Position numbers and translations under genes: made by a program | Shown: piece by piece, positions 1 to 56,029 of the stretch | How positions within the stretch are numbered: the stretch's first letter is position 1 | Layout: each line of letters starts with the position of its first letter | Notes under the pieces: generated by a model | What the model was told of the DNA's origin: nothing | Database searches by the model: none | What the model saw: the letters and a program-made list of their open reading frames with translations, nothing else | Virus record (IMG/VR): IMGVR_UViG_3300021559_000001 | Coordinates: 1 to 56,029 of that record | DNA length: 56,029 bases | Strand: one strand, 5' to 3' | DNA from: a virus | Taxonomy: Duplodnaviria; Caudoviricetes

Positions 1-29
1 CATCCGCTGAAAATCGCTGAAGCGCTGCC
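1..29. repeat. Terminal 29-bp direct repeat (identical to 56001-56029); circular-contig overlap
   Basis: catccgctgaaaatcgctgaagcgctgcc occurs at both ends; an ORF crosses the junction in frame. Confidence 0.95.
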
Positions 30-464
30 GGAGTTGGGATTGGTTTTGAATCCGTGAACCTCCGCAACCAGGTAGCCGGTTCCTGTGGTTGTGATCTGAA
101 TTCGCACGTAGGGGAAATAGCCCGTTGCGCGAATCTCTCCTTGGGTGGTTGCTGTTGTCGGATTGGTGAATGGGGATACGATCGTGCCGGCGAAGTTGAC
201 GAAGGTTCCGGCAATGCCTCCTGTTCCCAAGGGAGCATCCTGCAGGAGCACCGAGACTGTTGCGAAGCCGTTGGAAGAGTAGGTCACTACGAAGCCATCG
301 CAGCCCGCGAATCGATTGTCTATATTCTGGCTGGTGAAGGTTCCTGCTGTGGTGATGGGGGGATTTACGAATTTACCGCAGTCTGGCTGTTGTGAGGTGA
401 CGGGGGTGAGTTGCTGGGCTTGGAGGAGAGTACCTAAGAAGAGTGTAATTAGAGTGAGTTTCAT
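1..464 (-). CDS. N-terminal part of a ~332-aa secreted/virion protein that spans the circular junction (continues 56000->55466)
   Basis: ATG at 464 gives MKLTLITLFLGTLLQAQQ... (signal-peptide-like); reading through the junction (..FSG-C-TAGSPCV-VDGPT..) stays in frame with ORF 55466..55978. Confidence 0.8.
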   Translation of the reverse strand, partial: MKLTLITLFLGTLLQAQQLTPVTSQQPDCGKFVNPPITTAGTFTSQNIDNRFAGCDGFVVTYSSNGFATVSVLLQDAPLGTGGIAGTFVNFAGTIVSPFTNPTTATTQGEIRATGYFPYVRIQITTTGTGYLVAEVHGFKTNPNSGSASAIFSG

Positions 465-521
465 GATAAACCGCCGTCGTGCTGTCCAGCCGGTTCGGAA
501 TGCCAGTGCGCGGGAAATGTC

Positions 522-550
522 TTGACCCATTCGGGCCGGCGTAGTACAAC
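522..550 (+). promoter_or_regulatory. sigma70-type promoter for the tRNA
   Basis: TTGACC-17 bp-TACAAC, 6 nt upstream of the tRNA 5' end. Confidence 0.65.
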
Positions 551-556
551 TTCAAA

Positions 557-628
557 TGCGGCGTGGAGCAGAGGCAGCTCGGCAGGCTCATAACCTGTAG
601 GTCGCCGGTTCGAGTCCGGTCGCCGCAA
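557..628 (+). tRNA. tRNA-Met(CAT), initiator-like
   Basis: Acceptor TGCGGCG/CGCCGCA, D-arm GAGC..GCTC, anticodon loop CTCATAA, T-arm GCCGG-TTCGAGT-CCGGT; no encoded CCA. Confidence 0.9.
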
Positions 629-671
629 TTGGGAAAACTTGGATAAACCCTGCATAGCGAGGGACGGTCCA

Positions 672-736
672 TCCGGCGCGAGAGCGCGATTGTTGGTGGT
701 TGTGAAAAGGGTCCGGCGCGAGAGCGCGATTGTTGG
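672..736. repeat. 25-bp direct repeat x2 (40-bp period)
   Basis: tccggcgcgagagcgcgattgttgg at 672-696 and 712-736. Confidence 0.9.
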
Positions 737-764
737 CCCAGCCGTCCAGCCTCCCGAAAATATC

Positions 765-793
765 TTGACCGCTTCCCGGTCTTCCGTTACACT
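765..793 (+). promoter_or_regulatory. sigma70-type promoter
   Basis: TTGACC-17-TACACT upstream of ORF 806. Confidence 0.6.
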
Positions 794-805
794 GAATCTC
801 CCCGC

Positions 806-997
806 ATGAACGTTCACATTATGAACCAACCTACTGTGTACGAACTGTACGCCACACTGGCGCGCCTGGTTGACGGCGGCCATGGAGCGAGGCCGATCAT
901 TATCTGTCACGGTCGCAAGAAGTTGGATATCATCCAGGTTGCAACTCGCCCGAATAATCCCGACGCGCCGGCCGAAATCGACACGCGGGAGAGGTAA
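806..997 (+). CDS. Hypothetical cassette protein (63 aa)
   Basis: ATG ORF after a promoter, followed closely by ORF 1001. Confidence 0.55.
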   Translation: MNVHIMNQPTVYELYATLARLVDGGHGARPIIICHGRKKLDIIQVATRPNNPDAPAEIDTRER

Positions 998-1000
998 AAT

Positions 1001-1252
1001 ATGCCAGGGTTGCTGAAACCAAGTGCTTGCTGTCCATGTTGCGGAGTCCCGTTGATGGGGCTCGCCGATTTGACCACATCGACGACAGTGACACGCGAGT
1101 ATTTCCACGAAAAGCAAAACGGGGAGCTGCGGCGTTCCAAATGTACGAAACGCTTCACGGATTTGCGGGCCGCTGCCAACGAACGGAGCGCTCTGGAAGT
1201 CCACTGCGCACTGGCGAGCACAGGCCGTCGCGGACAGTATCACCCAAACTAA
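1001..1252 (+). CDS. Hypothetical Cys-cluster cassette protein (83 aa)
   Basis: GAGGT RBS; CCPCC; ends inside motif B. Confidence 0.6.
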   Translation: MPGLLKPSACCPCCGVPLMGLADLTTSTTVTREYFHEKQNGELRRSKCTKRFTDLRAAANERSALEVHCALASTGRRGQYHPN

Positions 1253-1260
1253 AGTCATTT

Positions 1261-1812
1261 TCATAGCCACGGATACTCCGTTCTTGGCCAGATATACCCT
1301 GTAAGCGCGCAGATCGTTTTCCCTGCTGGGTCTAGGGGTCCGCTTCCTGGGTTGGCGAAGTTCACGAAATACTGAAGCAATTGCCCGGAGAGCAGCGGAA
1401 TTCCTTGCCCCACAACATCGAAGGGCACGGTTAAGCTTCCGAGAGAGGTGCGGATATTGTCGAAAAATGGAATGTAGCGCCGGTCCTGCTGGACTCTCCA
1501 CACGATATCCCCGGATTCCTCGACGAAGCCGAACGAGTTCCAGACGTTCGTCATGCTGATTAAAAGGCCGTCGTAGCCCAGTGGAATGCGTTCGGAGAAT
1601 ACCAGATGGTCGGCGCCGTCGATGAGCCCCACTGAGGCGAGAGCTTTCCGCGGCTGCCAGCGCTTCGAGGTTTCGGGCGGCTGCAGAAATGGCGTGAGCC
1701 GGTTCGATTTCGGCCGGTTGGCCACGATCCTGCAGAACTCGCGTTGGGAGTGTTTCAGCCATTGAGAGGCTTGAATCAGATCAGTGTCACATGCTCCAAG
1801 GTTTCCTAGCAT
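1261..1812 (-). CDS. Putative minor structural beta-sandwich protein (183 aa)
   Basis: AAGGA RBS after motif A; lies in the structural operon; beta-strand pattern. Confidence 0.6.
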   Translation of the reverse strand: MLGNLGACDTDLIQASQWLKHSQREFCRIVANRPKSNRLTPFLQPPETSKRWQPRKALASVGLIDGADHLVFSERIPLGYDGLLISMTNVWNSFGFVEESGDIVWRVQQDRRYIPFFDNIRTSLGSLTVPFDVVGQGIPLLSGQLLQYFVNFANPGSGPLDPAGKTICALTGYIWPRTEYPWL

Positions 1813-1961
1813 AGATTGTTCCTTTGGGGTAAACCGCCGTCGTGCTGTCCGCCAAGGCTTCCGGGTGTCCTTCGCGCGGTGAAAGTACCAGTACAGAATG
1901 CCGCTTGAGAATGTTGGGAAACCCTTGTTTTCGATATTCTGACCGAGTATTCTATAGACCC

Positions 1962-2477
1962 ATGATCACCGCCGAACTGCAAAAAGAAATCGACAGTGCC
2001 CTTGAAACCACTCTGATGTTTGCGCCTAAGGGTGCAACCCTCAAAGAACTTGCCGCGCGAGCTTACAATTCCAATCGTCCGATATTCGATCAGGCTCAAC
2101 CCACCTGGATGCTGGATCGTATTGAGTGGATGATAGCGAGAAAGCGTAGGACGATAATTTCTGTTGATGCTGAGGAGCCCGCCCAATTCATGCTCCCTGG
2201 TTTTGAACGTATCCCCCGACGCCTCACAATGAAAAGCGGGAAACGTGTTGCTTTGCAGAACGCGATTCTTTCTCAACTGCGCGAGTATAGAGCCGCCCTG
2301 ATCGTGCAACTGACGAATTACCGGAACACGCTCGCTTCGAAAGATCCGGCCCAACATCCGAGAGTTCTCGCCCTCGACCGGCTGATTGAGTTGATGGAAG
2401 CCCACTCCGTCAAAGGTAAGACTGTCACAGTGGGCGACGTTATGGCCGCCGAGCGCAAAAAACAGGAGTGGCGCTAG
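1962..2477 (+). CDS. Cassette hypothetical protein (171 aa), paralog of 51509..52156
   Basis: Promoter TTGTTT-17-TATTCT (1925-1953); shares FERIP..L.NA.L..L..RA..L.RLI.LM.A with ORF 51509. Confidence 0.75.
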   Translation: MITAELQKEIDSALETTLMFAPKGATLKELAARAYNSNRPIFDQAQPTWMLDRIEWMIARKRRTIISVDAEEPAQFMLPGFERIPRRLTMKSGKRVALQNAILSQLREYRAALIVQLTNYRNTLASKDPAQHPRVLALDRLIELMEAHSVKGKTVTVGDVMAAERKKQEWR

Positions 2478-2536
2478 AGCCTCCGCGCAATGCCGACTCC
2501 GAAGCCGCGTCGATAGTCGAGCCCAAACTAAAAGCA

Positions 2537-3103
2537 TCACTTTGGCTCCAAAAAAAACATCGCCAGTTGACAGGACACATTATTATCCGACCCTGGCTGG
2601 GAATCGTTGGACACTTCACAATGGATCTGGCCCGGTTCCAATATTAGCCGCGGCTCATCTAGCAACTCGATCGGCGGGTTCAGCGTGTTGAACGTGGTCG
2701 TCACCGTCGAACCGCCCTTGATTCCTTGCCCTGCCTGCGGACGGTCGTAGATTCCCATCCCTGTGAACGATTCACGTATCATGACGCTGAACTTGGATTG
2801 CACGATCCCATCGTTGTTTACCGCGAAGGTCAAGCCCCACAGGTAGGAGCCGGGGCGTACCTGGAACTCGAGAAACTCCGTCTTGCCGGGTGGAATGTTC
2901 GTCGAGTTGGTATTGTTCGGGTTGGTGAATTGCTTCGGGCAGATGAAAACGCGCGGCCGGTAGCTGTCGGCCGCCAGTCTCAAATTCTGCATGGTCTCGT
3001 TTTGAAGGCAGTTCCAATACCAGTTCGATCCTTGGAGGGGGCGGGTTCCAAAGATTGATCCATAGCAGAAGCCGTCGAGTATTTGGGGGTAGTTTGTTAG
3101 CAT
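2537..3103 (-). CDS. Putative minor structural beta-sandwich protein (188 aa)
   Basis: AAGGAG RBS before ATG 3103 (MLTNYPQ), just downstream of motif A. Confidence 0.65.
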   Translation of the reverse strand: MLTNYPQILDGFCYGSIFGTRPLQGSNWYWNCLQNETMQNLRLAADSYRPRVFICPKQFTNPNNTNSTNIPPGKTEFLEFQVRPGSYLWGLTFAVNNDGIVQSKFSVMIRESFTGMGIYDRPQAGQGIKGGSTVTTTFNTLNPPIELLDEPRLILEPGQIHCEVSNDSQPGSDNNVSCQLAMFFLEPK

Positions 3104-3162
3104 GAGGCTCCTTGGAATCTTGGGGGTAAACCGCCGTCGTGCTGCGGAGGAAGGTTTCGGGT

Positions 3163-3190
3163 TTGACTTCGCGCGGTGGAAGTGTATAAT
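3163..3190 (+). promoter_or_regulatory. Strong sigma70-type promoter inside a cassette
   Basis: TTGACT-16-TATAAT. Confidence 0.65.
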
Positions 3191-3195
3191 CGTTT

Positions 3196-3283
3196 CGGCA
3201 GCTTGACGATCCGTGGTTCTGTTGGGCGCTTTATTTCGGGATACTCTCCGAGGCCCACGCTTGACCTTGCGCCGATCAAGCCG
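3196..3283 (+). ncRNA. Candidate small structured RNA
   Basis: Follows a consensus promoter; no ORF; ends pair (CGGCAGCTTGA/TCAAGCCG) with inner stems TGGGC/GCCCA and TCGG/CCGA. Confidence 0.4.
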
Positions 3284-3450
3284 TTCAAACTGGCCCCCGC
3301 GCAATGCCGATTCTGAGCCTGCGTCGATCCTTCAGCCCAAACTAAGGTCCTCATCCTGTAAGTACCTAGAACCAACGGCCTAGGTGAAGAAATAGAACCG
3401 AATTCGGACACGCTGGGACTGTTTCCCGCGTCTCTAAGGCAGGAGAATAA

Positions 3451-4014
3451 ATGTATGAAAACTTTCTGGATAGCAATGTTATACTTGGCGATGCTCTGGC
3501 CTGGTTGGCAGTTGAGATCGAGCGTTCTGACATCCACGTCCGCCATCAATGGCAAGCCGTTGTTTACTTCCACGTCCCCTGCGGGGTTTGTCAGGAAATG
3601 ACGCTGCACGATCAGTACGGAGAGGTCGAGGTTGGAATCGGCGATCTGTTTGAAATGAAGACGGGTCCCGCACAGAATCAATTCTCCGCTACGCTGGCTG
3701 TTGTCTGTCCCGAGCCGCTGACATTCAAGGGCCAACCGATTATCTGCGTACGTCTGAAACAAGGCGTCCTTGAGCATAACGGATCGAGATTTGAATACTC
3801 CGAAGAGCGGAACAATCTGCTTTTCAACCTCACTGGCGATCAGGTGGCGCGCCTGATCCGTGAGCATCGCCTGATGACCTTCGATATTCCCGCGCCGCAA
3901 TTGCCGCAGTTGCCGCAGAATATCTTGGACGAGAAAGTAATCAAGCCTCGCCGCGCTTCCGACAGCAAGAAACCCGCACGAAAGCATGAGCCAAACCAAA
4001 GCAGCCTGTTTTAG
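3451..4014 (+). CDS. Hypothetical cassette protein (187 aa, CxxC)
   Basis: AGGAG RBS, ATG start, antisense to the structural operon. Confidence 0.75.
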   Translation: MYENFLDSNVILGDALAWLAVEIERSDIHVRHQWQAVVYFHVPCGVCQEMTLHDQYGEVEVGIGDLFEMKTGPAQNQFSATLAVVCPEPLTFKGQPIICVRLKQGVLEHNGSRFEYSEERNNLLFNLTGDQVARLIREHRLMTFDIPAPQLPQLPQNILDEKVIKPRRASDSKKPARKHEPNQSSLF

Positions 4015-4073
4015 CCATACCAAACCATGGCAGAGGCTCTGGCGATTCGTTGTAGGGCTTCCTTTGGTGGCTG

Positions 4074-4202
4074 TCATAGCAGCAATCCCAGATCCTCGCA
4101 GAGTTCGCGGTATTCCCGATAGTTGTCGCCGCGGTCAGAACTTTTCCAGAATTCCTCTTCGCGAAACTCACGCATGATGCGCTGGGCCTGAGTTTCCGGC
4201 AT
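4074..4202 (-). CDS. Small hypothetical protein (42 aa)
   Basis: RBS (GGGGGA) supplied by the inner end of motif B at 4208. Confidence 0.45.
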   Translation of the reverse strand: MPETQAQRIMREFREEEFWKSSDRGDNYREYRELCEDLGLLL

Positions 4203-4269
4203 GAGTTCCCCCGCGCAATGCCGACTCCGAGCCTGCGTCGAATATTGAGCCCAAACCATAAAAACCCTG

Positions 4270-5166
4270 TTACCCGTTTACCGGCCCACTCACTGGAATT
4301 CGTTCCATCCCATCAAATATAATCTGCCACACATTCCCTTGAGCAACTGATTGCACCGCGTACAGATCGACTAGAATCTGACTCTGCCGCGGATAAAGGA
4401 TCCCTGGACAGGGGAACACTCCAGGCATCGGCGCCGGATCGGCCTGAAAGATCGGGGAAATCTGGTCGATGATGTAGGAATCCGGCACGGGCGCATTGGA
4501 AAGCGGATAGCCGCTCGAATCGTACAGCCAGTAATTGAAGACGCCCACGCGATCGGTGGTGACCAGCGGGACGCCTCCCGACAATGGCGGAGTGGCCGTT
4601 CCCGTGTCGAGTTGAATGATCCGATGGAGCTCGAAGTCGAGCCCGGCATTGATTCTTACGCTGAACCGCTGGTGATTCCCTCTCGTCCACGTTACAGGCC
4701 CCACGTTGAGCACGTACTGATAGCCGCGGGTGATGTAACCGGGACACGGATACGGCGCCTTCTCCCACGGAAACCGCTTGACCCCCTGGAATGCAAGGTA
4801 CGCAAGGAAGTCGGTTCCACCCGAGACCGCTACCGCTTTCGTAATCGTGGCGAGGTCGAAACGGATCTGGCTTTCCCGCGGGTAGTGTTTTTCAGGAACG
4901 ACGCTGATGTCCGCTTGTGGCCCTGCGATCGCCGCGGCCGGCAGCCAGGCGTAGGAGTTGCTGTAGTTGCGATAGGCGAAGAATTGCGCGATCGACGACG
5001 CGCCCGCGATCCGTCGAAGGATAAATTCCGCATCTCCATCGAGTTTGGTCGAGAGGGTATTGTTGACGCTGGTTCCATTCGTCAACCCGGTTCCGTCGAA
5101 CATGTAGATGTAAGGCACGTCATGGCAGCCTGGGGGGGTGATGTAGGGGGAGTATAGGTTGCTCAT
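4270..5166 (-). CDS. Putative two-domain jelly-roll-like minor capsid/vertex protein, paralog of 6744..7598
   Basis: Closely similar to ORF 6744 throughout (MSNLYSPY.TPPGCHD.PYIY.FDGTGLTNGT); internal two-repeat structure. Confidence 0.7.
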   Translation of the reverse strand: MSNLYSPYITPPGCHDVPYIYMFDGTGLTNGTSVNNTLSTKLDGDAEFILRRIAGASSIAQFFAYRNYSNSYAWLPAAAIAGPQADISVVPEKHYPRESQIRFDLATITKAVAVSGGTDFLAYLAFQGVKRFPWEKAPYPCPGYITRGYQYVLNVGPVTWTRGNHQRFSVRINAGLDFELHRIIQLDTGTATPPLSGGVPLVTTDRVGVFNYWLYDSSGYPLSNAPVPDSYIIDQISPIFQADPAPMPGVFPCPGILYPRQSQILVDLYAVQSVAQGNVWQIIFDGMERIPVSGPVNG

Positions 5167-5302
5167 GAGGATGCCTTTTGGGGTGAACCTCGGTCGTGCT
5201 GTCCGCCAAGGTTACGCGCGGCCGTGCCCCCGGTGGAAGTGATTTCCCCCGCGCAATGCCAGCCGCGAACCTGCGTCGATAATCGAGCCCAAACTAAAAA
5301 CG

Positions 5303-6508
5303 TCATGACGGTAGCAAGCACCTCTTAACGGGTCCCGGACTGCTGGGCGACAGAAGCATGACCAGTAGACTATGAGCGGTGGCCGGAGCATGGGCGGCAT
5401 CCTGCTCGGTCCAGGTGATACCGTCTGCTGATTTGAAGATGCGAATCTGATAGCTGATCGGCAGCCCCTCATGGAAAAACAGCGTTACGTAGAGCGGATT
5501 ACCAGCCCCGCCCGGCCCGACGTAGTAACCGGCATCGGTCGCGCCGTTTTGGGATAGCGCCGTGACAATCCCGAAAGCTCCGCTTGCGAGCTGCGCCGCC
5601 GATAGAGAGAAAATAAATTGGCTAGCGGCAGGCACGCCAGGCACGGGATTAGCTACCGCGTCATAAAACAAAGCCGGCGCGCTCCAGACTCCCGCGATTC
5701 GCGTGCTCTTGAACACGCTAATCACCGTCGGCGAGTTGTTCGTGTTCCAAAAGAGATTCAAATTGCCGGAATTGTCCACAACCAGGTACTCATCCTGATC
5801 GATATCGGTATTCGGGAGCGTGGTGTCGACCTGTTCAAATGTCCAAACCGGAGTAATCGAAGTGGCTGGATTTCCGAACCATACCCCAACCGGAAACGGC
5901 GATACTGTCGAGAAATACCCGAAAGCGATCTGACCGTTCCATAGCACTGGCGTCGAAATGAAACCACTCGGCGCACCCGCATCCGCCAGGATGACTTGAC
6001 CAAGATTCACCACGCCGCCCGTCGATAGAGTGCCGTGCATCATGATAGTAGGGCTCAGAATATTAGTTTGGTGCTGAAAGTAGATGACATGGATTAAATT
6101 GTTCTGATCTACGATTGCCTGAACGAAGCCCGGCTCATTGCTAACGTTGACCACACTTGGAGTGAAAACAGTTTGAGGTCCCCAGACGCCGCCGCTGAAG
6201 ACCCGGTAAAACAGGTTGCTTCCGCTGCCCGTCCCGCCCCCGAAGAACACGTAAACATCGCCGCTCGCAACCTGACAGCTAGCTCGAAATGTTCCATTGG
6301 CAGGCAACGTAAACCCGGCATCGGGAACTCCGTATGCATCCGTCACCATGCTGTAGTTGACCACATGGATATGGCCTGGAAAGATGGGGTCGACGTAGAC
6401 CAGGCGGATGAAACCGGCTGCTGGCTTCTGAAATGGCCCCATAAAGCCATTGCTGGCGTTATTCTGCAAGCTCAGGTTTGTAGGGTCGATCAGGTTTGGG
6501 CTGGGCAC
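5303..6508 (-). CDS. Beta-propeller (BNR/Asp-box-like) putative spike/receptor-binding protein
   Basis: Repeated blades (YRVFSGGVW, VDQNNLIHVIY, VDNSGNLNLFW) and the Asp-box KSADGITW. Confidence 0.6.
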   Translation of the reverse strand: MPSPNLIDPTNLSLQNNASNGFMGPFQKPAAGFIRLVYVDPIFPGHIHVVNYSMVTDAYGVPDAGFTLPANGTFRASCQVASGDVYVFFGGGTGSGSNLFYRVFSGGVWGPQTVFTPSVVNVSNEPGFVQAIVDQNNLIHVIYFQHQTNILSPTIMMHGTLSTGGVVNLGQVILADAGAPSGFISTPVLWNGQIAFGYFSTVSPFPVGVWFGNPATSITPVWTFEQVDTTLPNTDIDQDEYLVVDNSGNLNLFWNTNNSPTVISVFKSTRIAGVWSAPALFYDAVANPVPGVPAASQFIFSLSAAQLASGAFGIVTALSQNGATDAGYYVGPGGAGNPLYVTLFFHEGLPISYQIRIFKSADGITWTEQDAAHAPATAHSLLVMLLSPSSPGPVKRCLLPS

Positions 6509-6577
6509 GGTTCAGAGTACTCCTTGTGTTTGAATCCGTGCTGGCTGCGCTATGATGAATGGTGCGAGCGCGATCCT

Positions 6578-6736
6578 ATGCCCTGTCTGGAATACGTGCA
6601 AATATGCGTCTGCGGTCATACCTACAGCCTTCACACGCACACAGTATGCCCGGTTTGTTTTCGATGGCCCGTTAAAAGCGTGCCCCGCGCAACGGCAAGC
6701 ACGGAGCAGCCGTCGACAAATAAGCCCAAATACTAA
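6578..6736 (+). CDS. Small Cys/His cassette protein (52 aa)
   Basis: ATG directly after motif C'; CxCxH..CPVC; ends in motif B (RATASTE). Confidence 0.5.
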   Translation: MPCLEYVQICVCGHTYSLHTHTVCPVCFRWPVKSVPRATASTEQPSTNKPKY

Positions 6737-6743
6737 GCCCATT

Positions 6744-7598
6744 TCAGATCACCCCCTCATCCGGAACCCGCTCCACTCCATCAAACACAATCTGCCAGCA
6801 ATCCCCGTTCGGCGTGCTCTCGGTCGCGTAGAGGTCTACTACGATTTGAGAGAACCGCGGATAGAGCAAACCGGGAACCGGGAAAACTCCCGGCATGGGA
6901 CTAGGGTCCGCTTGGTCGATGGGGGAAATTTGATCGAGGACGTAGGAATCGGGAACCGGCGCGTTTGAAACCGGATACCCGTTGGCATCGTACAGCCAAT
7001 AATTGAAAACTCCGACCCGATTTGTCGGGACGTTGGTTCCGTTGCACTGAATGATTCTCATCAACTCGAAATCGAATCCTGCGTTGACGCGCACGCTGAA
7101 CCGCATGTACTGGGGTCGAGTCCAGGTGACCGCTGGCACGTTGAGCACGTACTGAAAGCTTCGCGGCGTGAAAGGGCAGGGACGAACCGGACTGCTCCAC
7201 GGGAAGCGCTTGACGCCCTGGAACGCGAGATACGACAGGAAATCCGTTCCACCCGAAATTGCCACGGCCTTTGCGATCCCGCCGAAGTCAAAGCGGATCT
7301 GGCTGTCTCGCGGATACACTTTCTCCGGCGCCACGCTGATATCGGCCTGCGGACCTGTTACGGAAGCCGCCGGAAGCCACACATACGAATTGCTGGCGTT
7401 GCGGTAGGTGAAGAATTGCGCGATCGAGGACGCGCCGGCGATTCGTCGAAGAATAAAATCCGCATCCCCATCGAGTTTCAGCGAGAGCGTGTTATTGACC
7501 GTGGTTCCGTTCGTGAGGCCCGTACCATCGAACACGTAGATATAGGGCGCGTCGTGACATCCAGGAGGGGTTAGGTAAGGCGAGTATAGATTACTCAT
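6744..7598 (-). CDS. Putative two-domain jelly-roll-like minor capsid/vertex protein (284 aa)
   Basis: GGAGG RBS before ATG 7598; paralog of 4270..5166. Confidence 0.7.
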   Translation of the reverse strand: MSNLYSPYLTPPGCHDAPYIYVFDGTGLTNGTTVNNTLSLKLDGDADFILRRIAGASSIAQFFTYRNASNSYVWLPAASVTGPQADISVAPEKVYPRDSQIRFDFGGIAKAVAISGGTDFLSYLAFQGVKRFPWSSPVRPCPFTPRSFQYVLNVPAVTWTRPQYMRFSVRVNAGFDFELMRIIQCNGTNVPTNRVGVFNYWLYDANGYPVSNAPVPDSYVLDQISPIDQADPSPMPGVFPVPGLLYPRFSQIVVDLYATESTPNGDCWQIVFDGVERVPDEGVI

Positions 7599-7631
7599 GA
7601 AACCTCCGAGTATCGCCACGGCGCGCCACAT

Positions 7632-8090
7632 TCAATATCCCCTCCGGTAGCGGTTCGGACCCCGGAAAACCACTTGCACGTTTTGATTGACCGCGGCCAC
7701 GTTGATGATGTCAAAGTGGATCGCTTGCCGCTGCCCAGGTCCTCTTCGATAGCTTACGGCCGGAAATTGCGGGAAGGGATTAGCCCACGTTCCCGGCGTG
7801 TTGTTCGAGTACAGAAAGCCGTCGCTGATGTAGTTGCCGGCGTCGTCCTGGACACGATAGAGGAAGCCCGGTCCTGAGACAGCGAAGATGAACGCGCGCC
7901 AGATAAATTCGTCCGCATCGCTGAGCACGATTACCTGATTGTTGAGCACCTGGTTCCCTGTCATCACCTGGAATCCGCCAGAGGGGGGCCAGATCATAGC
8001 GGCGTCCACGTCTTCGCAGCCTTGGGGGGAGGCTGGGTTGAACCCGTTCAAGTAAGGTGGAGCTGCCGGGTTGAAGATTTCTTGGCTCAT
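7632..8090 (-). CDS. Putative single jelly-roll-like structural protein (152 aa)
   Basis: Shares GNQ.L..DAD.F.W..F...QD..GNY.S with ORF 8574 and the repeats of 4270/6744. Confidence 0.65.
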   Translation of the reverse strand: MSQEIFNPAAPPYLNGFNPASPQGCEDVDAAMIWPPSGGFQVMTGNQVLNNQVIVLSDADEFIWRAFIFAVSGPGFLYRVQDDAGNYISDGFLYSNNTPGTWANPFPQFPAVSYRRGPGQRQAIHFDIINVAAVNQNVQVVFRGPNRYRRGY

Positions 8091-8164
8091 AGGATGAGTG
8101 GGGGTAAACCTCGGTCGTGCTGTCCAGACGATTCGGAAATACCCGAGCCCTGATACAATGTGCA

Positions 8165-8393
8165 TGTTAGCGTCGGCGTGGTGGCAAGCACGCTCGGAAG
8201 TGTGAGAACGACGGGGTTACTACAGGGGTTCTGATATGCGCGTGATGAGTGACAGCAGGGGGAAGCCCCCGGGATCACATGCACCAAGTCACGGCTGTTC
8301 GGTCCGGTATACTGCGAAGTTAAGCCCTGCTTGACGGTCGATCTGCGCTCACTGCTGAGGGTCGAAAGCCGGTTCGAATCCGGCACGCTAACA
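8165..8393 (+). ncRNA. tRNA-like RNA with ~160-nt expanded anticodon arm
   Basis: Acceptor-like helix TGTTAGCGT/ACGCTAACA, D-arm GCGTG-GTGGCAAG-CACGC, perfect T-arm GCCGG-TTCGAAT-CCGGC; extended -10 TGaTACAAT at 8151-8159. Confidence 0.7.
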
Positions 8394-8573
8394 ACGGCTG
8401 AACTATGACAAGAAAACAGCGCAAGCAATGAAATGCAAACCGGCGCTACCGTGTGCGGCGCAAACAAAAGCGGCAGAAGATGCGAAATGCCCAAAGGCCT
8501 ACCGGGAGATAATTCCCCCGCGCAATGCCGATTACTAACCTGCGCCGATAGTCGAGCCCAAACTAAAAGCATT

Positions 8574-8996
8574 CTACCTAATCCCCATCCGAGTGCTCAT
8601 CGCCTCAGGTCCACAAACAGGAGGTGGAACCACAAATCTCTTGATCCCGACGAATCCAAGCTGAATAATATTCTGAACTCCGCTCTGCTCCTGCAGGTCC
8701 GCTGTGATCTGAGAGCCAGGCGGGAACACGCGGGGCTTGCCCATGAAAGTGTAAGGTAGCGGCCCTTGTGCGTTGATGTTGGCCGCCAGAATCGGCGAAC
8801 TCGAGAAATAGTTACCGCCTGAGTCCCGGAACTGCACCGTGAACAGGATCGAAGTGAAGGCGTTCAGGATGAGCCCCAGCAAGAGAAAGTCAGAATCGGT
8901 GTCGGTGCGTACGCCGTCGCCTGTCAGCAGTTGATTGCCTACCATTGTCACGTCGTAGTTGTAGGTGAAGCTTAAGTCTCCGAAGTATCCGTTCAT
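8574..8996 (-). CDS. Putative single jelly-roll-like structural protein (140 aa)
   Basis: GAGG RBS; DTDSDFLL..VQFRDSGGNYFSS pattern homologous to ORF 7632. Confidence 0.65.
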   Translation of the reverse strand: MNGYFGDLSFTYNYDVTMVGNQLLTGDGVRTDTDSDFLLLGLILNAFTSILFTVQFRDSGGNYFSSSPILAANINAQGPLPYTFMGKPRVFPPGSQITADLQEQSGVQNIIQLGFVGIKRFVVPPPVCGPEAMSTRMGIR

Positions 8997-9112
8997 AGCT
9001 GGGCCTCTTGAATCTTTGGTGATAAACCGCCGTTGTACTCTCGTCTCGCTTCGGAGATACCCGAGCGCTGGGGCCGGTTGCGCGGGCCATGCTGGACCGC
9101 TACAGTGAGCGC

Positions 9113-9499
9113 ATGGGAACGTATTACCGCATTGACAATCACGACAGGTGCGAAACCATCGATCTGTACCAGGTCACCAACATCAAAGGCGGCGCGTTTC
9201 AACGGTGGTCTTTGCAACAAGCCGTACTGAATGTCTTCCTGGGTTTCGGCCGCGATTACCGCTGGCCGGAATGGACAGGCCGATGGGAGTTGAACCGCAT
9301 CCGCATCCATAACGACGGGGAGGACGATGCGCCGTGTGACGAGTGGCCCGACGCTGGCATTCTGTTTTTGGCCGATCTCGATACAAGGGGCGTGCTGGAA
9401 GGATGGATATCCTACATCGGGTGGACTGATACCTGGGTTGCTATGCATGGAACGGAGGATTTGCGCAAGTGGATCGCTGAGCAACGCGCGGTCCAGTAA
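9113..9499 (+). CDS. Cassette hypothetical protein (128 aa), probably leaderless
   Basis: TTGCGC-17-TACAGT (9078-9106) with ATG 6 nt later; sits between motifs A and B. Confidence 0.7.
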   Translation: MGTYYRIDNHDRCETIDLYQVTNIKGGAFQRWSLQQAVLNVFLGFGRDYRWPEWTGRWELNRIRIHNDGEDDAPCDEWPDAGILFLADLDTRGVLEGWISYIGWTDTWVAMHGTEDLRKWIAEQRAVQ

Positions 9500-9579
9500 C
9501 CCGCAGGCTCCCCCCGCGCGAAGTCCAGCCCAGAGCGTAATCGTTAGTACGACCCAAACAAAAAGCATTTCCATAAAAG

Positions 9580-9625
9580 CGAAAGAGGAGGCGGACTCCC
9601 CCGAGAAAAGAGAAGAGCCCGCCTC
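9580..9625 (-). terminator. Intrinsic terminator after the putative major capsid gene
   Basis: Stem GAGGCGGGCTC/GAGTCCGCCTC followed by a pyrimidine/T-rich tract on the minus strand. Confidence 0.65.
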
Positions 9626-9659
9626 GAAACATCAAATCACCCCAAGAATCCAGAAAGAA

Positions 9660-10358
9660 TTACTGGATACCGCGGGCGTGCAATCCATCCAGAATCACGG
9701 CAGAGATAAAGTTTCCGGTCCCCGTGATTGTGTAGGAAGGTCCATACATGCCGGCGAAGAACTGAACGCCCTGCTCCAAAACGAGCGTAATGGCGATCGG
9801 CCGAATAGCGTCTTTCGAGGGCCAGCCGTTGGACAGAATCGAGGTACCGGACGCGGTCCCCAGGAAGTTCAAGCCGCCGCCCTGCGGAATCATCCACAGC
9901 GGAAGAGTCTGGTACGGCTTCCTCCCCATCGTAAAGACGAAGGCAAAGCCGGCCAAAACCGCCTCGGTGTCCACGATGCTATTCCGTGGATCGAGGTAGT
10001 AACGGTAGCAGTAGATAGCCAGCGCTTCCGGGTTCATGAGCTGGTTCGGCTGCGTCATGTTGGTCAAGTTCAGCGTCTTGTTCGCGGTGTTCTGGAAGAA
10101 CAAGGCTGTCGTCGTGTTTTCGGCGATGGTCTGCGCGCCGCCCGCGGCTCCGGTGCCGTTCACGGTCACCGTGTCGTAGACCGGCTCCGCTTGCACGTCC
10201 ATGGTGTCCTGAACGTACTGCTGAGCGCGGAAGGCTTCGAGGATCATGCGCTGCTGCTGGGTATACTGCCCCTGTCTTACGCCGCCTGGTCCGCCGCCGA
10301 CTTGATTAGCCTGATACACGTTTCGTGACAGGCCGAGAGGGTTTGCTTGAGTGGACAT
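9660..10358 (-). CDS. Putative major capsid protein (232 aa, inferred single jelly-roll)
   Basis: Strong AAGGAG RBS, followed by a terminator and preceded by a basic core protein; EPVYDT..FFQN..TL..TNM.QP.QL.NPE motifs; paralog at 29838. Confidence 0.6.
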   Translation of the reverse strand: MSTQANPLGLSRNVYQANQVGGGPGGVRQGQYTQQQRMILEAFRAQQYVQDTMDVQAEPVYDTVTVNGTGAAGGAQTIAENTTTALFFQNTANKTLNLTNMTQPNQLMNPEALAIYCYRYYLDPRNSIVDTEAVLAGFAFVFTMGRKPYQTLPLWMIPQGGGLNFLGTASGTSILSNGWPSKDAIRPIAITLVLEQGVQFFAGMYGPSYTITGTGNFISAVILDGLHARGIQ

Positions 10359-10443
10359 CGTTATTTCGTCTCCTTGACAGTTCATTCGAATTTGTCAGGG
10401 AGAGGCTCCGGTCTTTAAGGTCGAAAACTCTCCCGTCCTGCTG

Positions 10444-11433
10444 CTACCAGGCGCTTCCCCACGCGCCCATAGTCACCTGCGCGCCACGCTGCATCGCCGT
10501 GGGGCTTTGGGCCGGAGGCGCGAGCTGCATCGGCGCGCGTACCGGAATTGTCGGCAAGGGGAATCCTGCCGGGGCGAAATCGCCCATGCCGCTGAGCGCG
10601 AACTGGCTCAACGGTCCAAACGAAAGGGCGTTGATGGCGACATTGATGGTCTGCGCGATGCCGCCGCCCCAGACGCCTACCGCGAACGGTCCAGGCATCC
10701 ATTTGTGCGCCGCCCATCCTGCGGCAAAGGCAATCGCGCCCGTGGTCAATACCGCCATCCAGGGATTAGCGATCGCTTGCGGCACCATACCCCCGATGAC
10801 GGACGCGCCTTTCTTGGCCGCGAAAACTCCCAGCAGAATGCCGCCGCCGAACTTCACGGCCTGAGCCGGGGTCTGCCCGAACGGATTACGCGATCCGCGC
10901 GGTGAGTGACGATGACTGCGCGCGGTTGCTCTCTTCTTATAGTGGCGATGCGGATTCGATGATTTGGCCCGGCGTCGAGAGCTTTTAGCCGAGGCCCGTT
11001 TCCTCTTTGTCATGCTCTTTCTCCTGTGTGGATTTACCGGACCTGCGGTTAGAAGCCAGTAGGGACCGGGGTTGCTGCGTTTCCGCTTTGAATTGGCCTT
11101 AGCTCGTTTCTTGGCGGGTGGTCTGGACTTGTAGACGATGCGGGTCTTGTACTTGGTCTTATAGACCGTTCTCGTCTTGGGATTCGAGCGCGCCCGTTTG
11201 CGCGTTCGATGGGAATTGGCGGCCGCCCTTTTACGGGGACGGTGCGAAGCGTGCGAAGCCGAAACGCGATGTTTCTTTGGCCGGTGAGTATTGGCCTTGG
11301 CGCTGGCCTTTCGTTTGCGAGCGGCCTTGAGTCCCGCCCGCTGGCGCGCAGTCCCGAAGAACTTGATCTGTTTCGCCGTCAGTTTCTTGCGGTGCGGATT
11401 GGCCGCTCTTGTCTGGAGTTTGGTTTTGACCAT
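10444..11433 (-). CDS. Highly basic core/DNA-condensing protein with Asn-Pro repeats and C-terminal hydrophobic segments
   Basis: K/R-rich N-terminal ~185 aa punctuated by NP; C-terminal TM-like helices; GMGDFAPAGFPLP motif. Confidence 0.7.
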   Translation of the reverse strand: MVKTKLQTRAANPHRKKLTAKQIKFFGTARQRAGLKAARKRKASAKANTHRPKKHRVSASHASHRPRKRAAANSHRTRKRARSNPKTRTVYKTKYKTRIVYKSRPPAKKRAKANSKRKRSNPGPYWLLTAGPVNPHRRKSMTKRKRASAKSSRRRAKSSNPHRHYKKRATARSHRHSPRGSRNPFGQTPAQAVKFGGGILLGVFAAKKGASVIGGMVPQAIANPWMAVLTTGAIAFAAGWAAHKWMPGPFAVGVWGGGIAQTINVAINALSFGPLSQFALSGMGDFAPAGFPLPTIPVRAPMQLAPPAQSPTAMQRGAQVTMGAWGSAW

Positions 11434-11449
11434 TTTGTTTCTCTTCTCC

Positions 11450-11800
11450 TTACTGCAAAATAGTGTGCGGCTGCATAGCGTAGAGTTTGGCTATGATCGT
11501 CGTGCCGGCTACCGCACCGCCTGAGCCGGCCGCGTTTGTCTTTGTCAACGTGATGTTCGTTGCCGTCACCGCCACTCCCCAGTTGGGAAGCGCCGCATTC
11601 GCGTAAGTAACCACGTTTTGAAGAAGCGCTAAATCGGGCGCGACCGAAACGGGTCCCGCCGCGGTCTGGATTACAAAGCCGTGCGGGAAGGTCACGGTAG
11701 TATCGGCGTCGAGCGCCGTGATGTTCCACGATTTGTATTGCGGACTCGCCGGAGCAACGATTCCCGATCCGCTTATAACTGGTGTCGCTACGATTGCCAT
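11450..11800 (-). CDS. Small spike/decoration protein, paralog 1 (116 aa)
   Basis: PVISGS..PQYKSW..NWG..GSGG..PHTILQ shared with the next two ORFs. Confidence 0.7.
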   Translation of the reverse strand: MAIVATPVISGSGIVAPASPQYKSWNITALDADTTVTFPHGFVIQTAAGPVSVAPDLALLQNVVTYANAALPNWGVAVTATNITLTKTNAAGSGGAVAGTTIIAKLYAMQPHTILQ

Positions 11801-11818
11801 TTCATTTCTCCCTTTTGT

Positions 11819-12799
11819 TTACTGCAAAATCGTGTGGGGGCGCCCGGCTACCACTTTCAAAACGTTCGTGCCGCCCGATCCAGTGGCGGATTGTTTGACC
11901 AGGATGATATTGTTGGCATCCGCCGTGATCCCCCAATTGGCAAGCGCCGCATTGGCCGTGCTCGGAATCACGGTGCCGTTTACGAAATCCGGCTGGACAC
12001 TGACTCCCCCGGTGATTCCAAACTGCAAAAATCCATGCGGGAAAGAAAAGCCGGTATCGGTGTCGCAGCAGGAAATCAGCCAGGATTTATATTGAGGCTG
12101 ACCCGGTGGTGGAATCTGCGATCCGGTTATGACCGGCGTAGCAATGAAACACCCTGACGCTCCGTTCGTACCGCCCGCCGTAAATGTATTGGTGATGGTG
12201 TTGGCTTGTAAGGTGACTGCGCCTGTCCGCGCCATCGCTCTCCCACTGAGCGTGGCGCCGGTGTTGATCGTGACCGAAGCTTGGGCCATGATCGTGCCCA
12301 GCATGGTTGCAGTCGTTCCGATAGTGGCCGAGCTTCCCACTTGCCAGAAGACATTTGCCGCCAGTGCTCCATTTGCCAAAACTACAGAAGCGGCGTTGGC
12401 TACCGTGAGAGTGCTCGGAATCTGGAAAATCCAAACTGCTGCCGCATTGCCTTGGGCGTCGAGGGTGAGAACCCCCGTGAGGCCTACGGAAGAATTGGAT
12501 TTGTAGACCCCAGGCGGGAGAGTTTGTCCACCCAGGTCGCCCACGATCAAAGTACCGCCAGATCTATTTGCCGCGTCGTTGAATGCGGTGGTTAAATCCA
12601 GTTGAGCCTGAGCCGCGGCCGCGTTGGCGATATCTTGCGCGCCGGTGACAGTTCCAGGAGGGAAGCCGGTGACCGATGTTCCAGGACTTAAGCCGAGCTT
12701 CCCGGTGATAGCCGTGGCCCCTGTGCTGGTGACAGTTGAAGCGGCTAAAACGGGATAACCGGATGCCGATCCGAGTCCTACAGTCGGTACGATGGGCAT
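11819..12799 (-). CDS. DUF3494 ice-binding-domain protein fused to the spike/decoration domain
   Basis: Typical DUF3494 motifs (LGLSPGTSVTGFPPG, DLGGQTLPPGVY, LTLDAQG..AVWIFQI, ANVFWQVGSSAT, GRAMARTGAVTL); C-terminus PHTILQ. Confidence 0.9.
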   Translation of the reverse strand: MPIVPTVGLGSASGYPVLAASTVTSTGATAITGKLGLSPGTSVTGFPPGTVTGAQDIANAAAAQAQLDLTTAFNDAANRSGGTLIVGDLGGQTLPPGVYKSNSSVGLTGVLTLDAQGNAAAVWIFQIPSTLTVANAASVVLANGALAANVFWQVGSSATIGTTATMLGTIMAQASVTINTGATLSGRAMARTGAVTLQANTITNTFTAGGTNGASGCFIATPVITGSQIPPPGQPQYKSWLISCCDTDTGFSFPHGFLQFGITGGVSVQPDFVNGTVIPSTANAALANWGITADANNIILVKQSATGSGGTNVLKVVAGRPHTILQ

Positions 12800-12815
12800 A
12801 GATGATGCTCCTTTG

Positions 12816-13205
12816 TCATTGCAAAATCGTGTGCGGCACCATGGCTACGAGCTTGGCTGCCGGTGTACCGCCCGATCCTGTCGCGGGTTGTTTGGCCAGA
12901 ATGATCTGGGTTGGAGTCACCGTGATTCCCCAATTTGCTAAGGTTGAGAGGGCTCCACTGGTAATCGGCTGTATATCGACCAGATCTGGCGCAATCGGGT
13001 TGTCATTGTTGTCTTCAAAATCGTGAAGGACCGTCAATAACGTATCCGAATCCGCGGCGTTGACAAGCCAGGATTTATATTGAGGCCCGCCCATGCCCGC
13101 GTTACCCACGGGAAGGGATGACCCGCTGATAACTGGAACAATCCCTGAGCCTACTGCGGCCCATTTACCGCTCAGCCAGAAGGCTGCCATTTCAAGCGCA
13201 AGCAC
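12816..13205 (-). CDS. Small spike/decoration protein, paralog 3
   Basis: Same PQYKSW...PHTILQ domain; start uncertain. Confidence 0.65.
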   Translation of the reverse strand: MLALEMAAFWLSGKWAAVGSGIVPVISGSSLPVGNAGMGGPQYKSWLVNAADSDTLLTVLHDFEDNNDNPIAPDLVDIQPITSGALSTLANWGITVTPTQIILAKQPATGSGGTPAAKLVAMVPHTILQ

Positions 13206-13599
13206 TAGAGTCCTCCTTTGGTTCTTCGAGTTTTTGATTCGGGTCTGGCGCTGGGGCCGGAGCTTGCGCTGGCGCAGATTCGGGGTCGCTCTCCCCTTCC
13301 TGGTTTTTCGGATTGGGGAGTTGAACCATGTGGATGGTGGGTGGATCGGCCTGAAGTTTGGCTAGCTGAGCCTGGAGCGAGATAATCGCGTGGCAGTGGT
13401 CATGGGCCAGGCCCGCTCCGGGGACGTTCGCCAGTTGCTCCAAAGTCTCCACGCTGGCGAATACTTCCTTGTTGCAGTGCGGGCAGACTTTTCCACTGGG
13501 ATATCCGAACGCCTCGGTATAGACCCTGTTCTGTTCGAGAATTGTGGACAGCATCGCCAGGGCCGCGCGATGCTGTTTGGATAGAGAGGTCAGCGTCAT
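13192..13599 (-). CDS. Hypothetical protein (CPHC, HDHCH; possible metal binding)
   Basis: Packed in the operon between 13603 and 12816. Confidence 0.65.
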   Translation of the reverse strand: MTLTSLSKQHRAALAMLSTILEQNRVYTEAFGYPSGKVCPHCNKEVFASVETLEQLANVPGAGLAHDHCHAIISLQAQLAKLQADPPTIHMVQLPNPKNQEGESDPESAPAQAPAPAPDPNQKLEEPKEDSSACA

Positions 13600-13602
13600 A
13601 GA

Positions 13603-14259
13603 TTAGCTCGCGTCGTAACCTGTGAAAGCTACGCTGGCGAAGGCGGCAGCAGCGGGAGCCGCAACGGTTTCCATGGTCATCGCGGTAGCCGCTGAGCCGG
13701 CGATATTCAAGCCGCTCAGGAAGAAAGACCAGGTCGTGTTGACAGGCAATGAAACCTGAAGCGCCCAGAGAACCGTACCGGCGCCGGTTGCTCCATCGCG
13801 GAGGTTGAACACCAGCGCCGCTGTCTGCGCCGTGCCGACTGTCGAGATAGCGCCCGCGACGGAGGTGCAATAGTGCTTGACGCCAGCCGCGCCGGCCGCC
13901 TTCGATACCGTCGCCTGGGTAGCCGCGGCTGGAAGGTTGTTGAGGGACCAGTCGGCAGGACGTGTCGCCATCAATGCGCCATTCGCGGCCGTTGCGCCCA
14001 CCGCCAGATTCGCCGCGGATGCGGTCTTCAGCGTGACTGCGTTAGTTCCATCCTGACCGCCGATCAGAACCGGGTTTCCGGTAACAGCCGCGCCGGAGGC
14101 CGCTCCACCGCCGACCGTTGCGGCGCCCGCGGCCGAAATCGCTAGCCCTTGGGTCGGGGTGGTCGCGTCGACCAGAATTGCTTGTTGGAAGTCTTTACCG
14201 CCACTGGTGAGAGTGGCGATGGTTGTGCCCGTTGAATTGGGGGGTAGAATTACCGCCAT
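13603..14259 (-). CDS. Ala/Gly/Thr-rich putative spike/fiber protein (218 aa)
   Basis: GAGGAG RBS before ATG 14259 (MAVILPPN). Confidence 0.65.
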   Translation of the reverse strand: MAVILPPNSTGTTIATLTSGGKDFQQAILVDATTPTQGLAISAAGAATVGGGAASGAAVTGNPVLIGGQDGTNAVTLKTASAANLAVGATAANGALMATRPADWSLNNLPAAATQATVSKAAGAAGVKHYCTSVAGAISTVGTAQTAALVFNLRDGATGAGTVLWALQVSLPVNTTWSFFLSGLNIAGSAATAMTMETVAAPAAAAFASVAFTGYDAS

Positions 14260-14307
14260 CGTTTTTTCTCCTCTGCGCCGTAGCGCCTTTTCAAAAAATC
14301 GTTCCCT

Positions 14308-14386
14308 GAAAAGCAAAAGGGGCTGCCCGATCCGATCCCGTGTTTGGCGAGTGATCGAATCCGAGCAACCCCTTCATGAAGGTTGC
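14308..14386 (-). terminator. Long hairpin plus T-tract with a competing upstream hairpin (attenuator-like)
   Basis: AAGGGGTTGCTCGGATTCGATC/GATCGGATCGGGCAGCCCCTT followed by TTGCTTTT; alternative GCAACCTTCATGAAGGGGTTGC. Confidence 0.55.
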
Positions 14387-14455
14387 TTTCCAGGTGCTAC
14401 TTCCGCTTCCCCCGTCGAGGTCGCGAAATCTTTCCTAATCTCGTTGCGCCGAAAC

Positions 14456-14647
14456 TCAGACGCTCAGATATTTTGCTCTCACTTCGTTAGCCGCTCGTTC
14501 GGCTTCCGTTTCTACGCAGGCCTTATACATCCACGCTGACATCGCGACGACATCTTCGATCCCCGTACCATTGATGGCAGTGTGAGCCCGGCGCAGCGTG
14601 CCTGCCTTCGCGTCGATGACAATTGGCCATAAGCAAAAGACTTTCAT
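14456..14647 (-). CDS. Hypothetical protein (63 aa)
   Basis: Starts immediately after the stop of ORF 14649. Confidence 0.5.
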   Translation of the reverse strand: MKVFCLWPIVIDAKAGTLRRAHTAINGTGIEDVVAMSAWMYKACVETEAERAANEVRAKYLSV

Positions 14648-14648
14648 A

Positions 14649-16169
14649 TCAGTTCACAATCCCTCTGGAAGTCCCCTCTACCAGGTCTTCCATGTCCACT
14701 TTGTACTGTCCTCCGGCGATCTTGAGGCGCTTGTTCAGCGTGTCGTAGAGGATGGTGCTCTTTGCAATTCTCGGGTCTACTTTGCCTTCGAGACCTTCGC
14801 CGGACAGGTGAAAATATTCCGTTGGCGCGAACTTGTGAAACTTCTTGCCGGTCGAATAGGCGTATTTCTTGAGCTCGCCCAGCACCATCAAATCTTTGAA
14901 CCATTCCGGCCCTGCCATGCCCAGCGCTTTCAGGTCGATCTCTTGGTCTCCCCCGCGTAAATAAAACTGGTTCCCGGTTTTGGTGTACATCAGCCAGACT
15001 GTATCTTTTGCATTTCTCGAGAATCGCAGCGTGATTCGTCCCTTGGGACCTTTGATGACCATGTAGCAGAGCTTTCCCAGTGCTGCTAATTTGTCCCGTT
15101 CGGATATCTCTTCATCGATGATGATTTCTTCCTGGACGGGTCTACCGTGGAAGACTTCTGATACTTCACGTGCTTCACGTTCTTCTGGGTCGAGGTCTGG
15201 GTTTCGTGATGAACCTCGGCTCACTTGTCCGCGAGGGTTACGCGCTGTCGTGCCCCCGGTGGAATCGAATCGCACTACCTGCCCGGTCTTTCGGTCTCCA
15301 TAGTTGCCGCCATATCCACCGAGCGGGACTAAGCCGGCGTAAGTTTCTTTGGGCCATCGCTGCCCTTCCCATTCCCACACGATCTTTTTTCGGCCACCGC
15401 CTATTTCTGCACGTTTCACGATACCTTTGCCAACTACTCGCCGCGGCTGATCAGGATTCGGAGCTGCTGCGCCCATCTGCCCGCTATACCCTGCTTGGTA
15501 CGCTTGCTCAAAACTTTCCCATGACGCCGAAGCGCCGAAGTTTGCGGCAAAGCTTGCATGGAGTTCGTCGAGAGTCTTGCGTAGGTTCGCGGCCTGCCGA
15601 TCGGCTTGCCCTAGGTTGTAGCCGAGGTGATATTCGGTCGAAAACTCCATCGCTGGATTCCGATCTTTCGCAAATGCCCGTTTGATGGAATAGCCTTTCA
15701 ATCCCGCTGACCGCGCGTAAGTTTCCGCCGCTGCTTTAGATCGAAAGTGGGCCATCTGCCGAGTGGTGAATCCGGCGCCCTGATAAATACCGTATCCCCA
15801 GGAGGAGGGGTTGCCGACTTTGGCGAGCGCCGCACGCTTGTGCTCCTCTTGCGCCTGAATCTCCCGCTCCATTCGTTCTTTCATGGCTTCAAAGGCCGCT
15901 TCGCTGGTGCCGCCCCTGCCCGCGCCTTTCGTCGATGCTTTAGCGATCTTGGATTCCGCCGCCGCGATCTTCCGATCCGCCGCCGCGATCTTGGCCGCCG
16001 CTACCCGTTCCGCCGCTTCGAGTTTCTTGATAGAGAGACGTTCCCGGCGATCCGAGAAGGCCTGCCGCTTCAGTTCCTTTCGTTCCCCGGCCACGTCACG
16101 GTGATAGGTGACCTTAGATCGGAACACATCGCCGAATCGATTACGTCTGCGAGTCGCTGAAGCGGGCAT
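14649..16169 (-). CDS. Large basic multi-module protein with Asn-Pro junctions (putative core protein)
   Basis: R/K-rich; GNP, RNP, PNP, RNP, RNP separate apparent modules. Confidence 0.7.
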   Translation of the reverse strand: MPASATRRRNRFGDVFRSKVTYHRDVAGERKELKRQAFSDRRERLSIKKLEAAERVAAAKIAAADRKIAAAESKIAKASTKGAGRGGTSEAAFEAMKERMEREIQAQEEHKRAALAKVGNPSSWGYGIYQGAGFTTRQMAHFRSKAAAETYARSAGLKGYSIKRAFAKDRNPAMEFSTEYHLGYNLGQADRQAANLRKTLDELHASFAANFGASASWESFEQAYQAGYSGQMGAAAPNPDQPRRVVGKGIVKRAEIGGGRKKIVWEWEGQRWPKETYAGLVPLGGYGGNYGDRKTGQVVRFDSTGGTTARNPRGQVSRGSSRNPDLDPEEREAREVSEVFHGRPVQEEIIIDEEISERDKLAALGKLCYMVIKGPKGRITLRFSRNAKDTVWLMYTKTGNQFYLRGGDQEIDLKALGMAGPEWFKDLMVLGELKKYAYSTGKKFHKFAPTEYFHLSGEGLEGKVDPRIAKSTILYDTLNKRLKIAGGQYKVDMEDLVEGTSRGIVN

Positions 16170-16480
16170 CAGAAGAACCCTCCCCCGCGCCGAGATGATC
16201 CGCCCCGCTCAATGCGCCGCCGCTCACCTCTATACCGCTCTTCGGCATCTTCGAGCGCCGCCTTGCGCTTTCGGCTCTTCTTGATTGGCCGCGCTACTTT
16301 CCGATACGCTTTCTTCGTCCCGCTGAACAGCGAAGAGAGAACCCAGAGGCCAAGCGCCCCGGCGCCGATCATCATCCACGGGGAGCCGGAGGTGAGACTG
16401 GACAGGTCGATCCCGGTCGCGGATGTGTCTAGCCCCGTAACCGGATCGATTGCGCCCATGCCTCTGAGATTCACTTGCAT
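16169..16480 (-). CDS. Membrane-anchored basic virion protein
   Basis: LRGMGA N-terminus, one TM helix, basic tail. Confidence 0.7.
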   Translation of the reverse strand: MQVNLRGMGAIDPVTGLDTSATGIDLSSLTSGSPWMMIGAGALGLWVLSSLFSGTKKAYRKVARPIKKSRKRKAALEDAEERYRGERRRIERGGSSRRGGGFF

Positions 16481-16484
16481 CGCT

Positions 16485-16838
16485 TTAACTCAGATCGCTT
16501 GAATTGAGGTAATAGAAAACGTACGTCCAGTTGCCGCCGTAGCGTTTCGCCTTGTCCAGAATCAGGCCTACGTTGATACCCGCGCGTCCATTGAAGAAAC
16601 GAAAGTGAAGAAAGAATTCGCCGGTCGCCGGGTCGCTGGGTTCTGGGAACCCTCCCGGCCCGCCGTCCCATGTAGGAACGTAAATGCCCGATGTCTCCGG
16701 GTTAGTCGTTACCGGCATCACTCCTCCGCCCATCCAGAGGCCTGAGGATTCGCGAAAAGCTTCGATCTGGGCTGATAGTGCTTTGGCCTGATCCCAGGTG
16801 GCGAGTTGCGCCGGGTTGAATGTCCAGGTTGTGCTCAT
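16485..16838 (-). CDS. Hypothetical protein (117 aa)
   Basis: AAGGAG RBS, overlapping the stop of the upstream gene. Confidence 0.65.
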   Translation of the reverse strand: MSTTWTFNPAQLATWDQAKALSAQIEAFRESSGLWMGGGVMPVTTNPETSGIYVPTWDGGPGGFPEPSDPATGEFFLHFRFFNGRAGINVGLILDKAKRYGGNWTYVFYYLNSSDLS

Positions 16839-17371
16839 CTTTTGACTCCTTTCAATTTGTCAACATTCTGGAGGGCACGGCTTCGAATATTCGCGAGCGC
16901 GATCCTATCCGATGCGCTGACCTTGAAAGACGGCGCCTTTGCCGCTTTTGCCCCAGAAGAAGCTGTCACTGGCGGTGTGGTGGCATTCGCCAGGAAGTTG
17001 AGAACCGCCTGCGCTACGGCGTCGACTACTGAGACGATTTCCTGTGGAGTACCCGCGGGTACACATTTGCACCCATTTGCCACAGCGGCAAAAGCCTTAG
17101 CAATTTCCGCCGCTTTCTGGGCGCTCGTCCCTGTACCTGCGAGAATGGTCGCCGCTTGCGCTGTTGCAATGTTCACCTCCTGCAAATAAGAGACAATGGC
17201 CGCTGACGTCGCCGGGTTCAAGCCGGTTGCGGCGCCGATCACGGGTACGGCGATTTCAGCCGCGCTGACTACGTTCTCCAAGACCGAGATAAGGGTTGAA
17301 GTCGAGGGACAGCCCACGAGCAATACCAGAATCAGGCATAGAATCGGAACGGTGCTGATGAGGTTTTTCAT
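16835..17371 (-). CDS. Lipoprotein (possible lysis/spanin-like component)
   Basis: MKNLISTVPILCLILVLLVGC lipobox; adjacent to a small 2-TM protein. Confidence 0.65.
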   Translation of the reverse strand: MKNLISTVPILCLILVLLVGCPSTSTLISVLENVVSAAEIAVPVIGAATGLNPATSAAIVSYLQEVNIATAQAATILAGTGTSAQKAAEIAKAFAAVANGCKCVPAGTPQEIVSVVDAVAQAVLNFLANATTPPVTASSGAKAAKAPSFKVSASDRIALANIRSRALQNVDKLKGVKR

Positions 17372-17376
17372 TTTGT

Positions 17377-17586
17377 TTATGGCCTTCGCGGCACGGTTGC
17401 CGGAAACAGACTCGCTCCACCGCCGAATAATTGAACCAGCACGGTGAGCAGCCAGATACAAACAGCCACAATGACAATCACCCGGATAATGCGGGCAATG
17501 GTGGCGTCCATCGGGATTTGCTCGATAACCCAGAGCACCAGGCCGACGATAGCTAAAGCTACGATGACTTGAATAATCCAGGGCAT
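17377..17586 (-). CDS. Small 2-TM membrane protein (Thivi_2564-like; possible holin)
   Basis: IVGLVLWVIEQIPMDATIARIIRVIVIVAVCIWLL pattern. Confidence 0.65.
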   Translation of the reverse strand: MPWIIQVIVALAIVGLVLWVIEQIPMDATIARIIRVIVIVAVCIWLLTVLVQLFGGGASLFPATVPRRP

Positions 17587-18159
17587 CTAGCGTCTCCTTC
17601 CTCTTTTCCCGCCCATCATCATGACTCCGAGAGTCAACACGATGGCCCCGGCGAGGTAGACCGTTGGGAACCCTGTGATGTAGGCGTCGCCTTGTAGGAA
17701 GGTGGGCAAACTCGCTTGCGGAATGATCGTGTCGCTGGTGAGTGTTCCCATCCCGCCGCATCCTCCGCATCCTCCGCCGCATCCGCAGCCGCCCAATCCA
17801 ACGAAGCTTGGAGCCCGCACATGCACGCCGATAAGCGCCTCGTCGAGTCTCCAGGCGGAATTGTCCTCTCGTAACCTTCCGGGATCCGCGGCTGTGTACT
17901 GATCGTTCCCGTACCAGAATGGCCGATCAATTCCAGCGAGCGCCGCGTTCTGAATCGCTTTCTGTGTTGTGACCGGGTTGATTTGAGATTGGTAGATGGG
18001 TGGGGCTGCTACCAGGGAGTTCGGAGAGGTCCCTTGTCTGATTGGGATTTGGGGAAGCGGAAAGCCTGCCGGTACGAAGTCTCCCATGCCTAGATCTCCA
18101 TGAATCAGGGGATTGAAGGGTAGGGGAAATTGGGCAGGTACGAATTCTTGTAAGCTCAT
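17587..18159 (-). CDS. Membrane-anchored virion protein with GCGCGGGCGGC segment
   Basis: FVPA.FPLP repeated twice; GMG/GLG motifs; C-terminal TM plus basic tail. Confidence 0.7.
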   Translation of the reverse strand: MSLQEFVPAQFPLPFNPLIHGDLGMGDFVPAGFPLPQIPIRQGTSPNSLVAAPPIYQSQINPVTTQKAIQNAALAGIDRPFWYGNDQYTAADPGRLREDNSAWRLDEALIGVHVRAPSFVGLGGCGCGGGCGGCGGMGTLTSDTIIPQASLPTFLQGDAYITGFPTVYLAGAIVLTLGVMMMGGKRGRRR

Positions 18160-18331
18160 AAAGTTGCCTCTGTGATGAACCGCCGTTGCTCTGTCGGCGA
18201 CGAGTCAAAATTGCCAGTGCGCGGCGATAGCGTGCGCCGGTAGGATTGCCAGGCTTGGTACTCGATGCGGATCTGGGTCGCTGCGTAAATCACCGCGCTA
18301 CAGAAGTTGAAGAAGGGTTCCATGCCGGTTC

Positions 18332-18949
18332 TCATCGGAGTTTAACCGCCATAAATAGGAAGAAACCGACTGCCGCGATAAGCAGCAGCGTTGAGCCTTT
18401 GGTGAAGTCCAGCACGCAAGTGGTGCAATCGGTGCTCGGGCTCATGAATGAACCAAACACTCCCGCTGCGCAGCTAGCCGCCTGAATGGCGCATAGATCG
18501 CTCGATGCCTGTTTCATGCCCGCCCTGATTGCGGCGTTCTGGAGTGATTGCTGCTGGAGCGCCTGACAGGTCAACAGATCGTTTGCGTCTTGAGCGGTAA
18601 CAACGGGCCGTCCGTCACACGGGCATGGAGAAACCGACGCTGGGCAGGCGAACACGGGAACATTCGCAAATCCCGCCGCATCAATCGGCGGAGGTGGAGG
18701 CGCGACTATAGGGATACTTCCCGCCGCTTGATCCAATGCCGCGAGGTCCTGAGCCACTTTTGAACAATACGAACTGCCCGGAGGTCCAAACATCGCGGCA
18801 TTGGCATCCCCGAAATCTTTGCAGGCCTGCGAGGCGAACGTCGTACCGAACCAATTTCCTTGGCAGCATATTTGAAAGAAGTTGGCAGGCGTGATGTTGC
18901 CGCCCGTATCGACATAGGTTGCCCCCATTCCGCGCAGCGCTACGTTCAT
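18332..18949 (-). CDS. Cys-rich membrane-anchored virion protein
   Basis: LRGMGA N-terminus; C-terminal TM. Confidence 0.7.
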   Translation of the reverse strand: MNVALRGMGATYVDTGGNITPANFFQICCQGNWFGTTFASQACKDFGDANAAMFGPPGSSYCSKVAQDLAALDQAAGSIPIVAPPPPPIDAAGFANVPVFACPASVSPCPCDGRPVVTAQDANDLLTCQALQQQSLQNAAIRAGMKQASSDLCAIQAASCAAGVFGSFMSPSTDCTTCVLDFTKGSTLLLIAAVGFFLFMAVKLR

Positions 18950-19182
18950 TTCTGCAACCTCTCCACCGCCCGTACAATTCGCGTGCCGACTTTTCCCACG
19001 GGAGTATGCGGTCCCAAGTTCTCTTCAAAGCACGCCTGTATTTCTTCCTCGAGAACCGAGCAGCCTAATTTCATGATCGGGTTGCCGTGTACGTCCAGAA
19101 GCTTTTGAAATACTCCATGAGCGAGCTGATCGAGCCGCCCTTGGGGACTGGGATGAGAGGCAGTCAACTTCTGATTCTTCAT
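18946..19182 (-). CDS. Hypothetical protein (78 aa)
   Basis: ATG 19182 (MKNQKL) overlapping the upstream stop. Confidence 0.5.
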   Translation of the reverse strand: MKNQKLTASHPSPQGRLDQLAHGVFQKLLDVHGNPIMKLGCSVLEEEIQACFEENLGPHTPVGKVGTRIVRAVERLQK

Positions 19183-19772
19183 CGCTTGCTCCCCATCATC
19201 ACCAATCCAATAATGACCACCACAGCAACACCCAGCATCGTGTTGCTCACGCCTGGAATGATCGAGGGACTCGGCACGCATGGCCCCGTGGAATATTTGT
19301 AGCCACTGGGACACGCGGTAGCCGTCGTCCTTTGAACCGTTCCCGCCGTCAAACCGGATGCAATTTGCGCCGCCGTCAATGCCAGCGATGCCAGGGTGGA
19401 AGCTTGTGATACCCCTGTCGCACTCACGGGAACATTCTGTAAGAGCCAGGCTGATGCCGAGGTCTGCTGCGCCGCCAGTTGTGCCGGAGTCAATACAGCG
19501 CCAGGCGTTACGGCCCCGGAGGTAATTGTAAAGAGCGTACTCGGATCGACGCCGGCCGCTATGGCCCCAGATGGATCGTATCCATACGCATCTGCCGGTT
19601 GGACGCCTTGAGCAATCAACTGACTATAGAGCGACGCCCCTGGATCGGAACTGGGAGCCGCAAGGGGAGCAATGTCCGTGAAGCCTGCGGGGTCCAGACC
19701 GTTCCCCATCCCGTATTGCGGAGCTCGTAGTTGGACGTTCACATCAGCCACCTTGAAGCGGGGAGGGACCAT
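19179..19772 (-). CDS. Membrane-anchored virion protein
   Basis: YGMGNG motif; C-terminal TM plus KR. Confidence 0.7.
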   Translation of the reverse strand: MVPPRFKVADVNVQLRAPQYGMGNGLDPAGFTDIAPLAAPSSDPGASLYSQLIAQGVQPADAYGYDPSGAIAAGVDPSTLFTITSGAVTPGAVLTPAQLAAQQTSASAWLLQNVPVSATGVSQASTLASLALTAAQIASGLTAGTVQRTTATACPSGYKYSTGPCVPSPSIIPGVSNTMLGVAVVVIIGLVMMGSKR

Positions 19773-20209
19773 CCGTACACTTCATGCGTTGGAATGGGCC
19801 GATACGCGCCTAATCCCGCTCCGCTCGCCAGATTCCACCATTCTTGAAACGTCAACTGTTCAAAGCGATTCGCGGGAGTCAGATAGGTTCCTGGATCGGG
19901 CGCCGCGATTCCTCTCACTCCCTGGTAATACGCTCCCCATTGGTCCGCCGTCCCAATGGTGAAGTTGTCTTTATTGGCTGCCGCAAGAACCATTTGCTCC
20001 GTCGTGAGCGGATTGGTTGGGGGCTGAATCGTGATGCCGGTCGGTACTTGCGTCGAGGGAAGCGTGCTCGCGGGTTGCGTCGGGAGCGGAGGCGCCGTTG
20101 CGGTTCCTCCGAACAAAGCGGATATTCCACCCTTGGACTGGATGTATTGGTAGATCAGATAGGCGCCGATGGCGATCAGTCCATATTTGAGGAGGTCTTT
20201 TTGTTCCAT
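19739..20209 (-). CDS. N-terminally anchored virion protein, paralog of the C-domain of 20663
   Basis: N-terminal TM; DQW..YY...DP...T..EWW..GLGA. Confidence 0.7.
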   Translation of the reverse strand: MEQKDLLKYGLIAIGAYLIYQYIQSKGGISALFGGTATAPPLPTQPASTLPSTQVPTGITIQPPTNPLTTEQMVLAAANKDNFTIGTADQWGAYYQGVRGIAAPDPGTYLTPANRFEQLTFQEWWNLASGAGLGAYRPIPTHEVYGWSLPASRWLM

Positions 20210-20432
20210 CAGAAGCCTCCTTGGGGTTGAATCCGTGCTCTCTGCGCTATGATTGCTGTTGCGAGCGCGATCCTAGGCACATTGGCCGCGCACTGGCAAG
20301 CATAGAGCCGCAACGTACAGATGAGCCCAAACAAAAAGACTAAACTCAGCGCTAGAACGGCAAGTTTTGCAAACGTGCTCCATCCTCGAAACCGGAAGGC
20401 TTGCATCATGGCGCGATAAAGAAAATCCGGCT

Positions 20433-20666
20433 TCATAATGGTTTGGTCTCGACGGTCGTAACAATTTTGGCTTTCGGTAGCGCTGCGGCGATCCGCTCTT
20501 TAATTACTGGCTCCTCGTCGCTGAATCGGTTGATATCGCCTAAGTCGATTTGCGCCTCACCGACATGGTTGATGAGCAGCACGCTGGGATTCTCGGTTCC
20601 TTGCCCGTACTGGACGATCAAGTCCGCTCTCGCCGCTCCGCTCGATAGGCTGATGATGGCGCTCAT
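20433..20666 (-). CDS. Hypothetical protein (77 aa)
   Basis: ATG 20666 (MSAIISL) overlapping the upstream stop. Confidence 0.5.
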   Translation of the reverse strand: MSAIISLSSGAARADLIVQYGQGTENPSVLLINHVGEAQIDLGDINRFSDEEPVIKERIAAALPKAKIVTTVETKPL

Positions 20667-21487
20667 AGCAACCACGGGCTCCCGATCCCGCCTCCTACAA
20701 ATGCCGGAACGAACATGCCGAGTCCTGAAAGGCTGAAGCCCGCCACCTGGTTTTGCATGAGCTGATACCACTGGTCAATGGTGATGGGTGTGGTTCGATC
20801 CCCTATGGTGCCATCCGTCAAATTTGCGCCCACGGCGTTATAGCCGGTTGGGTCGATGTTGCCTGGGTCGACGGGGCAGGCGTTGCCGGAAATCTGCGTG
20901 TAAAAGTAGCACCATTCGTCGGTGCTGAACAATGCGCCACTGGCCAGCGCTGCCATTTTCTGCAACGTGGTTTGAATTGGTGGAGCGGGTACGCAAGCGC
21001 CCGCGCCATTGTCCACTAGGCCGCCAGTGCAAACGAGAGGTTGGTTCTGAGGAGCGGGTTGCACAACTGTCCATCCGCATTTCCCATCCGCTTGCTGGCT
21101 TATGCCGTTCAGTACCGCGACGGTTCCGGCCGCTGGACATCCTTGCGGTCCTCCTCCCAAAATCTTTGCCGCTGCCGCATCCGCTGCTGCCTTTGCGGCT
21201 GCGGCCGTCGCTGCTGCGGCTGCCGCTTGATCCGCCACGGCTTTTGCCGCCGCTGCGTCGGCTGCTGCTTTCTGCGCCGCCGCCTGGGCGGCCGCGTCGC
21301 CTGTATTCTTTTGAGCCGCTGCCGCTAAGACCGCTGCTTTATCGGCTGCCGCTTTCGCCGCTGCCGCCGCTGCTGCCGGATCGACCACCGCTGCCGCCAC
21401 GGTCACATTGAACGGCCACAGCTTTTCTATGTAGGCGTAGGCGAGGTATCCCCCGACGCCGATCAGGAGAATGGTCGTGGTGTCCAT
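20663..21487 (-). CDS. N-terminally anchored Ala-rich coiled-coil virion protein
   Basis: MDTTTILLIGVGGYLAY TM, AAAKAAAD repeats, C-domain DEW..FY..DP..DQWY..GLGM. Confidence 0.7.
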   Translation of the reverse strand: MDTTTILLIGVGGYLAYAYIEKLWPFNVTVAAAVVDPAAAAAAAKAAADKAAVLAAAAQKNTGDAAAQAAAQKAAADAAAAKAVADQAAAAAATAAAAKAAADAAAAKILGGGPQGCPAAGTVAVLNGISQQADGKCGWTVVQPAPQNQPLVCTGGLVDNGAGACVPAPPIQTTLQKMAALASGALFSTDEWCYFYTQISGNACPVDPGNIDPTGYNAVGANLTDGTIGDRTTPITIDQWYQLMQNQVAGFSLSGLGMFVPAFVGGGIGSPWLL

Positions 21488-21498
21488 CTGCTGGGGCA

Positions 21499-22182
21499 CT
21501 ACTTCCCGCCTCCAAATAAAATTGCTCCAGCAATCGCCGCTATCGCTAGTCCAAGCAAACAATTTCCAAGTGTGGTAGTCGCCGGTCCGCAGGGATCGGG
21601 TTGACCGCAAGCCTCCGCGGCCGTCTGTGTAATCGAGGGCATGGGAGCAATCAACATGGCGCGGGTGAGAACCAGCTTCAGCGGTCCTGACTGGGGAGCG
21701 GGCTGCCGGCATCCGGGAATCTGATCCGCCCACGGTGCACATCTTGGATCGAGGCAGGAACTCACTCCCGTGTACCCCGCATTGGCGCAATCGGCGATGA
21801 GTTGCGCCCCTGCTTTCGATTGCGGAACGGCGCCGCACGCGATCTGTAAGCACGTATCCTCGTCCGGTTCGGGCCGGCCGTAATGCGCCATGAAATCCGC
21901 CGGTGATACCGCTCCCATCCCGCAGCCTTGAACCTGAGCCACGCCGATGGTCGGAGAGAGATCCGCTGGGCTGAGCATGCTTGGTTGCAAGGCTGGGGGA
22001 ACTTCAAAATCCGGGTAGTAGGTGAAGCCTGTAGGATGATTGTCGTTTCGCAGCCATCCCATCTCCTGATCGAATACTGGGGAGAGCTGGGTGATGTCGA
22101 AGGTGGATTGAGAAGGGGCTGTAGCATTGGTGATGAAGCCGGAGCCGCCTTCTTCTGTGCAGTACTCGATTACACCCAGCAT
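21499..22182 (-). CDS. Cys-containing membrane-anchored virion protein
   Basis: AAGGA RBS right after motif C'; GMGA; C-terminal TM. Confidence 0.65.
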   Translation of the reverse strand: MLGVIEYCTEEGGSGFITNATAPSQSTFDITQLSPVFDQEMGWLRNDNHPTGFTYYPDFEVPPALQPSMLSPADLSPTIGVAQVQGCGMGAVSPADFMAHYGRPEPDEDTCLQIACGAVPQSKAGAQLIADCANAGYTGVSSCLDPRCAPWADQIPGCRQPAPQSGPLKLVLTRAMLIAPMPSITQTAAEACGQPDPCGPATTTLGNCLLGLAIAAIAGAILFGGGK

Positions 22183-22244
22183 AAATTTCCTTTGGATTGA
22201 ATCCGTGCTGTCTGCGCTATGATTGCTGTTGCGAGCGCGATCCT

Positions 22245-22463
22245 ATGCAGCCTGCTGAAAAGCGCCTCTCCAAAACAATAAAGTCCATGCTTAATCGGCA
22301 TGCGGTGTTTCTTTTCGGAAACCGTTTCGGAGACTGCCCCGAAGTAGCACAGTATATTGTGGTGGCTCTTTGTAATTTTCAACTGCCGCGAGACTGCCGA
22401 ATCGAATTGTCCCGCGCAACGGCAAGCACGGAACCGCAACCGACAGGACCACCCAAACAATAG
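22245..22463 (+). CDS. Small cassette protein (72 aa)
   Basis: ATG directly after motif C', ends in motif B (RATASTE); same layout as 6578. Confidence 0.5.
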   Translation: MQPAEKRLSKTIKSMLNRHAVFLFGNRFGDCPEVAQYIVVALCNFQLPRDCRIELSRATASTEPQPTGPPKQ

Positions 22464-22465
22464 GT

Positions 22466-23410
22466 TCATCGCTTCACCATTAAAAATATCCCTACTCCTA
22501 CAGCCGCTAAGATTGCCCACATGGGAACAGAAGTTCCTCCGAGACTCACAGTCCCAGTGAAGAAACTGGAAGCCGTCGAACTCCCCGTCGCTGGAGTCGA
22601 AGTCGACCCGCCCGGGGCCGCAACCGTGAACCCGAAGGAAGCAACCTGCGTCGGACCCACTTTCCAGACTTCCTGCCAGCTTCCAATCTGATCGGAAGTA
22701 ATTTGCCCGTTGTAGCTGAAGTTTCCTTGGGCGTCTGTCGATCCGGTGTTCCCTACCGCGTTCGCTCCATTCTGCCCGCCTGTCACGGTAACTGGAGCAT
22801 TCGGCGAAGCACCTGAGATTTTCACTTGCCACTTGTCCCCGACTTGGAAGACGCCATTATTGCCGGAGGTCAGATTCGTAAAGGTGAACGATAATGGCGC
22901 CGCCTGGGCCGGAGGATTCGAACCCCCTCCCGGCAATGGCGGCCCGGTATAAACTGGCACGCCGGAAACCGGATTCCCATTGGCGTCGAGAATCAATTGC
23001 GATCCGCCCGGTCCAGCGCCGGCGTCGGACGTGTAACCGCCCGCGGGCGTCAGTCCATAGGTGCGAGAGGCGCAATCGGCTGGAGCGATTCCCTGGTTGA
23101 CGCAGTTGGTATAGTCCACCTGGAAATTCGCGTTGTTCGCCAGTTGCATCCGCGTTTGCTGCGCCTGGTGGAGTAGCGCTTGGCAGGTATCCGAGAATGC
23201 CGTCCCCCCTGGCCCTGCGTCTTGCAAGCACGATGGATTTGCAACTGCAGCCGGGGCAACGTAGGCTGCTCCACCTCCGCCGCCGAATTGCGCTTTGTAA
23301 GCATCCGCCATGGCTTGCTGTGCGGGAGTGTAGCCAGGCGTTAAGCCCATGCCGCGGAACGGGAATAAGGGAAATGGAGCTTGACGGACGGGCCGGAGGT
23401 CGAGGTTCAC
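22466..23410 (-). CDS. Membrane-anchored virion protein with an Ig-like C-domain
   Basis: RGMGL; beta-rich domain; C-terminal TM plus KR. Confidence 0.7.
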   Translation of the reverse strand: MNLDLRPVRQAPFPLFPFRGMGLTPGYTPAQQAMADAYKAQFGGGGGAAYVAPAAVANPSCLQDAGPGGTAFSDTCQALLHQAQQTRMQLANNANFQVDYTNCVNQGIAPADCASRTYGLTPAGGYTSDAGAGPGGSQLILDANGNPVSGVPVYTGPPLPGGGSNPPAQAAPLSFTFTNLTSGNNGVFQVGDKWQVKISGASPNAPVTVTGGQNGANAVGNTGSTDAQGNFSYNGQITSDQIGSWQEVWKVGPTQVASFGFTVAAPGGSTSTPATGSSTASSFFTGTVSLGGTSVPMWAILAAVGVGIFLMVKR

Positions 23411-24093
23411 AGGATCACCGCCGCGATCACCAGGCCGACACCAAGCAGTAAAGGCACGGGAAGCCCGGCCACTGTCGAGGTCGACGCCGAAGAGAGATCA
23501 ATACTGCTGCCCGATGAACTGGGACCGGCGTCTGGAATCACGTTCGGGTCGGTCGCAATCGGTACTCTATACGCTGTGATCCAATCGCATCCCGTGTGCC
23601 CTGGATTCGGACACCATGGCGCCGTACCCCCTTGCACCAGCCGTTCACTGATACACCGTTGGCCGGATGTTCCAAGCGCCGGATTCGAGCATCCCTGCTG
23701 AACCTTGTTAAGCGCTGCGTCGATCAGTTCAAGATAGGCCGCCTGGTTGGTTTGCGTCTTCTGTGAGGCGGGAAGGGATTGCCAACTCGCCTCCAGTTGA
23801 TTCAGTTGCGTCTCGATCTGATCGACAATGTGAGTCGCTTCGATGTTGGTTATATTCGGCGCGAACAAGCTGCCGATGAGACTTGTCAGTGCCCCCACGG
23901 CCGCGACAATCGCGCCGGGGAGCTGCCCGCCCGGTATCATGGCGATCACGCCGCCCGCGCTGAGAAGTCCAGACCCGATGGCGGAAGTGATCGGCCGCAC
24001 ATCACCCAAGCCGCGGTAGTATCCCAAGTCTCCAAGGCCTGGATGCCAGTAGGTTTGAGAATAGAAGGCGCGTTGGATTTGCGATTGCGTCAT
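23407..24093 (-). CDS. Membrane-anchored virion protein
   Basis: GLGDLG..RGLGD; hydrophobic hairpin; C-terminal TM. Confidence 0.7.
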   Translation of the reverse strand: MTQSQIQRAFYSQTYWHPGLGDLGYYRGLGDVRPITSAIGSGLLSAGGVIAMIPGGQLPGAIVAAVGALTSLIGSLFAPNITNIEATHIVDQIETQLNQLEASWQSLPASQKTQTNQAAYLELIDAALNKVQQGCSNPALGTSGQRCISERLVQGGTAPWCPNPGHTGCDWITAYRVPIATDPNVIPDAGPSSSGSSIDLSSASTSTVAGLPVPLLLGVGLVIAAVIL

Positions 24094-24347
24094 CGTTTCG
24101 CCCGTGCAACCTTCTTTAATGAGAAGCGTGTCAGCCCGTGATTCTTGGCATACTTCTTGGCCGCTGTCTTGGTTCGGAAGATCAGCGCCCCTTTCTTCTT
24201 CGGGTTCGACTTGGGCTTGCCCACCGTGCCCCCGATGACGCGGGCGATGGTCTTCGCCGCCCCGCGCGAGCTGGCCTTGACGAAAAACTTGCCTTGGCCG
24301 TCATAGACCCGGTTCGGATTCGCGCGCCGCTTCTTTCGTTTACTCAT
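24090..24347 (-). CDS. Small very basic Asn-Pro protein (putative DNA-binding core)
   Basis: KRKKRRANP..KSNPKKK. Confidence 0.7.
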   Translation of the reverse strand: MSKRKKRRANPNRVYDGQGKFFVKASSRGAAKTIARVIGGTVGKPKSNPKKKGALIFRTKTAAKKYAKNHGLTRFSLKKVARAKR

Positions 24348-24670
24348 CGGTTTTTCGCCATCCAGAATGCTCCTATAGCCAGAGCAATCAATAGAACCGT
24401 GCCGCCCGACATTCCCCCGCTGACTACGCCCGGTTGAACCGCCAGGTATCCGGTTGCTGTATTCGCGTAGGGATTGTAGCTCTGCTGGAGTTGCCCGCTG
24501 AGAAGCGTCGTCTGATAAGCCTGCTGGGCCGCGAGTAATGCCGCGGTTGCCACTTGAGCCGCAGCCGCGTCACTGGCAGCATCTCCAAGTCCCACTGATC
24601 CAACTGCGCTTCCGCGAGGACCGAGGAAAGGCATAGGAGGACGTCCGGGGAAGGGAGTAGCTATGTCCAC
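24344..24670 (-). CDS. Membrane-anchored virion protein
   Basis: AAAGGA RBS before GTG 24670; VGLGDA; C-terminal TM. Confidence 0.6.
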   Translation of the reverse strand: MDIATPFPGRPPMPFLGPRGSAVGSVGLGDAASDAAAAQVATAALLAAQQAYQTTLLSGQLQQSYNPYANTATGYLAVQPGVVSGGMSGGTVLLIALAIGAFWMAKNR

Positions 24671-24930
24671 AATGTTTCCTTTTCTGTGGATAAACCGCCG
24701 TCGTGCTGCCTTTGAAGGTTTCCGGTAATCGAGCCCGCCGTGGTTGTGATTGTGCCTGATGGCGCAATGTGAATGGGTGGCATCACGCAGCCCGTCATCG
24801 TAAATGTGGCTGCCTGAGGTATCGTTTGAATCTGAATTGGTCTGCGACCCACCTGAACAGTCGCGCCGGCCGCCGCGCTCCCGCGATTCAGAAGCGGTTT
24901 CCAAAACAGTAGCCAAAGTAAACGCTTCAT
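24661..24930 (-). CDS. Hypothetical protein ending through motif A
   Basis: ATG 24930 (MKRLLW) overlapping the upstream stop. Confidence 0.45.
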   Translation of the reverse strand: MKRLLWLLFWKPLLNRGSAAAGATVQVGRRPIQIQTIPQAATFTMTGCVMPPIHIAPSGTITTTAGSITGNLQRQHDGGLSTEKETLWT

Positions 24931-25670
24931 CGCAACACCAGCCAGGCAAGAATCCCTAATCCCACCAAAACCAAACCAGACCAATCGAACCCATCAATGG
25001 GCCACTCTCGTTTCTTTCCATACGGATTCGGAGCTTCCCACCCTGGATAAGGACCGTGTGAAACATCCAGAGCGATTCTTCCGGAAGGCGGATAGCAAGC
25101 CGCGTACACATGAGAGTAACGATTCGGGTCTCGAGGGTCGACGGCCACGGTTACAAAGGAACACGGAATGCCAAGAGCTCGTAGCAAGGAAGGCGTGTAC
25201 TGAGCAAAGCCGTCGCAGTCTTCCAGGGGCCGATTCATCTGGGCAAGATCCTGGGGCCGTACCAGCCACTCCACAATCTCTCCGCTGAAATTCCCAGCCC
25301 ACGGCGCCGAGGAAACCTCGTCCCGCTGGAAGCCTACCTTATTCTTCACGTGCCAGAACGCATCCGAGCACGGATCGCCTGAACCATTGGCGGCTACATA
25401 TTGAGCCTCCTGCTGGATCGGAGCCGAGCCCGAATCGGCTTGCACGTACCGCCGCATCATGTCGATGGTCTGCGCTACCTGGGTGTCTGGATCGGCAGAC
25501 AAGGGGATCGCGTGCCAGTTCACTACTTCACCAAACGCGGGATGGTAGGCTGCGCCTGTCATGAATTCCGCCCGGTCAAGCACGGGAGCCTGACCGGGGT
25601 TGCCGGGGAGAATCACATCGTATCGGTTGACATCAGGCCCAAGCTTGGACCGTAACACCTTGACAATCAA
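24927..25670 (-). CDS. Transglutaminase-like (Cys-His-Asp) protein, putative virion maturation protease, C-terminal TM
   Basis: EDCDGFA..LLRALGIP..FVTV..YSHVY..ALDVS. Confidence 0.75.
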   Translation of the reverse strand: MIVKVLRSKLGPDVNRYDVILPGNPGQAPVLDRAEFMTGAAYHPAFGEVVNWHAIPLSADPDTQVAQTIDMMRRYVQADSGSAPIQQEAQYVAANGSGDPCSDAFWHVKNKVGFQRDEVSSAPWAGNFSGEIVEWLVRPQDLAQMNRPLEDCDGFAQYTPSLLRALGIPCSFVTVAVDPRDPNRYSHVYAACYPPSGRIALDVSHGPYPGWEAPNPYGKKREWPIDGFDWSGLVLVGLGILAWLVLR

Positions 25671-25749
25671 GTAGATGTTTTAGTATATATAGGACTCTCG
25701 TATCGAGTAGGGTACATGCTGTCCTATTTCAGTCACGCTGGAGGCCGTC

Positions 25750-27633
25750 ATTCCGGTTGACACTGAGCTTTCCCCGCCGCCGAAACGCGCCCAAGGCAGG
25801 CCAAAGCGCGTATCGAAAACGCCAGGGGATCGACCTATAGAGCCTGCCCGCGCCGAATCCGAATCAACTCCCCCAATAAAACCGCAGGAACCCGCCCCAG
25901 CGCCCGAAACTCCCGCCAAACAGCCTTTCTCCTGGGACCGTACACAAGAGGAAGACCGGCTGAAGCGCGCGCCATTCCCCCCAGTCCCCGGCAATGCAAA
26001 GAAGGTCCCCTTCCCCATCTTCGCCAATTATCGGAACGCCATCCCTACCATTCAGGGTGTACACGCCGTGGTCTATGTGCAGCGCTGGCATCCCGTCATG
26101 AAGCCGGTTACCCGCGTCGATGACGATGGCAGGAAGCATGTCGAGAGGCCCAACTGCCTCAAAATCCATCTGGAGGACGGGCCGATCACAGAGCAACTGA
26201 TTTATCAGCAACTAGGGGCAGGGGATTACTCGTTTCGATTGAACGATTCCCGTATCCGCTTGAATGCCGACCCGAACGCCGCGACCGTGGTTTATTCGGA
26301 GCTTAAGGGTAATCGCAATTGGAACGACCAGCCGCCCACTCTCGATTATAAGCAACTCGATTTGACCGATCCGGCGAACGCCAGTTTTATCACCTGGGCG
26401 CGATCAAGAAACCTCTTACCCCCGGAAGGCGAACAGCATAAACAGGATAGCGACATGGCACAAAGCGCGGTAGTTGATAATCTTCTGGATATGGGCAAGG
26501 AAGACCGCGCCCGCCTGGACCGGCTTCAGCAACAGCAACTCGAAAAGGCCGAACGGGAAGCGCGTGAAGCAAAAGCCCGTATTGAAGAGTTGGAAGCAAA
26601 ACTCAACACTCCAACTCCGGTAGAGGGTAAGAAGGAGGATAACGGCATCGTTGGCACGGTGAGCGCCCTGGTCGATATCGTCAAAGCCATCAAGCCCGAG
26701 CCGGACAACTCCCTATCCGCCTATCTTGCTTTACAGATGGAACGCGAGAAAACCCAGCGGGAACAAGATCGCGCCGACCGGCAGGCCGCGGCCGATAATG
26801 CGAAGATCGAACGGGACCGCGCCGACAAGCTGCAGAACGAGATTTTGGCCGATCTGCGCAACCGGGCCAATGTCGCGCCCGTCGCCCCTCCTGCTCAGAA
26901 AACCCTGCTCGAGCAATTCCAGGAGGTCGAAGCCTTCCAGGGAGTCGCGAAGCGTATCGCCCGCGGAGGTCCCGGCGAAGAGGAGCCGGTCAAGGTTGGA
27001 ATGGCGGAGAAAATCATCGAAGCGATACCCGCAGTGGCCCCGATCATCGGGAATTTGTTCACTTTAGGCTTCCAAACCTTCCAGCAATGGAGTCATAATC
27101 AAGCAGTGATCGCCATAGCCAAAGGCGGTAAGACTCCTGAGCCGACGCCGGCCGCAACTCCAGCCGCAAATGGTCAACCCGCTGCGGTTCCCGCAGATCA
27201 GCCTATGCCCCCTACCCTCACGCCCGAACAAGTAGCCCAGCAGCAGCAGTTCACCTTCTATATGCAGATGTTGAGCATGGCCGCGCCGAAGATGCTCAGC
27301 TTTCTCAAGAAAGATATCGAAGATCCCGGCTTCCAGTTCGCCGCCTGGGTGATCGAGAATGCGCCGCATGAACGCGCGGACTATGACGCCATCCGCGAGC
27401 TAGGGATGGAACAGGTGACCGGAGAGCATGGAACGCTGGTAAAGCAGTTCAACCTCGCGCGGGCGAAAATGAACATTCTGAATCTGGTTCAGCATCACCC
27501 GCAGCTTTCCAGCGCCGTAGGTCCGATCCAATCCCGGTTCGATACGTTCCTGGACCAGTTCTTTAACTATGACGAGATCATGGCCGAGCAAGAGCAGGAT
27601 AATCCAGGACCGGAAGGAGCGCCACTGCAATGA
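25750..27633 (+). CDS. Large coiled-coil protein with a Pro-rich N-terminus and a hydrophobic segment (probable ATT start)
   Basis: Frame open from 25711 to 27633; GGAGG precedes ATT at 25750; first canonical start is 26068. Confidence 0.7.
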   Translation: MPVDTELSPPPKRAQGRPKRVSKTPGDRPIEPARAESESTPPIKPQEPAPAPETPAKQPFSWDRTQEEDRLKRAPFPPVPGNAKKVPFPIFANYRNAIPTIQGVHAVVYVQRWHPVMKPVTRVDDDGRKHVERPNCLKIHLEDGPITEQLIYQQLGAGDYSFRLNDSRIRLNADPNAATVVYSELKGNRNWNDQPPTLDYKQLDLTDPANASFITWARSRNLLPPEGEQHKQDSDMAQSAVVDNLLDMGKEDRARLDRLQQQQLEKAEREAREAKARIEELEAKLNTPTPVEGKKEDNGIVGTVSALVDIVKAIKPEPDNSLSAYLALQMEREKTQREQDRADRQAAADNAKIERDRADKLQNEILADLRNRANVAPVAPPAQKTLLEQFQEVEAFQGVAKRIARGGPGEEEPVKVGMAEKIIEAIPAVAPIIGNLFTLGFQTFQQWSHNQAVIAIAKGGKTPEPTPAATPAANGQPAAVPADQPMPPTLTPEQVAQQQQFTFYMQMLSMAAPKMLSFLKKDIEDPGFQFAAWVIENAPHERADYDAIRELGMEQVTGEHGTLVKQFNLARAKMNILNLVQHHPQLSSAVGPIQSRFDTFLDQFFNYDEIMAEQEQDNPGPEGAPLQ

Positions 27634-27708
27634 GCTCACCCCCCGCAGTCATCTTTCGGACCGGAAGGAGCGCCACTGCAATGAGCTCACCCCCCGCAGT
27701 CATCTTTC
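27607..27708. repeat. 51-bp exact tandem duplication covering an RBS and start codon
   Basis: ggaccggaaggagcgccactgcaatgagctcaccccccgcagtcatctttc x2. Confidence 0.9.
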
Positions 27709-28304
27709 AAAATGTAGGCGATTACATCAAGAGCATGCAGGACCGCCAAGAGGCCATAGATAACCTCTGCCACGCGCTACACGCTTTCTTATCGCAAGGT
27801 ATCCAGGCTGGTATTCAATCGGCCAAGCAGCCGCGCCCGAAGCCGCCCCGCCCCACTATCGAGGATCTGAATAAGGCCCAGGAGAAACTGGACCTGATGC
27901 ACGCCCAACTTGAAGCTCTGCAAAACATGTGCGAGGACATGCCCGATAAGTTCGGTGAGATGATGCGACTCACACAGATGCCGCAGATTCAGCGATGGCT
28001 GGAAGAGGCAGAAAGAGAAGTCGCCTATATCCAAAAAGCGATCGAGGAACCGGAGCCAGAACAGGGTAGCCCATGGGACGGATCTCATCAGCTTTCTGCC
28101 CTTTGTACGATCTGCGCGAAGGGATCAGACCAAGTTGCCTCTTCACCCAAGGTGTTGAATCGCGCAATCATGGAGGCTGGATGGGGCCGTGATTCAGAAG
28201 GTGATTTTCTTTGCCCGGATTGTTTCGCAGCTACCAAAAACCAGCAGCCGTCCGCCGCGCTCCCGTCCACTTCAAACCCAGCCGACAGCACGACCGAGGT
28301 TTAA
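27630..28304 (+). CDS. Coiled-coil protein with a C-terminal Zn finger (CxxC..GW..CPDC)
   Basis: AAGGAG RBS; CTIC/CPDC. Confidence 0.7.
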   Translation: MSSPPAVIFRTGRSATAMSSPPAVIFQNVGDYIKSMQDRQEAIDNLCHALHAFLSQGIQAGIQSAKQPRPKPPRPTIEDLNKAQEKLDLMHAQLEALQNMCEDMPDKFGEMMRLTQMPQIQRWLEEAEREVAYIQKAIEEPEPEQGSPWDGSHQLSALCTICAKGSDQVASSPKVLNRAIMEAGWGRDSEGDFLCPDCFAATKNQQPSAALPSTSNPADSTTEV

Positions 28305-28309
28305 CGCCA

Positions 28310-28615
28310 ATGTTCCTACTAGAAATAGATGATGACGCCTTCCGGGTAGTAAACCCCTCAGGAGAATTCGATGAACCAAGACCCTTTATGGATGTCTCAA
28401 CCATAGACTACCAAGGGAAAGTGTACGGAGCCTTCTTGCAGGGGAAAGAAGAGGAGTTGACTACGGGCAAGGTGTACGATCTTTCCAAGTGGCCAGTGCT
28501 TGTAGAGGTTCCATGCCGGATCGATCCGACAGAATTCGCCTACGACGATGACGAACCAGACGGAGAAGTGATCGACGTAGAGCCCGTTGTAGGAAAGTTA
28601 GGGCCGGTGGAATGA
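28310..28615 (+). CDS. Acidic hypothetical protein
   Basis: RBS GAGGT supplied by the end of motif A. Confidence 0.6.
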   Translation: MFLLEIDDDAFRVVNPSGEFDEPRPFMDVSTIDYQGKVYGAFLQGKEEELTTGKVYDLSKWPVLVEVPCRIDPTEFAYDDDEPDGEVIDVEPVVGKLGPVE

Positions 28616-29841
28616 AACGAAAACAACGAGAACAGAAGGGGCTGCTATCCGACAGGGCCGTTATTGAACGGTTCAACCAGATCACCGGCGCCAATGCCGC
28701 AACTTCAGATGAGTTGAATAAGCGGCAGGAGAGGGATAAACCGCCGTTCAAGAATCCGCCAAGGTTTCCGGCTGTCGAAAGCGCGGAGGAATTGTGAGAC
28801 TGCGCCGAGTCTACCGACGCCGGAATGTCAAACTGACGGCGAAGCAGGAGAAATTACAAGCCGCGCGCGATATCCACGAAATGCGGGCCAGTATTCTATG
28901 TACTGGAGCCGCTCTAGCGCTTGCGAAGTCTTCAGATAATCTGACAGCCTTCGATTATTTGCGCGACATCATCAACACCGAGGTTGCAGAAGCCGTATTG
29001 GATGCGAGCGCCGCCGAGAAGCGTTACGATGAATCCTTTGGGGTTACGCGCATCGATGCGGAATTCGTAAAGCGACATCCACCGCGCGCAGACAAAGCCA
29101 AATCCTCTCCGAAGCAGAAAGCCAAAAACAAAAAGCTTTTATGATGCCACAACCAACCCCCCAGCAGTTAGACCAGATGATTCAATCCTTCCAGTCGCGA
29201 CTGGATGCGAAAGTGTTGGAGCGGGGCTCATTGATGAGCTTACGCGGTCATTCCGGCATGATCGCCGATGGTATCGCATCCTTAGCCGTCAATCGGCATG
29301 TGTCCTTCGAGTCCGTAGAGTCTTTCGTTGGGGCTGATCCTGATCGCAATGGGTTGAAAGACGCGCTATTCAACCTCTGGACAGCCCAAATCGCCACCTT
29401 GGATATCGACATCAAAGAAATATCCTTCAACCTCCAGGTAGCCAAGCAAGCCGCTGCGCAACAGAAAAGCGGGATTCTCCTGGCAGGCACCATGCCGCCC
29501 AATAACCGGAAGGTCTGATGAAGCTGAAACGTCTTTGGTTCCAACTCCTGGACGCCATTCAAAGCGATTGGAACCAGCTCGGTCCGCAAGTCGATCCAAG
29601 CCTGTGGCCCAGGAAACTCCGCCGTCGATGGCTCAAGTGGGGCAGGGACTACGGCCAGTACACCCGCCGCGGTCGAAGGTTCACGCGGTTCGATAATGCA
29701 ACCGATCGCGCCGGCCGTGTGATTTCTCGAGGAAACCGCGGATGGGCCTGGTTCTGCGATAATTGTCACGACTACTCGATTACAAGAAACCCTTGGGATG
29801 GGTGTACAAGATGTAATTTTCTACCAGGAGCGCCGGAGTGA
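28612..29841 (+). CDS. Four coupled hypothetical ORFs (28612-28797, 28794-29144, 29141-29518, 29518-29841)
   Basis: Overlapping start/stop codons; the last has CxxC..CxxC. Confidence 0.6.
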
Positions 29842-30530
29842 AACAAGACAGACGCGGGTTTTTGAAATTGTTTGGTATATCGACGGCGGCAATCGCGGCT
29901 GCCCCAACAGTCGCGGGCGCAGAGCCGACCGTGGAAGTGATTCGGGCTGAGACTTCAGCGCCGCCACCGCTTCCTGGACGCGCGTTCGAACCGTACTTCG
30001 ACCGCGAGCGGACTATGGCTATGGATGTGCGGGACGAACCGCTCTGGAGTCAAGTGCGCATCGAGCGCAATGAGATGCGCGGCGACTACGTTTTATTCCA
30101 GGACTCGGCTGGGAATGGTTCGCCGATGTTCCCCGATGGAGTGACGCTGGCTGAAACCAACATGCTGAGGCCCGGCTGTTTGCCAGAACCGGAGATGTAT
30201 TGCATTCAGAAAATTGGTTTCGTCTTTTCACCATCCACGATTCCGGCGTTACGCTCCGCGTTCATTGACCGCTACGAATTGAATCTGAGCTTGGGCCGTA
30301 AGCGCCACTGGGAAGCGCCACTCTCGCAGGTGTTTTCAGTTGCCGAGCCAGAGCGAAAAGAGGATTTCGCGGAACTGCCGGATGCGGGATTCTACAGGCT
30401 CGATATCCCGCTAATAATCGAAGCTGGCCTCTGGTTCGGGCTTCATCTGATCGGCAACCCGATTCACCCATGCGGCAGAATCAAGGCCTGGGGAGTCTTC
30501 AAAGGCCTGCACGCTTGCGGAATCCAGTGA
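29838..30530 (+). CDS. Tat-signal-bearing paralog of the putative major capsid protein
   Basis: MKQDRRGFLK twin-arginine signal; MDV..EP..TL..TNM..P..L..PE..GRK..GLHA.GIQ aligns with ORF 9660. Confidence 0.8.
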   Translation: MKQDRRGFLKLFGISTAAIAAAPTVAGAEPTVEVIRAETSAPPPLPGRAFEPYFDRERTMAMDVRDEPLWSQVRIERNEMRGDYVLFQDSAGNGSPMFPDGVTLAETNMLRPGCLPEPEMYCIQKIGFVFSPSTIPALRSAFIDRYELNLSLGRKRHWEAPLSQVFSVAEPERKEDFAELPDAGFYRLDIPLIIEAGLWFGLHLIGNPIHPCGRIKAWGVFKGLHACGIQ

Positions 30531-30599
30531 CTTCCCCCGCGCAATGCCGATTGATGGACCCGTGGCGACCCTTGAGCCCAACGCCAAAAGGATTTTCTC

Positions 30600-30950
30600 G
30601 TGTTTGAAAACTTCTCACCTATCAACGATCAGCTACTCATTAAAGTATTACCCTCTCCCTCAGAAGAGAAGGGAATCGTCATCCCGGATTCAGCCAAGCC
30701 GAAAGCCATCTTCGCGGATGTGATCGCAGTCGGGCCGGGGAGGAGGGGCCGATTGTTGCGTTGCGCCAGGTGCGCGGATCGTTTCATCCCCGAGCGTCTA
30801 TCCCTCGACGTGAAACCTGGAGACCGCATCGTCTTCCACCCGGCCGTACGCTCCTACAGGGCAAGAGAAGCGGAAGTAGATTTACAGTCTCAGCAGGAAA
30901 CCATCATCATCCGCGAGGATTCGGTGCTGGCGGTAATTGAGTCCGACTGA
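30600..30950 (+). CDS. groES: Co-chaperonin GroES/Cpn10
   Basis: PINDQLLIK..GIVIPDSAK.K..VIAVGPG..VKPGDRIVF..IIREDSVLAVIE. Confidence 0.9.
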   Translation: MFENFSPINDQLLIKVLPSPSEEKGIVIPDSAKPKAIFADVIAVGPGRRGRLLRCARCADRFIPERLSLDVKPGDRIVFHPAVRSYRAREAEVDLQSQQETIIIREDSVLAVIESD

Positions 30951-31128
30951 CCGCATCGACCAGACGCGGCCCCGGCATCTTCTCCGCATACTTCCGTAAC
31001 TCTTCCGCCATCTGCGCGCAGGTTTTGCAAGGCGTATACGATCCTGATTGCATGATCTTCTCTTGGTAGGCTGAACAGTTTTTAACTAATTGATCGGCTA
31101 TTTCTCGAAGACGGGTGGGGGTCACACA

Positions 31129-31344
31129 TTAGCCTTTTTGTTGGTTTGAATGGAGGCAGTTCTGCGGGTTGTGGTGGGAGGTCCGCGTGCTGAGACTCGC
31201 AAAATAGTGTCTCGCGTATTCCGTAACAATCGCCGAGAGCGAACACGCTTTCATGCCAGCTACCTTGCGGCGAGCCGCTTCCTGTATGAGTTCGTCGTAC
31301 ATGGATGGCGGCATAGTAATAGTCACTTTACGGTAGCCAGACAT
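31129..31344 (-). CDS. Ribbon-helix-helix (CopG/Arc-like) regulator
   Basis: RKVTITMPPSMYDELIQEAARR..SLSAIVTEY. Confidence 0.65.
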   Translation of the reverse strand: MSGYRKVTITMPPSMYDELIQEAARRKVAGMKACSLSAIVTEYARHYFASLSTRTSHHNPQNCLHSNQQKG

Positions 31345-31569
31345 GGCGGCTCACTTCCCCTGATTCAGAGAGCCACTCTGGCCAGCGTCTCTTTGCAATT
31401 CTCAGACAGGAACGGCAGACATTCCCAGCCCACGGACCACCATGAATCATCACAGCCGGATTAGCTCCACAGATGGCCGCACGCTTGCCGAATCCTTCAG
31501 GCAGGATGTGACAGCGTGGTCCACGTTTTGGATTGCGGATAGTTCGCGGCCCTCGGATCACTTTCATGA

Positions 31570-32354
31570 TCACTTTAATATCACTTTCCCGCGAAATTGC
31601 TTCGGCGCGTGTTTGGGACGGCGCGCCAATGCGGGATACACCGGAGTAACCTCGTGTCTCGATTTGGGAACACAGATGCATCGATCCTCGTGGCGATCAC
31701 AGATAGGACACCATCTTAATTGCACGCGGGTGCCGGATGTTTTCACAGCGGCTAATCGCTCATCCATGTCTGGGCAGTTGCATCTCGCAATATGGTTGTT
31801 GCAGACCGTACAGAACATCACTACCTCCATTCAAATGTGACTTTATTTCCCGTTCTCCACAACGGACGAGCGGACCACGCTTCCGAGACCTTGCAGACTG
31901 CCTCCATTCAAACCCTCGGCCTTCTGCTTACCTGCTAACCATCCTAATCTCCATGCTTGTTGTAAATCTGAGAATCCATAAGGGGGATGATCCCTTGTGG
32001 AGTTTTCAAAGTCTGATAAGCCCTGGTCGTACGCTTTGCGCTTCGCCGCGTCAAAAGTTTTAGCTGCCGCGTTTGAAAGTATGTCCAGTGCGATACCGTG
32101 AGTCGTCTTCATGCGCGCGCCTCTTCCGCCGCCTTGATTTCTTCGCGTGCGACCTGGCGCATAAGGCCCATGATCTTTTTCAGTGAGAGCCCGCCGTGGT
32201 GAAACGATTTCTTGCAGGCGTCGTCGTGGAACTTCGGCGGCACGGTCCAACCGTCTGGATGGTCCTTATCCCGTTTATGCCGGGTGAACTTACACAAGCA
32301 TCCTTGGCACTCCCACCGACCGTCCGCAAGTTGCTTCGCATGTATGACCGCCAT
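31570..32354 (-). CDS. Three small ORFs: Cys-rich 31570-31830, Rmf-like 31843-32112, CxxC 32109-32354
   Basis: Coupled ORFs; AYDQG..PPY..AWRLGW resembles Rmf-like phage proteins. Confidence 0.5.
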
Positions 32355-32454
32355 AATTCCACCGCGCAATGCCGAATACGGGCCGTGGCGTACAGATGAG
32401 CCCAAACACTGATTGTCTTATGTCGTCCGACACTACAATAGATGCCGTAGGACT

Positions 32455-32483
32455 ACTCTAACCCTACTCTCTGCGTCTGTCAA
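32455..32483 (-). promoter_or_regulatory. sigma70-type promoter
   Basis: TTGACA-17-TAGAGT. Confidence 0.65.
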
Positions 32484-32520
32484 TACCCTATTCCACTTCA
32501 GAGGGTACCGAGTCGAGGAT

Positions 32521-33447
32521 TTAGGTTGGGTTAGCTTGCATCAATTCCAGCAACGGCGGCGCTTTCTCTTTGTCGCTGACTAGCCGCTCTGCCTTCTTGA
32601 CATTCCGCAACGCCTGGTCGCAGTACGATTCTTTCAACTCGAAGCCGATGGCTTCCCTTCCTTCCTCGATGGCTACGTACGCGGTCGAACCGATTCCCAT
32701 ATACGGATCTAAAACCAGCTCGCCGGGATTGGTCCAGAGTTTGATGCATCGCCGGATGACTTCGAGCTGCAGCGGGCAGACGTGCTTTTCTTCGTCGCTT
32801 TCGCGTGCGGATTTCCAGCCTTCCAACACATCGGTCTCGCGGATGTCGGTCCACACGCCGTGGGCATCCCGGATCCATTCTTCTTGGGTGACCCAGCCGT
32901 GCGGATTCTTGGTCGCGTGCTTCAAGCAGAGCACTGGCGTCGATTCCCCTGGCTTCTGAAACTGGAGTACGTAATCGTTAACGGCCGGCGAAAGGTCGCG
33001 CGCGTTCCGGGAGTGGCCCGTCATAAATTGCAGCGAATGAAGCGACAGGCGCTTGGCGATGATTTGCGGATTCTTCGGGATGACGAACTCGCCCCGGTAT
33101 TCAAATCCGCCCGCGCAGCATAGATCGATCACAGCGCCGCGGAAGTCTCGCCGTCCCATGTAGCCGTGCTGGTTCTGATAGCGGAGCAACTGCTGGATGT
33201 GGATACATACGTTGCAGCCCGGCTTCATCACGCGGTAGAGTTGGTGCACGAAAAAGCGCATGTGCAGCCCGAAGCCTCCGGCCTTCATGTCGGTTCCATC
33301 CTGGTTGTTGCCGACGTCCTCCGGCTTGCCCGAATACATGAAGAGCGCACCGAACGGGATGCTGGTAACGCACAGGTCACACGAATCCGGCATGAGGTAC
33401 TTCGTCATGCCGGGGATTCCATCGCAGTTCCAGATTTGAGCGCTCAT
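32521..33447 (-). CDS. DNA methyltransferase (N6-A/N4-C, beta-class order)
   Basis: Catalytic-like TSIPF near the N-terminus; HVCPLQ; SAM-binding VLDPYMGIGST near the C-terminus. Confidence 0.9.
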   Translation of the reverse strand: MSAQIWNCDGIPGMTKYLMPDSCDLCVTSIPFGALFMYSGKPEDVGNNQDGTDMKAGGFGLHMRFFVHQLYRVMKPGCNVCIHIQQLLRYQNQHGYMGRRDFRGAVIDLCCAGGFEYRGEFVIPKNPQIIAKRLSLHSLQFMTGHSRNARDLSPAVNDYVLQFQKPGESTPVLCLKHATKNPHGWVTQEEWIRDAHGVWTDIRETDVLEGWKSARESDEEKHVCPLQLEVIRRCIKLWTNPGELVLDPYMGIGSTAYVAIEEGREAIGFELKESYCDQALRNVKKAERLVSDKEKAPPLLELMQANPT

Positions 33448-35141
33448 GCGGCTATCAGTCCTTTCAGGGCTTCCAGATAATACTTTTCCTGTTCGTCGGC
33501 GTCTTGCTCGAAGCTGTTTTTCTTTCGGAGCACGTTCTCCATCACTAGACCTTCGAGGTGCCGAATGATCGGAAGGTGGATATGGACGGTGTTGGTTTGC
33601 CCGTAGCGCAGGGCCCGGCGCACGGCTTGATAGAAGCGCTCATAGGAATCGTCCCAGCCGGAGAAGATCATCGACGTACAGCACTGGAAGTTCATTCCGA
33701 AGCCGAGCAGTGACGCCTTACTAATCAGGATATCGAGTTGCCCCTTGCGGAATTTCTCGATCAGTGAGATTCGGTCCTTCTGTTTGACTTTGCCGTCCAG
33801 CAAACATGAGCCGATTCCCCGCGCGGCCAATTCTTCCGCGATCAGTTGCCCTTCCTCGTCGAATACGGTCCAGATGAGCACCTGGCGGCCGGCTTTCATT
33901 TCCGCAATGGCGACATCGGCAACTCTCGCCGGCTTCAGCGAGGGGATGAGCCTGACCGTGGTTTTCTTGCCTGTCTTTTCGTAAATGAATCCCTTGGCGA
34001 TTTGGCTCAACTTGGTCCGCTGAACCACGCCGATATTCTGCGTTCCGAGCAGGCCTGCGCCGGCCTCGAAATAGATGCGGTTCTGTTCGTCGATCTGTTC
34101 CGGCGTCGGGTCGATGTCGTATTCATGGAAAACTGGGGGTGGAATCGACGCGAGATTATCGGACCATCCGTACATTTTCGGATTGCGGAGATAGATCGAC
34201 CATGAAGCCAGAAAGCGGTAGAACCCTTCGCGCGCGTGAGGCTTGATGCGCCATTCCCCTTTCTTGTCCCTGGAAAAGAAGGTCCACAGGATATCACTCT
34301 CGGTTCTGAGTTTCTCGATAAACGCCGCCTGGCTCGCGTACTCCATTACCTCGTTGGGCGCCGGGGTCGCTGTGCAGGAGAGTTTATATTCGATCCCCTT
34401 GGCGGATTTGATCAGGTTCCACTTGATGACGCCGCCGCCTGATTTCAGGATTGAGGATTCATCGCAGATCAGGCCGCCCAGCAACCGGAGTTGCGGTAGC
34501 AAGCCGGGAATCATCTTGTCGTAGTTCGTGATTGCCAGTTCGCAGCCGGGCGCTTCGAGCCATTCTTCCAGTTCCTTACGGGTCTCCAGTTTCTTGACTA
34601 GCAGGGCATCGCCGTAGAATTTCGTGGACTCATCGCAGGTTTGCTCAATGATCTGCAACGGCGAAAAGATCAGCACCTTGCGACCGATCGCTGCCAGGAC
34701 ATGCCGCGCCCATTCCAGGAACATGGCCGTCTTACCTAAGCCGCAATCGGCGTAAATCGCATACCGCTGCGCTTTCAGTGCCTGCTTGACGATGAATTGC
34801 TCATAGTCGAACAGGTACGCGGCGATCTGGAGTTTCTCTGCTGGTGTCGCCGGGGCCGGGATGCCGAGCATTGGAAGAAACCGCGCCGGCGTGCTGATGG
34901 TGTAGGAATCGCTCTCCCAGTCGTAGGTGGTTTGGAATTCTGGAAGCCTTTTGCAGTTCAGGAATAGGTCGTAGTGGGCGAGGTCGAAGGTGTCGAAACA
35001 AATACGGGCCGTCGAGCCGTCGATCTGAATTCCCCCGCGCAATGCCGATTCTGAATCGGGCGGTACCGTCGAGCCCAAACCATCTTGAGTCTGATTTTCC
35101 AAGGTGGGCAGTACAGATGAGGCCAAACTATCCGTTTCCAT
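33444..35141 (-). CDS. SNF2-like SF2 helicase
   Basis: ADCGLGKT, ICDESS, CTATPAPN, GFGMNFQ, QAVRRALRYGQ. Confidence 0.9.
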   Translation of the reverse strand: METDSLASSVLPTLENQTQDGLGSTVPPDSESALRGGIQIDGSTARICFDTFDLAHYDLFLNCKRLPEFQTTYDWESDSYTISTPARFLPMLGIPAPATPAEKLQIAAYLFDYEQFIVKQALKAQRYAIYADCGLGKTAMFLEWARHVLAAIGRKVLIFSPLQIIEQTCDESTKFYGDALLVKKLETRKELEEWLEAPGCELAITNYDKMIPGLLPQLRLLGGLICDESSILKSGGGVIKWNLIKSAKGIEYKLSCTATPAPNEVMEYASQAAFIEKLRTESDILWTFFSRDKKGEWRIKPHAREGFYRFLASWSIYLRNPKMYGWSDNLASIPPPVFHEYDIDPTPEQIDEQNRIYFEAGAGLLGTQNIGVVQRTKLSQIAKGFIYEKTGKKTTVRLIPSLKPARVADVAIAEMKAGRQVLIWTVFDEEGQLIAEELAARGIGSCLLDGKVKQKDRISLIEKFRKGQLDILISKASLLGFGMNFQCCTSMIFSGWDDSYERFYQAVRRALRYGQTNTVHIHLPIIRHLEGLVMENVLRKKNSFEQDADEQEKYYLEALKGLIAA

Positions 35142-35741
35142 TTACTTTTTCTCCGTGTTTGAATTCAGAATCGCGTCACCGTTCAAAAGTGAGGTCCGCC
35201 CACTGAGGATCAATTTCTTTTCAGTGCGCCAGTCGTATAATCCTTGGAGTATCCCGTGGATGTCGAGATTGCCGGCGTACGCCTCTTCGCAGATGCGCTG
35301 TATCTCGCGGTCGCAGCGGGCGAGGTCTTCAGCCATTCGCGTTCTCCTCTGAACATGCTGCCTGATGAAATTCAAGTTGTGGTCCTCCGTAATGTAATTG
35401 CTGCGCTGCTTTGTCTTGGCAGAAGTCTAGCCATCTTCGGATAACTTCAGCTGCGTCCCCCTCGGCTACTTGATAGGAGCCGTCCGCATACGTTAACTCG
35501 ATTCGGACACAGGGTACGCTCATGCGGGAATGTCCTCTGGCAGCATCTTCTGGCCTAGGAGTTTCCGCGCTCGGTCGAGTGTGTCCAGCGCCTTCAATAA
35601 TTCTATTCCCAACTCATCGTATGGCAGTGGCGCTAGTTTGTCGCAGGCTGCTTTGATGTTTAGCTTCGCGGTCTCCAGCGCCTCATCGGCTTCCAATTCT
35701 CGGATGAACCGCTCGCATTCCGGCTTGATATTGTTCGTCAT
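35142..35741 (-). CDS. Small hypothetical ORFs (35142-35375, 35329-35523, 35520-35741)
   Basis: Closely packed minus-strand ORFs between dnaB and the helicase. Confidence 0.5.
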
Positions 35742-37063
35742 TCTAAATCCTCCGCGCGATTTTCAAAGGCTGTAATGTGGCCCAGCCAGGTTAGCTCGAT
35801 TTTGCCGGTTGGTCCGTTACGCTGTTTCCAGAGCAGTAATTCCGCCATGCCGTGCAGGTCCTCACGTTCCCGATGGAGCATCTCTGGGCGCCACACGAAG
35901 GCTACTGCGTCGGCGTCCTGCTCAATACTCCCAGAGTCTCTCAGGTCATGAAGCGCTGGCGCGCGGCGCTCTTTCAGATTGTCCCGGTTTAACTGTGACA
36001 AGAGGTGTACATTCACATCCTCGTCAGCGGCCAGGAGTTTCAATTGCCGGGTGATCTCGGAGACTTCCGCGTTCCGGTTGGCGTGCTTTCCTATCGATTG
36101 CAAAAGTTGAAGGTAGTCGATTACCACCATGAAAACATCCTGCTGCTTGGTTTTCTTCCGCCGAACCGCGGCACGGATCGCGCTCACGGTCGAGATTCCA
36201 TATTCGGCGATCCAGAGCGGCCAACTCAAGATTTGCTGGATGGCTTTCTGTATCCGCGTGCGTTCATCACTGTTTAGATATCCGGCCCGGAGTTTCGCGC
36301 CATCGACTCGGGAAAGGGTGCACATCATCCGCGTGAACAATGAGGCCCGCGACATCTCTAGCGAAAAAATCAGAACACCCAATCCGGCTTGAGCTACAGC
36401 CATGGCAACCTGAACCGCGGCCGCACTCTTACCCATCGATGGATTGCCGGCGAGCAAAAATAGTTCCTTGCGCCTGTACCCCCCGGTCATATCGGTCAGT
36501 TTCACCCAGGGGGTTTTGACGAAGGTCGCGGTTTGGTGGGGATTCAAGAAACGGTCAAGTCCTCCAGACTGTTCGATCACCTGTTCCAATCCCAGCATCT
36601 CGGCGGTCTGCTCCGGCTTGTAGCCGATCTTTGTGAGCGCATCTTCAGCCAGCGCGATCAGTTCCTTTGAGTCGCCTTGCTTCGCTACGCAGCGGTCGAT
36701 GAGATTTTGTGACGCGAAAATTATTTTACGGAGGGCCGCTTTCTCGCGGATGATGTCTACGTACGATTCCACGCTGGGCATCTCCGGCAACCCGACATCA
36801 AGTGAGGTAAGGTAGCCTACCCCATCCACCGAGGCGAGCTGCTGGCGGTCGTTCAGATAACTGGCAATTGTGATTCGATCGATCTCCAGCCCGGCCGTGT
36901 CCATCGCCTGTAACGCGGCATAGATGCGTCGATGTTTCTCGAGCGTGAAATCGTCCGCCGTGAGAAGTTGAAATACTTCGGCGTGCTTCTGATGTTCCAG
37001 GATAATCGATCCTAAAACCAGGCGCTCCGCTGGCAGGTCGCAGGGTAGGGCTATCTCGTTCAA
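35738..37063 (-). CDS. dnaB: Replicative DNA helicase DnaB
   Basis: AGNPSMGKS, FSLEMS, VIDYLQL, LSQLNR, DLRDSGSIEQDAD, KQRNGPTG. Confidence 0.95.
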   Translation of the reverse strand: MNEIALPCDLPAERLVLGSIILEHQKHAEVFQLLTADDFTLEKHRRIYAALQAMDTAGLEIDRITIASYLNDRQQLASVDGVGYLTSLDVGLPEMPSVESYVDIIREKAALRKIIFASQNLIDRCVAKQGDSKELIALAEDALTKIGYKPEQTAEMLGLEQVIEQSGGLDRFLNPHQTATFVKTPWVKLTDMTGGYRRKELFLLAGNPSMGKSAAAVQVAMAVAQAGLGVLIFSLEMSRASLFTRMMCTLSRVDGAKLRAGYLNSDERTRIQKAIQQILSWPLWIAEYGISTVSAIRAAVRRKKTKQQDVFMVVIDYLQLLQSIGKHANRNAEVSEITRQLKLLAADEDVNVHLLSQLNRDNLKERRAPALHDLRDSGSIEQDADAVAFVWRPEMLHREREDLHGMAELLLWKQRNGPTGKIELTWLGHITAFENRAEDLE

Positions 37064-37084
37064 CTGCGCACTCCTCTCCTAAAT

Positions 37085-38092
37085 CTACGCTTCTTTTGTT
37101 TTCCAAGGTGCTTGCCACGGCTTACCAGGAGCCCGTAAATCGGGGAGTGGACCGTCGCGCGCTCGTCCTAACGGCTTTTTCACAGGATTTACAGGTGTAG
37201 GGACTATCTCCACGGGTCCAAAGTACCGGCATTCGTGACAAGTGCCACAAGGTTTACACCAGAACTCCACTGGACTAGCCTTACGCTTGTTTTCAGTTTG
37301 TTGTGGAACTGAATGGATTTCTTGTTCGCTTTCCTTGCGCCCTGGTTTTGGGTTGCCGCCGATCTTCTTCGGCTTGACTCCAGCCTGGGGCCAGGTGTTC
37401 GGAATCGCCCAGTAGGTTTGAACCGAACCGCGCCGGCCACTGGATCCGATGAAGCCGCATAGTTCCGCTTTTTTGAGATCCGCTTCCACCTCGCTCTTGT
37501 TGAGCCCGGTGCGCCGGCAGAATTCCTCAACCTTGATTTCGGCGGGGTGTATCCAGATTTCGCCGGCCCGTCCGTCCTTTCCTGGATTCCAGCGCATCGT
37601 TTCCAGGGCGATCAGGAGCACACACAGGAATGTGCCGCGGTCCACGGCGCGCTGGACGTTGAGAAATAGGCTGTGGGGAATTAGAATGTCCCGGTCCAGT
37701 GTGAAGGAGGTGGTTTTTTTGCACTGCGGGCAATTTCCGAAAGCCTCTGGACCGTCGTAATCTATCTTACGAACTAGGCTGTACTCGTATCCGCGGCCGG
37801 TTTTTGTCCGGTTAATGAGATGGTCTTCGAGTTCCAGGCGTGCTAATGTCTTCTGGCAGGTGCGCTCTTCCTGTCGGCAATGCTCTGCGAAAGTTGCCAG
37901 TGTTAGAGTGTTTCGCGTGTACGTTTTTTGATAGCCGAAAGATTCAATCAATATCAGACTCAGGCATCCGATTTCGCATTGCGTCATCTGGCCTGGACCA
38001 AACAGGGTTAAATCAGCTGCCCGCGTTCGGACCATCTTACCTTTGATACCTGTCGGGAATGGATCAGGAGGTGAGATTGGCGTCGTGCTCAC
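37085..38092 (-). CDS. Putative replication initiator (two HTH-like regions, Zn ribbon)
   Basis: Directly upstream of dnaB; wHTH-like patterns; CPQC and CGTCHEC. Confidence 0.55.
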   Translation of the reverse strand: MSTTPISPPDPFPTGIKGKMVRTRAADLTLFGPGQMTQCEIGCLSLILIESFGYQKTYTRNTLTLATFAEHCRQEERTCQKTLARLELEDHLINRTKTGRGYEYSLVRKIDYDGPEAFGNCPQCKKTTSFTLDRDILIPHSLFLNVQRAVDRGTFLCVLLIALETMRWNPGKDGRAGEIWIHPAEIKVEEFCRRTGLNKSEVEADLKKAELCGFIGSSGRRGSVQTYWAIPNTWPQAGVKPKKIGGNPKPGRKESEQEIHSVPQQTENKRKASPVEFWCKPCGTCHECRYFGPVEIVPTPVNPVKKPLGRARDGPLPDLRAPGKPWQAPWKTKEA

Positions 38093-38703
38093 GGTACAGT
38101 CTCCCTCCGTAGGAATCTGACAACTTCACCGACGCATATAGGATTTTCAGCGCTGGCGGGGAAGGAGCCCACCCAGGAAATCTCCACCTCTTGACCATTC
38201 ACGCTGAGCCATAAAATTCTATATCCACGGGTGGCGGCTTCGCGGGCTGAAAAAAAAGCTAGTTGCAGTTTTGGTTTTCGATGAACCAACTGGAGGGATG
38301 ATTGTTGAGTACTCACTGGGGAAACCCCCAGTTTCTTCTTGTGTTCGCTGATTGGTTATGATATTCTGGCATCGACGTTGACGGCTCGGGCGGAACTCGG
38401 AAAAGTTAAACCGCTTTGGGCCGTTTTCGCTTTCAAGACCTACCCAGCATATTTCAAACGGTGCCTTTCTTCAACATCTTTTTTTCGCCTACACTTCCCT
38501 TTTCCGGTTAAGACTTAAAGACAATATAGATAGAGTTTTCCAGACAGGAACTCCACTGGCCTAGTTGTGTATAGAAAGTGGACTCGTTTTGGAACTGGGA
38601 CTCTCGCAGGGCTCGGGTATCTCTGGATTGGAATGGAGAGGTAAACGGAGGTTTATCCAAAAATCTTATAGTAGGTGTGGTAAACCTCGGTTCACCTGTC
38701 TAC

Positions 38704-39069
38704 TCACTTTACAGTTGGTAATGCGCGGTAAGTGGTTTCACGGCAGAATATTCCGCATGCTTCGGCCCGCAGTTGGGTTTCGGCGATGATTCGAGCGACG
38801 GAAACGCCGTGGTATTCCTCAAACCTGATTCTTCCCAGCGCATGATACGAATACTTCCCCCTGGTGTGGAATTCCCGATGGAGCGGGATGGCGTCGAGGT
38901 CGCTAGCTTTCTGACTAAGCCCGTGCGATCCGGTATGGGCTGATTCTACCCCATAGGTTCGCCCGGAAACCGCGCAAGGTAAGCCCCGGACGAACTTCAG
39001 GTACTTCGGGTGCTGGACTGGCTTCCGGCTGCGTGGTGAGGCGCTAATAGCTACTGAATAGGCTTTCAT
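38704..39069 (-). CDS. DUF968/HNH-like putative nuclease
   Basis: YLKFVRGLPCAVSG..SAHT..KASD..AIPL..FH. Confidence 0.7.
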   Translation of the reverse strand: MKAYSVAISASPRSRKPVQHPKYLKFVRGLPCAVSGRTYGVESAHTGSHGLSQKASDLDAIPLHREFHTRGKYSYHALGRIRFEEYHGVSVARIIAETQLRAEACGIFCRETTYRALPTVK

Positions 39070-40219
39070 TGCTTTGGACTCTGCATTAACTTATCCACCT
39101 TAGCCAGAGCTGATACTAATCCAGCGTCAACCCGCGCTTGACTCGGTGATACTGGCTTCGGTGGCTTATGCAGATCGAGCACGCTGAGGGCTACCCATAC
39201 ACAGGTCAATTCCTCTTCAGTCAGTTCCAAGTTGTATAGAAGAATGGGCATTAGCGGTTCTTAGGTTCGGATTTTTGTTTGGGTTGAAGGCTGGAAACGG
39301 GCTCAGATTTGCCATTGCGCGAGGGTTGCCGCTGATTGTGAAAGCGGGCGCGCGCTATCAGGTACTCCAGTGTCGAGACTACCCGGTCATGGATCGTGTA
39401 GGAGCTGTTACCCAGTTCCCCCACGATTTCGCGGTAGTGGCGTAAGGCCGTGTTTTCCAGGTCAATCAGATCGGCTTCGGTGGGTGGTTTCATCGACGGG
39501 CCTCGTAAGTTTCAGGCTGGGCATGAAAGCGCTGGGCGCGTCTCCGGTCAGTGGTTCTCAGAACGCGAAACGAAAGCGAAAACCAGCGAATAAACCATTT
39601 GCCGGCCGTGGCGCGGTCCAGGTGAAGGCTCAGGCAATCCGGCAGGGTCGCGGTGCAAATGGCGCAGAACGGGCGGTACAGACCAAAACTCGGCTTTGCT
39701 AGGCGCTCATGGCACATCGGGCACTCCTCCGCGTGTAGAATTGCAAACCATGTCATTCGATCAGATGCCCCATGTGCTCGCAAACGCAATTACCCGGAAT
39801 TTTTGGAATGTCGGTTGGTGGAAGTCCTGAATTAGGATCATGCCGGAAGACTCGCTGGCTTGAGCAATCGAGTCCGTTATTTGACTCTGGCGGCCAGAAT
39901 ACCCAGAGGACACAAGGGAATTCGCCAGCCTTTTCCGCATCGACGCCATGTCCAGATTCAGGGCAGGGCCGTTCCACCAAAAATTGCACCGTCCGCCGTT
40001 CGTTCACCCGCGCCGCCTCTCGCCGCCCTCGTACCCCTTTGAAATTTGCAGACTCGTCGATTGCAAATTCTGCATATGCCTTAAAAACTCCAAGTGCCTT
40101 AACCAACTCGCCGATAGAAATAGATCTCGTGATTGTTCCGCATCGTAAAATCCTGCAATTGCTTCTTGTTCTGATTGGCTCATGATGATCTTATCGGCTG
40201 ATGTTAGAAGTAGCGGCAT
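39066..40219 (-). CDS. Cluster of small hypothetical ORFs (39066-39251, 39251-39493, 39490-~39789, 40004-40219)
   Basis: Overlapping start/stop codons for the first three; some starts uncertain. Confidence 0.45.
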
Positions 40220-40282
40220 AGGACTTTAGTTTGAATTCGGCTGCGATGCGGGGTTCTGGTCGGAGGTCCGCGTGTCGGCTGT

Positions 40283-40546
40283 TCATGACGCCTCCACGAA
40301 CACATGCCAAACGAACGCGCCATTAGGCGTCTGAACGGTATCAATAAACGTGAGCGGGACGCTTGGTACGGTGTGTCCAGTCCCGACAATCCAAACGGCC
40401 CGCCTTTCTTGGGGCCGCTCAGGAGCAACAATCGCCCACACCTGCAATTCCCCGTGTTGCCACTGGGCACGCAGAAAGACGCCACCGCCTGGAATCCTGA
40501 TTTCCTGCCGGTCCTGAATCTTTAGCGTGAATTTCCAGATCGTCAT
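40283..40546 (-). CDS. Conserved phage hypothetical protein (MTIWKF..VGTGH..WHVF)
   Basis: Pattern recognised from small phage proteins; lies between motifs B (40629) and C (40225). Confidence 0.65.
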   Translation of the reverse strand: MTIWKFTLKIQDRQEIRIPGGGVFLRAQWQHGELQVWAIVAPERPQERRAVWIVGTGHTVPSVPLTFIDTVQTPNGAFVWHVFVEAS

Positions 40547-40675
40547 TGCGGCCACTCCATCGGAACACCTTGCCCGTAATAGGCAATCCAGAACGAAACC
40601 AGCACCACGAAGCCGCCCAGCACAGCCGCCGCGCACTGTCGAGCACGGGGCAGGGTCGATAGATAAGCCCAAATT

Positions 40676-41374
40676 CTAAGCATTGTTTTTCTCCAACTGT
40701 CTCCGAAGATTCTGAACCGTCTCCGTCATCAACTGGATCATGTCTTGCGGATCTCGAACCGCTAAACGGTACGTCTCTGGAAACAACTGCTCAAAGTTTG
40801 ACCGTAAGCATGCTACTAGGGAGTTGTAATCGTATACTCCGATACGCAACTTTTCAAGCCGATCAATCGAGGCTTTCGCGCATTCGTAAGCGTTGGTTGG
40901 ATCGGGAATGCGTTCTTCCGTATTTGAATCCGGCTGCGCTGCAAGGTCTGGTGTGGGAGGTCCGCTCGGTGGCGGGTCAATAATGCGTGGACCAACTTTG
41001 GCGTAGCTTCGCGGGCACGTCACACCCCAACCAAAAATATCCCAGTCCTCACCATTCCATTCCGCAATGCGCCAGTTATCCTGATACCACACCCAGTAAT
41101 AGCCTTCGCGCAATGCCGACTCTGAACCGGGCGGTACAGATAAGCCCAAACTATCGGCATCTTTTTTGTTTGAATCCGGCTGTGCTGCAAGGTCTGGGGT
41201 GGGAGGTCCGCCTGTTGGTTGGCTCTCCAGTTTATCAAGCCGTGCGTGAAACCTGTTTCCGCGTGCCTCTAGCTTCATGGTCCGGCGCTGCAACTCATCC
41301 AACTCGATCTTGACCAACTTCGCCAGATGGATTACTTCTGGATTAAGAACCACTGGAGGTCCAGGAATGTTCAT
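40676..41374 (-). CDS. Mosaic protein with motif-derived linkers
   Basis: GPPTPDLAAQPDSN x2 (motif C) and LGLSVPPGSESALREG (motif B) flank a Trp-rich mini-domain. Confidence 0.65.
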   Translation of the reverse strand: MNIPGPPVVLNPEVIHLAKLVKIELDELQRRTMKLEARGNRFHARLDKLESQPTGGPPTPDLAAQPDSNKKDADSLGLSVPPGSESALREGYYWVWYQDNWRIAEWNGEDWDIFGWGVTCPRSYAKVGPRIIDPPPSGPPTPDLAAQPDSNTEERIPDPTNAYECAKASIDRLEKLRIGVYDYNSLVACLRSNFEQLFPETYRLAVRDPQDMIQLMTETVQNLRRQLEKNNA

Positions 41375-41610
41375 CGGGGTTTCTCCAGTTGAACAATCCG
41401 CGTGCTCCAACTGGCTTCAACTCGTTGAAGTTCGGCGCGCCAGAGGTCCCGCATGTCATCGAAACGCTGGTTTACCGCTTCAAAGCGCTTATCCACAGCA
41501 TCGAATCGGCTGTTCATGTGAGACCACAGGAGACCAAACAGCACGCCGTTAAAAATCAGATTGGCGATGATCGGCACGCCAATGGCAAGGTACAACTGCG
41601 TGTTGCTCAT
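41371..41610 (-). CDS. Small TM plus coiled-coil protein, paralog of 44193..44396
   Basis: TQLYLAIGVP..HMNSRFDA..RFDDMRDLWRAEL. Confidence 0.75.
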   Translation of the reverse strand: MSNTQLYLAIGVPIIANLIFNGVLFGLLWSHMNSRFDAVDKRFEAVNQRFDDMRDLWRAELQRVEASWSTRIVQLEKPR

Positions 41611-41687
41611 CAGTACACCCCCTCCTTGAACGCCTGAATCCCTCCCGTGATAGCCAGAGCGCAGATATCCCGGCTGGTCAATTCCAT
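41610..41687 (-). pseudogene. 25-codon duplicate of the 3' end of gene 42513..43103
   Basis: MELTSRDICALAITGGIQAFKEGVY vs ..FELTSRDICALAITGGIQAFREGVY. Confidence 0.8.
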
Positions 41688-41688
41688 T

Positions 41689-42513
41689 TCAATTCTCCTT
41701 TTTGTTTGAATTCGGGCCGTCTTCAAGGTCTAACGCGGTAGGTCCGCCTACTTGCTGTGACTCCGGCAGGTCTGGCCATGGACCATCGATTGATATGCTC
41801 ACCACGAACGGGCGGCAACAGTTCGGGCACGTAACGTCGCAGGAATCGACCCTTGTGAGACTTTTGCCGGGGAGCGTTTCCCGTCGCTCTGCGCCGGTTG
41901 CGCCGAGAATTGTATCAATCAGGAGCGCCTGGTCTACATCAGTGAAGTGCTGATGCTGGGCTAAATATCCAGGCGTGAACACCGCCATCCGAACTTGTTG
42001 GAGTTTACTTTCGAGGCTCTCTATCCATAACTGGGGATCGGGAAAAAACCCGCGCACGTTCGGAATATCCCCGCGCTTGGGTATTTCCGAAGCTTCAGGT
42101 GTTGGCGGCGCCGGTGTAGCCGTCGCGGCTTCCGGTGGCGCGGTGGCGTTGAGGATTGGAGCCATTACCGTATCTGCATACTGGCAAATATAAGCGACGG
42201 CTTCTGGGCCTTGCATCCGGTTCTCCATGATGATTTGAGCACAGGCTCGAAGACAGGCCGCAATGCCGGCATGCCTGTTCGCTTCGAGAATCTTCACATG
42301 CTTGTTGGCCGCGTCAAGTTCGCCCTTAACGTGCGCAAGCTCGCCGAGCATGTTCCACCGTTCGCGTGGACCGCCTTCGCGCAATGCCGATTCGGAAGCG
42401 GGCGGTACCGTCGAGCCCAAACTCTGAACTAACCGATCGAATCGCCATTTGAGATCATCAAGCTGATCCTGAAGTGTTGGGCGCGGTGTTTCTGGTAAAG
42501 GATCGTGAGCCAT
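41689..42513 (-). CDS. Mosaic hypothetical protein containing motifs B and C in frame
   Basis: LGSTVPPASESALREG and GPTALDLEDGPNSNKK. Confidence 0.65.
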   Translation of the reverse strand: MAHDPLPETPRPTLQDQLDDLKWRFDRLVQSLGSTVPPASESALREGGPRERWNMLGELAHVKGELDAANKHVKILEANRHAGIAACLRACAQIIMENRMQGPEAVAYICQYADTVMAPILNATAPPEAATATPAPPTPEASEIPKRGDIPNVRGFFPDPQLWIESLESKLQQVRMAVFTPGYLAQHQHFTDVDQALLIDTILGATGAERRETLPGKSLTRVDSCDVTCPNCCRPFVVSISIDGPWPDLPESQQVGGPTALDLEDGPNSNKKEN

Positions 42514-43103
42514 CAGTACACACCCTCTCTAAAAGCCTGAATCCCCCCAGTAATAGCTAAGGCGCAGATATCCCGGCTGGTCAATTCAAATGGGAAATTC
42601 TGAGTCTTGGCGTAGGCGGTCGCGGCGATGCCGGCGTCAATGGCGGCGATCAGTTGCCGAGCCAGTGTTCTCGATTGTGGGGTGGCCAACGTCGGCGCCG
42701 CGGCCGGCATGACGGCTACAGTCTTGCCGGTTGTGATATGCTCAGAGCCTCCCTTTTGGGCAGTGGATTGAAACGTGATAGGCTGTTGGGCAAGTCCGTT
42801 TAGACCCTTAAGCGCCGGACGGTCCTGATTCGCGTTCTCGGGGCCGTCCGGTTGGGTGATCCTCTCCACCTTCCAGACCGCCGCGTTTCCTTGGCCGATT
42901 GTTTTCGTCAGCGTGAACGGTTCGCCTGGGCCGGCGTGGAGTTTCTGTATTTCATCGTGGGCGATCGGCGGAACGAATAGGGCATGTCCACCTTCGAGGG
43001 TGTAGAGGTATTGAAGTCCGTATTGCCCTTGCTTCTCTTTTGCGGAAGCATAGAGCAAGTTTACGGTGAGCGGTTTGTTGGGGATGATCTTTATGATGGC
43101 CAT
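42513..43103 (-). CDS. Hypothetical protein with a possible OB-fold N-terminus (196 aa)
   Basis: AAGGA RBS after motif C; GQYGLQYLY..FTLTK..WKVE. Confidence 0.6.
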   Translation of the reverse strand: MAIIKIIPNKPLTVNLLYASAKEKQGQYGLQYLYTLEGGHALFVPPIAHDEIQKLHAGPGEPFTLTKTIGQGNAAVWKVERITQPDGPENANQDRPALKGLNGLAQQPITFQSTAQKGGSEHITTGKTVAVMPAAAPTLATPQSRTLARQLIAAIDAGIAATAYAKTQNFPFELTSRDICALAITGGIQAFREGVY

Positions 43104-43107
43104 GGGC

Positions 43108-44196
43108 TTAGGAATCCTTTGTTGTTGAATTCGGCTGGTCTGCGGGGTTCGGAGGTGTGGTCCGCGTACTGGATGCGCCTTCCGCTTTGGCGATGGCTGC
43201 CTCACGCTTCCGTCTTCTCCAATCGTTCAACCCTGGAGCTCCGGCAGTCAGGTAAGCGTCTTCCGCATCCGGTCCGATGGCTTTTGCGCTGGCTTTTGTA
43301 TAACCAAACATTTGCAATTGCTGTTCAATGCGGGCCACTTCCAGGAGTTCCGGCGCGGCAGCGTGAAGGGGGCAATAAACCCATCTGAGCCCTCGAAAAC
43401 TGAAGCCATCGCTATCGTTCGTGAGTCGGCAACCACAGGAGTGCGCACGGTCCTCCCCGCGCATTTCCGTCTGTGAATCGGGCGGTACAGACGCGGCCAA
43501 CCTCTCATTCAACCGGCGCTTACGATCTGCTATTTCGTTCTTAAGACTCATATTCCAAAAGCCTCCCTATGCATCCTATTCTCCTGAATCACTTCGATTC
43601 TCCTTTTGTTGTTGAATTCGGCTGTGATGCGGATTTCGGGTCGGAGGTCCGCTTGCCGAGTTTTATAGCGGCCTTTCGATTGGCCCATGCAACGATCCAA
43701 CTCGGCAGCAATCCTCCGGCGAGAATGAGCCATAATCCGCCGCCGACGTGCCCGACGAGTCGAGTAATGGCGGCGCCGTGTTCATCTAAAATGCAAACGT
43801 ATCCGAACGCGACGCTGAAAAGGATCAGCAAGCCGGTCGTAATCATATGCCGAACGCCTCCCGATGGCCGCGCCGTTCTTCCATTTGATTAAACAGGCTG
43901 ATTGCTTCATCCCTTCGCATTGAAGCGAATACGGAGCCTTCACCCTTGCAAGGTGGGCAGGGTTCAGCGGTTCGGAGTGAGCCTGGGTCTACTCCGTCTC
44001 CTCCGCAATTCTGGCATCCGAGGATTTCTCCCCAGAGGTTGCGAAACTCGTTCCTCGCCGATTCGACCCATCGGCAACCGTCTTCAAGTTCTCGCTCGTA
44101 GTCGGCTCGTGTTTCGCAATCGACTACGCGAACCGTGAGGTTGACTGTTCCAGATTCGCCAGATTCGTTTTCGTAATGGATGCGTCCGTACATCAC
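43108..44196 (-). CDS. Hypothetical ORFs 43108-43551 (HAAAPELL), 43589-43846 (2 TM), 43843-44196 (CxxCxGxG)
   Basis: Coupled ORFs; two end in motif C. Confidence 0.6.
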
Positions 44197-44588
44197 TTGG
44201 CCTCCAGATGCTTCAGGCGGGCGTCGAGCACTTCTTCGACCCGGCGAAGCTCGGCGCGCCAGAGGTCCCGCATGTCATCGAAACGGATATTGATGGCGTC
44301 GAATCGGCTGTTCATGTGCGACCACAGGAGGGCATATAAGGCCGCGTTGAACAGCATGGGCACGCCGATGGCGAGATAGAGTTGGGTGTTGGTCATCGGC
44401 TAGACCTTACCCTTACCATTGGTGTGCTCAGTGGCGATGGCGCGGATGAGCGCGTCCAGGCTGGTCTCGATTCTGGTCATGCGTTCATTGGCTGTTTGCA
44501 TATTCTCGCCGAATTTGAGCATGAGCACCGCCTGCTTTTCCAGAATTGTCTCGATCCGGTCGAACCGTTCCTTGGTTGCTTTATCCAT
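44193..44588 (-). CDS. Two small coiled-coil proteins (44193-44396, 44400-44588)
   Basis: RFDDMRDLWRAELRRVEEVLDARLKHLE; ERFDRIETIL. Confidence 0.7.
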
Positions 44589-44594
44589 ACACCG

Positions 44595-44673
44595 ATTATG
44601 CCATTGTGCCTAGCGGCAAGCAAGAAGTATTTCACCTTAGTTACTTGACGGTAGGCAGGAAAGGCTCTATACT
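44595..44673. promoter_or_regulatory. Divergent sigma70-type promoter pair
   Basis: Minus: TTGCTT-17-CATAAT (44623-44595); plus: TTGACG-17-TATACT (44645-44673). Confidence 0.65.
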
Positions 44674-44842
44674 CGCTTTCAGTGAAAAGATTCAACGTAT
44701 GGTTTGATTCGCTTGTTGAGCCCGGTCGATTCCTGGTTTTCGTGGGGCTTATTATGCCTGCGGCAGTCGCACTCGGCAGTCACCATGCCGGTTTCGCGTG
44801 CCTCTGGTTTCTCGGGTTGGGTATTCTGCGGAAGGGGCGGAT

Positions 44843-45049
44843 TTGAAGCGCAAGAATCAGGCAGCCGTCGCGCTCGGTCGCCTCGGAGGGAAAGCGCGCG
44901 CCTCAAAACTCAGCGATCAGGAACGGGAAGAAATCGCTCGACTTGGGGGACGTGCAAAGGCCGCGAATCGAGCAAACGGGACAGCCGCCGCGCTCGAAAC
45001 AGAAACAGAGCTTGCACAATCTACAAGCCAAAAACAAAAGAAACTCTGA
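44843..45049 (+). CDS. Small basic protein (LGGKARA..EIAR family)
   Basis: KNQAAVALGRLGGKARASKLSDQEREEIAR; TTG start with GAAGGGG RBS. Confidence 0.65.
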   Translation: MKRKNQAAVALGRLGGKARASKLSDQEREEIARLGGRAKAANRANGTAAALETETELAQSTSQKQKKL

Positions 45050-45666
45050 TGCTAAACGCTCACTTCAAACCTCTCCATCAATGGTCCGGTCCTCGGACTG
45101 AAAGCCGGAAGTCTGGCACGTTTCGAGCGGACTGGGTGAGCACGTTGGATCTACTGGAATACGAGCTCAGCAAGTTGCGCGCGAAAGATATCGTGATCCA
45201 ACTCGAAGATCCGGAAGCCATCAAGGGCATCCGCAACGATGGCTCGTACCGAATGTTGAGCCGGTCCTACTATCGGAACCAAGCGGGCGTGATCCTTACC
45301 TTTGAAAGTCCGAAGGGCAATATCTCAATGCCATGCGACCGATACGACGATTGGAAAGACAACCTGCGGGCAATCGCTCTTTCCTTGGAAGCCCTTCGAG
45401 CTGTGGATCGCTACGGAGTCACAAGAGGGAATGAGCAGTATCGAGGGTGGACACAAATCGGAAATGGACATGGAAAGATGGATCGGGCGTCGGCGTTGAA
45501 GCTCATCGAGACCCTGAGCGGCGCTTCTGTCAATCCGAATTCCCCGCCGTCCACCTTTCGTGGCCTATGTCGAAAGCTGAAAATACTTCATCACCCTGAC
45601 CATACAGGCGGTTCACATGAAACCTTTGTAGCTATTGGGCAGGCGGAAGAGGTGTTATGCGGGTGA
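45049..45666 (+). CDS. Phage protein with a C-terminal DnaJ J-domain
   Basis: CDRY..W.DNLRAIALSLEALRAVDRYG and C-terminal HHPDHTGGSHETF. Confidence 0.8.
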   Translation: MLNAHFKPLHQWSGPRTESRKSGTFRADWVSTLDLLEYELSKLRAKDIVIQLEDPEAIKGIRNDGSYRMLSRSYYRNQAGVILTFESPKGNISMPCDRYDDWKDNLRAIALSLEALRAVDRYGVTRGNEQYRGWTQIGNGHGKMDRASALKLIETLSGASVNPNSPPSTFRGLCRKLKILHHPDHTGGSHETFVAIGQAEEVLCG

Positions 45667-45722
45667 AGAATGAGGGTTTGAATTCGGCTAGCCGCTCCCG
45701 TTGGGGTGCGAGGTCCGCGTAA

Positions 45723-46085
45723 ATGGCCTGGCTCCCCAATCCAATCGCCTGCGATATGTGCGGAGCTGTCAAGCAACCCTCTAACAACTGGTACTACGCA
45801 GCGTTCGTACCACAGACGGAAGACGATGCGCACCTGACCATCTGGCCGTGGGACTACCCGGCCGAGGATCGCTCGAAACCCTACAAGCACATCTGCGGGC
45901 AAGTCTGCGCTATTCGGCTGTTGAACGAATTTATGAATGGTTTGAATCCCCCGGAGCAGGTCCCAGCCGCGAAACCCGATCCTCCTGGACCGCACTCCGA
46001 TTGGGAGCGAGTCAAAAAATCGGTTCGGGAATCGCTAGCCGATGCCGCGCTGAAATCGACACTCGCCGCGCTCCCCACAGAATAA
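45723..46085 (+). CDS. Zn-finger hypothetical protein (CDMCG..HICG..C)
   Basis: RBS from motif C; bracketed by motifs C and A. Confidence 0.7.
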   Translation: MAWLPNPIACDMCGAVKQPSNNWYYAAFVPQTEDDAHLTIWPWDYPAEDRSKPYKHICGQVCAIRLLNEFMNGLNPPEQVPAAKPDPPGPHSDWERVKKSVRESLADAALKSTLAALPTE

Positions 46086-46127
46086 AACCTTGGCGGAAAG
46101 CACGACGGCGGTTTACCCCAAAAACCC

Positions 46128-46934
46128 CTACGAAACTACACTGATTAAATCCGCTTCCAGTTGCGCTAAGTTGAAATTGTCTGGCGCTTGCCCATTGGCT
46201 TCTATCCAGTCTTGCGACAAAACTCCGTACGCTTCGTCCATGTACCATCTCATGAAATTCCAAGACATGTGAAGCGGCGCTCCCCACGTAATCACCGTGA
46301 GGCCTGCCGGCGAGTAGGCCACGATAGGAACGCAGTGCCCTCCCCAACTCCCGGCCGCGGCGTTCGCGCTTCCGAACGGCCCGCCTGGGTCGACGGTCCA
46401 TTGGCTCATTCCTTGTGCCGTGTTCGGTAGCGCAAGTCCGATGTAGGCGGTGCCGAATAGCCAAACCGCATCCATGATCTCCTGGGAGTTCCAGGTGCTC
46501 TTTGTCCAGGATCCTTTTAGCGGATCGATCGAGACGAAGGCCTGGATCTGATGGCCCGCGATCCCTGTCTTCCGCCAGTAGTTCAGCGCGTCGAGCATTA
46601 CGCAGCCATTGTCCGTATCTGGCCTGCCGGGGATGTAGCCGCCTACTTTTTCGTAGGCGATTTCGATTTGATCGTCCGATGGCATGTACGGTTTGCCGGC
46701 GTTCGCGGTCCATCCCGTTATCATGTGGCCGCTGGCTGCTATTACGCAGTCTCCTAAGTTGTCGTTCAGGAACATCGGCCAGGGAGTTGCAAAGTCTTTC
46801 TCCGGCATAGCGGTCCAGGATTGTGCCTGGGGAGCTGGGGGTTTGATGATGTACTTGGACATGCGGAGGGTTCGCTTGTCGATTCGGGGGGCGAGCTTTC
46901 CTAGCTTACCGTGGGGTTGGGGTTCGTGTGGCAT
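46128..46934 (-). CDS. Papain-like cysteine peptidase
   Basis: NDNLGDCVIAA (Cys), GGHCV (His), VITWG. Confidence 0.75.
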   Translation of the reverse strand: MPHEPQPHGKLGKLAPRIDKRTLRMSKYIIKPPAPQAQSWTAMPEKDFATPWPMFLNDNLGDCVIAASGHMITGWTANAGKPYMPSDDQIEIAYEKVGGYIPGRPDTDNGCVMLDALNYWRKTGIAGHQIQAFVSIDPLKGSWTKSTWNSQEIMDAVWLFGTAYIGLALPNTAQGMSQWTVDPGGPFGSANAAAGSWGGHCVPIVAYSPAGLTVITWGAPLHMSWNFMRWYMDEAYGVLSQDWIEANGQAPDNFNLAQLEADLISVVS

Positions 46935-46942
46935 AGGGTGTT

Positions 46943-48593
46943 TCAATCCTTTTTGTTTGAATTCGGCTGCGCTGCGGGGTTCGGGTTGGAGGTCCGCGTA
47001 CATGCTTTCCGTTTCAGCATCGCGGCCAGCCGGTCGCGCTCGGCGATCAGCTTAAACAGATCCTTTTCGAGCTTCGTGATTCGGTCCAGGAACTTGGCGA
47101 TAGAGTCGCGCCGGTCGCAAATCTTCTTGCGCACCGCCATCAGACGCCGGTAGTCTGGATCGCCGCGGCGCGCGGCATGGTACGCCTGCGACCGGGATAT
47201 GCACCGCTGGCGATATTCGGGATTCGCTTTGTACAACTGTTGCTTGTAGGTCACTTCAAATCTTGACGTTACTTGTCACTTGGATCGTTTCTCCCATGAG
47301 CACCAATTTGCCATCGGGAGAGCCTTGTAGGAATGTTCGATTGTAGCTGGGGTCGATCAGGGTTAATGCTCCGGCGTCAGCCGCTACGAAGGCCTCTTGT
47401 ACGGCGATGGCGGTTGTGGTCTGGCCGTCTGCGCTCTTCTTTGTGGCTGTGACCATGAGGAGTCGTTCACCATCTTTGATGAGGGCTCCGAATTTTAAGC
47501 TGCTGAAGGTTGGTAGGTCCACGTTACTTGCTCCTTTTTTGTTTGGGCTTGAGGCTTGGAACGCTCTGTTTCTTGCCTTTGCGCGGTGGATTTTTGCCCG
47601 GTCTGCCCGAAACGATAACAGTTGAAGCGGCTCGGCCTGGTCTGTCAAATGCTAAATCGTGGGCCGTTTGTGCGAGTCCCAAAGCCTCAACAGCCGCTAC
47701 AAGGCTGGTGTTCACCTCGTTGATTACGGCGCGCATCCCGTCATGGCAGTAACGGGCGTTCTCGAATGCTTTACCGATACCAGCGGAAACGATCTGAACC
47801 CAAAGTTCCGCGCGGTCCAGTTGCGTTCTCGCGAGTTCCTGCGCTGGCGTGTATTCGCGTCTGCGTCTGCGTCGTCTCACTTTACCTCCATGAAATCGTC
47901 GTCCTGATCTTCAGATTCATCGAGCGTCGGACAATCGAGGGAGGTGGCCGTCTTCCGGGTTTCCATCGCAGCATGTGAAATCTCGAGAAATCGGTTCGAC
48001 GGCTGTTAGCGCCTTGGCACCCGGCAGTTTCAACGCGATCAGTGGCCGGCGCTGATTCTCGCGGATGGCCTTCCTTGCCGCCTCTTCAGTGCAAGGGATA
48101 ATCCGATAGATTGATCCGGCTCCGACAAGCACGCTGACAGCTTCGATAGCCCCGCGTTGCACAATCGTTCCGGCCGGTAGTGTGGTGTTTCCGATCCAGG
48201 TCGATTCGGTCAAGGTCTCTTCGGCTTCGGGAATCTCCGGTTGGTCGATGCGAAACAGAACCGCGGCGCCGTAGGCTTCGGTCGTCACGTAACCGACGTG
48301 GGACTGATGCCCCATTACTTCGACGCGCGCCCAGCCTTTGAATTCCGCCTGGTTTGTTTCGTTCATAGTTCCGTCCCAACGTGTTTCTTGAGCCACGCCT
48401 TTTCATCGTCGGACTGAGCGCTTTCTGGCCAGCGGATAGCCTGGGCTGCGGCAAAGTGTGGCGCGTCGAATCGGCGCGGGCATTGGCTCCTGGCGTCTTC
48501 TGGGCTTGTCGCCTCGACCTCTTTCAAGCACGAATACATTGGAACGCCGTTTTCTCTTCCCCGATCATTCGTAAAAATCCGGTACTTGCTCAT
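46943..48593 (-). CDS. Hypothetical ORFs 46943-47254, 47256-~47648, 47524-47880, 47917-48366 (WARVEVMGH), 48363-48593
   Basis: Closely packed minus-strand ORFs; some boundaries uncertain. Confidence 0.5.
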
Positions 48594-48816
48594 TTTGCAA
48601 TTCCTCCGCGCAATGTCATCTCCGAACGGCGCCGACAGATGAACGGCGGTTTATCCCTAAAATCCAATCCATTGCGCGGGGGAAGTCCCGAAATTTCCAG
48701 CCTGGACGGAGCAAATCGAAGAGAAAACAAAGTTTGCACGGTCCCCTGGAGCCTCGTTCCAGAAGTTGCTCTAGCCTGACCTTGTGATTGACCTTCGGGA
48801 CTTGCCTCGCGCAATG

Positions 48817-49920
48817 TCATCGTAATTGCTCAATACGTAGCGCCGTGCCGGTGTTTGTTCCCGGCGGCGTGATCGGAACTGCAACCCACTTCGGACTCTT
48901 GGATACACTCCCATCGTCCGGGATTCCCACCATGACGCGCGGGCCGTCCGCGAATAAGAGAGTATAGAGTTCCAGCCCTGCGCAGGACGGGGGTATCGCC
49001 AGGTTCATGCTAAGCATTTGAACCCGCATGAGCGCCTCGGAAAGATTTACCGCGTCTACGGGTCCGCCGCTGGAAGAGATTCTGAGCGCCCCAAGGCGTT
49101 TTGCGGTTGGGGTGGCAAGGTCGTCTACGCAGACGGAGCGTTGAGTCAAGAGAACGGATGGCGCTTTCACCTGGGGGAAGTCGATGCGCGTCTGGGCAAC
49201 CATCGCCAGTAACAGGCAGAGTGCGACAGCCGACGAGCGGATCACGCTTCTAAAGCCTTGCAGACTAGCTCCCTTCAAATCCATAAATCCTTCAGTACGT
49301 ATAATCCACTAACAGAATATCTCCTGGTTGTGGAATCCCCATTGTCCCGGAGCCCGGTGGAACGACTGGAATCGGCACGAAGACTATTTTGGTCGCGTTC
49401 CAATTCGAGGTATCGAGGTTGTAATCGCAGCATCCAGGCGGGATGCAGGTGGCCGGAAGTACAACCGGGGGAGAGCATCGATATTGCCGTACGCCGTTTC
49501 TCCATAACTTGATCGACGCCCACGGCGCCGGTTGGTGGGCGATCTGGAATATCGTGTTTATGCCATCAAGGACTCCGGCCGGTCTCTCTTCGGACATGGT
49601 GCCGTGGGGTACTTGGGCTTGGACGGTTAGATTGACGACTAGAATGGCGATGCCGATGAAGGCAAAAAGGGCGGCAATGTTATCTGGTCTTTTCATGGTT
49701 TGGGTTCACCTGTCGGCGACGGGTTCGGAGTGGCCGTTGCGCGGGGAATTAGCGCTACGGCTTTCGGCTTCAAATCCGGGTGACTCCATCTTTCCTGATA
49801 TCCGTGACCGCGAAAGGGATGCAATTTCCAGTCGGTTTCAGTGTGCATGGTTTGACGCTGACATGCAAAACAATTTGGCTGAGGGGTCGCCAGAATCAGA
49901 CTGCGTTCGGCGGCCGTCAT
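48817..49920 (-). CDS. ORFs 48817-49284 and 49292-49696 (signal-peptide-like N-termini) and 49693-49920
   Basis: Hydrophobic N-terminal segments; GVLDGINTIF..KLWRNG..DY beta-domain. Confidence 0.55.
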
Positions 49921-51002
49921 GAAGTAGCATCCTCTAACCGGCTTCGGAAGTAACCCATCAGATCGGCGATGAGCTTTTTATTCCTGCCCGTGAGTTGATA
50001 AAGGCCTTGAGCGTCCCGTTTCAGATCCAGCGAAGGGTCAAAATTATTTTCATTGATGATCTGCCAACGGGTGAGGTAGCCGCGATTCTGTTTCCTTCCA
50101 TGCCAGAAATGCGTGAGAAGGCCCGGAACGTAGCCGATTTTCGGCTTGAGGATCTCGGCACGCTCCCCCCAAATCTTCAGTGAATCCTTGAACGGCTGCG
50201 GGGATTGGCCGTGCGCCGAATCCAGAATATTGCCGATGAAACCGCGCGCCATGTGGTGATCGTTGGCGCCGCACACTGACCAGTCGATCAGCCCGCCGAG
50301 GGTATCGAGCGCGTAACGGGTCGCGGCCCAGGCATAACCCGCATGGCCGGGATGCAATCTCATCCGCTGGCCGCGGCCGTATGAATACGGGTTGCAGCCT
50401 TCGGCCCGGATAATGCGCTGATATTCCGCCAGCGTCCCATAGCGCCCGCTCTCGATAAACTGGTGCATCATGCCCGGCATCTGCTCGCCGCCGTCGTCGA
50501 ATCCCACGATTTCATGGTCGATGTTCAAATCCTGGCACATGCTCCACATCTGAACCACGTGGTAGTGCTGGAGTTGGTGCATCGTTTCTTGCGCCCAATC
50601 GGGCCTGGAAAATTGTACGTCGGCGTCGATCCAGGCGAAATACTTCGCCTCTGGATACAACCGGATAGCGTTTGCGATCAGCAAATTGAGGAGATTTTCT
50701 TTTTGCCAGAGTTCCTGCATGTGCTGACGCAACTGCAGGTGGTGTGGGTTGTTCGGGTCGGTCACTTCGAAATGCCGGCCGCCGAATGCAATCTCGCCCA
50801 CGTGGAGAATCGCGGAGCTCATATCGACTCGTCTCTCGAATCCGCGGTAGAGCTCGTATCGGCTTCTGAATCGCTGGGGGTTGATGATGGCGGTACAGAC
50901 GTGGAGCTTATCAGGGAATGGCCAGATGCCTGGTTTTGCATGGGAGGGGTGGTCTATGAATTGTTCTGGGTTAGGGGAGGGTATGTAGCGGGGGTTGAGC
51001 AC
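49917..51002 (-). CDS. Putative GT-A fold glycosyltransferase
   Basis: WQKENLLN..YFAWIDADV (DXD)..HFWHG; GTG start after motif C RBS. Confidence 0.65.
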   Translation of the reverse strand: MLNPRYIPSPNPEQFIDHPSHAKPGIWPFPDKLHVCTAIINPQRFRSRYELYRGFERRVDMSSAILHVGEIAFGGRHFEVTDPNNPHHLQLRQHMQELWQKENLLNLLIANAIRLYPEAKYFAWIDADVQFSRPDWAQETMHQLQHYHVVQMWSMCQDLNIDHEIVGFDDGGEQMPGMMHQFIESGRYGTLAEYQRIIRAEGCNPYSYGRGQRMRLHPGHAGYAWAATRYALDTLGGLIDWSVCGANDHHMARGFIGNILDSAHGQSPQPFKDSLKIWGERAEILKPKIGYVPGLLTHFWHGRKQNRGYLTRWQIINENNFDPSLDLKRDAQGLYQLTGRNKKLIADLMGYFRSRLEDATS

Positions 51003-51003
51003 T

Positions 51004-51261
51004 TCAGTCCTTTGTGTTTGAATTCCGCTGGGATGCGGGGTTAGGGTCAGAGGTCCGCTTATCGGATGCCAGCTTATTTCCGAGATCTTTAATCCGTTGG
51101 GAGACATCAGGATACTTTGTCAGACTTGCGGCAGCGGCTCCGAGGGCCAGTAGCAGCGTCTCGTATTCTTCCTGTGAGAACTGGATCTGTACGCCTACGA
51201 GTACACGGCGGCTTGCCGAACTCGGAGCGTGAGAACTCTTCGATCGAGGTTTATCACTCAT
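51004..51261 (-). CDS. Hypothetical protein ending in motif C
   Basis: ATG overlapping the upstream gene end; C-terminus RTSDPNPASQRNSNTKD. Confidence 0.5.
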   Translation of the reverse strand: MSDKPRSKSSHAPSSASRRVLVGVQIQFSQEEYETLLLALGAAAASLTKYPDVSQRIKDLGNKLASDKRTSDPNPASQRNSNTKD

Positions 51262-51373
51262 CTTTCGGCTTCCCCCACCTGGCCCTTGCCGCCTTCCTTG
51301 CGGACTCTGAGCGTGCTTTTGGTTTCATCTTGGCCGCTCTGGCTTTTCCACCGAGCTGAGCTAATTCTTTCAC
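51254..51373 (-). CDS. Small basic protein (39 aa), paralog of 44843
   Basis: LAQLGGKARAAKMKPKARSESARKAARARWG. Confidence 0.65.
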   Translation of the reverse strand: MKELAQLGGKARAAKMKPKARSESARKAARARWGKPKDE

Positions 51374-51405
51374 GGAAGCTACTTTCTTCTTGGGAATGAT
51401 GATTC

Positions 51406-51434
51406 AGTATGATGCGTGCTGGTACGCATGTCAA
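51406..51434 (-). promoter_or_regulatory. sigma70 promoter with a palindromic operator in its spacer
   Basis: TTGACA-17-CATACT; ATGCGT-N6-ACGCAT between the boxes. Confidence 0.65.
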
Positions 51435-51508
51435 GCCGGAGTTTTGCTAGGGGTAAACCTCCGTCGTAGATTCTGCCCGGTTCGTAGTACCGGGAGCGCG
51501 GGGGATGT

Positions 51509-52156
51509 CTATGCCTGCTTGTCCTTGTCTTGTCGGCGGGCCGTGCTACGGAGTTCCATCGCCTTCTTTACCGTGATGCCGGGGTGCATCTTGTCGTAGG
51601 CTTGCATGAGTTGAATGAGTCTGTTTAGTTGGGGTAGTTCCATCGATTGTTCACCTTTGATGAAGGCGCGGCGTTTTTTCAGATCGGCCAGAGTAGCGTT
51701 CGGCAGTTCAATTTCACGCCCGCGGCTGCTGCGTGTTCTTGGCTCCAAAATTAGGTAATACGGAATTCGTTCAAATTGTTCAGAAAATGGCAGTCGGCTC
51801 TGGTTGGGGTGTCCAAATCGGGGCCGTCCATGCTTAAGGGGATTATGGGTGTTGATGCTGGCGGTTGACTTGGAGAACATTTCCCCTTGGGCCGGTTCCG
51901 GTTTCTCTTGGGGCGGCTGCGTCTCTCGCTCTTTGGTCTTCGAATCCGAAGGTTGCGCCATTTCCCGTCGTCGGATCTCCTCTGAGCAAAGAGACTCGAT
52001 TTTGTCATCAGCTAATTTCCGTTGGTACTGGGCTATGAATGCGGCGTAGTGGTGGCGTGCCCAGCGGACCAAATCAACCGGGCTGGCCGTGGGGTTTTCG
52101 TCTATCGCCTGAGCGATGACGCTGCGCAATTTCGCTTCCAAATCGCTGGTGCTCAT
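51509..52156 (-). CDS. Cassette hypothetical protein, paralog of 1962..2477
   Basis: GAGGT RBS; FERIP..NATL..LNRLIQLMQA..ITV..AM. Confidence 0.75.
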   Translation of the reverse strand: MSTSDLEAKLRSVIAQAIDENPTASPVDLVRWARHHYAAFIAQYQRKLADDKIESLCSEEIRRREMAQPSDSKTKERETQPPQEKPEPAQGEMFSKSTASINTHNPLKHGRPRFGHPNQSRLPFSEQFERIPYYLILEPRTRSSRGREIELPNATLADLKKRRAFIKGEQSMELPQLNRLIQLMQAYDKMHPGITVKKAMELRSTARRQDKDKQA

Positions 52157-52355
52157 CCGTTACCTCAGATTGCTATCCGCATCTCGATCAAGCTGCTAGG
52201 GCGGTCTTTGCACCCTTGTCTGGTAAATTACCAGACGGAAGGCTGATTATGCAGCAATTCTGGCCGGAATGCTATGGTTTTCTCGTAACATCGGTACTTC
52301 CACCGCGGTCGGGTATTTCCTGAGCCTGCGATCAGAGTACGACGGCGGTTTACCC

Positions 52356-52877
52356 CTAATCTGAAAAAAAGTACCAAAGAGCCCATACACCTAATCCTAC
52401 TAATCCAATCGTTGCCCAGTCGATAGATCCTGATTGTGAAGGATCGGAATAGATCGAGTTGGTTGGATCGAGCGCTGGATCTAGGCTCCCGGAGTCTGCG
52501 GCTGGGGAAGCCTGATGAGGGGGGCTGAGATTGTTGAGCGGGGTGTTTGGATCGATTCCTACGTCTGAGGCCACGCGGGCCGCGTAAGTGAGAGGGGTGT
52601 TCGAGTCGGCGCTTGGCGCGTATCCAGCGTAGACTCCCGGCTTGCCGGCGAAGAATTCATTCAGTGTGAGCCCCCGGCTGATGTTCAGATTGATCTGCTG
52701 ATAGAGCGCGTTCCATCCGTCCTGAATGGTCGGAAACTTGGCATAGCCTGAGACGATCGGGTTCGATCCCCAGGAGCGGAGGTTGCCTGGATTGTTGTTT
52801 CGGTACGACAAGGCGTTGGGGTTTCCGCCTGATTCGACATTGGCGATGGATTGGGCTATTTGATCGGTTAGGCTCAT
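52356..52877 (-). CDS. Lysozyme-like virion muralytic protein with a C-terminal TM
   Basis: VESGG..RNNNPGNLR..AKFPT..GW.AL..YAP..D.N..YA..VA. Confidence 0.7.
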   Translation of the reverse strand: MSLTDQIAQSIANVESGGNPNALSYRNNNPGNLRSWGSNPIVSGYAKFPTIQDGWNALYQQINLNISRGLTLNEFFAGKPGVYAGYAPSADSNTPLTYAARVASDVGIDPNTPLNNLSPPHQASPAADSGSLDPALDPTNSIYSDPSQSGSIDWATIGLVGLGVWALWYFFSD

Positions 52878-53383
52878 GGCTTCTCCTTTCCCTTGGTTTT
52901 GGGTGGTGCTGTTGCCGAGGGTTCGGATTGCTGAGGCGCGGTGGTTTTCTCCGGCTTGTGGACCGTCAGATTAACCGTGAGATCGCGCGGCAGGGTCACT
53001 TTTGCTTCTGCCTGACCTTCCGGTGCGTCTTCAAGGCGTTTGAGTGACTCAGCGTCTAGGATCGCGGTGATGGCGGTTTGGCGTATCTTTTCATCCGCAG
53101 CCCCCTTCAATTCTGCTGCGTTCTTGGTGACGCTCAGAAGCTCATCCATGCGGCTGTTGATCGAGAGCTCGATTTTCAAAACCAGCGCTTTCGTTTCGGC
53201 GAGTCCCTGATGAACCTGGCGGGCCTTCAAAAATGTGATGATGCCGCCGATTGCGGAAATACCTGCAAGGGCCACGGTCGCCCATGAGGTAGGAGCCGCG
53301 GTCACGATATCGCCTTCCGCCGCGCTCGCAACAAAGGGTAAGAGGAGTGAAAGTATCAGCCAAAACCTCGTTGAAAAGCTCAT
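52874..53383 (-). CDS. Membrane protein (signal/TM plus coiled coil)
   Basis: Two hydrophobic N-terminal segments. Confidence 0.6.
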   Translation of the reverse strand: MSFSTRFWLILSLLLPFVASAAEGDIVTAAPTSWATVALAGISAIGGIITFLKARQVHQGLAETKALVLKIELSINSRMDELLSVTKNAAELKGAADEKIRQTAITAILDAESLKRLEDAPEGQAEAKVTLPRDLTVNLTVHKPEKTTAPQQSEPSATAPPKTKGKEKP

Positions 53384-53384
53384 T

Positions 53385-55364
53385 TTAGTTCACTATAAAG
53401 TACGAATAGCAAGGCTGATTTGTTGCCGATGTCCCGGTCAGTAACACCGTGAAACTGACACCTGCACTCCGGGTAGTGACTACGATGGGAAGCGCTTCTG
53501 TGGCTGGAGTCGTATTGCAGGTGATACCGAGTTTCGCTCCCAGTGAACTATCCGCCTGAAAGAAAAATTGACTGTTAGCTGTGACCGCAGAAGTGTTCAC
53601 TTGCAGCGTTTGATTCGTCCCCACAGGAACAGCAATCGATCCGGCTGCTGCTGATCCACAAACAGCAGGAGAAGCAGAAGAGGAGCAGTTGGTCGTGGTA
53701 GCATAACCGCCCACCTTCCATACTCCGGTTCCAGTATCGAGGTAGCCAATATCCGCTCCGGCGTTCGTCTGAAAATGAAAACCGTGTCCAGCTCCGTCGA
53801 ACGCCGTGCGCCAGTAGCATTCCCGCCAATCGCAAGAGAGTTTAATATTTGCGTTTGCCCCAGGAGGGTTGAAATTATAAGCTGCTGCGGTTCCATTCGA
53901 ACCTTGGGTAGACAAGGTAACTCCGCCCGCCACCGAATCGACGAAAAAGATGTCTGTGCCCGAATTGTCCTGAACGTGGAATCCATGGCCAGTGAGAGTC
54001 CGTGGTAGCCGCATAAAGCATCCTGTCAAGGTCCAACCGCACCCTAAATAATTGTTGGTTACAGGAGTGCCGGTGTTCGTATTTGGGCTGAAAAACAATT
54101 TAGGAAATGTGCTATTCCCGAATCCCGCTGAGAGTATGGCGTTGCCGTTAAGTGTGTCGATGGTAAAAATGGGGGTTTCCCGATCCGCTTTAGTGGTCTG
54201 CACTGCCGTTGCGCTGTCCGTCCTGGGTGCGATGACCACTGAGCTTGAGGAAACGTATGAGGTTTCAGATGTGGTAATCAGTTGCTCCAGCGTCAAGTTT
54301 GCGATTGCCACTTTGATCTTAAAATTAGTGGTCCCATCAGCAGAAGCCGTGTAGTAATCATAGACTTTCCCGTTGATCTGTACGAGGGATTGGTCGGCCA
54401 CTTGCCCAGTCGACAAACCTACGCCTTCGTCGGCCGTTATTCGAGGAAGCGTGGCTCCGTCCGACTGATTAGGCTGTGGGTTTATTCCCGGTGGATTTCT
54501 GATCCAAGTGTGAAAATCAGGCGATGAATACCGAACACCGTCACTGGGTAAACCACCACAACAATGCGCCCACATCCAGAATGTGCCGTTCAGCGCTTTG
54601 TACAGCGCTGGGCCTTGACCTCCAAACGTAATAAGCGGATTTCCGACATCCCTTGTCCACGTTCTACCATCTGTAGACGAGGCGGCCCCCATCGACCATC
54701 CGGCGGTGCCTGTCCAGTGGCCCTCGTAAGCCATACGCCACGTCGAGCCGTCGATTATGACTGCGAGGTTTCCAAAATTGATTTCAATTCCGGTCGCGGT
54801 CATTGTCCCGGCAGTATCTAGCGTAAAAGTGATTCCGTCCGAGGCCGTATAGAGGTCGATCTGAGTAGTCCCCGAGCACGCATATAGATAGTACGTCGAT
54901 CCATTTTTGAGCAGGTAAGATCCACGATGCCCGTTAAGCACTGCTGTGCTTCTCTTTGTCCAACTTATTCCATCAGGAGACTCGGCGTAATAAATATTCT
55001 GAGGAGATAATCCGCCCGTGTACCACATCTTGAAGCATGGATTTGCAACCAGGGTGCAGCCTGTGGCCTCATAAATGACGGTTGGCTCCTGGACTGCTGT
55101 TGATTCGCCGGCCAGCGTCGGAGTAATCGCTACTTGCCGTGCCCACACTGAGGGGAGAGGGTATGCTGCCGCATCAATGATAGTGGGATCGATAATTGTG
55201 CCAGTTCCACCGGGTAGAACATTGCCGCAGTTGACGGACTGCCCGTTAGCCCTGCATGGCAATCCTCCCCGCGTGAACGTAGCCTGCCCCTGCGCCGATC
55301 CCGCGAAAAGCACCATTCCGAGCACGACAGCCGCCGCGCTCGCGCCAGCATAAAACCTGCGCAT
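53385..55364 (-). CDS. Putative receptor-binding spike with a GH32/GH43-like beta-propeller
   Basis: Signal-like N-terminus; EPTVI, FKMWYTG, YAESPDGISW, ASSTDGRTW, YSSPDFHTW blades; fiber-like C-terminus. Confidence 0.7.
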   Translation of the reverse strand: MRRFYAGASAAAVVLGMVLFAGSAQGQATFTRGGLPCRANGQSVNCGNVLPGGTGTIIDPTIIDAAAYPLPSVWARQVAITPTLAGESTAVQEPTVIYEATGCTLVANPCFKMWYTGGLSPQNIYYAESPDGISWTKRSTAVLNGHRGSYLLKNGSTYYLYACSGTTQIDLYTASDGITFTLDTAGTMTATGIEINFGNLAVIIDGSTWRMAYEGHWTGTAGWSMGAASSTDGRTWTRDVGNPLITFGGQGPALYKALNGTFWMWAHCCGGLPSDGVRYSSPDFHTWIRNPPGINPQPNQSDGATLPRITADEGVGLSTGQVADQSLVQINGKVYDYYTASADGTTNFKIKVAIANLTLEQLITTSETSYVSSSSVVIAPRTDSATAVQTTKADRETPIFTIDTLNGNAILSAGFGNSTFPKLFFSPNTNTGTPVTNNYLGCGWTLTGCFMRLPRTLTGHGFHVQDNSGTDIFFVDSVAGGVTLSTQGSNGTAAAYNFNPPGANANIKLSCDWRECYWRTAFDGAGHGFHFQTNAGADIGYLDTGTGVWKVGGYATTTNCSSSASPAVCGSAAAGSIAVPVGTNQTLQVNTSAVTANSQFFFQADSSLGAKLGITCNTTPATEALPIVVTTRSAGVSFTVLLTGTSATNQPCYSYFIVN

Positions 55365-55465
55365 CGAGCCTGTATTCAATCCCTTAAAGTATTTTGGAAA
55401 TTGAATAGATACTGAATGCTCACGTCTATCCTGTTGCGAGCACGTGCGCATGGTCAAAAACCAGA

Positions 55466-56000
55466 TCAATTCGTGGCTATCCATGAAACAGAGCTCCCTC
55501 CCGCTACTGCTATAACAAAGATCAAATTCGTAGTGGAAACTGGCCCACAGTACGCATCCCCTGGCGCCAGTTCCATCCCTGTTGCTGTGGTGATTCCTGT
55601 GGGACCGATGAAAACGGAGGCTGTGTTGGTCGAAATGGCCTTGATGCAGATGTTTTTAATAGAAAAGCCGCCCGCGAGAACGGTTGCGGCGTTGGTAACG
55701 GCTTGCTGGCCGGATTGTACGGCGACGTTGCCGCCGAGAAGCAGTGCTCCGTTTGCATCTGTTTGGATCGAATGAATAGTTGTACCTTGTGTGCCTGCCA
55801 TACGGACCGGGGGGTCGAGGAATAAATGAAAAGCTTCAGACTGCGATCCGTTAACCGAAACGCCCGCACCGCCAGGACTGAGCGGTATTGGATCAAGGAC
55901 CCCACCAATCGCGTCGAATCCCGCTACGAACACTGGAGGAGTTGTCGGTGGGCTTGCGGATGCTGTTGGGCCATCCACTACACAGGGACTTCCGGCCGTG
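55466..56000 (-). CDS. C-terminal part of the junction-spanning virion protein (starts at 464)
   Basis: In frame with 1..464; C-terminal IKA..TN..VFIG..TG.EL.PG beta-sandwich. Confidence 0.75.
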
Positions 56001-56029
56001 CATCCGCTGAAAATCGCTGAAGCGCTGCC

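Follow-up and report, generated by a model that had tools for sequence, protein, structure and literature searches.

What does a family of about 50 copies of an oriented element of about 50 bases, placed at the starts and ends of a phage's gene units, do in the genome that carries it? The window analysed here, a circularly assembled phage genome of 56,029 bp from soil, raises this question, and an initial annotation had proposed that the elements are exchange sites or genome-organising sites. Searches with nhmmer, using models rebuilt on four genomes, gave 46 copies at E<1e-3 (27 minus, 19 plus; a first iterative pass seeded with the three subtypes gave 40 non-overlapping copies) and 50 at E<0.05 (28 minus, 22 plus), close to the 45-50 sites, about 24 per strand, first reported. 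Two weaker B-like copies add to these 50 and are detected only by a combined model, and a repeat search of the window sorts the copies into families D1, D2, D4, D5, D8, D9 and D12-D18 (Table 1). For the 9- and 10-mers that typify the family, a first-order Markov model predicts 0.2-1.2 occurrences in the window; the observed numbers are 9-14, and nearly all of these occurrences fall within elements. The repeat family is confirmed as real. Seventeen further soil phage contigs carry it with the same subtypes, for a total of 177 copies in 272 kb, and it is present in every relative examined. It was not found in bacterial genomes, where nine stretches matched the B-type pattern and none was a true copy; comparison with host repeats and with the RNA families of Rfam gave no match.

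Each element is a bipartite site of 46-55 bp, in which a conserved head block, at the CGCG end, and a conserved tail block, at the opposite end, stand about 30 bp apart at a fixed spacing. The subtypes A, B and C can be aligned once oriented, as originally described, and the A/C hybrid (D) exists in three copies in the window; one further copy joins a B head to an A tail. Consensus folding energies are close to 0 whichever strand of A, B or C is folded (n = 65, 66 and 37), no copy or subtype contains a dyad, a folded core or a palindromic unit, and shuffled sequences fold as well as single copies and head-to-head pairs do (z from -1.2 to +1.0). Since an inverted copy is the same duplex site but a different RNA, this suggests that the elements are read as DNA and not as a fold.

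The copies are strongly positioned relative to genes. Called genes cover more than half of the element in only 13 of 46 cases, where random placement gives 36.4 +/- 2.7 (none of 5000 placements is as low), and orientation switches 31 times in 45 neighbour pairs, against 22.3 +/- 3.3 with shuffled labels (46 of 10,000 reach 31). Both the preference for gene boundaries and the minus/plus alternation noted in the initial annotation are thus present. In the window, 29/46 tails lie within 25 nt of a gene end, as opposed to 12/46 heads; over all contigs, the figures within 30 nt are 104/177 and 27/177. The median distance from the tail is 14 nt to a start codon (n=61) and 11 nt to a stop codon (n=43), and the subtypes divide these places between them: A stands 41 times before starts and 8 times after stops, B 10 and 31 times. 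Subtype A sits about 14 nt upstream of start codons and subtype B, inverted, about 11 nt past stop codons, and about one quarter of all copies are inverted after stop codons. Heads face one another across slots of 1 to 600 nt, which hold small reverse-strand genes, while tails face the main genes. The statement that the CGCG end faces the cargo holds for these slots, but it is the tail that hugs gene ends. Head-to-head pairs lie 1-13 nt apart, adjacent copies with a gap of at most 60 nt are inverted in 9/9 pairs, the 62 neighbour pairs on the same strand are all at least 150 nt apart, and empty units occur in which the tails are only 13-17 nt apart. The element does not include the ribosome-binding site, which is found in the gap of roughly 14 nt that separates the tail from the start codon. 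This contradicts the suggestion that either end can supply it; a head-supplied site is plausible, by eye, only at 4202.

Table 1. Elements and slot features in the window (coordinates in nt; signs after gene coordinates give the strand).
Feature	Coordinates	Strand	Context	Detection
Element A	464..514	-	tail abuts start of gene running off window's left end	nhmmer
Weak B-like element	1206..1251	+	tail 10 nt from stop of 1261-1812(-)	repeat family D2, combined model, E 0.0016
Element A	1826..1880	-	13 nt upstream of 1261-1812(-) start	nhmmer
Element B	2482..2530	+	between convergent stops of 1962-2477(+) and 2537-3103(-)	nhmmer
Element A	3123..3177	-	19 nt upstream of 2537-3103(-) start	nhmmer
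Element B	3296..3344	+	in sense, ahead of conserved leader and gene 3451-4014(+)	nhmmer
Element B	4210..4258	+	tail 11 nt from 4270-5166(-) stop	nhmmer
Element A	5180..5234	-	13 nt upstream of 4270-5166(-) start; head to head with 5248 copy, 13 nt apart	nhmmer
Element B	5248..5296	+	tail 6 nt from 5303-6508(-) stop	nhmmer
A/C hybrid (D)	6526..6576	-	17 nt upstream of 5303-6508(-) start	repeat family D15, nhmmer
Element B	6684..6733	+	tail 10 nt from 6744-7631(-) stop	nhmmer
Element A	8101..8153	-	10 nt upstream of 7632-8090(-) start	nhmmer
Element B	8517..8565	+	tail 8 nt from 8574-8996(-) stop	nhmmer
Element A	9019..9071	-	22 nt upstream of 8574-8996(-) start	nhmmer
Weak B-like element	9513..9562	+	just past 9089-9499(+) stop	repeat family D1, combined model
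Weak A copy	15206..15260	-	within 506-aa ORF 14649-16169(-)	repeat family D9, nhmmer, E 0.0053
Element A	18172..18225	-	12 nt upstream of 17587-18159(-) start, head of long structural operon	nhmmer
A/C hybrid (D)	20223..20273	-	13 nt upstream of 19739-20209(-) start	repeat search, nhmmer
Element B	20285..20334	+	head to head with 20223 hybrid, 11 nt	nhmmer
A/C hybrid (D)	22193..22243	-	10 nt upstream of 21499-22182(-) start	repeat search, nhmmer
Weak B-like element	22411..22460	+	tail 5 nt from 22466-23410(-) stop	repeat family D17, combined model
Element A	24687..24741	-		nhmmer
Element A	28254..28305	+	4 nt upstream of 28310-28615(+) start	nhmmer
Element A	28733..28787	-	inverted, downstream of 28310-28615(+)	nhmmer
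Element B	30536..30585	+	in sense, between 29838-30530(+) and 30600-30950(+)	nhmmer
Element C	31143..31189	-		nhmmer
Element C	31867..31914	+		nhmmer
Element B	32361..32409	+		nhmmer
Element B	35034..35082	+		nhmmer
Weak partial B copy	35096..35130	+		repeat family D19, E 0.02
Element C	35156..35202	-		nhmmer
A copy	38606..38659	+	tail to tail with 38677 copy, 17 nt: empty unit	nhmmer, E 0.0082
Element A	38677..38729	-		nhmmer
Element B	39275..39323	-	in sense, 23 nt upstream of 39066-39251(-) start	nhmmer
Element C	40228..40274	-		nhmmer
Element B	40628..40676	+		nhmmer
Element C	40921..40968	-		nhmmer
Element B	41105..41153	+	tail to tail with 41167 copy, 13 nt: empty unit	nhmmer
Element C	41167..41214	-		nhmmer
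Element C	41703..41750	-		repeat family D14, nhmmer
Element B	42376..42424	+		nhmmer
Element C	43122..43168	-	18 nt upstream of 42513-43103(-) start	nhmmer
Element B, diverged tail	43456..43504	+		combined model, nhmmer
Element C	43609..43655	-		nhmmer
Element C	45675..45721	-	head 1 nt from 45723-46085(+) start	nhmmer
Element A	46065..46119	+	overlaps end of 45723-46085(+); tail 8 nt from next minus-strand gene's stop	nhmmer
Element C	46954..47000	-	upstream of start of gene ending at 46128	nhmmer
Hybrid, B-type head and A-type tail	48605..48657	+		nhmmer
Element B	49696..49745	-	in sense; tail touches 49292-49696(-) start	nhmmer
Element C	51015..51061	-	upstream of 49917-51002(-) start	nhmmer
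Element A	51450..51502	-	head 6 nt from 51509-52141(-) stop	nhmmer
Element A	52302..52356	+	tail overlaps 52356-52877(-) stop	nhmmer
Slot between heads	557..1252	+	tRNA-Met (557-628), gene w806 (806-997), ORF 1055-1252	
Slot gene w1962	1962..2477	+	conserved upstream region 1881-1961	
Slot gene w3451 (3451-4014) with conserved 107-nt leader (3345-3450)	3345..4014	+		
Slot gene	9089..9499	+	between A(-) 9019 and B-like(+) 9513	

The copies are also conserved in place. We found 27 pairs that adjoin orthologous genes in different genomes, next to proteins that are only 25-60% identical; the paired copies share 69% identity, equal to unrelated copies of the same subtype (67-70%), and the subtype is kept in 25 of the 27. 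Sequence and place of the copies are under selection. This bears on the idea that they are selfish MITE- or REP-like miniature repeats, spread through intergenic DNA and functionless for the phage, which would suit their high copy number, their intergenic location, the single copy within an ORF and their alternating orientation, a trait of bacterial BIMEs as well. We consider it highly improbable, given that the copies stay at orthologous places and some 70% identical to the family. Moreover, partner copies show no terminal-repeat matching, no target duplications were seen at the junctions read by eye, none of 95 ORFs compared with Pfam (E<=1e-3) and PHROGs (E<=1e-4) was recognised as a transposase, and the bacterial pattern matches and the search for a palindromic unit were negative, as described above.

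The structural operon at 9.6-18.1 kb, initially described as devoid of elements, holds no strong copy, and only a weak one lies within it. The A copy at 18172 stands at its beginning and the B-like copy at 9513 beyond its end. A hairpin resembling a canonical terminator (9580-9603) already lies downstream of the operon, which speaks against the reading that we favour below. Alternatively, the elements might play no direct part in expression and bind a protein by which the phage DNA is condensed, looped or packaged; in favour of this, they form roughly 50 scattered duplex sites, keep their bipartite blocks, do not fold and occur in all relatives examined. Such genome-organising sites are a very unlikely explanation, which would account neither for the spacing of 11-14 nt from start and stop codons, nor for start- and stop-specific subtypes with a fixed polarity towards genes, nor for the absence from this 8-kb operon.

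Some further observations speak against the regulatory reading that we favour below. Matches to sigma-70-type promoters (9 against 8.6 expected) and hairpin terminators (20 against 21.4) are not enriched and do not coincide with elements in the sense direction, and the 95 ORFs (Pfam, PHROGs) yielded no recognisable sigma factor, RNA polymerase, repressor-like or helix-turn-helix family. A signal at the RNA level might be envisaged, with sense copies forming a shared, unstructured 5' leader and inverted copies a 3' trailer, which would be bound by an RNA-binding protein or ribonuclease, or pair with each other, and set mRNA stability, processing or translation. The spacing of tails before start codons, with the ribosome-binding site in between, is consistent with this, as are the C-rich, unstructured sense strands of B and C and the highly conserved leader between B and w3451; the start-associated sequences (SAS) of cluster K mycobacteriophages are a precedent for repeats linked to translation starts (PMC3203893). 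Yet sense and inverted copies are different RNAs, so that their homology would be unexplained unless they pair, and copies flanking one unit do not exceed random pairs in complementarity (identity 0.564 vs 0.568, p=0.50). The composite pairs fold no better than shuffles, and terminal B copies between convergent genes would fall in two opposite transcripts. An RNA signal thus seems unlikely.

The slots are where gene content moves. Three small gene families, w806, w3451 and w1962, occupy different head-to-head slots in different genomes. The module made of B, the conserved 107-nt leader and w3451 can be aligned between three genomes and sits in a different slot in each; in one such module the heads are only about 12 nt apart, which leaves no room for a separate upstream promoter. 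Tandem co-oriented units of a small ORF and a B copy vary in number and content in one slot between contigs that are 98-99% identical, and in the slot inspected the left junction falls at an A head and the right one at a B tail. Pairs of near-identical contigs gave 16 internal homology ends, of which 7 lie at most 4 nt from an element head, where about 0.1 is expected (arithmetic from the 177 copies in 272 kb). At these seven, identity is 84-100% on the gene side and 45-62% on the slot side, where the sequences are unrelated, and the element identity across the junction ranges from 0.72 to 0.98. The differences in cargo between relatives do start at the sites, as the initial annotation anticipated, and they also arise at element-free places: the other nine homology ends are not at elements, and a hand tally from maps of the left half of the window against G001 gave 8 of 13 variable intervals with elements and 5 without, and 1 of 5 conserved intervals with one. 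The position of the junction varies between head, tail and element interior, a scatter that fits crossovers in any conserved block.

These observations could also be attributed to dedicated, site-specific cassette exchange, in which the elements would be recombination sites of an unrecognised phage or host recombinase, and units of a small ORF and B would be inserted, excised or inverted between heads, as in integrons or pdif modules. The variable tandem units, the homology ends at heads and the mobile slot genes speak for it, together with the hybrid copies (B head with A tail; A body with C tail), the consistent inversion of directly adjacent copies and the empty units. We nevertheless hold it to be improbable. 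Recombinases, transposases, reverse transcriptases and Cas proteins, all reported as not recognisable at the outset, were not recognised in the 95 ORFs (Pfam, PHROGs), nor were integrase, resolvase, RAYT or HUH families; the sites have no folded or dyad core, the junctions do not share a single position, partner copies resemble each other no more than random pairs do, and over half of the homology ends lie away from elements. What stands of the exchange-site proposal is that gene content changes at element edges; no dedicated exchange enzyme and no fixed cleavage point were found. A purely recombinational role is further opposed by positions that are stable over deep divergence, by the specialisation of A for starts and B for stops, and by the lack of strong copies within the structural operon.

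We favour, with a probability of about one half, the explanation that the elements are cis-regulatory sites at unit boundaries, read as double-stranded DNA by one putative factor, which also serve as short-homology crossover points like the PeSL (promoter-early stem-loop) cassettes of T4-type phages. Copies at the starts and ends of gene units, together with gene content that differs between relatives at element edges, suggest regulatory punctuation marks that double as swap points for small genes. The factor might be a holoenzyme of RNA polymerase, an activator, or a DNA-binding protein able to start or block transcription, and the tail would always be directed into the gene unit. A sense copy (mostly A, C or the A/C hybrid) about 14 nt before the first start codon would be part of the unit's expression signal, and an inverted copy (mostly B) about 11 nt after the last stop codon would close the unit or shield it from convergent transcription. 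As promoters, inverted B copies would fire antisense into neighbouring genes; as terminators, the sense copies, 14 nt upstream of start codons, would silence the gene that follows. We speculate from this conflict that one function in both orientations needs a polar or context-dependent factor. We infer that a protein or polymerase reads the sites and that they control transcription. The crossover role would arise because the same blocks of 10-20 bp recur about 50 times, and small genes and tandem units would be gained, lost and moved in head-to-head slots, as at PeSL cassettes, probably by homologous and not by site-specific recombination.

Several known systems share some of these traits. REP units and BIMEs are extragenic, fall into several subtypes and alternate in orientation with variable linkers, as the elements do, but REP units are themselves palindromic and host-chromosomal. 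Integron cassettes resemble some slots in their tandem co-oriented units, a small ORF followed by a repeat, whose number varies between close relatives. The defining feature of attC sites is a folded imperfect palindrome; the elements have none, no integron integrase was recognised in the 95 ORFs, and they also stand before and after core genes genome-wide.

The operators/stoperators of cluster A mycobacteriophages are protein-binding sites, more than twenty of them, asymmetric and spread across the phage genome in promoter regions and short intergenic gaps; their orientation correlates with transcription and is important for their function (PMC9283540). The elements share the high number, the asymmetry and the spread over the genome, and protein binding and an orientation tied to transcription are what we propose for them. 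As described there, stoperators are 13 bp long, have a single orientation relative to transcription and are bound by a known immunity repressor, whereas the elements are about 50 bp long, have two orientations and come with no repressor or integrase recognised in the 95 ORFs. The SAS and extended SAS (ESAS) of cluster K are, like the elements, phage-specific asymmetric repeats tied to gene starts, lacking in the host and conserved with particular gene families across subclusters, and in the ESAS imperfectly inverted copies flank a spacer of 4-13 bp and RNA hairpins are not supported, comparable to our head-to-head pairs (PMC3203893). In the same account, SAS measure 13 bp, include the ribosome-binding site, are found at 3-7 bp from the start and nearly all point the same way, unlike the elements with their external ribosome-binding site and their inverted quarter after stop codons.

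The closest documented system is that of the PeSL repeats, promoter-terminator cassettes at which recombination makes indels (PMC2839356; PMC4122927). PeSL carry a sigma-70-type promoter and a terminator hairpin and are direct repeats; the elements contain no hairpin and no sigma-70 consensus, measure 46-55 bp, come in three subtypes and both orientations with a strict tail-to-gene rule, and are spread genome-wide in an unrelated phage clade. Both are short conserved intergenic repeats ahead of small genes of unknown function, at which close relatives differ by gene insertion, deletion or replacement, and both would combine expression signals with a role as crossover points, as we propose for the elements.

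Repeat grouping of the window scatters the copies of the ~50-bp element over many overlapping families. Iterative nhmmer searches started from the three subtypes (A, B and C) gave 40 non-overlapping copies. Models rebuilt on four related genomes gave 46 copies in the window at E<1e-3 (27 minus, 19 plus) and 50 at E<0.05, which agrees with the ~45-50 sites counted by eye in the initial annotation; two further B-like copies were recovered by the combined model only. The typical 9- and 10-mers of the family occur 9-14 times, where 0.2-1.2 occurrences are expected, and nearly all of these lie within elements. A 14-mer of the head (the CGCG end) was too unspecific as a search probe and was discarded. 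Only 13 of the 46 copies are mostly inside called genes, compared with 36.4 +/- 2.7 for random positions (0 of 5000 placements as low), and the orientation switches in 31 of the 45 neighbour pairs, compared with 22.3 +/- 3.3 in shuffles (46 of 10000 shuffles reach 31). The sites had been described as located mostly at gene boundaries and as mostly alternating between strands, and both descriptions hold against these expectations. The A/C hybrids that had been proposed are represented by three copies, and one more copy combines a B head with an A tail (the end opposite to the head).

Read with the CGCG end first, each subtype consists of strongly conserved head and tail blocks ~30 bp apart, with a weaker middle. 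A conserved stretch precedes the head of subtype C and resembles, by eye, the block preceding the tail of A, which suggests that each subtype is a mosaic drawn from a small set of blocks. Many elements are traversed by minus-strand ORFs, and a coding role was considered and rejected. The indels among copies are not multiples of three (read by eye from the alignment), the B copies in the window contain in-frame stops (also by eye), and the plus frame of w806, a gene family named by the window coordinates 806-997, is confirmed by third-position changes (28/63 and 32/64); we therefore take these ORFs as shadows.

We found no structure in the element beyond that of shuffled sequences, be it in single copies (z from -0.84 to +1.0), in five composite pairs and one single C copy (-1.22 to +0.97) or in head-to-head composites (-1.22 to -0.07), and alignments of 65 A, 66 B and 37 C copies have a consensus folding energy of ~0 on both strands. 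Because copies, pairs and subtype alignments all lack structure, the hairpin terminator, attC-like and riboswitch-like readings were dropped. In the comparison with Rfam 15, only a tRNA-Met passes, and two chance-level matches lie outside elements. We also rejected 5'-3' pairing or matched terminal repeats, given that partner copies resemble each other no more than randomly paired ones do (p=0.50 and 0.98).

The position of the element relative to genes follows a simple rule. Of the 177 copies in all contigs, 104 have the tail no more than 30 nt from a gene end, and 27 have the head that near to one. The initial annotation had the heads facing the cargo: the heads of neighbouring units do face each other across slots (the intervals between two facing heads), but the end that adjoins the genes is the tail. 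The 73 of 177 copies that score as far from a gene end can be attributed to the gene calls, which come from a codon model built from the window's long ORFs and are poor for many small genes at 38-52 kb. Sense copies lie a median of 14 nt upstream of the start codon (n=61 before starts). The ribosome-binding site is found between tail and start codon, i.e., outside the element, which corrects the suggestion that either end can supply it; a head-supplied site is plausible, by eye, in one case only (4202). Inverted copies lie a median of 11 nt downstream of the stop codon (n=43 after stops). The subtypes divide these roles unevenly: A is found 41 times before starts and 8 times after stops, B 10 and 31 times, and the hybrid 3 and 0 times. 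Adjacent copies are always inverted, forming six head-to-head pairs (gaps of 1-13 nt) and three tail-to-tail pairs (13-36 nt), and all 62 same-strand neighbour pairs are 150 nt or more apart. By this orientation rule, the genome reads as a series of units, each made of a sense element, a gene or operon and an inverted element, with heads facing across the slots. An A copy (18172) precedes the structural operon at 9.6-18.1 kb, and a B-like copy (9513) follows it. The absence of sites reported between ~9.6 and 18.1 kb stands for strong copies, but one weak copy (15206-15260) is embedded in an ORF. This A copy lies in an uninterrupted ORF of 506 aa (14649-16169) and shares 79% identity with the copy at 5176-5238 over 63 nt; a search for relatives of the 506-aa protein gave none.

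Known expression signals do not account for the element in the part of the genome that was scanned (1-20000, 20 of the 56 kb). Sigma-70-like sites are as frequent there as in shuffles (9 vs 8.6 +/- 3.2), none lies inside an element in its sense direction, and intrinsic terminators are not enriched. One sigma-70-like site (3163-3190(+)) overlaps the head of the A(-) copy 3123-3177, with its first hexamer within the head end; it is also the best match in this region (11/12 positions) and is directed to a B copy and the gene 3451-4014. The middle and tail blocks were also considered as an ECF-sigma-like signal, and this reading was set aside: by eye, their spacing fits B and C and not A, and no sigma gene was found.

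The element duplex is identical in both orientations, whereas an RNA would differ. This, the lack of fold, the bipartite blocks, the polarity and the distance of 11-14 nt to start or stop codons argue for a boundary mark read on DNA, as does the absence of copies from inside operons. One factor would read the sites and so mark the limits of units. One relative has only ~12 nt between the head before the gene family w3451 (window coordinates 3451-4014) and the head before the neighbouring gene, so that whatever starts expression there must lie within the elements. Candidates for the factor would be the polymerase holoenzyme, an activator or a polar roadblock; none of the proteins of the 95 ORFs is identifiable as a reader of the sites. 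The inverted B copies are the weak point of any single-function model.

The window is the entire record available for the genome, and its first and last 29 bases are identical, which indicates a circularly assembled genome of 56,029 bp. The minus strand carries most genes, with a plus-strand block at 26.1-31.0 kb. Comparison of the 95 ORFs with Pfam (E<=1e-3) and PHROGs (E<=1e-4; best 25 of 27 families) identified few genes: those in the table, a DNA methylase domain, a GroES-like protein and PHROG matches to tape measure and endolysin. Among the 95 ORFs, we identified no terminase, portal or capsid family, and no integrase, resolvase, transposase, reverse transcriptase, Cas, sigma factor or RNA polymerase. 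The earlier observation that recombinase, transposase, RT and Cas genes are not recognisable was thus confirmed (0/95 ORFs with Pfam and the best 25 of 27 PHROGs families). With so few genes identifiable, the record appears to be the genome of a tailed-phage-like virus from a poorly known group. Among public runs, a single one contains the sequence, a soil metagenome (DNA) that is probably the source of the contig. Three unexplained proteins (699, 521 and 335 aa) have no match among solved structures, and the region 33444-37063 has none in the phage record collection.

Identified genes and further features of the genome
Feature	Position	Strand	Remark
DnaB-type helicase	35738-37063		
DEAD-type helicase	33444-35141		
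Ice-binding-like beta-helix protein	11819-12799		
DUF968/HNH-like ORF	38707-39069		
tRNA-Met (anticodon CAT)	557-628		Only tRNA gene of the genome; in a head-to-head slot
GC-rich motif of ~25 nt	672-696, 712-736		Two direct copies, downstream of tRNA-Met
Sigma-70-like site	765-793		Just before gene 806-997
Hairpin + T-run, intrinsic-terminator-like	9580-9603	minus	Between the stop of 9660-10385 and the B-like copy 9513-9562

Some regions of the genome stand out by their own organisation. Two pairs of neighbouring genes are paralogous (4270-5166 with 6744-7631, 7632-8090 with 8574-8996), with 73-77% nucleotide identity over 200-300 nt (e.g., 4357-5064 vs 6825-7496; repeat families D6 and D11); they represent a duplicated module, and elements frame each copy. 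Short GCN-rich direct repeats (21153-21401, repeat family D3) within the ORF 20663-21853 probably encode an alanine-rich stretch, and a sub-threshold Rfam match there is probably a product of composition. A gene-poor, partly AT-rich kilobase (38093-39066) downstream of the replication genes is a possible origin or control region; two A copies stand in it tail to tail, separated by 17 nt, and the DUF968/HNH-like ORF follows.

The family extends to related phages. An 18-mer of subtype A led to G001 (complete, 53.7 kb), a DnaB protein search to G006 (complete, 56.4 kb) and G005 (21.6 kb), and the B-type pattern to 13 metagenome contigs with at least two copies each; G002, reached via one B-like copy, is not a relative. 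The 18 sources (272 kb in total) hold 177 copies with the same subtypes and the same orientation rule. In one genome per species of 185,579 bacterial and archaeal species, the B-type pattern gave nine stretches, none of which matches the family models. Most of these nine share one flanking sequence that looks, by eye, like conserved coding sequence, and the matches of the pattern in bacterial MAGs are due to chance. Six of the bacterial matches have near-identical flanks (L160, L163, L164, L166-L168); they come from Gallionella, Sulfuritalea, Rhodocyclaceae, Accumulibacter and an unclassified Pseudomonadota MAG. As none of the nine stretches is a copy, the family belongs to the phage clade, as far as one exact pattern shows.

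The window and G001 are collinear and distant, most shared proteins being 25-60% identical. Two segments look recently exchanged, 35736-37181 (DnaB, 94% protein identity) and 31906-32130 (90% nucleotide identity), and no element lies at the right end of the DnaB segment. Across genomes, 27 pairs of copies adjoin orthologous genes, and the subtype is kept in 25 of them. Copies in orthologous places are 69% identical, and unrelated copies of the same subtype 67% between and 70% within genomes. These values suggest that copies are held to the family consensus, and to their places, across a divergence that erases the nucleotide similarity of the flanks. Such conservation in place favours a function at each site over a recent selfish spread.

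The slots, on the other hand, vary in content. Three small gene families, w806, w3451 and w1962 (window coordinates 1962-2477), shift between them. The first adjoins an A head in three genomes, each time in a different backbone interval. The second accompanies a B copy and a 107-nt leader in three different intervals of four genomes, the leader being conserved far better than the proteins. This leader (window 3345-3450, L129:12212-12325, L156:18262-18380 minus) is almost invariant in three genomes with distant proteins; RNAalifold predicts 27 pairs, with a compensatory change in only one, and the stretch could act as a leader RNA or as a site of protein binding. Homologues of w1962 occupy three kinds of slot, and the similarity of the window to two contigs in this family starts directly after the A head and extends to the B tail. 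A 363-nt gene-free slot (8153-8517) lies between two paralogous genes, and its equivalent in L175 and L192 contains a w1962-type gene; part of it (~8365-8395) resembles a tRNA T-arm by eye, and ARAGORN and Rfam give nothing there.

In near-identical contig pairs, seven of the 16 internal ends of homology are at most 4 nt away from a head, compared with ~0.1 expected (arithmetic from 177 copies in 272 kb); these breakpoints are the ends of BLAST segments, which can extend through a repeat by family likeness, as seen for one B copy. At the seven junctions, the slot side is 45-62% identical over 60 nt, i.e., unrelated, the gene side is 84-100% identical over 100 nt and the element itself 72-98%. 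The other nine ends are not at elements, and in the left half of the comparison with G001 gene content also differs at five intervals without an element (hand tally). Besides the 16 breakpoints, one slot was compared nucleotide by nucleotide: L174 and L184 match until the A head and resume their match at the B tail, and between these points L184 has two 'small ORF + B' units and L174 has one different ORF, whose B is identical to the first B of L184. Junctions therefore occur at heads, at tails and inside elements. All three small ORFs of this slot (L184:5288-5750, L174:1795-2142) read through B in one frame, with the stop in the B tail; in the window, 1962-2477 and 9089-9499 have their stop codons just before a B copy, in the frame of these ORFs (by eye). 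Contigs of the DNA run gave three joints, each with a short side of 21-35 nt and too weak as evidence; one of them connects 6581 with 6684, the facing heads of one slot.

These exchanges could be the work of a dedicated enzyme. The elements would then be the sites of a new phage-borne cassette-exchange system, also punctuating transcription, in which a phage or host enzyme, unrecognisable as a recombinase, cuts the heads and tails of unfolded 50-bp sites, and small genes are shuffled, inverted and captured between fixed units, as on an integron-like platform in a virus. Such a system would be expected to show tandem 'ORF + B' units, adjacent copies that are strictly inverted, empty units (tail-to-tail pairs without a gene between them) and hybrid copies, all of which occur here, yet the junctions vary in position and the 95 ORFs include no identifiable recombinase. 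We regard it as improbable. The simplest explanation of the exchange is recombination within the short conserved blocks of the elements, and we infer that the process is homologous recombination.

Phage genomes are mosaics, and the sequences where their modules exchange are rarely visible. This uncultured soil phage clade has an unusually explicit punctuation, with ~50 conserved, oriented, unfolded 50-bp sites marking the starts and ends of gene units, at the edges of which natural variants differ. If one factor reads the sites, they would provide a handle on the expression of a phage without recognisable transcription proteins. If they are crossover points, they would be a clear natural example, outside T4-type phages, of regulatory repeats driving modular gene exchange, and accessory genes in such contigs could be located simply by inspecting the intervals between facing heads. 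A dedicated enzyme, should there be one, would represent a new recombination system.

Literature listings on phage intergenic repeats, on cassettes and mosaicism and on boundary sequences mention no such family. Integrons have a tyrosine recombinase next to an array of tandem ORF + site units, and their attC sites fold as imperfect palindromes. Co-oriented tandem ORF + site units in variable number are also found here, in the L174/L184 slot (the one slot inspected), but the 95 ORFs include no integrase and the element has no consensus structure on either strand. REP/BIME units are imperfect palindromes dispersed in the host chromosome with a RAYT transposase, whereas our element is not palindromic, no RAYT or other transposase was found among the 95 ORFs of the phage, and none of the nine bacterial stretches is a true copy. 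MITEs have matched terminal inverted repeats and recent, variable insertion places; here, partners are no more alike than random pairs and places are conserved over deep divergence. The tests of fold, enzyme, partner likeness and placement thus rule out an attC site, a REP/BIME unit or a MITE.

Phages have other intergenic repeats that are closer in some respects. The stoperators of cluster A mycobacteriophages are short asymmetric sites in a single orientation to transcription, bound by the immunity repressor (PMC9283540). The likeness lies in having many oriented protein sites in intergenic spaces (binding to our element being putative); the element differs by its 46-55 bp, by its two orientations (61 sense, 43 inverted) and by the lack of a recognisable repressor among the 95 ORFs. 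The start-associated sequence of cluster K mycobacteriophages is described as a 13-bp repeat that contains the ribosome-binding site, 3-7 bp from the start codon (PMC3203893). It shares with the element the tie to gene starts, the restriction to phages and an unexplained function, but here the ribosome-binding site lies between tail and start (median 14 nt). Compared with both, the element is larger, has two orientations and is also located after stop codons. The promoter-early stem-loops (PeSL) of T4-type phages combine a sigma-70-type early promoter with a terminating stem-loop, and recombination between them was shown experimentally to produce indels and replacements between close relatives (PMC2839356; PMC4122927). 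The element is without sigma-70 promoter (1-20000 scanned) and without stem-loop. Like PeSL, it would be an intergenic expression signal that doubles as a crossover point, and relatives show exchange at its copies, with 7 of 16 ends at heads and variation in unit number between L174 and L184.

Follow-up and report, generated by a model that had tools for sequence, protein, structure and literature searches.

Antisense accessory-gene cassettes in the gene chain of a soil virus and the stop-free sense frames that may bridge them

Two kinds of known element offer themselves for comparison with short inserts in a viral gene chain: moron-like accessory cargo, and MITE-like or other transposon-like units with inverted-repeat ends. 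We analysed the complete 56 kb genome of an uncultivated soil virus (the window), which the first-pass annotation had described as carrying moron-like cargo in standardised slots of a structural operon. Its seven inserts between consecutive minus-strand genes were recovered within a few bases of the positions given there. The protein-like genes of the chain lie on the minus strand at 3-464, 1261-1812, 2537-3103, 4270-5166, 5303-6508, 6744-7631, 7632-8090, 8574-8996 and 9660-10385, and open frames of at least 300 nt cover 95-96% of the minus strand and 60-62% of the plus strand in positions 1-26100. The label 'structural' is itself a reading of the region: nine of ten proteins tested there had no Pfam match, and none of the three Pfam-negative proteins also searched against PHROGs had a match. 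The gene annotated as the capsid gene (9660-10385) has 63 homologues, none of them named, and its product gave a structure model (pLDDT 70.5) whose top comparison scores, Z 7.1 and 7.0, fall below the tool's own bar of 8. The features of the region are as follows, relay ORFs being stop-free frames on the strand of the chain.

461-1264, minus strand: relay ORF R1, 267 codons; overlaps at both ends, its ATG with the TGA of gene 1261-1812 and its TGA with the ATG of gene 3-464
465-517, plus strand: L site of insert E1 (nhmmer E 5e-10); outer end overlaps the ATG (464-462) of gene 3-464
557-628, plus strand: tRNA-Met (CAT), E1 cargo (ARAGORN; Rfam RF00005, 62.9 bits)
806-997, plus strand: cargo gene c806p of E1, 63 aa; homologues in relatives L010 and G001 (tblastn, 66% and 76% identity)
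1001-1252, plus strand: cargo ORF c1001p of E1, 83 aa, a weaker prediction; ends inside the weak R site 1200-1252
1806-2540, minus strand: relay ORF R2, 244 codons; GTGATG at the overlap with the stop of gene 2537-3103, TAG 4 nt inside gene 1261-1812
1824-1885, plus strand: L site of E2 (E 1e-14)
1962-2477, plus strand: cargo gene c1963p of E2, 171 aa, no family
2478-2533, plus strand: R site of E2 (E 6e-16)
3097-4077, minus strand: relay ORF R3b, 326 codons; ATGA overlap with R3a, TAA 4 nt into gene 2537-3103
3122-3345, plus strand: L site 3122-3181, small non-coding cargo of about 105 nt, R site 3293-3345; near-consensus promoter at 3163-3190 ahead of the cargo
3351-4014, plus strand: conserved 100-nt leader (3351-3450) and cargo gene c3451p, 187 aa; homologues in G001 and L010
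4074-4259, minus strand: relay ORF R3a; starts in R site 4204-4261 and contains the small sense-strand gene c4074m (about 4074-4202)
5163-5306, minus strand: relay ORF R4, 47 codons; ATGA overlap at each end
5178-5299, plus strand: empty unit, L site 5178-5239 joined directly to R site 5242-5299
6512-6736, plus strand: X repeat (6512-6581), 52-aa Cys-rich ORF (6578-6736) and R site 6683-6736; no L site
6512-6742, minus strand: relay ORF R5, 76 codons; TGAaATG after gene 6744-7631, stop 3 nt before the GTG at 6508
8087-8572, minus strand: relay ORF R6, 161 codons; TAGaATG junction with gene 8574-8996, TGA overlapping the ATG at 8090
8099-8568, plus strand: insert E6, with L site 8099-8153, about 350 nt of cargo and R site 8511-8568; no plus-strand ORF of at least 60 aa
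8993-9574, minus strand: relay ORF R7, 193 codons; starts 88 nt past the stop of gene 9660-10385, behind the hairpin; TGA overlaps the ATG at 8996
9017-9569, plus strand: insert E7, with L site 9017-9073, cargo gene c9089p (9089-9499, 136 aa) and weak R site 9542-9569
9580-9603, minus strand: terminator-like hairpin and T-run 3' of gene 9660-10385; conserved in relative L247
9660-10385, minus strand: candidate gene for an abundant protein; beta-sandwich of jelly-roll type, no named family

The sites said to bracket the inserts proved to be real repeats, far above chance: the left-site core matched the window 8 times against 0.01 expected, and two right-site cores matched 15 times against 1.35 and 7 times against 0.08. 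Iterated HMMs (nhmmer) placed L sites starting at 465, 1824, 3122, 5178, 8099 and 9017 and R sites starting at 1200 (weak), 2478, 3293, 4204, 5242, 6683 and 8511; the weak R at 9542-9569 did not come from this placement. All seven inserts thus have an R (two of them weak) and six of seven an L, but the insert placed at 6524-6736 has the X repeat in its stead, which recurs at 20209-20278 and 22188-22248. L and R form an imperfect inverted-repeat pair, and the L model matches R sites on the opposite strand. As annotated, R adjoins the stop of the upstream gene, or the terminator-like hairpin after gene 9660-10385, and L adjoins the next start. Nor are the sites confined to this region: the whole genome, on both strands, holds 19 L-type and 18 R-type matches, and the relay property described below is absent from those of its right arm. 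A 23-base gapped L pattern occurred in six stretches on three viral contigs other than the window's own record, and once in 185,579 prokaryote genomes, a stretch that nhmmer does not support and that compares with about 0.8 chance matches by our own estimate from the size of the collection. The L and R sites therefore appear, from these searches, to be restricted to this virus group.

Among the cargo, the annotated tRNA of the first insert was confirmed as tRNA-Met, and the insert called empty is indeed L joined directly to R. The claim of a tRNA-like RNA at 8101-8570 was not confirmed, as no tRNA-like or other Rfam family was found there at E<=1; we observed only an 18-nt T-arm-like word. Rfam likewise gave no match for the small non-coding cargo in 3122-3345. 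Most inserts had also been credited with a promoter of their own. A consensus scan of 1-10500 returned seven sites, all on the plus strand, against 5.4 +/- 2.6 in shuffled sequence, and these coincide with the claimed positions only at 3163-3190 (11 of 12 consensus bases) and at 765-793, where TTGACC-17-TACACT precedes c806p; the count comes to two strong promoters and two or three weak ones, with no enrichment over shuffles. By eye, 523-551 and 8126-8156 are promoter candidates. The protein c3451p is 50% and 47% identical to its homologues in the two relatives (tblastn), and its leader is 88% identical to G001 and 79% to L010. No homologue was found for c1001p; this ORF, c1963p, c9089p and the 52-aa ORF, all without homologues, were called from their length and a crude codon score only.

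The first-pass annotation had argued that such inserts need a way to avoid disrupting late expression. That need is real, but the evidence favours a mechanism absent from its list. On the strand of the structural genes, every insert is spanned by a stop-free relay frame that begins at or overlapping the upstream stop and terminates in an overlap with the next start. Seven of seven slots in the window, five of five in L010 and the one slot in L247 are each spanned by a single sense frame or by several linked through overlaps; in G001 the coverage is complete apart from a 79-nt gap. The relay frames contain no stop in 1375 codons, where 46 would be expected from the 92 in 2734 codons of the remaining two sense frames (P ~4e-21), and the 685 relay codons outside plus-strand ORFs also have none (23 expected, P ~7e-11). 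The junctions are of the coupling type (ATGA, GTGA, TGATG, TAATG). This points to an uninterrupted sense-strand frame across every insert, coupled to the flanking genes by stop/start overlap. The slot after gene 9660-10385 differs: its relay frame starts 88 nt past the stop of that gene (107 nt in L010), behind the hairpin, and has no obvious SD, so that coupling there cannot be direct.

The cargo genes carry a matching signature. TTA, CTA and TCA, which read as stops on the opposite strand, were absent from the cargo codons of the window (0 of 698), L010 (0 of 537) and G001 (0 of 483), where Leu and Ser content, with the backbone codon usage of the window applied to all three genomes, predicts 13.7, 11.0 and 11.2 (joint P ~1e-17). 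This amounts to zero against about 36 expected over 15 antisense cargo genes, which are not fully independent, c806p and c3451p each being counted in three genomes. Backbone genes use these codons 166 times in 8171, and the plus-strand genes of the block at 26068-31840 use them 49 times in 1678. Composition does not explain the avoidance, since GC3 is nearly equal in cargo (0.626) and backbone (0.647). Differences between c806p homologues at codon positions 1/2/3 numbered 14/10/32, 16/7/29 and 21/13/27, and c3451p substitutions were likewise biased to position 3. Judged by this pattern, the plus strand is the conserved coding strand of these two cargo families, the ones with homologues, and the relay frame opposite them is thus kept open rather than conserved as protein. 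R6 could nevertheless be a real gene, since E6 has no plus-strand ORF.

Comparison with relatives indicated that the inserts come and go. L247 is close, with two flanking proteins 90% and 96% identical in amino acids, and lacks window positions 9008-9587 (E7) and 8097-8580 (the whole E6 unit), where its flanking genes overlap as GTGA; at a point where the window has 33 nt of spacer, it carries an empty L/R unit of 130 nt. The genes c806p and c3451p each occupy three different slots across the window, L010 and G001. In G001, c806p is 76% identical whereas identity in six of seven backbone proteins is 28-39%, and a 59-nt stretch beside the L site of E2 matches G001 at 97% identity. The only sequencing run to contain the region, probably that of the source DNA, showed no variant contigs. 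The inserts thus appear to be mobile cargo, with the same cargo genes in different slots. Identical inserts in all homologous slots had been named as an outcome that would refute moron-like cargo in standardised slots. Equivalent slots of the relatives instead hold other cargo, an empty unit or no unit at all, and cargo changes slot, so that proposal is supported.

Site-site pairing in RNA had been proposed, beside protein looping and temporal separation, as a way of protecting late expression. L and R might close a long hairpin round the cargo in the late transcript, so that an RNase III-type cut or an insulator effect removes or neutralises the insert. Pairing is possible: of 13 L-R pairs, 11 have duplex energies between -40 and -55 kcal/mol. 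Empty units are predicted to fold as long imperfect hairpins, and six natural ones have kept the outer GGG/CCC and inner GCGCGG/CCGCGC pairs, with changes on both sides at 5 of 21 predicted pairs. However, permutation gave no advantage in pairing to cognate over non-cognate arms (p 0.20 in the window and 0.83 in L010), strand asymmetry is not consistent, shuffled sequences fold as well as the empty units do (z -0.60 to +0.41) and the covariation term of these units is -0.03. Removal of the insert from RNA would also make the strongly maintained stop-free frames needless. We consider this explanation unlikely, while noting that it can coexist with relay translation.

There is also only a low chance that the units are MITE-like or transposon-like and are moved by a dedicated enzyme recognising the inverted L/R ends, the open frames being a secondary adaptation. 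Inverted-repeat ends in many copies, solitary ends, a short 'empty' form, cargo always central in the palindrome and clean presence or absence against L247 all fit such an origin. Yet Pfam searches of 46 window and 4 L010 proteins found no transposase, integrase or recombinase family, and no target-site duplication was visible by eye at the two junction pairs with an unoccupied homologue in L247; non-identical flanks blur the boundaries. The arms also differ systematically, TAAACCGCCGT being kept in L and GAGCCCAAAC in R.

Quite improbable, in our view, is that L is a divergent promoter region and R a bidirectional terminator, each gene forming its own transcription unit with nothing 'interrupted'. 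L does lie between divergent starts and R between convergent ends, and some cargo promoters are in or beside L; but L has no fixed conserved -35/-10, cargo promoters stand at varying distances from it, and R has no hairpin and T-run on either strand (12 terminator-like sites against 11.2 in shuffles, none within an R site). The inverted L/R relation, the stop-free sense frames and the overlapping junctions would be left unexplained. That there are no inserts, the minus-strand ORFs being ordinary virion genes and the plus-strand ORFs antisense shadows, is highly improbable: minus-strand ORFs do tile the region without gaps, ORF 3097-4077 has a positive codon score (18.7) and a tblastn match in G001 (45% identity), and E6 has no opposing ORF, but two regions are precisely missing in L247 with their flanking genes then overlapping, c806p and c3451p substitutions peak at what is relay position 1, the plus-strand ORFs of E1, E2 and E7 have higher codon scores than the relay frames there, the plus strand carries a tRNA gene and a near-consensus promoter, and one L010 cargo gene, lying antisense to the chain, encodes a bona fide DUF1003 protein (E 3e-24).

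We therefore favour, with a probability of roughly 0.6, recombination-shuffled cassettes that are translationally transparent by way of relay frames. They would be portable accessory-gene units of a soil-virus family, uncultivated and with genomes close to 55 kb. Each lies in an intergenic slot of the tightly packed minus-strand chain, is bounded by conserved arms of about 60 nt and holds small ORFs, a tRNA or non-coding stretches oriented from L towards R, antisense to the chain; the bare L-R junction is the empty form. Such cassettes would be gained, lost and moved among slots and genomes, most likely by homologous recombination in the common arms, a route favoured because no dedicated enzyme was found; simple excision between arms is not expected, since L and R of one cassette are inverted. 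R supplies a start codon overlapping or closely following the upstream stop, and L an SD-like GGNGG and a stop overlapping the next start, with cargo genes phased codon-on-codon with the relay frame and avoiding the three codons that would close it. Ribosomes ending one virion gene may then restart on the relay ORF, cross the antisense cargo and terminate on the next start. If the relay is translated, translational coupling would be preserved and the insert would not be left as naked RNA that might be open to Rho-dependent polarity or decay. The inserts would then be accessory cassettes of moron-like kind, lodged antisense in the chain and probably made transparent to its translation.

Seven inserts lie between consecutive minus-strand genes in the left arm of the window, at the positions where the first-pass annotation had placed them, and each is crossed by a stop-free frame on the strand of the surrounding genes. 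The core of that annotation's observation is confirmed, and its interpretation is partly supported. The protein-like genes of this backbone are as follows.

Backbone genes of the left arm
3-464, minus strand, protein-like gene
1261-1812, minus strand, protein-like gene
2537-3103, minus strand, protein-like gene
4270-5166, minus strand, protein-like gene
5303-6508, minus strand, protein-like gene
6744-7631, minus strand, protein-like gene
7632-8090, minus strand, protein-like gene
8574-8996, minus strand, protein-like gene
9660-10385, minus strand, protein-like gene

The inserts had been described as bracketed by sites. The repeat families are real, and a left arm (L) is present in six of the seven inserts, but 6524-6736 carries a different repeat (X) in its place. 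The insert described as empty, 5178-5299, consists of L joined directly to the right arm (R). The tRNA of the first insert is a genuine tRNA-Met. The tRNA-like RNA proposed for 8101-8570 found no support, since Rfam reported tRNA only, both across the whole window at the gathering cut-off and on 1-10000 at E<=1; a Flavo-1 match was sub-threshold, inside a gene, and was rejected. Promoters had been assigned to most inserts. They are clear in two (3163-3190, with 11 of 12 matches, and 765-793), but those of two or three others were seen by eye only. The promoter scan gave seven sites, all on the plus strand, against 5.4 +/- 2.6 in shuffled sequences, which is no enrichment, and cargo ends showed no terminator-like sites. 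Cargo proteins had no Pfam, PHROGs or PADLOC match, with the exception of DUF1003 for one cargo gene of the related contig L010. Repeat X forms a third family (6512-6581, 20209-20278, 22188-22248) that contains TTGAAT-15-TATGAT, and an R-type site comes after every copy, immediately at 20209-20336 and otherwise past a small plus-strand ORF (52 aa; approximately 66 aa). At 1200-1252, 6683-6736 and 22420-22470 a plus-strand cargo ORF enters an R site, in the same frame in all three, and ends at the TAA or TAG of R; two of these three ORFs share the tail ...RATASTE....

Three related viral contigs allowed the slots to be compared between genomes.

Related viral contigs
L010, from a 56-kb contig, homologue of gene 9660-10385 58% identical
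G001, 53.7 kb with terminal repeats, homologue of gene 9660-10385 39-42% identical
L247, 2-kb metagenome contig, two proteins 90% and 96% identical

Backbone order was kept in all three and slot contents differed. L247 lacks window 9008-9587 and window 8097-8580, at which its two backbone genes overlap as GTGA, and has a 130-nt empty unit at the place of a 33-nt spacer in the window. L010 has an empty unit at the slot of the sixth insert (E6, 8099-8568) and the DUF1003 gene at the slot of c9089p, a plus-strand cargo gene of the window. Two further cargo genes recur in different slots: c806p lies before gene 3-464 in the window, before the 1261 homologue in L010 and before the 4270 homologue in G001, and c3451p lies after 4270-5166 and before 2537-3103 in the window, before the 4270 homologue in L010 and before the 3-464 homologue in G001. 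Relatives thus carry other cargo, an empty unit or nothing, not identical inserts in all slots, and since slot content differs among homologous genomes the earlier description of moron-like, mobile cargo in standardised slots stands. Between the window and G001, c806p is 76% identical, against 28-39% for six of seven backbone proteins, and a 100-nt leader is 88% identical between genomes, far above their genome-wide likeness. A 59-nt stretch just inside the L of the second insert (1895-1953) is 97% identical to one beside another L in G001 (stretch L252, 1580-1638), in contrast to proteins that are mostly 30-75% identical.

No transposase, integrase or recombinase Pfam family was found among the 46 window proteins; most of these match nothing at all and may include a novel enzyme. 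No target-site duplication was seen by eye at two junction pairs with an unoccupied homologue, the flanks of which differ between genomes. Since no such enzyme was recognised, homologous recombination in the common arms would be the economical route of cassette exchange. Where L247 lacks the seventh insert (its 640-680), it retains TTAGTTTG, a word similar to the outer end of R that may have been left behind by the loss or may mark a favoured target. DNA reads of the likely source sample showed no variants, and three read 'joints' were rejected because they map to repeats of the window's own genome; one of them, 6581 to 6684, mirrors the X and R unit at 20209-20336.

The stop-free frames that cross the inserts, which we call relay frames, and their junctions with the flanking genes are listed here.

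Relay frames across the inserts
R1, 461-1264, minus strand: upstream junction ATGA; downstream ATGA
R2, 1806-2540, minus strand: upstream GTGATG over the upstream stop; downstream stop 4 nt into the next gene
R3a and R3b, 4074-4259 and 3097-4077, minus strand: ATG 13 nt past the upstream stop; ATGA joins R3a and R3b; stop 4 nt into the next gene
R4, 5163-5306, minus strand: upstream junction ATGA; downstream ATGA
R5, 6512-6742, minus strand: upstream TGAaATG; stop 3 nt before GTG
R6, 8087-8572, minus strand: upstream TAGaATG; downstream ATGA
R7, 8993-9574, minus strand: start 88 nt past the upstream stop, behind a hairpin; downstream ATGA

No stop occurs among the 1375 relay-frame codons. In the other two sense frames over these stretches there are 92 stops in 2734 codons, from which 46 would be expected in the relay frames (P ~4e-21). 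Openness extends to relay codons outside the plus-strand cargo ORFs, which take in L, R, the strand opposite the tRNA and promoter regions (0 stops in 685 codons, 23 expected, P ~7e-11). The pattern was found in five of five slots in L010, in the single slot of L247, and in all slots of G001 except for one 79-nt gap. Each of the three empty units compared (window 5163-5306, L010 slot B and the L247 slot) has one open sense frame. The units sit between genes with a start and stop of their own; that of L247 alone continues in frame into the next gene. On the minus strand of the left, virion-type arm 95-96% of the sequence lies in open frames of at least 300 nt, versus approximately 60% on the plus strand, and the relay property is confined to this arm. 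R as a universal start module was rejected, as the R frame in the right arm yields only short ORFs of 44-90 codons. Right-arm L sites, and the solitary half-units found there, are not tied to stop-free opposite frames. The open-access literature searched held no account of antisense cassettes kept stop-free for read-across.

Every plus-strand cargo ORF is in codon-on-codon phase with the relay frame, so that any TTA, CTA or TCA in a cargo gene would close the frame. In no other phase can openness be had by synonymous changes alone. The use of these codons is given below, with expectations from Leu and Ser content.

Combined use of TTA, CTA and TCA
Window cargo: 0 of 698 codons, 13.7 expected
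L010 cargo: 0 of 537 codons, 11.0 expected
G001 cargo: 0 of 483 codons, 11.2 expected
Window backbone genes: 166 of 8171 codons
Plus-strand genes of block 26068-31840: 49 of 1678 codons

Taken together, the three cargo sets give a P of ~1e-17; 15 cargo genes were tested, with two families (c806p and c3451p) counted three times each. The formula relating P to Leu and Ser content is the one that appears in the part of preprint 10.1101/724807 on this calculation. GC3 is nearly equal in cargo and backbone (0.626 versus 0.647), so the avoidance is not accounted for by base composition. Antisense genes of the right arm use TTA, CTA and TCA normally, and L and R sites are present there without the relay property. 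A cargo gene of G001 in the slot after the 9660 homologue (stretch L260, 18576-18989) opens with a twin-arginine-like signal (MDMDRREFFMALAG...) and has no TTA, CTA or TCA codon, as other cargo.

An open sense frame might also be a gene in its own right. Differences at plus-strand codon positions 1/2/3 were 14/10/32, 16/7/29 and 21/13/27 for c806p and 41/33/73, 35/32/62 and 36/22/66 for c3451p, and control backbone genes showed a position-3 peak too. Since differences concentrate at plus-strand position 3 in these two families with homologues, the plus-strand genes are conserved proteins; four window cargo ORFs have no homologues. On these substitution patterns the relay frame is maintained as open, without conservation as a protein. 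E6 has no plus-strand ORF, and its sense ORF might therefore be a gene.

The first-pass annotation had also offered pairing of the sites in RNA as a way to spare late transcription. Site counts far exceed chance (8 versus 0.01, 15 versus 1.35, 7 versus 0.08), and iterated profiles found 19 L-type and 18 R-type matches over the whole window, lying on both of its strands, with L and R present in relatives also. The L profile matches R sites on the opposite strand, and the arms are therefore imperfect inverted repeats of approximately 60 nt. They have in common the outer end TTTGGG, the middle GGYTTCGG and the inner end GCGCGG, and differ in blocks of their own, L keeping TAAACCGCCGT and R keeping GAGCCCAAAC. 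The arms are able to pair: 11 of the 13 cognate pairs have energies of -40 to -55 kcal/mol. However, there was no sign of selection for pairing as such: cognate pairs had no advantage over non-cognate pairs (permutation p 0.20 and 0.83), and L-R pairing had no strand bias. A structured RNA was likewise unsupported, as empty units folded no better than shuffles (z -0.60 to +0.41); across six natural empty units the covariation term was -0.03, and both sides had changed in 5 of 21 pairs.

A 23-base gapped L pattern was found in three viral contigs besides the window's own record. Among 185,579 prokaryote genomes it had one match, which has no nhmmer support and is at about the level of chance by our own estimate. 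This near-absence indicates that the sites belong to the virus group and are not a host repeat family. Two exact site patterns with 14 specified bases were rejected: they hit 117 and 119 stretches of viral contigs, with nhmmer support for one, the hits being single chance matches. Neither arm has conserved promoter hexamers at a fixed place, and R has no hairpin with a T-run. Elsewhere in the window, 38602-38731, 48599-48659, 49693-49748 and 18172-18229 hold back-to-back divergent L sites and lone palindromic half-units that match the L and the R profile alike.

Bacterial RNA that is not being translated is prone to Rho-dependent polarity and decay, and insertions in tightly coupled operons are expected to be polar. 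The tolerance of phages for accessory genes within virion modules is usually credited to promoters, terminators and timing. We propose that ribosomes would restart on the relay frame, read through the antisense cargo and pass on to the gene that follows, which would preserve coupling and spare an insert of 0.1-1.1 kb from being untranslated RNA. The R arm would supply the restart codon, and the L arm an SD-like GGNGG and a terminal stop; with these ends the cassette would be portable among slots, whatever the frames of its neighbours. At the E6 slot the L247 genes are coupled by a GTGA overlap and the window genes are joined by a stop, the relay ORF and ATGA, with no visible SD at the start of the downstream gene in the window. 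In the slot after gene 9660-10385, fresh initiation behind the hairpin would be needed.

The region holds a variant form of phage gene cassettes, whose replicated sequence signature, suggestive of translational relay, is strongly supported. The signature itself, strong and replicated, points to selection that would keep the opposite strand translatable between stop/start-coupled ends. More broadly, the L/R adaptors may form a natural 'plug-and-play' system that takes any small gene backwards into a coupled operon, through restart ends, a purge of three codons and ribosomes that relay across, and may represent a general, unrecognised escape from polarity for mobile cargo. To this reading, drawn from sequence comparison, we give a probability of about 0.45, slightly less than even.

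The window is an entire virus record, 56,029 bp long, that carries direct terminal repeats and has a 100% completeness rating. In the Pfam scan four of its 46 proteins had clear matches (a DnaB helicase, a DEAD/SNF2-type helicase, an N6/N4 DNA methylase and an ice-binding-like protein), and PHROGs named only the two helicases among 16 proteins tested. The protein of gene 9660-10385 had no match in GenBank phages; a large protein collection held 63 relatives, all unnamed, several of them from contigs of 52-58 kb. From the few database matches, the unnamed relatives and their absence from GenBank phages, we infer a family of uncultivated viruses.

The virion-type status implied by the term 'structural operon' is plausible and draws on a terminator-like hairpin 3' of gene 9660-10385 and on a structure model (pLDDT 70.5), predicted to be a jelly-roll type beta-sandwich, with Z scores under the bar. 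An earlier model from seven sequences (pLDDT 42) was left out of the structure search. The best VIA-align Z was 7.1, under the tool's own bar; the single-jelly-roll capsid proteins of SPV1 (Z 7.0, rmsd 3.2, 133 residues aligned) and HCIV-1 (Z 6.2) were both below its meaningful level, and Foldseek against the PDB gave nothing at E<=0.001. Atlas placed the PM2 P2 coat as the nearest named family (0.76), as a lead only, and the 'capsid' assignment of this gene is likewise a candidate and a lead.

Upstream of it, 10444-11433 encodes a 329-aa protein, conserved in L010 and four metagenome contigs, the N-terminal two-thirds of which are extremely Lys/Arg-rich and the C-terminus hydrophobic and Gly/Ala-rich; it may be an internal or DNA-binding virion protein. 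The genes 11450-11800, 11819-12799 and 12816-13205 form a set that includes the ice-binding-like protein (Pfam PF11999, E 9e-63), whose C-terminal domain of approximately 100 aa, ending ...PHTILQ, recurs in two small adjoining genes, and may be an interchangeable set of receptor-binding or decoration proteins. Genes 4270-5166 and 6744-7631, with 5303-6508 between them, are paralogues of approximately 295 aa (75% identical as proteins, nucleotide blocks 73-77%); L010 has a single copy and no 5303 homologue. Between a cassette and its 2537 homologue, L010 has a sense-strand GT4-family glycosyltransferase gene (15560-16726) that the window lacks.

Conserved linkers that standardise slots for cargo exchange are documented in a virus lineage with almost no recognisable proteins. 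The absence of TTA, CTA and TCA from embedded antisense genes is a simple test for any genome and, if relay is true, could locate embedded cassettes in other genomes. Relay, if real, would bring a further mechanism into moron and gene-cassette biology, account for a class of long 'antisense shadow' ORFs, which gene callers will wrongly report as proteins, and give a design rule for antisense payloads in operons.

Among known systems, the cassettes resemble the morons of lambdoid and other tailed phages, reportedly described by Juhala and Hendrix: both are extra genes between conserved virion genes, present or absent among relatives, with functions unrelated to their neighbours and, in some, a promoter or candidate promoter of their own. 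Presence and absence were found here (L247 lacks 9008-9587 and 8097-8580; L010 and G001 have other cargo), and strong promoter sites in two of the seven inserts, with weaker ones by eye in two or three more and no enrichment overall. Conserved flanking sequences are not described for morons, as PMC2839356 says outright. Unlike morons, the cargo here occupies standard L/R-bracketed slots antisense to its neighbours, opposite a stop-free strand.

PeSL cassettes of T4-type phages, as characterised in the relevant parts of PMC2839356 and PMC4122927, are ORFans flanked by intergenic motifs of approximately 60-100 bp that mark indels and are proposed to drive modular shuffling via homologous recombination. 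L and R likewise lie at indels and replacements between relatives. In that characterisation, PeSLs combine a sigma-70 early promoter with a terminator stem-loop, and are direct repeats, able to excise a circle, that occur in hyperplastic regions away from the virion module; L and R include neither a promoter nor a terminator as a fixed component, are inverted, lie inside the virion-type gene chain and carry restart and stop signals for the relay frame, a feature of L/R and not of PeSLs so described. The cassettes thus work like morons and PeSL cassettes yet lack the defining features of PeSLs, because they have no fixed promoter-terminator composition, have inverted flanks and sit inside the virion module.

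Terminal inverted repeats in many copies, as in MITEs, are present (19 L-type, 18 R-type). Rickettsia palindromic elements and other intragenic MITEs, in the part of PMC10969869 that treats them, are palindromes of approximately 100-150 bp that keep an open frame in translated sequence, and the 124-nt empty L/R unit is likewise palindromic with a maintained open frame. Those elements are described there as in-frame inside host genes and part of the protein, whereas L/R units are intergenic with their own coupled start and stop, interrupt no protein-coding gene in frame, bear up to approximately 1.1 kb of antisense cargo and occur in a virus. Integron cassettes share promoter-poor small genes, uniform orientation and imperfect palindromic bounds. 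The attC core consensus is RYYYAAC / GTTRRRY; the end words GCCCAAAC / GTTTGGGC have one extra base by eye and misfit it. Unlike integrons, the cassettes have two arms instead of one attC, are interleaved with essential genes, and came with no IntI-type integrase; PMC2839356 draws the integron analogy for PeSLs too, in the part concerned. REP/REPIN elements are a poor match, with one hit among 185,579 genomes instead of host-chromosome spread and no Y1-transposase family found.

For ordinary antiparallel ORFs, the relevant part of preprint 10.1101/724807 states that the frame '-1' antisense ORF remains free of stops when the gene has no TTA, CTA or TCA, and its title holds that essential proteins are unlikely to be encoded by such long antiparallel ORFs opposite prokaryotic genes. 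Compared with ORFs of the kind treated there, avoidance here is absolute in 15 genes and absent in same-genome controls, and the relay frames continue over non-coding stretches and are joined stop-to-start to the flanking genes.

What the first reader, a model, noticed from the sequence alone, without database searches (positions are those of the whole stretch)
8165..8393. Unclassified ~230-nt tRNA-like RNA with a greatly expanded anticodon arm, carried as cassette cargo
Seen: an 8-9-bp acceptor-like helix, a D-arm with GG in the loop and a canonical T-arm. The anticodon stem (CTCGG/CTGAG, then GTGAG/CTCAC) opens into ~150 nt with further stems (GCAGGG/CCCTGC, GGGG-GAAG-CCCC). An extended -10 box places the TSS at its 5' end. 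It lacks the G3-U70 alanine identity of tmRNA, and I saw no group I/II intron cores. Inference: a tRNA mimic (decoy for anticodon nucleases or synthetases), an intron-containing tRNA, or a new ncRNA class.
Basis: partly seen in the sequence, partly recalled or inferred. Interest (0 to 1): 0.72.

Follow-up and report, generated by a model that had tools for sequence, protein, structure and literature searches.

The report
Conserved phage tRNA-like RNA with insert
A soil phage carries a gene for an RNA that looks like a transfer RNA except that 150 extra bases sit where the anticodon loop should be; a second phage keeps the same RNA with matching changes on both sides of its stems, so it is probably functional, but what it does is unknown.

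Summary
At 8166-8393(+) there is a tRNA frame: an 8-bp acceptor, a D arm, a 5-bp anticodon stem and a consensus T arm. A 150-nt insert (8198-8347) interrupts it. ARAGORN finds it only in intron mode, and found nothing comparable in 40 shuffled genomes. Rfam 15 matches nothing.

The window is a complete 56-kb bacterial phage from soil. The RNA lies antisense in a variable spacer that is empty or holds other cargo in relatives.

Translating the spurious antisense ORF and searching proteins found one homologue, P0002. Back-translation shows 3 of 8 acceptor pairs and 1 of 5 T-stem pairs changed on both sides while still pairing. It also shows the same insert length, near-invariant insert flanks and a diverged centre. 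A canonical-looking tRNA follows 6 nt downstream. So this is a selected RNA, not a relic.

It is unlikely to decode: every excision junction leaves U at position 37, and position 8 is C.

Best reading (0.45): a non-decoding tRNA mimic or scaffold matured by tRNA-processing enzymes. Main rival (0.2): a tRNA with a new kind of intervening sequence. There is no expression data, and the family has only two members.

The parts
8151..8159 (+). Extended -10-like box TGaTACAAT. Its last base lies 7 nt before G8166.
   Evidence: Read. Not listed by the consensus scan because it has no -35 element. The same -10-to-5'-end spacing is seen by eye at the phage's tRNA-Met (TACAAC 545-550, tRNA starts at 557). 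The first bases (TGATA) are shared with the empty spacer element of relative G002.
8166..8393 (+). tRNA-like RNA gene: a 78-nt tRNA frame plus a 150-nt insert.
   Evidence: ARAGORN intron mode. 0 hits in 40 shuffled genomes. Homologue found through P0002.
8166..8173 (+). Acceptor 5' strand. Pairs with 8385-8392 to give 8 bp.
   Evidence: Pair probability 0.79-1.0 in the unconstrained ensemble. In the homologue, 3 of 8 pairs changed on both sides and all 8 can still pair.
8176..8193 (+). D arm: GCGUG/CACGC with loop GUGGCAAG. ARAGORN draws a 4-bp version with one mismatch.
   Evidence: pair probability 0.67-0.68. No definite change in the homologue.
8193..8197 (+). Anticodon-stem 5' strand CUCGG. 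Pairs with CUGAG at 8355-8359.
   Evidence: Pair probability is only 0.01 in the unconstrained ensemble. Invariant in the homologue, so the pairing is untested by covariation.
8198..8347 (+). 150-nt insert at the position of the anticodon loop.
   Evidence: z = +0.93. The length is the same in the homologue: 69 aligned antisense codons between the T loop and the 5' strand, without a gap.
8174..8223 (+). Conserved block A: position 8, D arm, anticodon-stem 5' strand and the first 26 nt of the insert.
   Evidence: 1 definite difference in 51 positions (8174-8224), against 18 of 87 in the centre.
8225..8311 (+). Diverged centre of the insert. Helix 8241-8246/8288-8293 is kept through changes. The GGGGG/CCCCC hairpin is not kept in register.
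   Evidence: Pair 8244-8290 changed on both sides and can still pair. Pair 8259-8269 cannot pair in the homologue.
8318..8366 (+). Conserved block B: the last 30 nt of the insert (including predicted hairpin 8319-8335), CUCACUG, the anticodon-stem 3' strand and the variable loop.
   Evidence: 1 definite difference in 55 positions (8312-8366). Hairpin predicted.
8368..8384 (+). T arm GCCGG/UUCGAAU/CCGGC.
   Evidence: C8370-G8382 became T-A in the homologue. Nearly identical to the T arm of the phage's tRNA-Met.
8385..8392 (+). Acceptor 3' strand. No CCA is encoded after it.
8394..8503 (+). Rest of the cargo: A-rich, poorly folding, unexplained. In the homologue a canonical-looking tRNA sits here instead.
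   Evidence: z = +1.24. Homologue's second tRNA.
8087..8572 (-). Open frame of 161 codons across the whole spacer (a 'bridge ORF'). It starts just after the upstream gene's stop and ends in an ATGA overlap with the next gene's start. It is probably not a protein with a function of its own.
   Evidence: Flat GC by codon position, 0.55/0.55/0.57, against 0.53-0.57/0.42-0.46/0.68 in the neighbouring genes. No Pfam or PHROG family. ATGA overlap.
8097..8150 (.). Conserved intergenic element next to the downstream gene's start (repeat families D15/D17).
8504..8578 (.). Conserved intergenic element next to the upstream gene's stop (repeat families D1/D2/D7).
7632..8090 (-). Downstream flanking gene (153 codons), conserved in relatives.
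8574..8996 (-). Upstream flanking gene (140 codons), conserved in relatives.

Best explanation
This is a functional, independently transcribed phage gene for a tRNA-like RNA that does not decode.

Shown:
- A tRNA-derived frame with a 150-nt insert, conserved in a second phage.
- In that phage, base changes in the acceptor and T stems are compensated.
- In that phage, a normal-looking tRNA follows 6 nt downstream.

Inferred:
- The RNA is made by host RNA polymerase from the TGaTACAAT box, starting at or near G8166.
- The intact acceptor/T-arm minihelix and the D/T-loop elbow let the tRNA-processing enzymes (RNase P, 3' trimming, CCA addition) mature and stabilise it.
- The near-invariant core (D arm, anticodon stem, variable loop and the two ends of the insert) is the working surface. 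It could bind or block a host or phage factor that normally recognises the anticodon side of a tRNA, or it could present the insert as a payload on a tRNA scaffold.
For: 1. The tRNA frame is significant: found, with 0 hits in 40 shuffled genomes. Default ARAGORN calls it once the insert is removed.
2. One homologue exists, P0002. Back-translated into window coordinates:
   - Acceptor: 3 of 8 pairs changed on both sides, and 8 of 8 can still pair.
   - T stem: 1 of 5 pairs changed on both sides, and 5 of 5 can still pair.
   - Inner helix 8241-8246/8288-8293: one double change and one single change, and 6 of 6 can still pair.
3. Conservation is very uneven: 1/51 and 1/55 definite differences in the two core blocks, against 4/8, 18/87 and 6/26 elsewhere. 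The insert length is unchanged.
4. In the homologue the RNA sits 6 nt upstream of a cloverleaf-compatible tRNA with a YTCRAAN T loop and a UGN anticodon. That is a tRNA-cluster context.
5. It is unlikely to decode. For every junction tried (k = 0-7) the loop ends in U-G, so position 37 is U. Position 8 is C, the acceptor has 8 bp and the variable loop has 8 nt. Purine-37 and U8 are near-universal in tRNAs (established knowledge).
6. The antisense frame does not look coding.
7. The spacer is a cargo site with different contents in relatives.
Against: - No expression data: no RNA run is listed for this phage.
- Only two members. The second is known only through a back-translated protein, so a third of its bases are undetermined, silent changes are invisible and an ungapped alignment is assumed.
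- It could be found only because its antisense frame is open, which is an ascertainment bias.
- The core blocks never vary, so their pairing is untested.
- Folding energy gives no support for a structured insert: z = +0.93, and end-to-end pairing has p = 0.07-0.09.
- The anticodon stem has probability 0.01 in the unconstrained ensemble.
- No partner or target is known. There is no complementarity elsewhere in the genome beyond chance: 2 shared 12-mers against 2.4 expected.
- The promoter is a match by eye, and its first bases belong to the conserved spacer element.
Confidence: 0.45

Rival explanations
1. It is an intron-containing tRNA. The 150 nt are an intervening sequence removed after transcription, either by a new self-excising RNA or by host nucleases plus a ligase. 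The product would be a 78-nt tRNA read as Val(CAC) by ARAGORN.
For: - ARAGORN intron mode calls tRNA-Val(cac) with a 150-nt intron after position 31.
- The frame without the insert passes default ARAGORN.
- The two ends of the insert are far more conserved than the acceptor stem, and its length is fixed, as expected if the ends carry splicing signals.
- The last insert base is G.
- In the homologue it lies in a tRNA cluster.
- The 5' end of the insert (GUGAG) can pair with the would-be anticodon loop (CUCAC), as introns often do.
Against: - Every possible junction gives U at position 37. Junctions with k >= 2 also give A at position 33.
- Position 8 is C, the acceptor has 8 bp and the variable loop has 8 nt.
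- No group I or II intron or self-cleaving ribozyme family matches, even at E<=10 in a 241-nt search.
- 150 nt is shorter than any group I intron I know of (recalled).
- The 5' exon ends in G or A, not U.
- I saw no bulge-helix-bulge motif, and the host is bacterial (DnaB helicase).
- No RNA ligase, RtcB or endonuclease family appeared in 70 window ORFs scanned with Pfam.
- The insert folds no better than shuffles.
Confidence: 0.2
2. It is a relic: a tRNA gene captured as cargo, broken by an insertion, no longer functional and simply not yet decayed.
For: - No RNA family matches.
- The core has non-canonical features.
- The insert is not thermodynamically special.
- The element is absent from G001, G002 and 11 of 11 metagenomic relatives of the flanking gene.
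- DNA pattern searches found nothing: 0 matches in viral, metagenome and genome collections.
Against: - A second phage keeps it, with compensatory changes in two stems, an unchanged length and near-invariant blocks, while the flanking spacer elements have diverged.
- In the window, no stem of the frame has a mismatch when the D stem is read as GCGUG/CACGC; ARAGORN's 4-bp drawing of the D stem has one.
Confidence: 0.08
3. The selected object is not the + strand RNA. It is instead the - strand reading frame across the spacer (a translated bridge ORF or small protein), or a DNA-level site, and the tRNA shape is inherited baggage.
For: - The 161-codon antisense frame is open. It starts right after the upstream stop and ends in an ATGA overlap with the next start.
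- The homologue's frame is open too, at 160 codons.
- The same arrangement recurs at 8 of 15 such elements in the window, 3 of 15 in G001 and 2 of 9 in G002. Keeping the frame open may therefore be selected, which would also favour changes in multiples of three.
Against: - A need to stay open explains neither paired changes on the two strands of the acceptor and T stems nor a consensus T loop.
- There is no codon-position GC signal and no protein family.
- The two conserved ends of these ORFs are nucleotide repeats found in many spacers.
- The homologue carries a second, ordinary tRNA in the same antisense orientation.
Confidence: 0.1
4. It is a tmRNA-like RNA: a chargeable tRNA-like domain joined to an internal message (the 32-codon frame at 8237-8335).
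For: - The topology is tmRNA-like: the ends pair as an acceptor, a T arm is present, and a large internal domain replaces the anticodon loop.
- An AGGGG lies 8 nt before an AUG that opens 32 codons.
- An 8-bp helix with a G:C first pair recalls the histidine microhelix (recalled).
Against: - There is no G3:U70 pair.
- ARAGORN tmRNA mode found only a nonsense permuted call at a lowered threshold.
- No Rfam tmRNA match.
- A D stem is present, unlike tmRNA as I recall it.
- The AGGGG is not conserved in the homologue: 8224 and 8226 are changed.
- The peptide has no recognisable degradation-tag ending.
Confidence: 0.03

Closest known systems
Canonical phage-encoded tRNA genes (Rfam RF00005), such as this phage's own tRNA-Met at 557-628
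   Same: - Acceptor, D, anticodon and T helices, with a consensus T loop and GG in the D loop.
- Carried as accessory cargo antisense to the flanking genes, with a -10 box 7 nt before the 5' end.
- The T arm is almost identical to that of the tRNA-Met.
   Different: - 150 nt replace the anticodon loop.
- 8-bp acceptor, C at position 8, 8-nt variable loop.
- No junction gives a purine at position 37.
- Not found by the Rfam tRNA model or by default ARAGORN.
Phage T4 RNAC and RNAD, small stable RNAs made from the tRNA region, function unknown
   Same: A non-tRNA small RNA of unknown role encoded with phage tRNAs. I read passages in PMC3014915 and PMC9697503. In the homologue, the RNA studied here lies 6 nt from a tRNA.
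   Different: - No sequence similarity to anything in 50,697 phage records, which I assume include T4.
- That RNAC/RNAD have tRNA-like ends is my recollection, not something a call showed.
- Sizes and host groups differ.
tmRNA (SsrA)
   Same: A tRNA-like domain formed by the two ends of the RNA, with a large internal domain in place of the anticodon arm.
   Different: - No G3:U70 pair.
- No detected tag frame, resume codon or pseudoknots.
- It has a D stem.
- About 230 nt.
- No ARAGORN or Rfam tmRNA call.
Bacterial tRNA genes with group I introns in the anticodon loop (tRNA-Leu, fMet, Ile, Arg; recalled)
   Same: The intervening sequence is in the anticodon loop of a bacterial-type tRNA gene. 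The last base of the insert is G.
   Different: - No match to the group I model at E<=10.
- Only 150 nt.
- The 5' exon does not end in U.
- The spliced loop would be non-canonical.
YrlA / bacterial Y-RNA-like tRNA mimics (recalled)
   Same: A non-coding RNA that copies the tRNA elbow (T arm, D arm, acceptor-like stem). Also reported in phages (recalled).
   Different: - In YrlA the ends lie in the stem that stands for the anticodon arm, and the acceptor-like stem is closed. Here the ends form the acceptor.
- No Rfam match.
Engineered tRNA scaffolds for expressing RNA inserts in the anticodon stem (recalled)
   Same: The same architecture: a payload placed in the anticodon stem of a tRNA body, which confers processing and stability.
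   Different: Those are man-made. No natural phage example is known to me, and searches listed none.

Membership tests
Canonical decoding tRNA (RF00005) | Cloverleaf with four helices and a T loop of consensus UUCRANY | tested here: met
   ARAGORN intron mode. Default mode calls it after in-silico removal of the insert. T loop is UUCGAAU.
Canonical decoding tRNA (RF00005) | Contiguous 7-nt anticodon loop with U33 and a purine at position 37 | tested here: not met
   The loop is interrupted by 150 nt. For junctions k = 0-7 position 37 is always U, and for k >= 2 position 33 is A.
Canonical decoding tRNA (RF00005) | Score at or above the Rfam gathering threshold | tested here: not met
   No tRNA hit at 8166-8393 at gathering scores or at E<=10. 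The large insert may defeat the model.
Canonical decoding tRNA (RF00005) | 7-bp acceptor, U8, A14, variable loop of 4-5 nt or a long arm | tested here: not met
   8-bp acceptor, C8174 at position 8, G after the D stem, 8-nt variable loop.
tmRNA | G3:U70 alanine identity pair | tested here: not met
   All acceptor pairs are Watson-Crick. The third pair is U-A or A-U, depending on numbering.
tmRNA | Tag reading frame with resume codon and pseudoknots; detected by ARAGORN or Rfam | tested here: not met
   ARAGORN -m gave only a permuted nonsense call at 70% threshold. No Rfam hit.
Group I intron in a tRNA | Conserved core (P3-P8) recognisable by RF00028 | tested here: not met
   No hit at E<=10 in 601-nt and 241-nt searches.
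Group I intron in a tRNA | U at the end of the 5' exon and G at the end of the intron | tested here: not met
   The 5' exon ends in G (k=0) or A (k=1). The last insert base is G for k=0 only.
Archaeal/eukaryal protein-spliced tRNA intron | Bulge-helix-bulge motif at the junctions, and a host with a splicing endonuclease | tested here: inconclusive
   I found no 3-nt/4-bp/3-nt arrangement by eye at the junctions. No dedicated program was run. The DnaB-type helicase points to a bacterial host.
Small stable RNAs of phage tRNA clusters (T4 RNAC/RNAD kind) | Encoded next to, and presumably co-processed with, phage tRNAs | tested here: inconclusive
   In the homologue a cloverleaf-compatible tRNA follows after 6 nt, inferred from a back-translated protein. 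In the window no tRNA is adjacent.
Small stable RNAs of phage tRNA clusters (T4 RNAC/RNAD kind) | Sequence or structure homology to RNAC/RNAD | tested here: not met
   No blastn match of 8093-8573 in 50,697 phage records.
Structured RNA under selection (generic) | Compensatory base changes in predicted helices between homologues | tested here: met
   Acceptor 3 of 8 pairs, T stem 1 of 5, inner helix 1 of 6 changed on both sides. No stem pair of the tRNA frame is broken. The test rests on two sequences, one of them back-translated.
Expressed gene | A transcript with defined ends | not testable with these tools
   Only one DNA run holds the phage, and no RNA holder is listed.

The most novel reading that the evidence does not exclude
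The 150-nt element is a new kind of intervening domain in a bacterial-virus tRNA body. Two forms of this reading remain open:
(a) It is a previously unknown excision system. The near-invariant flanks would be its catalytic or recognition core, and it would leave an unusual tRNA.
(b) It is a natural 'tRNA scaffold' whose conserved anticodon-side core traps or blocks a host tRNA-targeting factor, for example an anticodon nuclease of an anti-phage defence system. The processing machinery would still mature and stabilise the RNA.
Probability: 0.25. Interest if true: 0.8.

Novelty: new variant of a known kind. Interest (0 to 1): 0.55.

Why it matters
Phage tRNAs are increasingly seen as weapons against host defences that cut tRNAs. 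The old small RNAs of the T4 tRNA cluster remain unexplained.

Here is a tRNA-shaped RNA that two divergent soil phages keep. Its stems are compensated, its 150-nt anticodon-side domain has a fixed length, and that domain's ends are almost invariant.

If it is a mimic, it points to a host factor that reads the anticodon side of tRNAs. If it is excised, it would be a tRNA intervening sequence of a kind not known in bacteria. Either way it is small enough to synthesise and test directly.

Tried and rejected
**Searches for further copies of the RNA**
- DNA pattern scans with five stretches of the RNA found 0 matches in viral contigs, 0 in metagenome contigs and 0 in genome contigs.
- blastn of the spacer found nothing in phage records or plasmids.
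- blastn of the two tRNA halves hit only the generic T arm (18-24 nt) in phage tRNA-Asp, -Met and -Glu. The 5' half hit no tRNA.
- Relatives of the phage were reached through the flanking 140-aa protein and an intergenic motif: G001, G002 and 11 metagenome loci. None has the RNA.
- No prophage relative was found in 185,579 species genomes, so the host is unknown.
- The search with the 506-aa protein found nothing.

**The homologue's DNA**
- The viral scan found nothing.
- Protein searches for shorter and longer antisense ORFs found none.
- The representative search gave 8 proteins at E<=0.001. Only 2 of them cover the RNA; the other 6 match only the spacer-end repeats.

**Expression**
- No RNA holder is listed.
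- Laying the single DNA run showed only the source contig. The joints came from the intergenic repeats, and there was no variant without the insert.

**Ideas about the insert that were rejected**
- Internal duplication or a decayed tandem tRNA: 5' exon against insert p = 0.98, 3' exon against insert p = 0.13.
- An antisense target elsewhere in the genome: 2 shared 12-mers against 2.4 expected.
- A structured insert: z = +0.93.
- A significant end-to-end stem: p = 0.07-0.09.
- A small protein from 8237-8335: its AGGGG is not conserved.

**Other**
- ARAGORN intron mode with no length limit is unreliable. It made 2 spurious calls in the window and 3 in 40 shuffled genomes.
- Literature searches listed no comparable phage RNA. 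I saw search listings only.
Full report
**What the window is.** The window is a whole virus record of 56,029 bp with direct terminal repeats, rated 100% complete. The only sequencing run that holds it is a soil metagenome. It encodes a DnaB-type replicative helicase, a second helicase and a DNA methylase, so the host is a bacterium. Most other proteins match nothing. Of 70 window ORFs scanned with Pfam, only those plus an ice-binding-like domain, a Cpn10-like protein, DUF968, DUF7352 and a few weak hits were recognised. No RNA ligase, RtcB, integrase or reverse transcriptase was seen.

**The observation.**
- An 8-bp helix joins 8166-8173 to 8385-8392, with a possible ninth pair.
- A D arm with GG in its loop lies at 8176-8193.
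- CUCGG/CUGAG pair at 8193-8197/8355-8359.
- GUGAG/CUCAC pair at 8202-8206/8348-8352.
- A T arm with the consensus loop UUCGAAU lies at 8368-8384.
- TGaTACAAT at 8151-8159 ends 7 nt before G8166.

Default ARAGORN and Rfam at gathering scores see only the phage's tRNA-Met at 557-628. Rfam at E<=10 gives only chance hits in 601-nt and 241-nt searches. ARAGORN in intron mode calls 8166-8393 as tRNA-Val(cac) with a 150-nt intron after position 31.

That mode is error-prone when the intron length is unlimited: it made 2 spurious calls in the window and 3 in 40 shuffled genomes. With introns of up to 300 nt it gave 0 hits in 40 dinucleotide-shuffled genomes, 2.24 Mb. With the 150 nt removed inside a script, default ARAGORN calls a tRNA up to 110% of its threshold, against 120% for the tRNA-Met. 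The tRNA-derived frame is therefore real.

**What is not supported in the observation.** The insert does not fold better than shuffles (z = +0.93). The whole RNA has z = -0.43 to -0.47. Pairing of the insert's two ends is not significant (p = 0.07-0.09). In the unconstrained ensemble the anticodon stem has probability 0.01, while the acceptor (0.79-1.0), T stem (0.8) and D stem (0.67-0.68) form. Forcing the cloverleaf costs 3.5 kcal/mol. It predicts a rod of about 18 bp beyond the anticodon stem, a hairpin at 8319-8335 and a long irregular arm. The promoter was matched by eye only. Its first bases, TGATA, are shared with the corresponding spacer element of relative G002, which has no tRNA there.

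**Context.** The RNA lies antisense between two conserved - strand genes, 8574-8996 and 7632-8090, in a 480-nt spacer. The ends of that spacer are members of repeat families found in ten or more intergenic regions of this genome.

Relatives were reached through the flanking protein and through an intergenic motif.
- G001 (about 65-80% nucleotide identity, collinear) has a spacer of only about 125 nt and no tRNA at all.
- G002 has no tRNA-like element.
- Among 11 metagenome loci, L082 (84% nucleotide identity in the gene) and L084 have no spacer.
- L085-L088 carry 570-730 nt with other small ORFs, antisense in L085, L086 and L088 and sense in L087. None of these ORFs belongs to a known family.

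The phage's tRNA-Met is cargo of the same kind. It is also antisense, with TTGACC-17-TACAAC ending 7 nt before the tRNA (by eye), and its T arm is almost the same as that of the tRNA-like RNA (p = 0.02).

**Finding a homologue.** DNA searches for the RNA failed everywhere. The - strand frame 8087-8572 is open across the whole spacer although it does not look coding. Its GC by codon position is 0.55/0.55/0.57, against 0.53-0.57/0.42-0.46/0.68 in the neighbouring genes. Gene callers will translate such frames, so I searched its residues 58-138, the antisense of the RNA, against 5.8 billion proteins.

One hit came back. P0002 is a 160-aa 'hypothetical protein' from a 47,013-bp JGI contig, 68% identical over that part. 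A full HMMER search of 1.84 billion representatives with both sequences found 8 proteins at E<=0.001. Only these two cover the RNA; the other six match only the repeat-derived ends. Searches for shorter and longer proteins found none.

**What the homologue shows.** I back-translated P0002 into allowed bases in window coordinates. Only changes that alter the antisense amino acid are visible, and the alignment is ungapped next to invariant anchors.
- Acceptor stem: 3 of 8 pairs changed on both sides (U-A to C-G, A-U to G-C, G-C to A-U). One more changed on one side with an undetermined partner. All 8 can still pair.
- T stem: C-G became U-A, and 5 of 5 pairs can still pair.
- D and anticodon stems show no definite change.
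- Inner helix 8241-8246/8288-8293 has one double and one single change, and all 6 pairs can still pair.
- The GGGGG/CCCCC hairpin is broken in register at 8259-8269.

Definite differences by segment are 4/8 (acceptor 5' strand), 1/51 (8174-8224), 18/87 (8225-8311), 1/55 (8312-8366) and 6/26 (8367-8392). The distance from the T loop to the 5' strand is 69 codons in both, without a gap, so the insert length is the same.

Downstream of the homologue's RNA, after 6 nt, the back-translation is compatible with a standard cloverleaf that has T loop YTCRAAN and anticodon UGN. In the window, that place holds 110 nt of A-rich, poorly folding sequence.

This is the pattern of an RNA under selection. It sits in a tRNA-cluster setting, and its most constrained part is the D arm, the anticodon stem, the variable loop and the two ends of the insert, not the acceptor.

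**How it most likely works.** It is unlikely to be a decoding tRNA.
- Whatever junction is assumed, the two bases before the 3' strand of the anticodon stem are U-G, so position 37 would be U. Junctions that take two or more bases from the 5' side also put A at position 33.
- Position 8 is C, the acceptor has 8 bp and the variable loop has 8 nt.
- Purine-37, U33 and U8 are near-universal in tRNAs (established knowledge).

No known intron or ribozyme family matches. The 5' exon does not end in U. I saw no bulge-helix-bulge motif. No splicing or repair enzyme was recognised in the phage.

My best reading (0.45) is a non-decoding tRNA mimic or tRNA scaffold.
- It is transcribed on its own.
- It is matured and stabilised through its intact acceptor/T-arm minihelix and elbow.
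- It acts through the invariant anticodon-side core.

What that core binds is not known, and a decoy for a tRNA-targeting defence is only a guess. The main rival (0.2) is a tRNA with a new kind of intervening sequence; the conserved insert ends and fixed length fit that as well. A relic (0.08) is made unlikely by the homologue.

**A complication noticed on the way.** The open - strand frame is not an isolated oddity. ORFs that begin in the upstream repeat, right after the preceding gene's stop, run through the spacer and end overlapping the next gene's start codon (ATGA or ATGnTAG). This holds at 8 of 15 such repeats in the window, 3 of 15 in G001 and 2 of 9 in G002. They do this even across antisense cargo, as in L085 and L086.

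If translation across the spacer couples the flanking genes, cargo must stay free of stops in that frame. That would favour changes in multiples of three. It is also the reason the homologue was findable, which is an ascertainment bias. It does not explain paired changes in the stems, so I rate selection on the - strand alone at 0.1.

**Comparison with known systems.** The RNA is not a member of tRNA (RF00005), tmRNA, group I introns or Y-RNA-like mimics by the tests above. The nearest analogues in kind are the small stable RNAs RNAC and RNAD of the phage T4 tRNA region. Passages in PMC3014915 and PMC9697503 state that their roles are still unknown. There is no sequence similarity to them. Three literature searches (listings only) showed no phage tRNA-like RNA with a large anticodon-loop insert.

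**Verdict.** This is a real, unclassified tRNA-like RNA family with two members. It shows first evidence of selection, has no expression data and its mechanism is open. I call it a new variant of a known kind, with interest 0.55.

Noticed in passing
window (-) strand: 2540-1806, 3354-3097, 4259-4074, 5306-5163, 8572-8087, 9574-8993, 41160-41020, 42422-42294: 'Bridge ORFs' of 42-244 codons. Each starts in a conserved repeat just after one gene's stop (peptide M..LVWA.LS...HCAGE), often ends with ...QHDGGLP, and stops in an ATGA or ATGnTAG overlap with the next gene's start. This holds at 8 of 15 repeat copies in the window, 3 of 15 in G001 and 2 of 9 in G002. They stay open even across antisense cargo. 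This may be translational coupling across accessory-gene sites.
   Followed up: partly
window 459-499, 1822-1886, 3119-3183, 5176-5240, 8097-8150, 9015-9073, 24683-24747 and others; 2478-2543, 3292-3357, 4206-4271, 5244-5309, 8513-8578, 35030-35095, 41101-41166, 42372-42437: Two families of conserved intergenic elements of about 55-65 nt flank most structural-gene junctions. The core ACGGCGGTTTAYCCC is shared with relatives G001 and G002 and served as a signature to find G002. Whether they act as promoter, leader or coupling device is unknown.
   Followed up: partly
window 557-628 (+), promoter-like 522-550: A canonical tRNA-Met(CAU) (62.9 bits) is also carried antisense in a spacer. TTGACC-17-TACAAC ends 7 nt before the tRNA. 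Relatives G001 and G002 have no tRNA. A 433-codon - strand frame (461-1762) runs over it and ends in an ATGA overlap.
   Followed up: partly
L085 1000-1218(-), L086 1547-2068(-) = L088 580-1101(-), L087 577-1008(+): In metagenomic relatives the same spacer holds unrelated small ORFs of 72, 173 and 143 aa. None has a Pfam family above threshold; the 72-aa ORF has weak coiled-coil/XhlA-like and spanin-like hits. L082 and L084 have no spacer.
   Followed up: partly
contig behind P0002 (DNA not held): The N-terminal part of the spurious protein P0002 reads like the antisense of an ordinary tRNA (...GFEPR...), anticodon UGN, 6 nt downstream of the tRNA-like RNA.
   Followed up: partly
window 40216-51061 (8 copies, e.g. 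46942-47000): A third repeat family of about 59 nt (TTTGAATTCGGCTG...GGAGGTCCGCG) lies in the other half of the genome (families D5/D13/D14). It may be regulatory sites of the early or replication region.
   Followed up: no
window 4357-5064 vs 6825-7496: Paralogous segments, 73-77% identical over 207 and 300 nt, lie in neighbouring structural genes 4270-5166 and 6744-7631 (D6/D12). The 140-aa and 295-aa neighbours have homologues in G001 and G002.
   Followed up: no
window 11819-12799 (-), 30600-30950 (+), 21153-21401: An ice-binding-like domain protein (E = 9e-63) and a Cpn10/GroES-like protein (E = 1e-11) are encoded here. A GCN-rich tract of 9-15-nt periodicity lies inside ORF 20663-21853 (D3).
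   Followed up: no

Follow-up and report, generated by a model that had tools for sequence, protein, structure and literature searches.

To our knowledge, bacterial viruses produce and assemble their virion-type proteins in the cytoplasm; the known exception is that of the filamentous phages, with their Sec/YidC route. Nor do we know of a twin-arginine (Tat) signal on any capsid protein of P23-77, HCIV-1, HHIV-2 or SPV1; the last of these viruses is not known to have a packaging ATPase and encodes a basic protein that binds DNA. T5 Llp and Cor are exclusion lipoproteins, and in a diderm host the Tat route delivers to the periplasm only. In the literature searched, no Tat substrate that is naturally encoded by a virus and akin to a capsid protein came to light: where a review on Tat speaks of 'phage', it names only PhiX174 E/SlyD, T4 RI and PspA, and the pleolipovirus papers describe a spike, VP4, with a signal peptide, without calling this one of the Tat type. 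Among cellular proteins, the fimbriae of haloarchaea known as Tafi take the Tat route (PMC12337348).

The virus lineage represented by the window, i.e. the whole 56,029-nt stretch of DNA that was analysed, apparently exports a capsid-like protein from the cytoplasm, because the N-terminus of the protein encoded at 29838-30530 is a strongly conserved Tat signal. A paralog, hereafter the partner, is encoded some distance away. The features concerned are as follows.

9660-10385, minus strand: partner, a paralogous jelly-roll protein without signal (homology and AF2 model)
10444-11433, minus strand: hyper-basic protein, its C-terminus Gly/Ala-rich and hydrophobic; the gene is conserved as the one next upstream of that of the partner
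29518-29841, plus strand: upstream ORF of 107 aa with Cys-x2-Cys pairs, its TGA overlapping the GTG of 29838-30530
29826-29830, plus strand: Shine-Dalgarno AGGAG, read from the sequence, 7 nt before that GTG
29838-29921, plus strand: predicted Tat signal peptide, residues 1-28 (motif, TIGR01409 and conservation)
29922-29945, plus strand: EPTVEVIR, residues 29-36, with which the predicted mature protein begins (conserved; modelled as a beta-strand)
29946-30005, plus strand: hypervariable Pro-rich linker, residues 37-56 (columns of alignment A1 variable and gapped; block pLDDT 51-54)
30006-30530, plus strand: single jelly-roll, residues 57-230, and stop codon (hhalign and AF2); ends GLHACGIQ
30535-30550, plus strand: copy of a genome-wide, strand-biased 16-nt motif, just after the stop codon
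30600-30950, plus strand: GroES-like co-chaperonin gene (Pfam Cpn10, PF00166, E 9.7e-12, 45.2 bits against 21.1)

The 230-residue ORF at 29838-30530 starts with GTG, and its ribosome site and the overlap of its start with the preceding ORF, which matches no family in Pfam or PHROGs, mark it as a real gene. In L005, AAGGAG precedes the ATG of the ortholog by an equal distance. The preliminary description had raised the objection that the real start might lie downstream. This objection fails, since the N-terminus MKQDRR... recurs in orthologs, whose start codon is ATG, and since the differences among three genomes at 13 of the first 20 codons, the two Arg codons included, are all synonymous; such N-terminal conservation rules out a start at M59 or M61. 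As for the partner, its true start is probably M10 at 10358, and its ESM Atlas entry begins at residue 10. The 16-nt motif that follows the stop codon matches 15 times in the whole genome (1.35 expected), 13 of these matches being on the plus strand.

The N-terminus reads MKQDRRGFLKLFGISTAAIAAAPTVAGA, followed by EP, and can be divided into an n-region (MKQD), a core (RRGFLK), an h-region of Ala, Gly, Ser and Thr (LFGISTAAIAAAP) and a c-region (TVAGA). Residues 4-10, D-R-R-G-F-L-K, correspond to the Tat core (S/T)-R-R-x-F-L-K. In alignment A1, R5, R6, F8, L9, F12, G13, A17 and A18 are invariant in 23 of 23 orthologs, and K10 is conserved in at least 90% of them. The model TIGR01409 scores 15.2 bits on residues 4-23, just below its cut-off of 16.7 (E 0.021), and matches 18 of the 23 orthologs at E≤0.1, the best at E 0.0043; Pfam TAT_signal (PF10518) does not report the protein at E≤1 and matches two of 95 diverse superfamily representatives. 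The h-region is uncharged, short and mild, and goes unflagged at a transmembrane threshold of hydropathy 1.6 over 19 aa. Over 60 sequences (one of which, P0023, was mis-parsed), its median length is 16 aa and its mean Kyte-Doolittle hydropathy 1.22, and in 52 of them the next charged residue is an acidic one. Because of this low hydropathy a plain transmembrane anchor is unlikely. A bacterial lipoprotein signal was rejected because there is no lipobox Cys, Cys being absent from residues 1-60 as well as from the signal region of the orthologs.

A putative signal peptidase I site lies at A26-G27-A28, before E29-P30, with small residues at -3 and -1; by eye, A/I/L/T/S-x-A/S precedes a conserved [ED]P in about 20 of the 23 orthologs. 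Many deeper relatives have no clear A-x-A site, so that some copies may stay anchored. The c-region also contains no basic 'Sec-avoidance' residue, which was counted against export. A loose filter for RR plus a hydrophobic stretch passes three of the 414 ORFs of at least 50 aa, the motif being N-terminal only in 29838-30530; two other ORFs of the genome have signal-peptide-like N-termini. The proposal of a Tat consensus, RRxFLK, followed by an h-region is thus borne out by the invariant core, the mild h-region and AGA before EP, and, judged from its sequence, the signal is genuine-looking and under purifying selection.

Beyond the predicted cleavage site, P30 and E33 are nearly invariant across orthologs and AF2 models a strand (E31-36, block pLDDT 74-76); by eye, the pattern x-[VIF]-E-x-[VI] recurs in deeper Tat-bearing relatives. 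The AF2 models of the protein (pLDDT 72.6, pTM 0.70) and of the partner (pLDDT 71.6, jelly-roll over residues 60-241) are both of moderate confidence. According to these models, either paralog is a single jelly-roll of the capsid type. The VIA lists for both consist mostly of jelly-roll capsid proteins, all within the range that the tool calls generic: the best matches are 1stm_A (Z 6.5, rmsd 3.6, 122 aligned) and 6oj0_T (Z 6.1) for the protein at 29838-30530, and 6oj0_T (Z 7.3, rmsd 3.2, 134 aligned) for the partner, with none reaching Z 8; 6h9c_D gives 6.0 and 4.5, and 3zmn_A and 6h82_b 5.3 each. Foldseek against the PDB returned 0 matches at E≤0.001 with the 29838-30530 model.

BLASTP aligns residues 61-230 with residues 61-241 of the partner (24% identity, E 4e-8). 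The family of the partner comprises 64 homologs of about 219 aa each, and hhalign joins both families with 98.9% probability (E 1.1e-17, 156 columns, 57-230 against 57-241). The secondary-structure elements of the models run parallel from residue 60 on. The preliminary description had everything after the signal aligned along its length with the partner: this holds for residues 57-230, down to the shared C-terminal GLHA(C/R)GIQ before the stop, and does not hold for the N-terminal 56 or so residues, which form a disordered arm and a helix in the partner and signal plus linker in the protein at 29838-30530. Its further claims, that both share a fold and that a capsid-type fold is joined to a Tat signal in one protein, agree with the two jelly-roll models, the hhalign result and the conserved N-terminus. 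The identification of the partner as the putative major capsid protein (MCP) could not be upheld, as its structural matches are generic and no named family was found. The case for the partner being the MCP is an indirect one: it consists of the jelly-roll fold, the location among beta-rich module proteins and the lack of an HK97 capsid match.

The gene lies in a tight plus-strand operon (26068-30950), just upstream of the GroES-like gene, and the partner is on the minus strand. The PF00166 match of the GroES-like gene consists of two stretches around an insertion; the gene also matches phrog_3188 (E 2.1e-9), and all NCBIfam GroES models score under their cut-offs. Adjacency to the GroES gene is kept in L003. 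The other neighbours here, small Zn-ribbon-type and regulator-like ORFs, look early/middle rather than late, which was counted against the explanation favoured below. No RNA sequencing run is listed as containing the sequence, the only run listed being one of DNA that may be its source. That the gene sits outside the structural operon, on the other strand and next to groES, as first described, is true of this genome, where 20 kb separate the paralogs, and of its close relatives. In L004 and L005, by contrast, the ortholog shares its strand with the jelly-roll module and lies within it, and in L004 the paralogs are one gene apart. Upstream of the partner, the adjacent gene at 10444-11433 is retained in L004, L005 and L006. 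Its membrane-like product contains 22% K+R and 0% D+E, and this 329-aa ORF, considered as an HK97 capsid protein, was rejected on account of its hyper-basic composition and hydrophobic tail.

The genome encodes exactly two members of the superfamily, and both paralogs are present in the window as well as in L004, L005 and L006. The ortholog of 29838-30530 is 58% identical in L004 and 46% in L005. The partner reaches 39% and 27% there, and the remaining full-length proteins of the module lie at 27-35%, so that no full-length module protein in the related loci is better conserved. Such a conservation pattern argues for a core gene, of which it would be more typical than of an accessory exclusion gene. 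Since the protein is conserved across a deep clade and better than the rest of the module, a core function would be favoured over that of an optional decoy.

The 1,603 clusters of the superfamily correspond to no family of Pfam or PHROGs and include neither a cultured phage nor a solved structure. Pfam, PHROGs and NCBIfam hold no family for the jelly-roll domain of either paralog, and the same is true of the 95 diverse representatives, which gave isolated single-member matches only. The ESM Atlas returned only viral clusters without name, the nearest named entries being the PM2 coat domains P2_N and P2_C with a score of 0.76, which is in the chance range. No match was obtained with the superfamily profile against PDB sequences, with the partner in a tblastn search of 50,697 phage records, or with alignment A1 in a profile search of viral contigs for related loci. 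Alignment A2 likewise found no loci in the contigs of species-representative genomes, which indicates that these genomes hold no prophage copies.

A regular expression for the signal matches 23 of 23 sequences in the family of 29838-30530, 0 of 65 in the partner family and 37 of 148 new representatives; by eye, three further carriers and three degenerate copies were recognised. The library that supplied the 160 superfamily representatives was clustered at 50% identity; at least 50 of them have the Tat signal, nearly all of these in one clade. Indeed, in a FastTree phylogeny built from the jelly-roll domain alone, with the signal left out, 52 of the 53 Tat-type rows form one clade (support 92), and the IQ-TREE topology requires three label changes as compared with a mean of 44.6 after shuffling (0 of 500 shuffles as low).

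The explanation that we favour overall, with a probability of roughly 0.45, is that the gene of a virion-module jelly-roll was duplicated and the N-terminal arm replaced by a Tat signal peptide. Translation starts at the GTG at 29838 and is coupled to that of the upstream ORF, as the sequence and its conservation show. The jelly-roll would fold before it leaves the cytoplasm, perhaps oligomerising and perhaps with the help of the adjacent virus GroES. TatBC of the host, which is assumed to possess the system, would probably recognise RRGFLK, considering the invariance of this motif, and translocate the folded protein across the cytoplasmic membrane. Signal peptidase I may then cut after A26-G27-A28, as the A-x-A pattern before [ED]P suggests. 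The mature protein, made up of the EPTVEV strand, the Pro-rich linker and the jelly-roll, would act on the periplasmic side of the membrane and would keep the conserved surfaces of the family, including the C-terminal GLHAxGIQ. We tentatively propose that it is a core component, on the envelope side, of the programme by which the virus assembles or leaves the cell, and that it serves a membrane-associated virion as a structural or morphogenetic partner; an optional immunity gene seems less likely.

The nature of the virion bears on this proposal. HK97 capsid, portal and terminase were sought among 27 ORFs in PHROGs and 27 in Pfam, without a match. Nine ORFs are of at least 390 aa: seven were scanned without a match, the other two encode DnaB and a SNF2-like protein, and very divergent versions could escape such searches. 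Eight ORFs of L005 have no Pfam or PHROG match, the 699-aa and 506-aa ORFs gave nothing meaningful against PDB sequences, and a by-eye label of 'lysozyme-like' for 52356-52877 was dropped as unsupported by searches. Among plausible genes, a search for Walker A motifs yielded DnaB and the SNF2-like helicase only, and no packaging ATPase was found. The region from 16.8 to 25.7 kb encodes, by hydropathy, a run of C-terminally anchored and multi-transmembrane proteins. One could speculate, though with little confidence, that these contigs of about 55-60 kb belong to an undescribed kind of bacterial virus other than the tailed HK97 type. Single jelly-rolls would make up its membrane-associated virion together with a protamine-like protein that binds DNA and is anchored in the membrane, and some of the particle would be placed beyond the cytoplasmic membrane; the Tat-exported paralog, perhaps with signal-less partners hitchhiking on it, would provide an extracytoplasmic layer, spike or exit structure. 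The membrane-virion context is drawn from hydropathy and negative searches only, which was counted against the favoured explanation, as was the automatic label 'Uroviricota' on related Atlas clusters. If the speculative reading were true, the host Tat translocase would be an essential assembly factor of the virus. A DnaB scan for the host gave one match in a MAG, at an uninformative 32% identity.

Alternatively, the exported paralog may be a decoy in superinfection exclusion or against readsorption, an idea of the preliminary description, which also named an egress factor, binding on the periplasmic side an envelope component used by the virion jelly-roll, so that later virions are blocked. 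An export signal on a paralog of a virion-module protein, with the conserved surfaces kept and the gene placed, in this genome, in a non-structural operon among small regulator-like ORFs, would suit such a function, and a precedent exists in T4 RI, described in PMC8385771 as a phage periplasmic protein with a cleavable signal and a role in superinfection. We nevertheless consider a decoy unlikely, in view of a deep-clade conservation above that of the neighbouring module proteins and of the L004 and L005 copies inside the structural module. Moreover, Tat would take the protein to the periplasm of a diderm host and not to the outer surface, and the decoy reading assumes a receptor-binding function for the partner.

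It is rather improbable that the protein remains unexported and is the second capsid protein of a two-jelly-roll, sphaerolipovirus-type capsid, its RR/hydrophobic N-terminus docking on the cytoplasmic membrane face or TatBC and thereby tying the shell to the viral membrane. This would account for the two paralogous single jelly-rolls kept in each genome, for structural neighbours that include the single-jelly-roll capsid proteins of SPV1, HCIV-1, HHIV-2 and P23-77, and for the membrane proteins of the module. Complex prediction of both domains lent it weak support: the median score was 0.39 (0.47, 0.38, 0.39; best of three controls 0.00), the runs agreeing in at least 58% of contacts with a partner pLDDT of at least 73. 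Of the 80 solved complexes, 58 pass the mark concerned, as do 2 of the 110 mismatched pairs, but a passing score of 0.60 or less is seen for only 7 of the 80 solved complexes and for both passing mismatches, so that by the tool's own calibration such a score is wrong more often than right. In addition, the invariant exact Tat consensus is more than a hydrophobic helix calls for, the h-region lacks the length and the hydrophobicity of a stable anchor, and an A-x-A site before [ED]P is seen by eye in about 20 of the 23 close orthologs. No packaging ATPase was found either, and in this genome 20 kb lie between the two genes, which are on opposite strands.

Even less credible is an exported, self-polymerising fibre subunit that, once cleaved, donates its conserved N-terminal strand to the next jelly-roll, as in Tafi and the endospore appendages Ena, and forms a virus-induced envelope structure. 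The layout of signal, conserved beta-strand, flexible linker and beta-sandwich would fit; the sole Foldseek PDB match of the partner at E≤0.001 is Ena3A (8pdz_A, E 4e-4), and Ena2A, Ena1B and Ena1C appear at Z 4.3-6.1. A haloarchaeal Tat-exported beta-sandwich pilin assembles by strand donation (PMC12337348). The Ena matches, with TM 0.21/0.37, stand amid generic jelly-rolls, and conserved Ena-type cysteines are absent, the mature part containing 0 to 6 Cys among relatives. Besides, the fold alone does not imply a fibre, since the signal-less paralog has the same core. Finally, a Tat-like N-terminus that is a chance resemblance or a decayed signal without role, for which the TIGR01409 score under the curated cut-off and the degenerate N-termini of three relatives might speak, is scarcely credible given a motif invariant in 23 of 23 orthologs beside a hypervariable linker, synonymous-only changes at both Arg codons and 11 others, and its presence in at least 50 of the 160 representative rows of the 50% identity library.

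If the favoured reading, a duplicated jelly-roll equipped with a Tat signal, is true, this would be the first virus family dependent on the folded-protein export route and a clean natural case of a capsid fold re-used outside the cytoplasm. The analysis also flags a large superfamily without annotation (the 1,603 clusters), whose virus lineage has no recognisable terminase, portal or HK97 capsid.

Like bacterial Tat substrates (TIGR01409, PF10518), the protein combines an S/T-R-R-x-F-L-K-type core, a mild Ala/Gly-rich h-region and an A-x-A site with a compact passenger able to fold before export; unlike them, it is encoded by a virus, its capsid-type jelly-roll passenger has no cofactor motif, and its export is predicted. 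With P23-77 (VP16/VP17), HCIV-1, HHIV-2 and SPV1 the genome shares two paralogous single jelly-rolls of about 200-240 aa and, with SPV1 in particular, a basic protein where no packaging ATPase was found. It differs from these viruses in the lack of sequence similarity, the generic Z values, the non-adjacent genes in place of a sphaerolipovirus-type module of adjacent MCP genes beside a packaging ATPase, and a size of 56 kb with bacterial-type DnaB and GroES. The cement or decoration proteins of KHP40 (7dou_4), GP4 (8h89_J) and Pam1 (7eel_H) are likewise small jelly-rolls of the head region (Z 4.4-5.7), but these are cytoplasmic and come with HK97 capsid, portal and terminase genes, none of which is detectable here. 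Tafi and Ena resemble the protein as beta-sandwich subunits that possess an N-terminal strand and linker and are exported, which is predicted here; they are cellular and not viral, show no sequence similarity to it, and Tafi is a variant 3+5 sandwich. Alike in predicted destination are T4 antiholin RI, T5 Llp and Cor, virus proteins that cross the cytoplasmic membrane and act on lysis timing or superinfection. These have Sec-type or lipoprotein signals, no paralogy to virion proteins and a narrow distribution, unlike the protein at 29838-30530, which is deeply conserved.

The gene at 29838–30530 on the plus strand starts with GTG and encodes a 230-amino-acid protein with a twin-arginine (Tat) type N-terminus. 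It lies within a tight plus-strand operon (26068–30950), with AGGAG 7 nt upstream of the GTG, which itself overlaps the TGA of ORF 29518–29841, the usual sign of translational coupling. The orthologs start with ATG, and the copy in the related viral locus L005 has AAGGAG upstream. Comparison of the first 20 codons with loci L004 and L005 revealed 13 that differ only synonymously, including both arginine codons of the Tat core, 6 that change the residue and 1 that is identical. Synonymous-only changes in a conserved N-terminus indicate that this stretch is translated and that purifying selection acts on it. A start further downstream, which the preliminary description had named as a possible objection, is excluded by the codon pattern together with the ortholog starts. 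Judged from these comparisons, the gene is translated and conserved, with a canonical Tat-type signal under selection.

The N-terminus (MKQDRRGFLKLFGISTAAIAAAPTVAGA, followed by EP) comprises the Tat core, an h-region of Ala, Gly, Ser and Thr, and an A-x-A site. The Tat-signal model TIGR01409 matched residues 4–23 with 15.2 bits, slightly below its cut-off of 16.7. A database search yielded a family of 23 proteins, including that of the window (49–100% identity), in whose alignment R5, R6, F8, L9, F12, G13, A17 and A18 are invariant and residues ~37–56 are hypervariable and gapped. TIGR01409 matched 18 of the 23 at E ≤ 0.1, and the sole other family match among them was another Tat-target model. 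The twin-arginine signal noticed earlier is thus borne out. Over 60 Tat-type sequences, the h-region has a median length of 16 and a mean hydropathy of 1.22, the first charged residue past it is acidic in 52, and the target segment falls under the membrane-helix threshold used; these features are more in keeping with a cleavable Tat signal than with an anchor, although a clear A-x-A site is missing from many deep relatives. Two further ORFs, both large and beta-rich, have a signal-peptide-like N-terminus when read from an internal Met, and given these the virus may encode several exported proteins:

53385–55484, minus strand: N-terminus MRRFYAGASAAAVVLGMVLFAGSAQG...
3–530, minus strand, joined with 55466–56029 over the circular junction: N-terminus MKLTLITLFLGTLLQAQQ...

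The jelly-roll core of the Tat protein is homologous to its signal-less paralog of the virion module, ORF 9660–10385 on the minus strand (hereafter the partner), which was located via its GLHA-coding pattern. BLASTP aligned residues 61–230 with 61–241 of the partner (E 4e-8, 24% identity), and profile–profile comparison with the partner family gave 98.9% probability (E 1.1e-17, 156 columns) from residue 57 to the common C-terminal GLHAxGIQ. Searches with four profiles found no other ORF below E 0.3, so the genome contains exactly two superfamily members. In AlphaFold2 models of moderate confidence, built with family alignments (target, pLDDT 72.6, pTM 0.70; partner, pLDDT 71.6, pTM 0.62), the strands and the single helix run parallel from residue 60 on, in agreement with the shared fold proposed earlier; the target model has an additional strand at residues 31–36 (TVEVIR). 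For both models, all VIA-align matches among 48,161 chains were of jelly-roll type. The best were 6oj0_T (SPV1; Z 7.3, rmsd 3.2, 134 aligned) for the partner, with 75 chains at Z ≥ 5, and 1stm_A (Z 6.5) and 6oj0_T (Z 6.1) for the target, with 18 chains at Z ≥ 5; no chain reached Z ≥ 8 with either. Single-jelly-roll capsid proteins, the KHP40 cement protein, fibre tips and Ena fibres are common to both lists. At E ≤ 0.001, Foldseek matched a single PDB entry to the partner (Ena3A, TM 0.21/0.37) and none to the target, and weak BFVD matches included CRESS-virus capsids. Since best Z values of 7–8 are typical of models without a clear relative, the models place both paralogs in the fold class of viral-type single jelly-rolls, from which no specific family or function follows. 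In the partner family alignment, the region aligned to target residues ~176–185 carries a C-C-x-x-C loop cluster (...QGCCDxC...) conserved in most members; the window's own copy has ...LGTASGTS... instead.

Conservation of the domain is deep. When 1.84 billion cluster representatives were searched exhaustively with a profile, 1,603 clusters matched at E ≤ 0.001, of which 463 reached ≤ 1e-10 and 32 reached ≤ 1e-30. No Pfam or PHROG family was linked to the domain by 95 diverse representatives, and members numbered zero among cultured phage records and among solved structures. By regular expression, all 23 target-family proteins have a Tat-type N-terminus, as do 37 of 148 new representatives but none of the 65 partner-family proteins; inspection by eye added three carriers (one an RK variant) and three degenerate remnants. 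Trees were built from the jelly-roll domain alone, leaving out the signal region (160 rows of at least 170 aa, 180 columns). FastTree placed 52 of the 53 Tat-type rows in one pure clade (local support 92), the sole exception being the representative P0198, whose signal looks different. IQ-TREE (LG+G4, short search) placed every Tat-type row inside one 73-row set (SH-aLRT 96), with three changes of the Tat label against a shuffled mean of 44.6 (0/500 shuffles as low), and a single origin is compatible with its well-supported branches. When rooted on the partner, the smallest clade holding all Tat-type rows includes 19 signal-less rows; a derived signal would fit this tree, the root itself not being established.

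The position outside the structural operon and next to groES, as first described, holds for the window and for L003 (83% identity), where the target ortholog is likewise followed by the GroES-like gene, and fails for L004, L005 and L006. In L004, one strand carries PHTILQ-type, basic/hydrophobic, partner-homolog, 140-aa-family, Tat and 295-aa-family genes in this order, with a 10-nt spacer 5′ of the Tat gene; in L005 and L006 (46% identity), the Tat gene precedes the basic-protein/partner pair, with all three genes on one strand. The location within the jelly-roll module in these three loci implies that the groES-side position is a recent rearrangement. The neighbouring GroES-like gene hints at a part in folding, yet this adjacency is kept only in close relatives. 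The GroES-like protein itself has an insertion at ~residues 49–68 with Cys-x2-Cys, which splits the Cpn10 match in two, and it scores under the cut-off of every NCBIfam GroES model. The Tat protein is the best-conserved full-length protein of the related loci (58% identity in L004, 46% in L005), as compared with 39% and 27% for the partner and 27–35% for other full-length module proteins.

The partner is at most a candidate for the major capsid protein, the label first given to it. Terminase, portal and HK97 capsid families were matched by none of 27 ORFs against PHROGs or 27 against Pfam, the structural matches are generic, and the neighbouring 329-aa product is ruled out as an HK97 protein by its hyper-basic composition, repeats and hydrophobic C-terminus. 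Its hyper-basic N-terminal ~190 aa precede a Gly/Ala-rich C-terminus, its closest relatives are at most 44% identical (64–69% for the partner), and in the window, L004, L005 and L006 alike, a gene of this type directly precedes the one for the signal-less jelly-roll. The 329-aa protein may be membrane-anchored and condense DNA.

Features around the partner gene
10444–11433, minus: hyper-basic protein, 22% K+R overall, no D/E, NPHR/KRKR repeats
11450–11800, 11819–12799, 12816–13205, minus: three PHTILQ-ending paralogs
8574–8996, 7632–8165, 6744–7631, 4270–5166, minus: at least four beta-rich paralogs
2537–3304, minus: fifth beta-rich paralog, placed by eye only
18332–18949, 19179–19772, 22466–23410, 24344–24949, 24927–25670, minus: single C-terminal anchors ending in K/R
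23407–24093, 16835–17782, minus: ORFs with several membrane segments
24090–24347, within the 16169–25670 minus-strand run: 85-aa ORF, 33% K+R

ORF 11819–12799 has an Ice_binding-like beta-helix domain (PF11999, E 9e-63) before the C-terminal domain common to the PHTILQ paralogs. The beta-rich paralogs had zero Pfam/PHROG matches; L004 homologs connect 8574–8996 with 7632–8165, and 6744–7631 with 4270–5166, the latter two sharing DNA stretches 73–77% identical (repeat families D1 and D3). Upstream of the partner (16.8–25.7 kb) runs the series of proteins with a single C-terminal anchor or several membrane segments; 24927–25670 has a borderline transglutaminase-core match, and several ORFs of the run start with a ...LRGMG... 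motif (by eye).

Two DNA motifs recur. A 16-nt core, CCCCGCGCAATGCCGA, belonging to a ~65-nt repeat, has 15 copies with up to 3 mismatches (1.35 expected; 2481–8531, 30535, 32360, 35033, 40627–43470 and others); 13 copies are on the plus strand independently of local gene orientation, some are intragenic, and that at 30535 directly follows the target stop codon. A 20-nt motif has nine copies (0.01 expected):

465–484, 1828–1847, 3125–3144, 5182–5201, 8103–8122, 24689–24708, plus
28286–28305, 46098–46117, 52335–52354, minus

Several small beta-rich genes have its reverse complement closely 5′ of their start codons, so the motif may be conserved as a promoter or 5′ leader element; its translation accounts for recurring 'QHDGGLP' peptides in spurious long intergenic ORFs.

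The record (56,029 bp, 55.9% G+C, direct terminal repeats in the source) also encodes bacterial-type genes:

35738–37063: DnaB helicase (TIGR00665, E 1e-108)
33444–35141: SNF2-like helicase
32521–33447: DNA methyltransferase
30600–30950, plus: GroES-like gene
tRNA-Met, one copy

Among plausible genes, only the two helicases have Walker A motifs, and no FtsK-type packaging ATPase was recognisable in the window. Seven of the nine ORFs of at least 390 aa had no match, the remaining two being the same helicases. Related Atlas clusters carry the automatic label 'Uroviricota'. The gene pattern is compatible with a non-tailed, membrane-containing virion made of jelly-roll proteins, and no less with a tailed phage that has diverged strongly. 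The chance that this is a new kind of virus is modest.

We propose that the target folds in the cytoplasm, that TatBC probably recognises its signal and exports the folded protein, that cleavage would occur between residues 28 and 29, and that the mature protein would act on the periplasmic side through surfaces common with its paralog. Because the gene behaves as a core gene and lies within the module in L004, L005 and L006, we favour, with a probability of about 0.4, a core function on the envelope side, in assembly or exit of the virus itself. The superinfection-exclusion decoy of the preliminary description is an appreciably weaker candidate. Alternatively, the target might be a second capsid protein that is not exported but tethered to a membrane. 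The predicted complex of the two jelly-roll domains (median score 0.39, best control 0.00) lends this weak support, passes at that level being, by the calibration of the method, wrong more often than right, and we consider this reading unlikely. An exported strand-donating fibre is less likely still, and a meaningless Tat-like motif is scarcely credible beside core residues invariant in the whole target family.

Our literature search did not find any Tat substrate that is naturally encoded by a virus and related to a capsid protein. The nearest analogies are Tat-dependent beta-sandwich pilins (PMC12337348), which are cellular whereas the present protein is virus-encoded, and Tat hitchhiking of signal-less partners (PMC4273604). 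Tat substrates and viral jelly-rolls are each already known; what would be new here is their combination in one protein.
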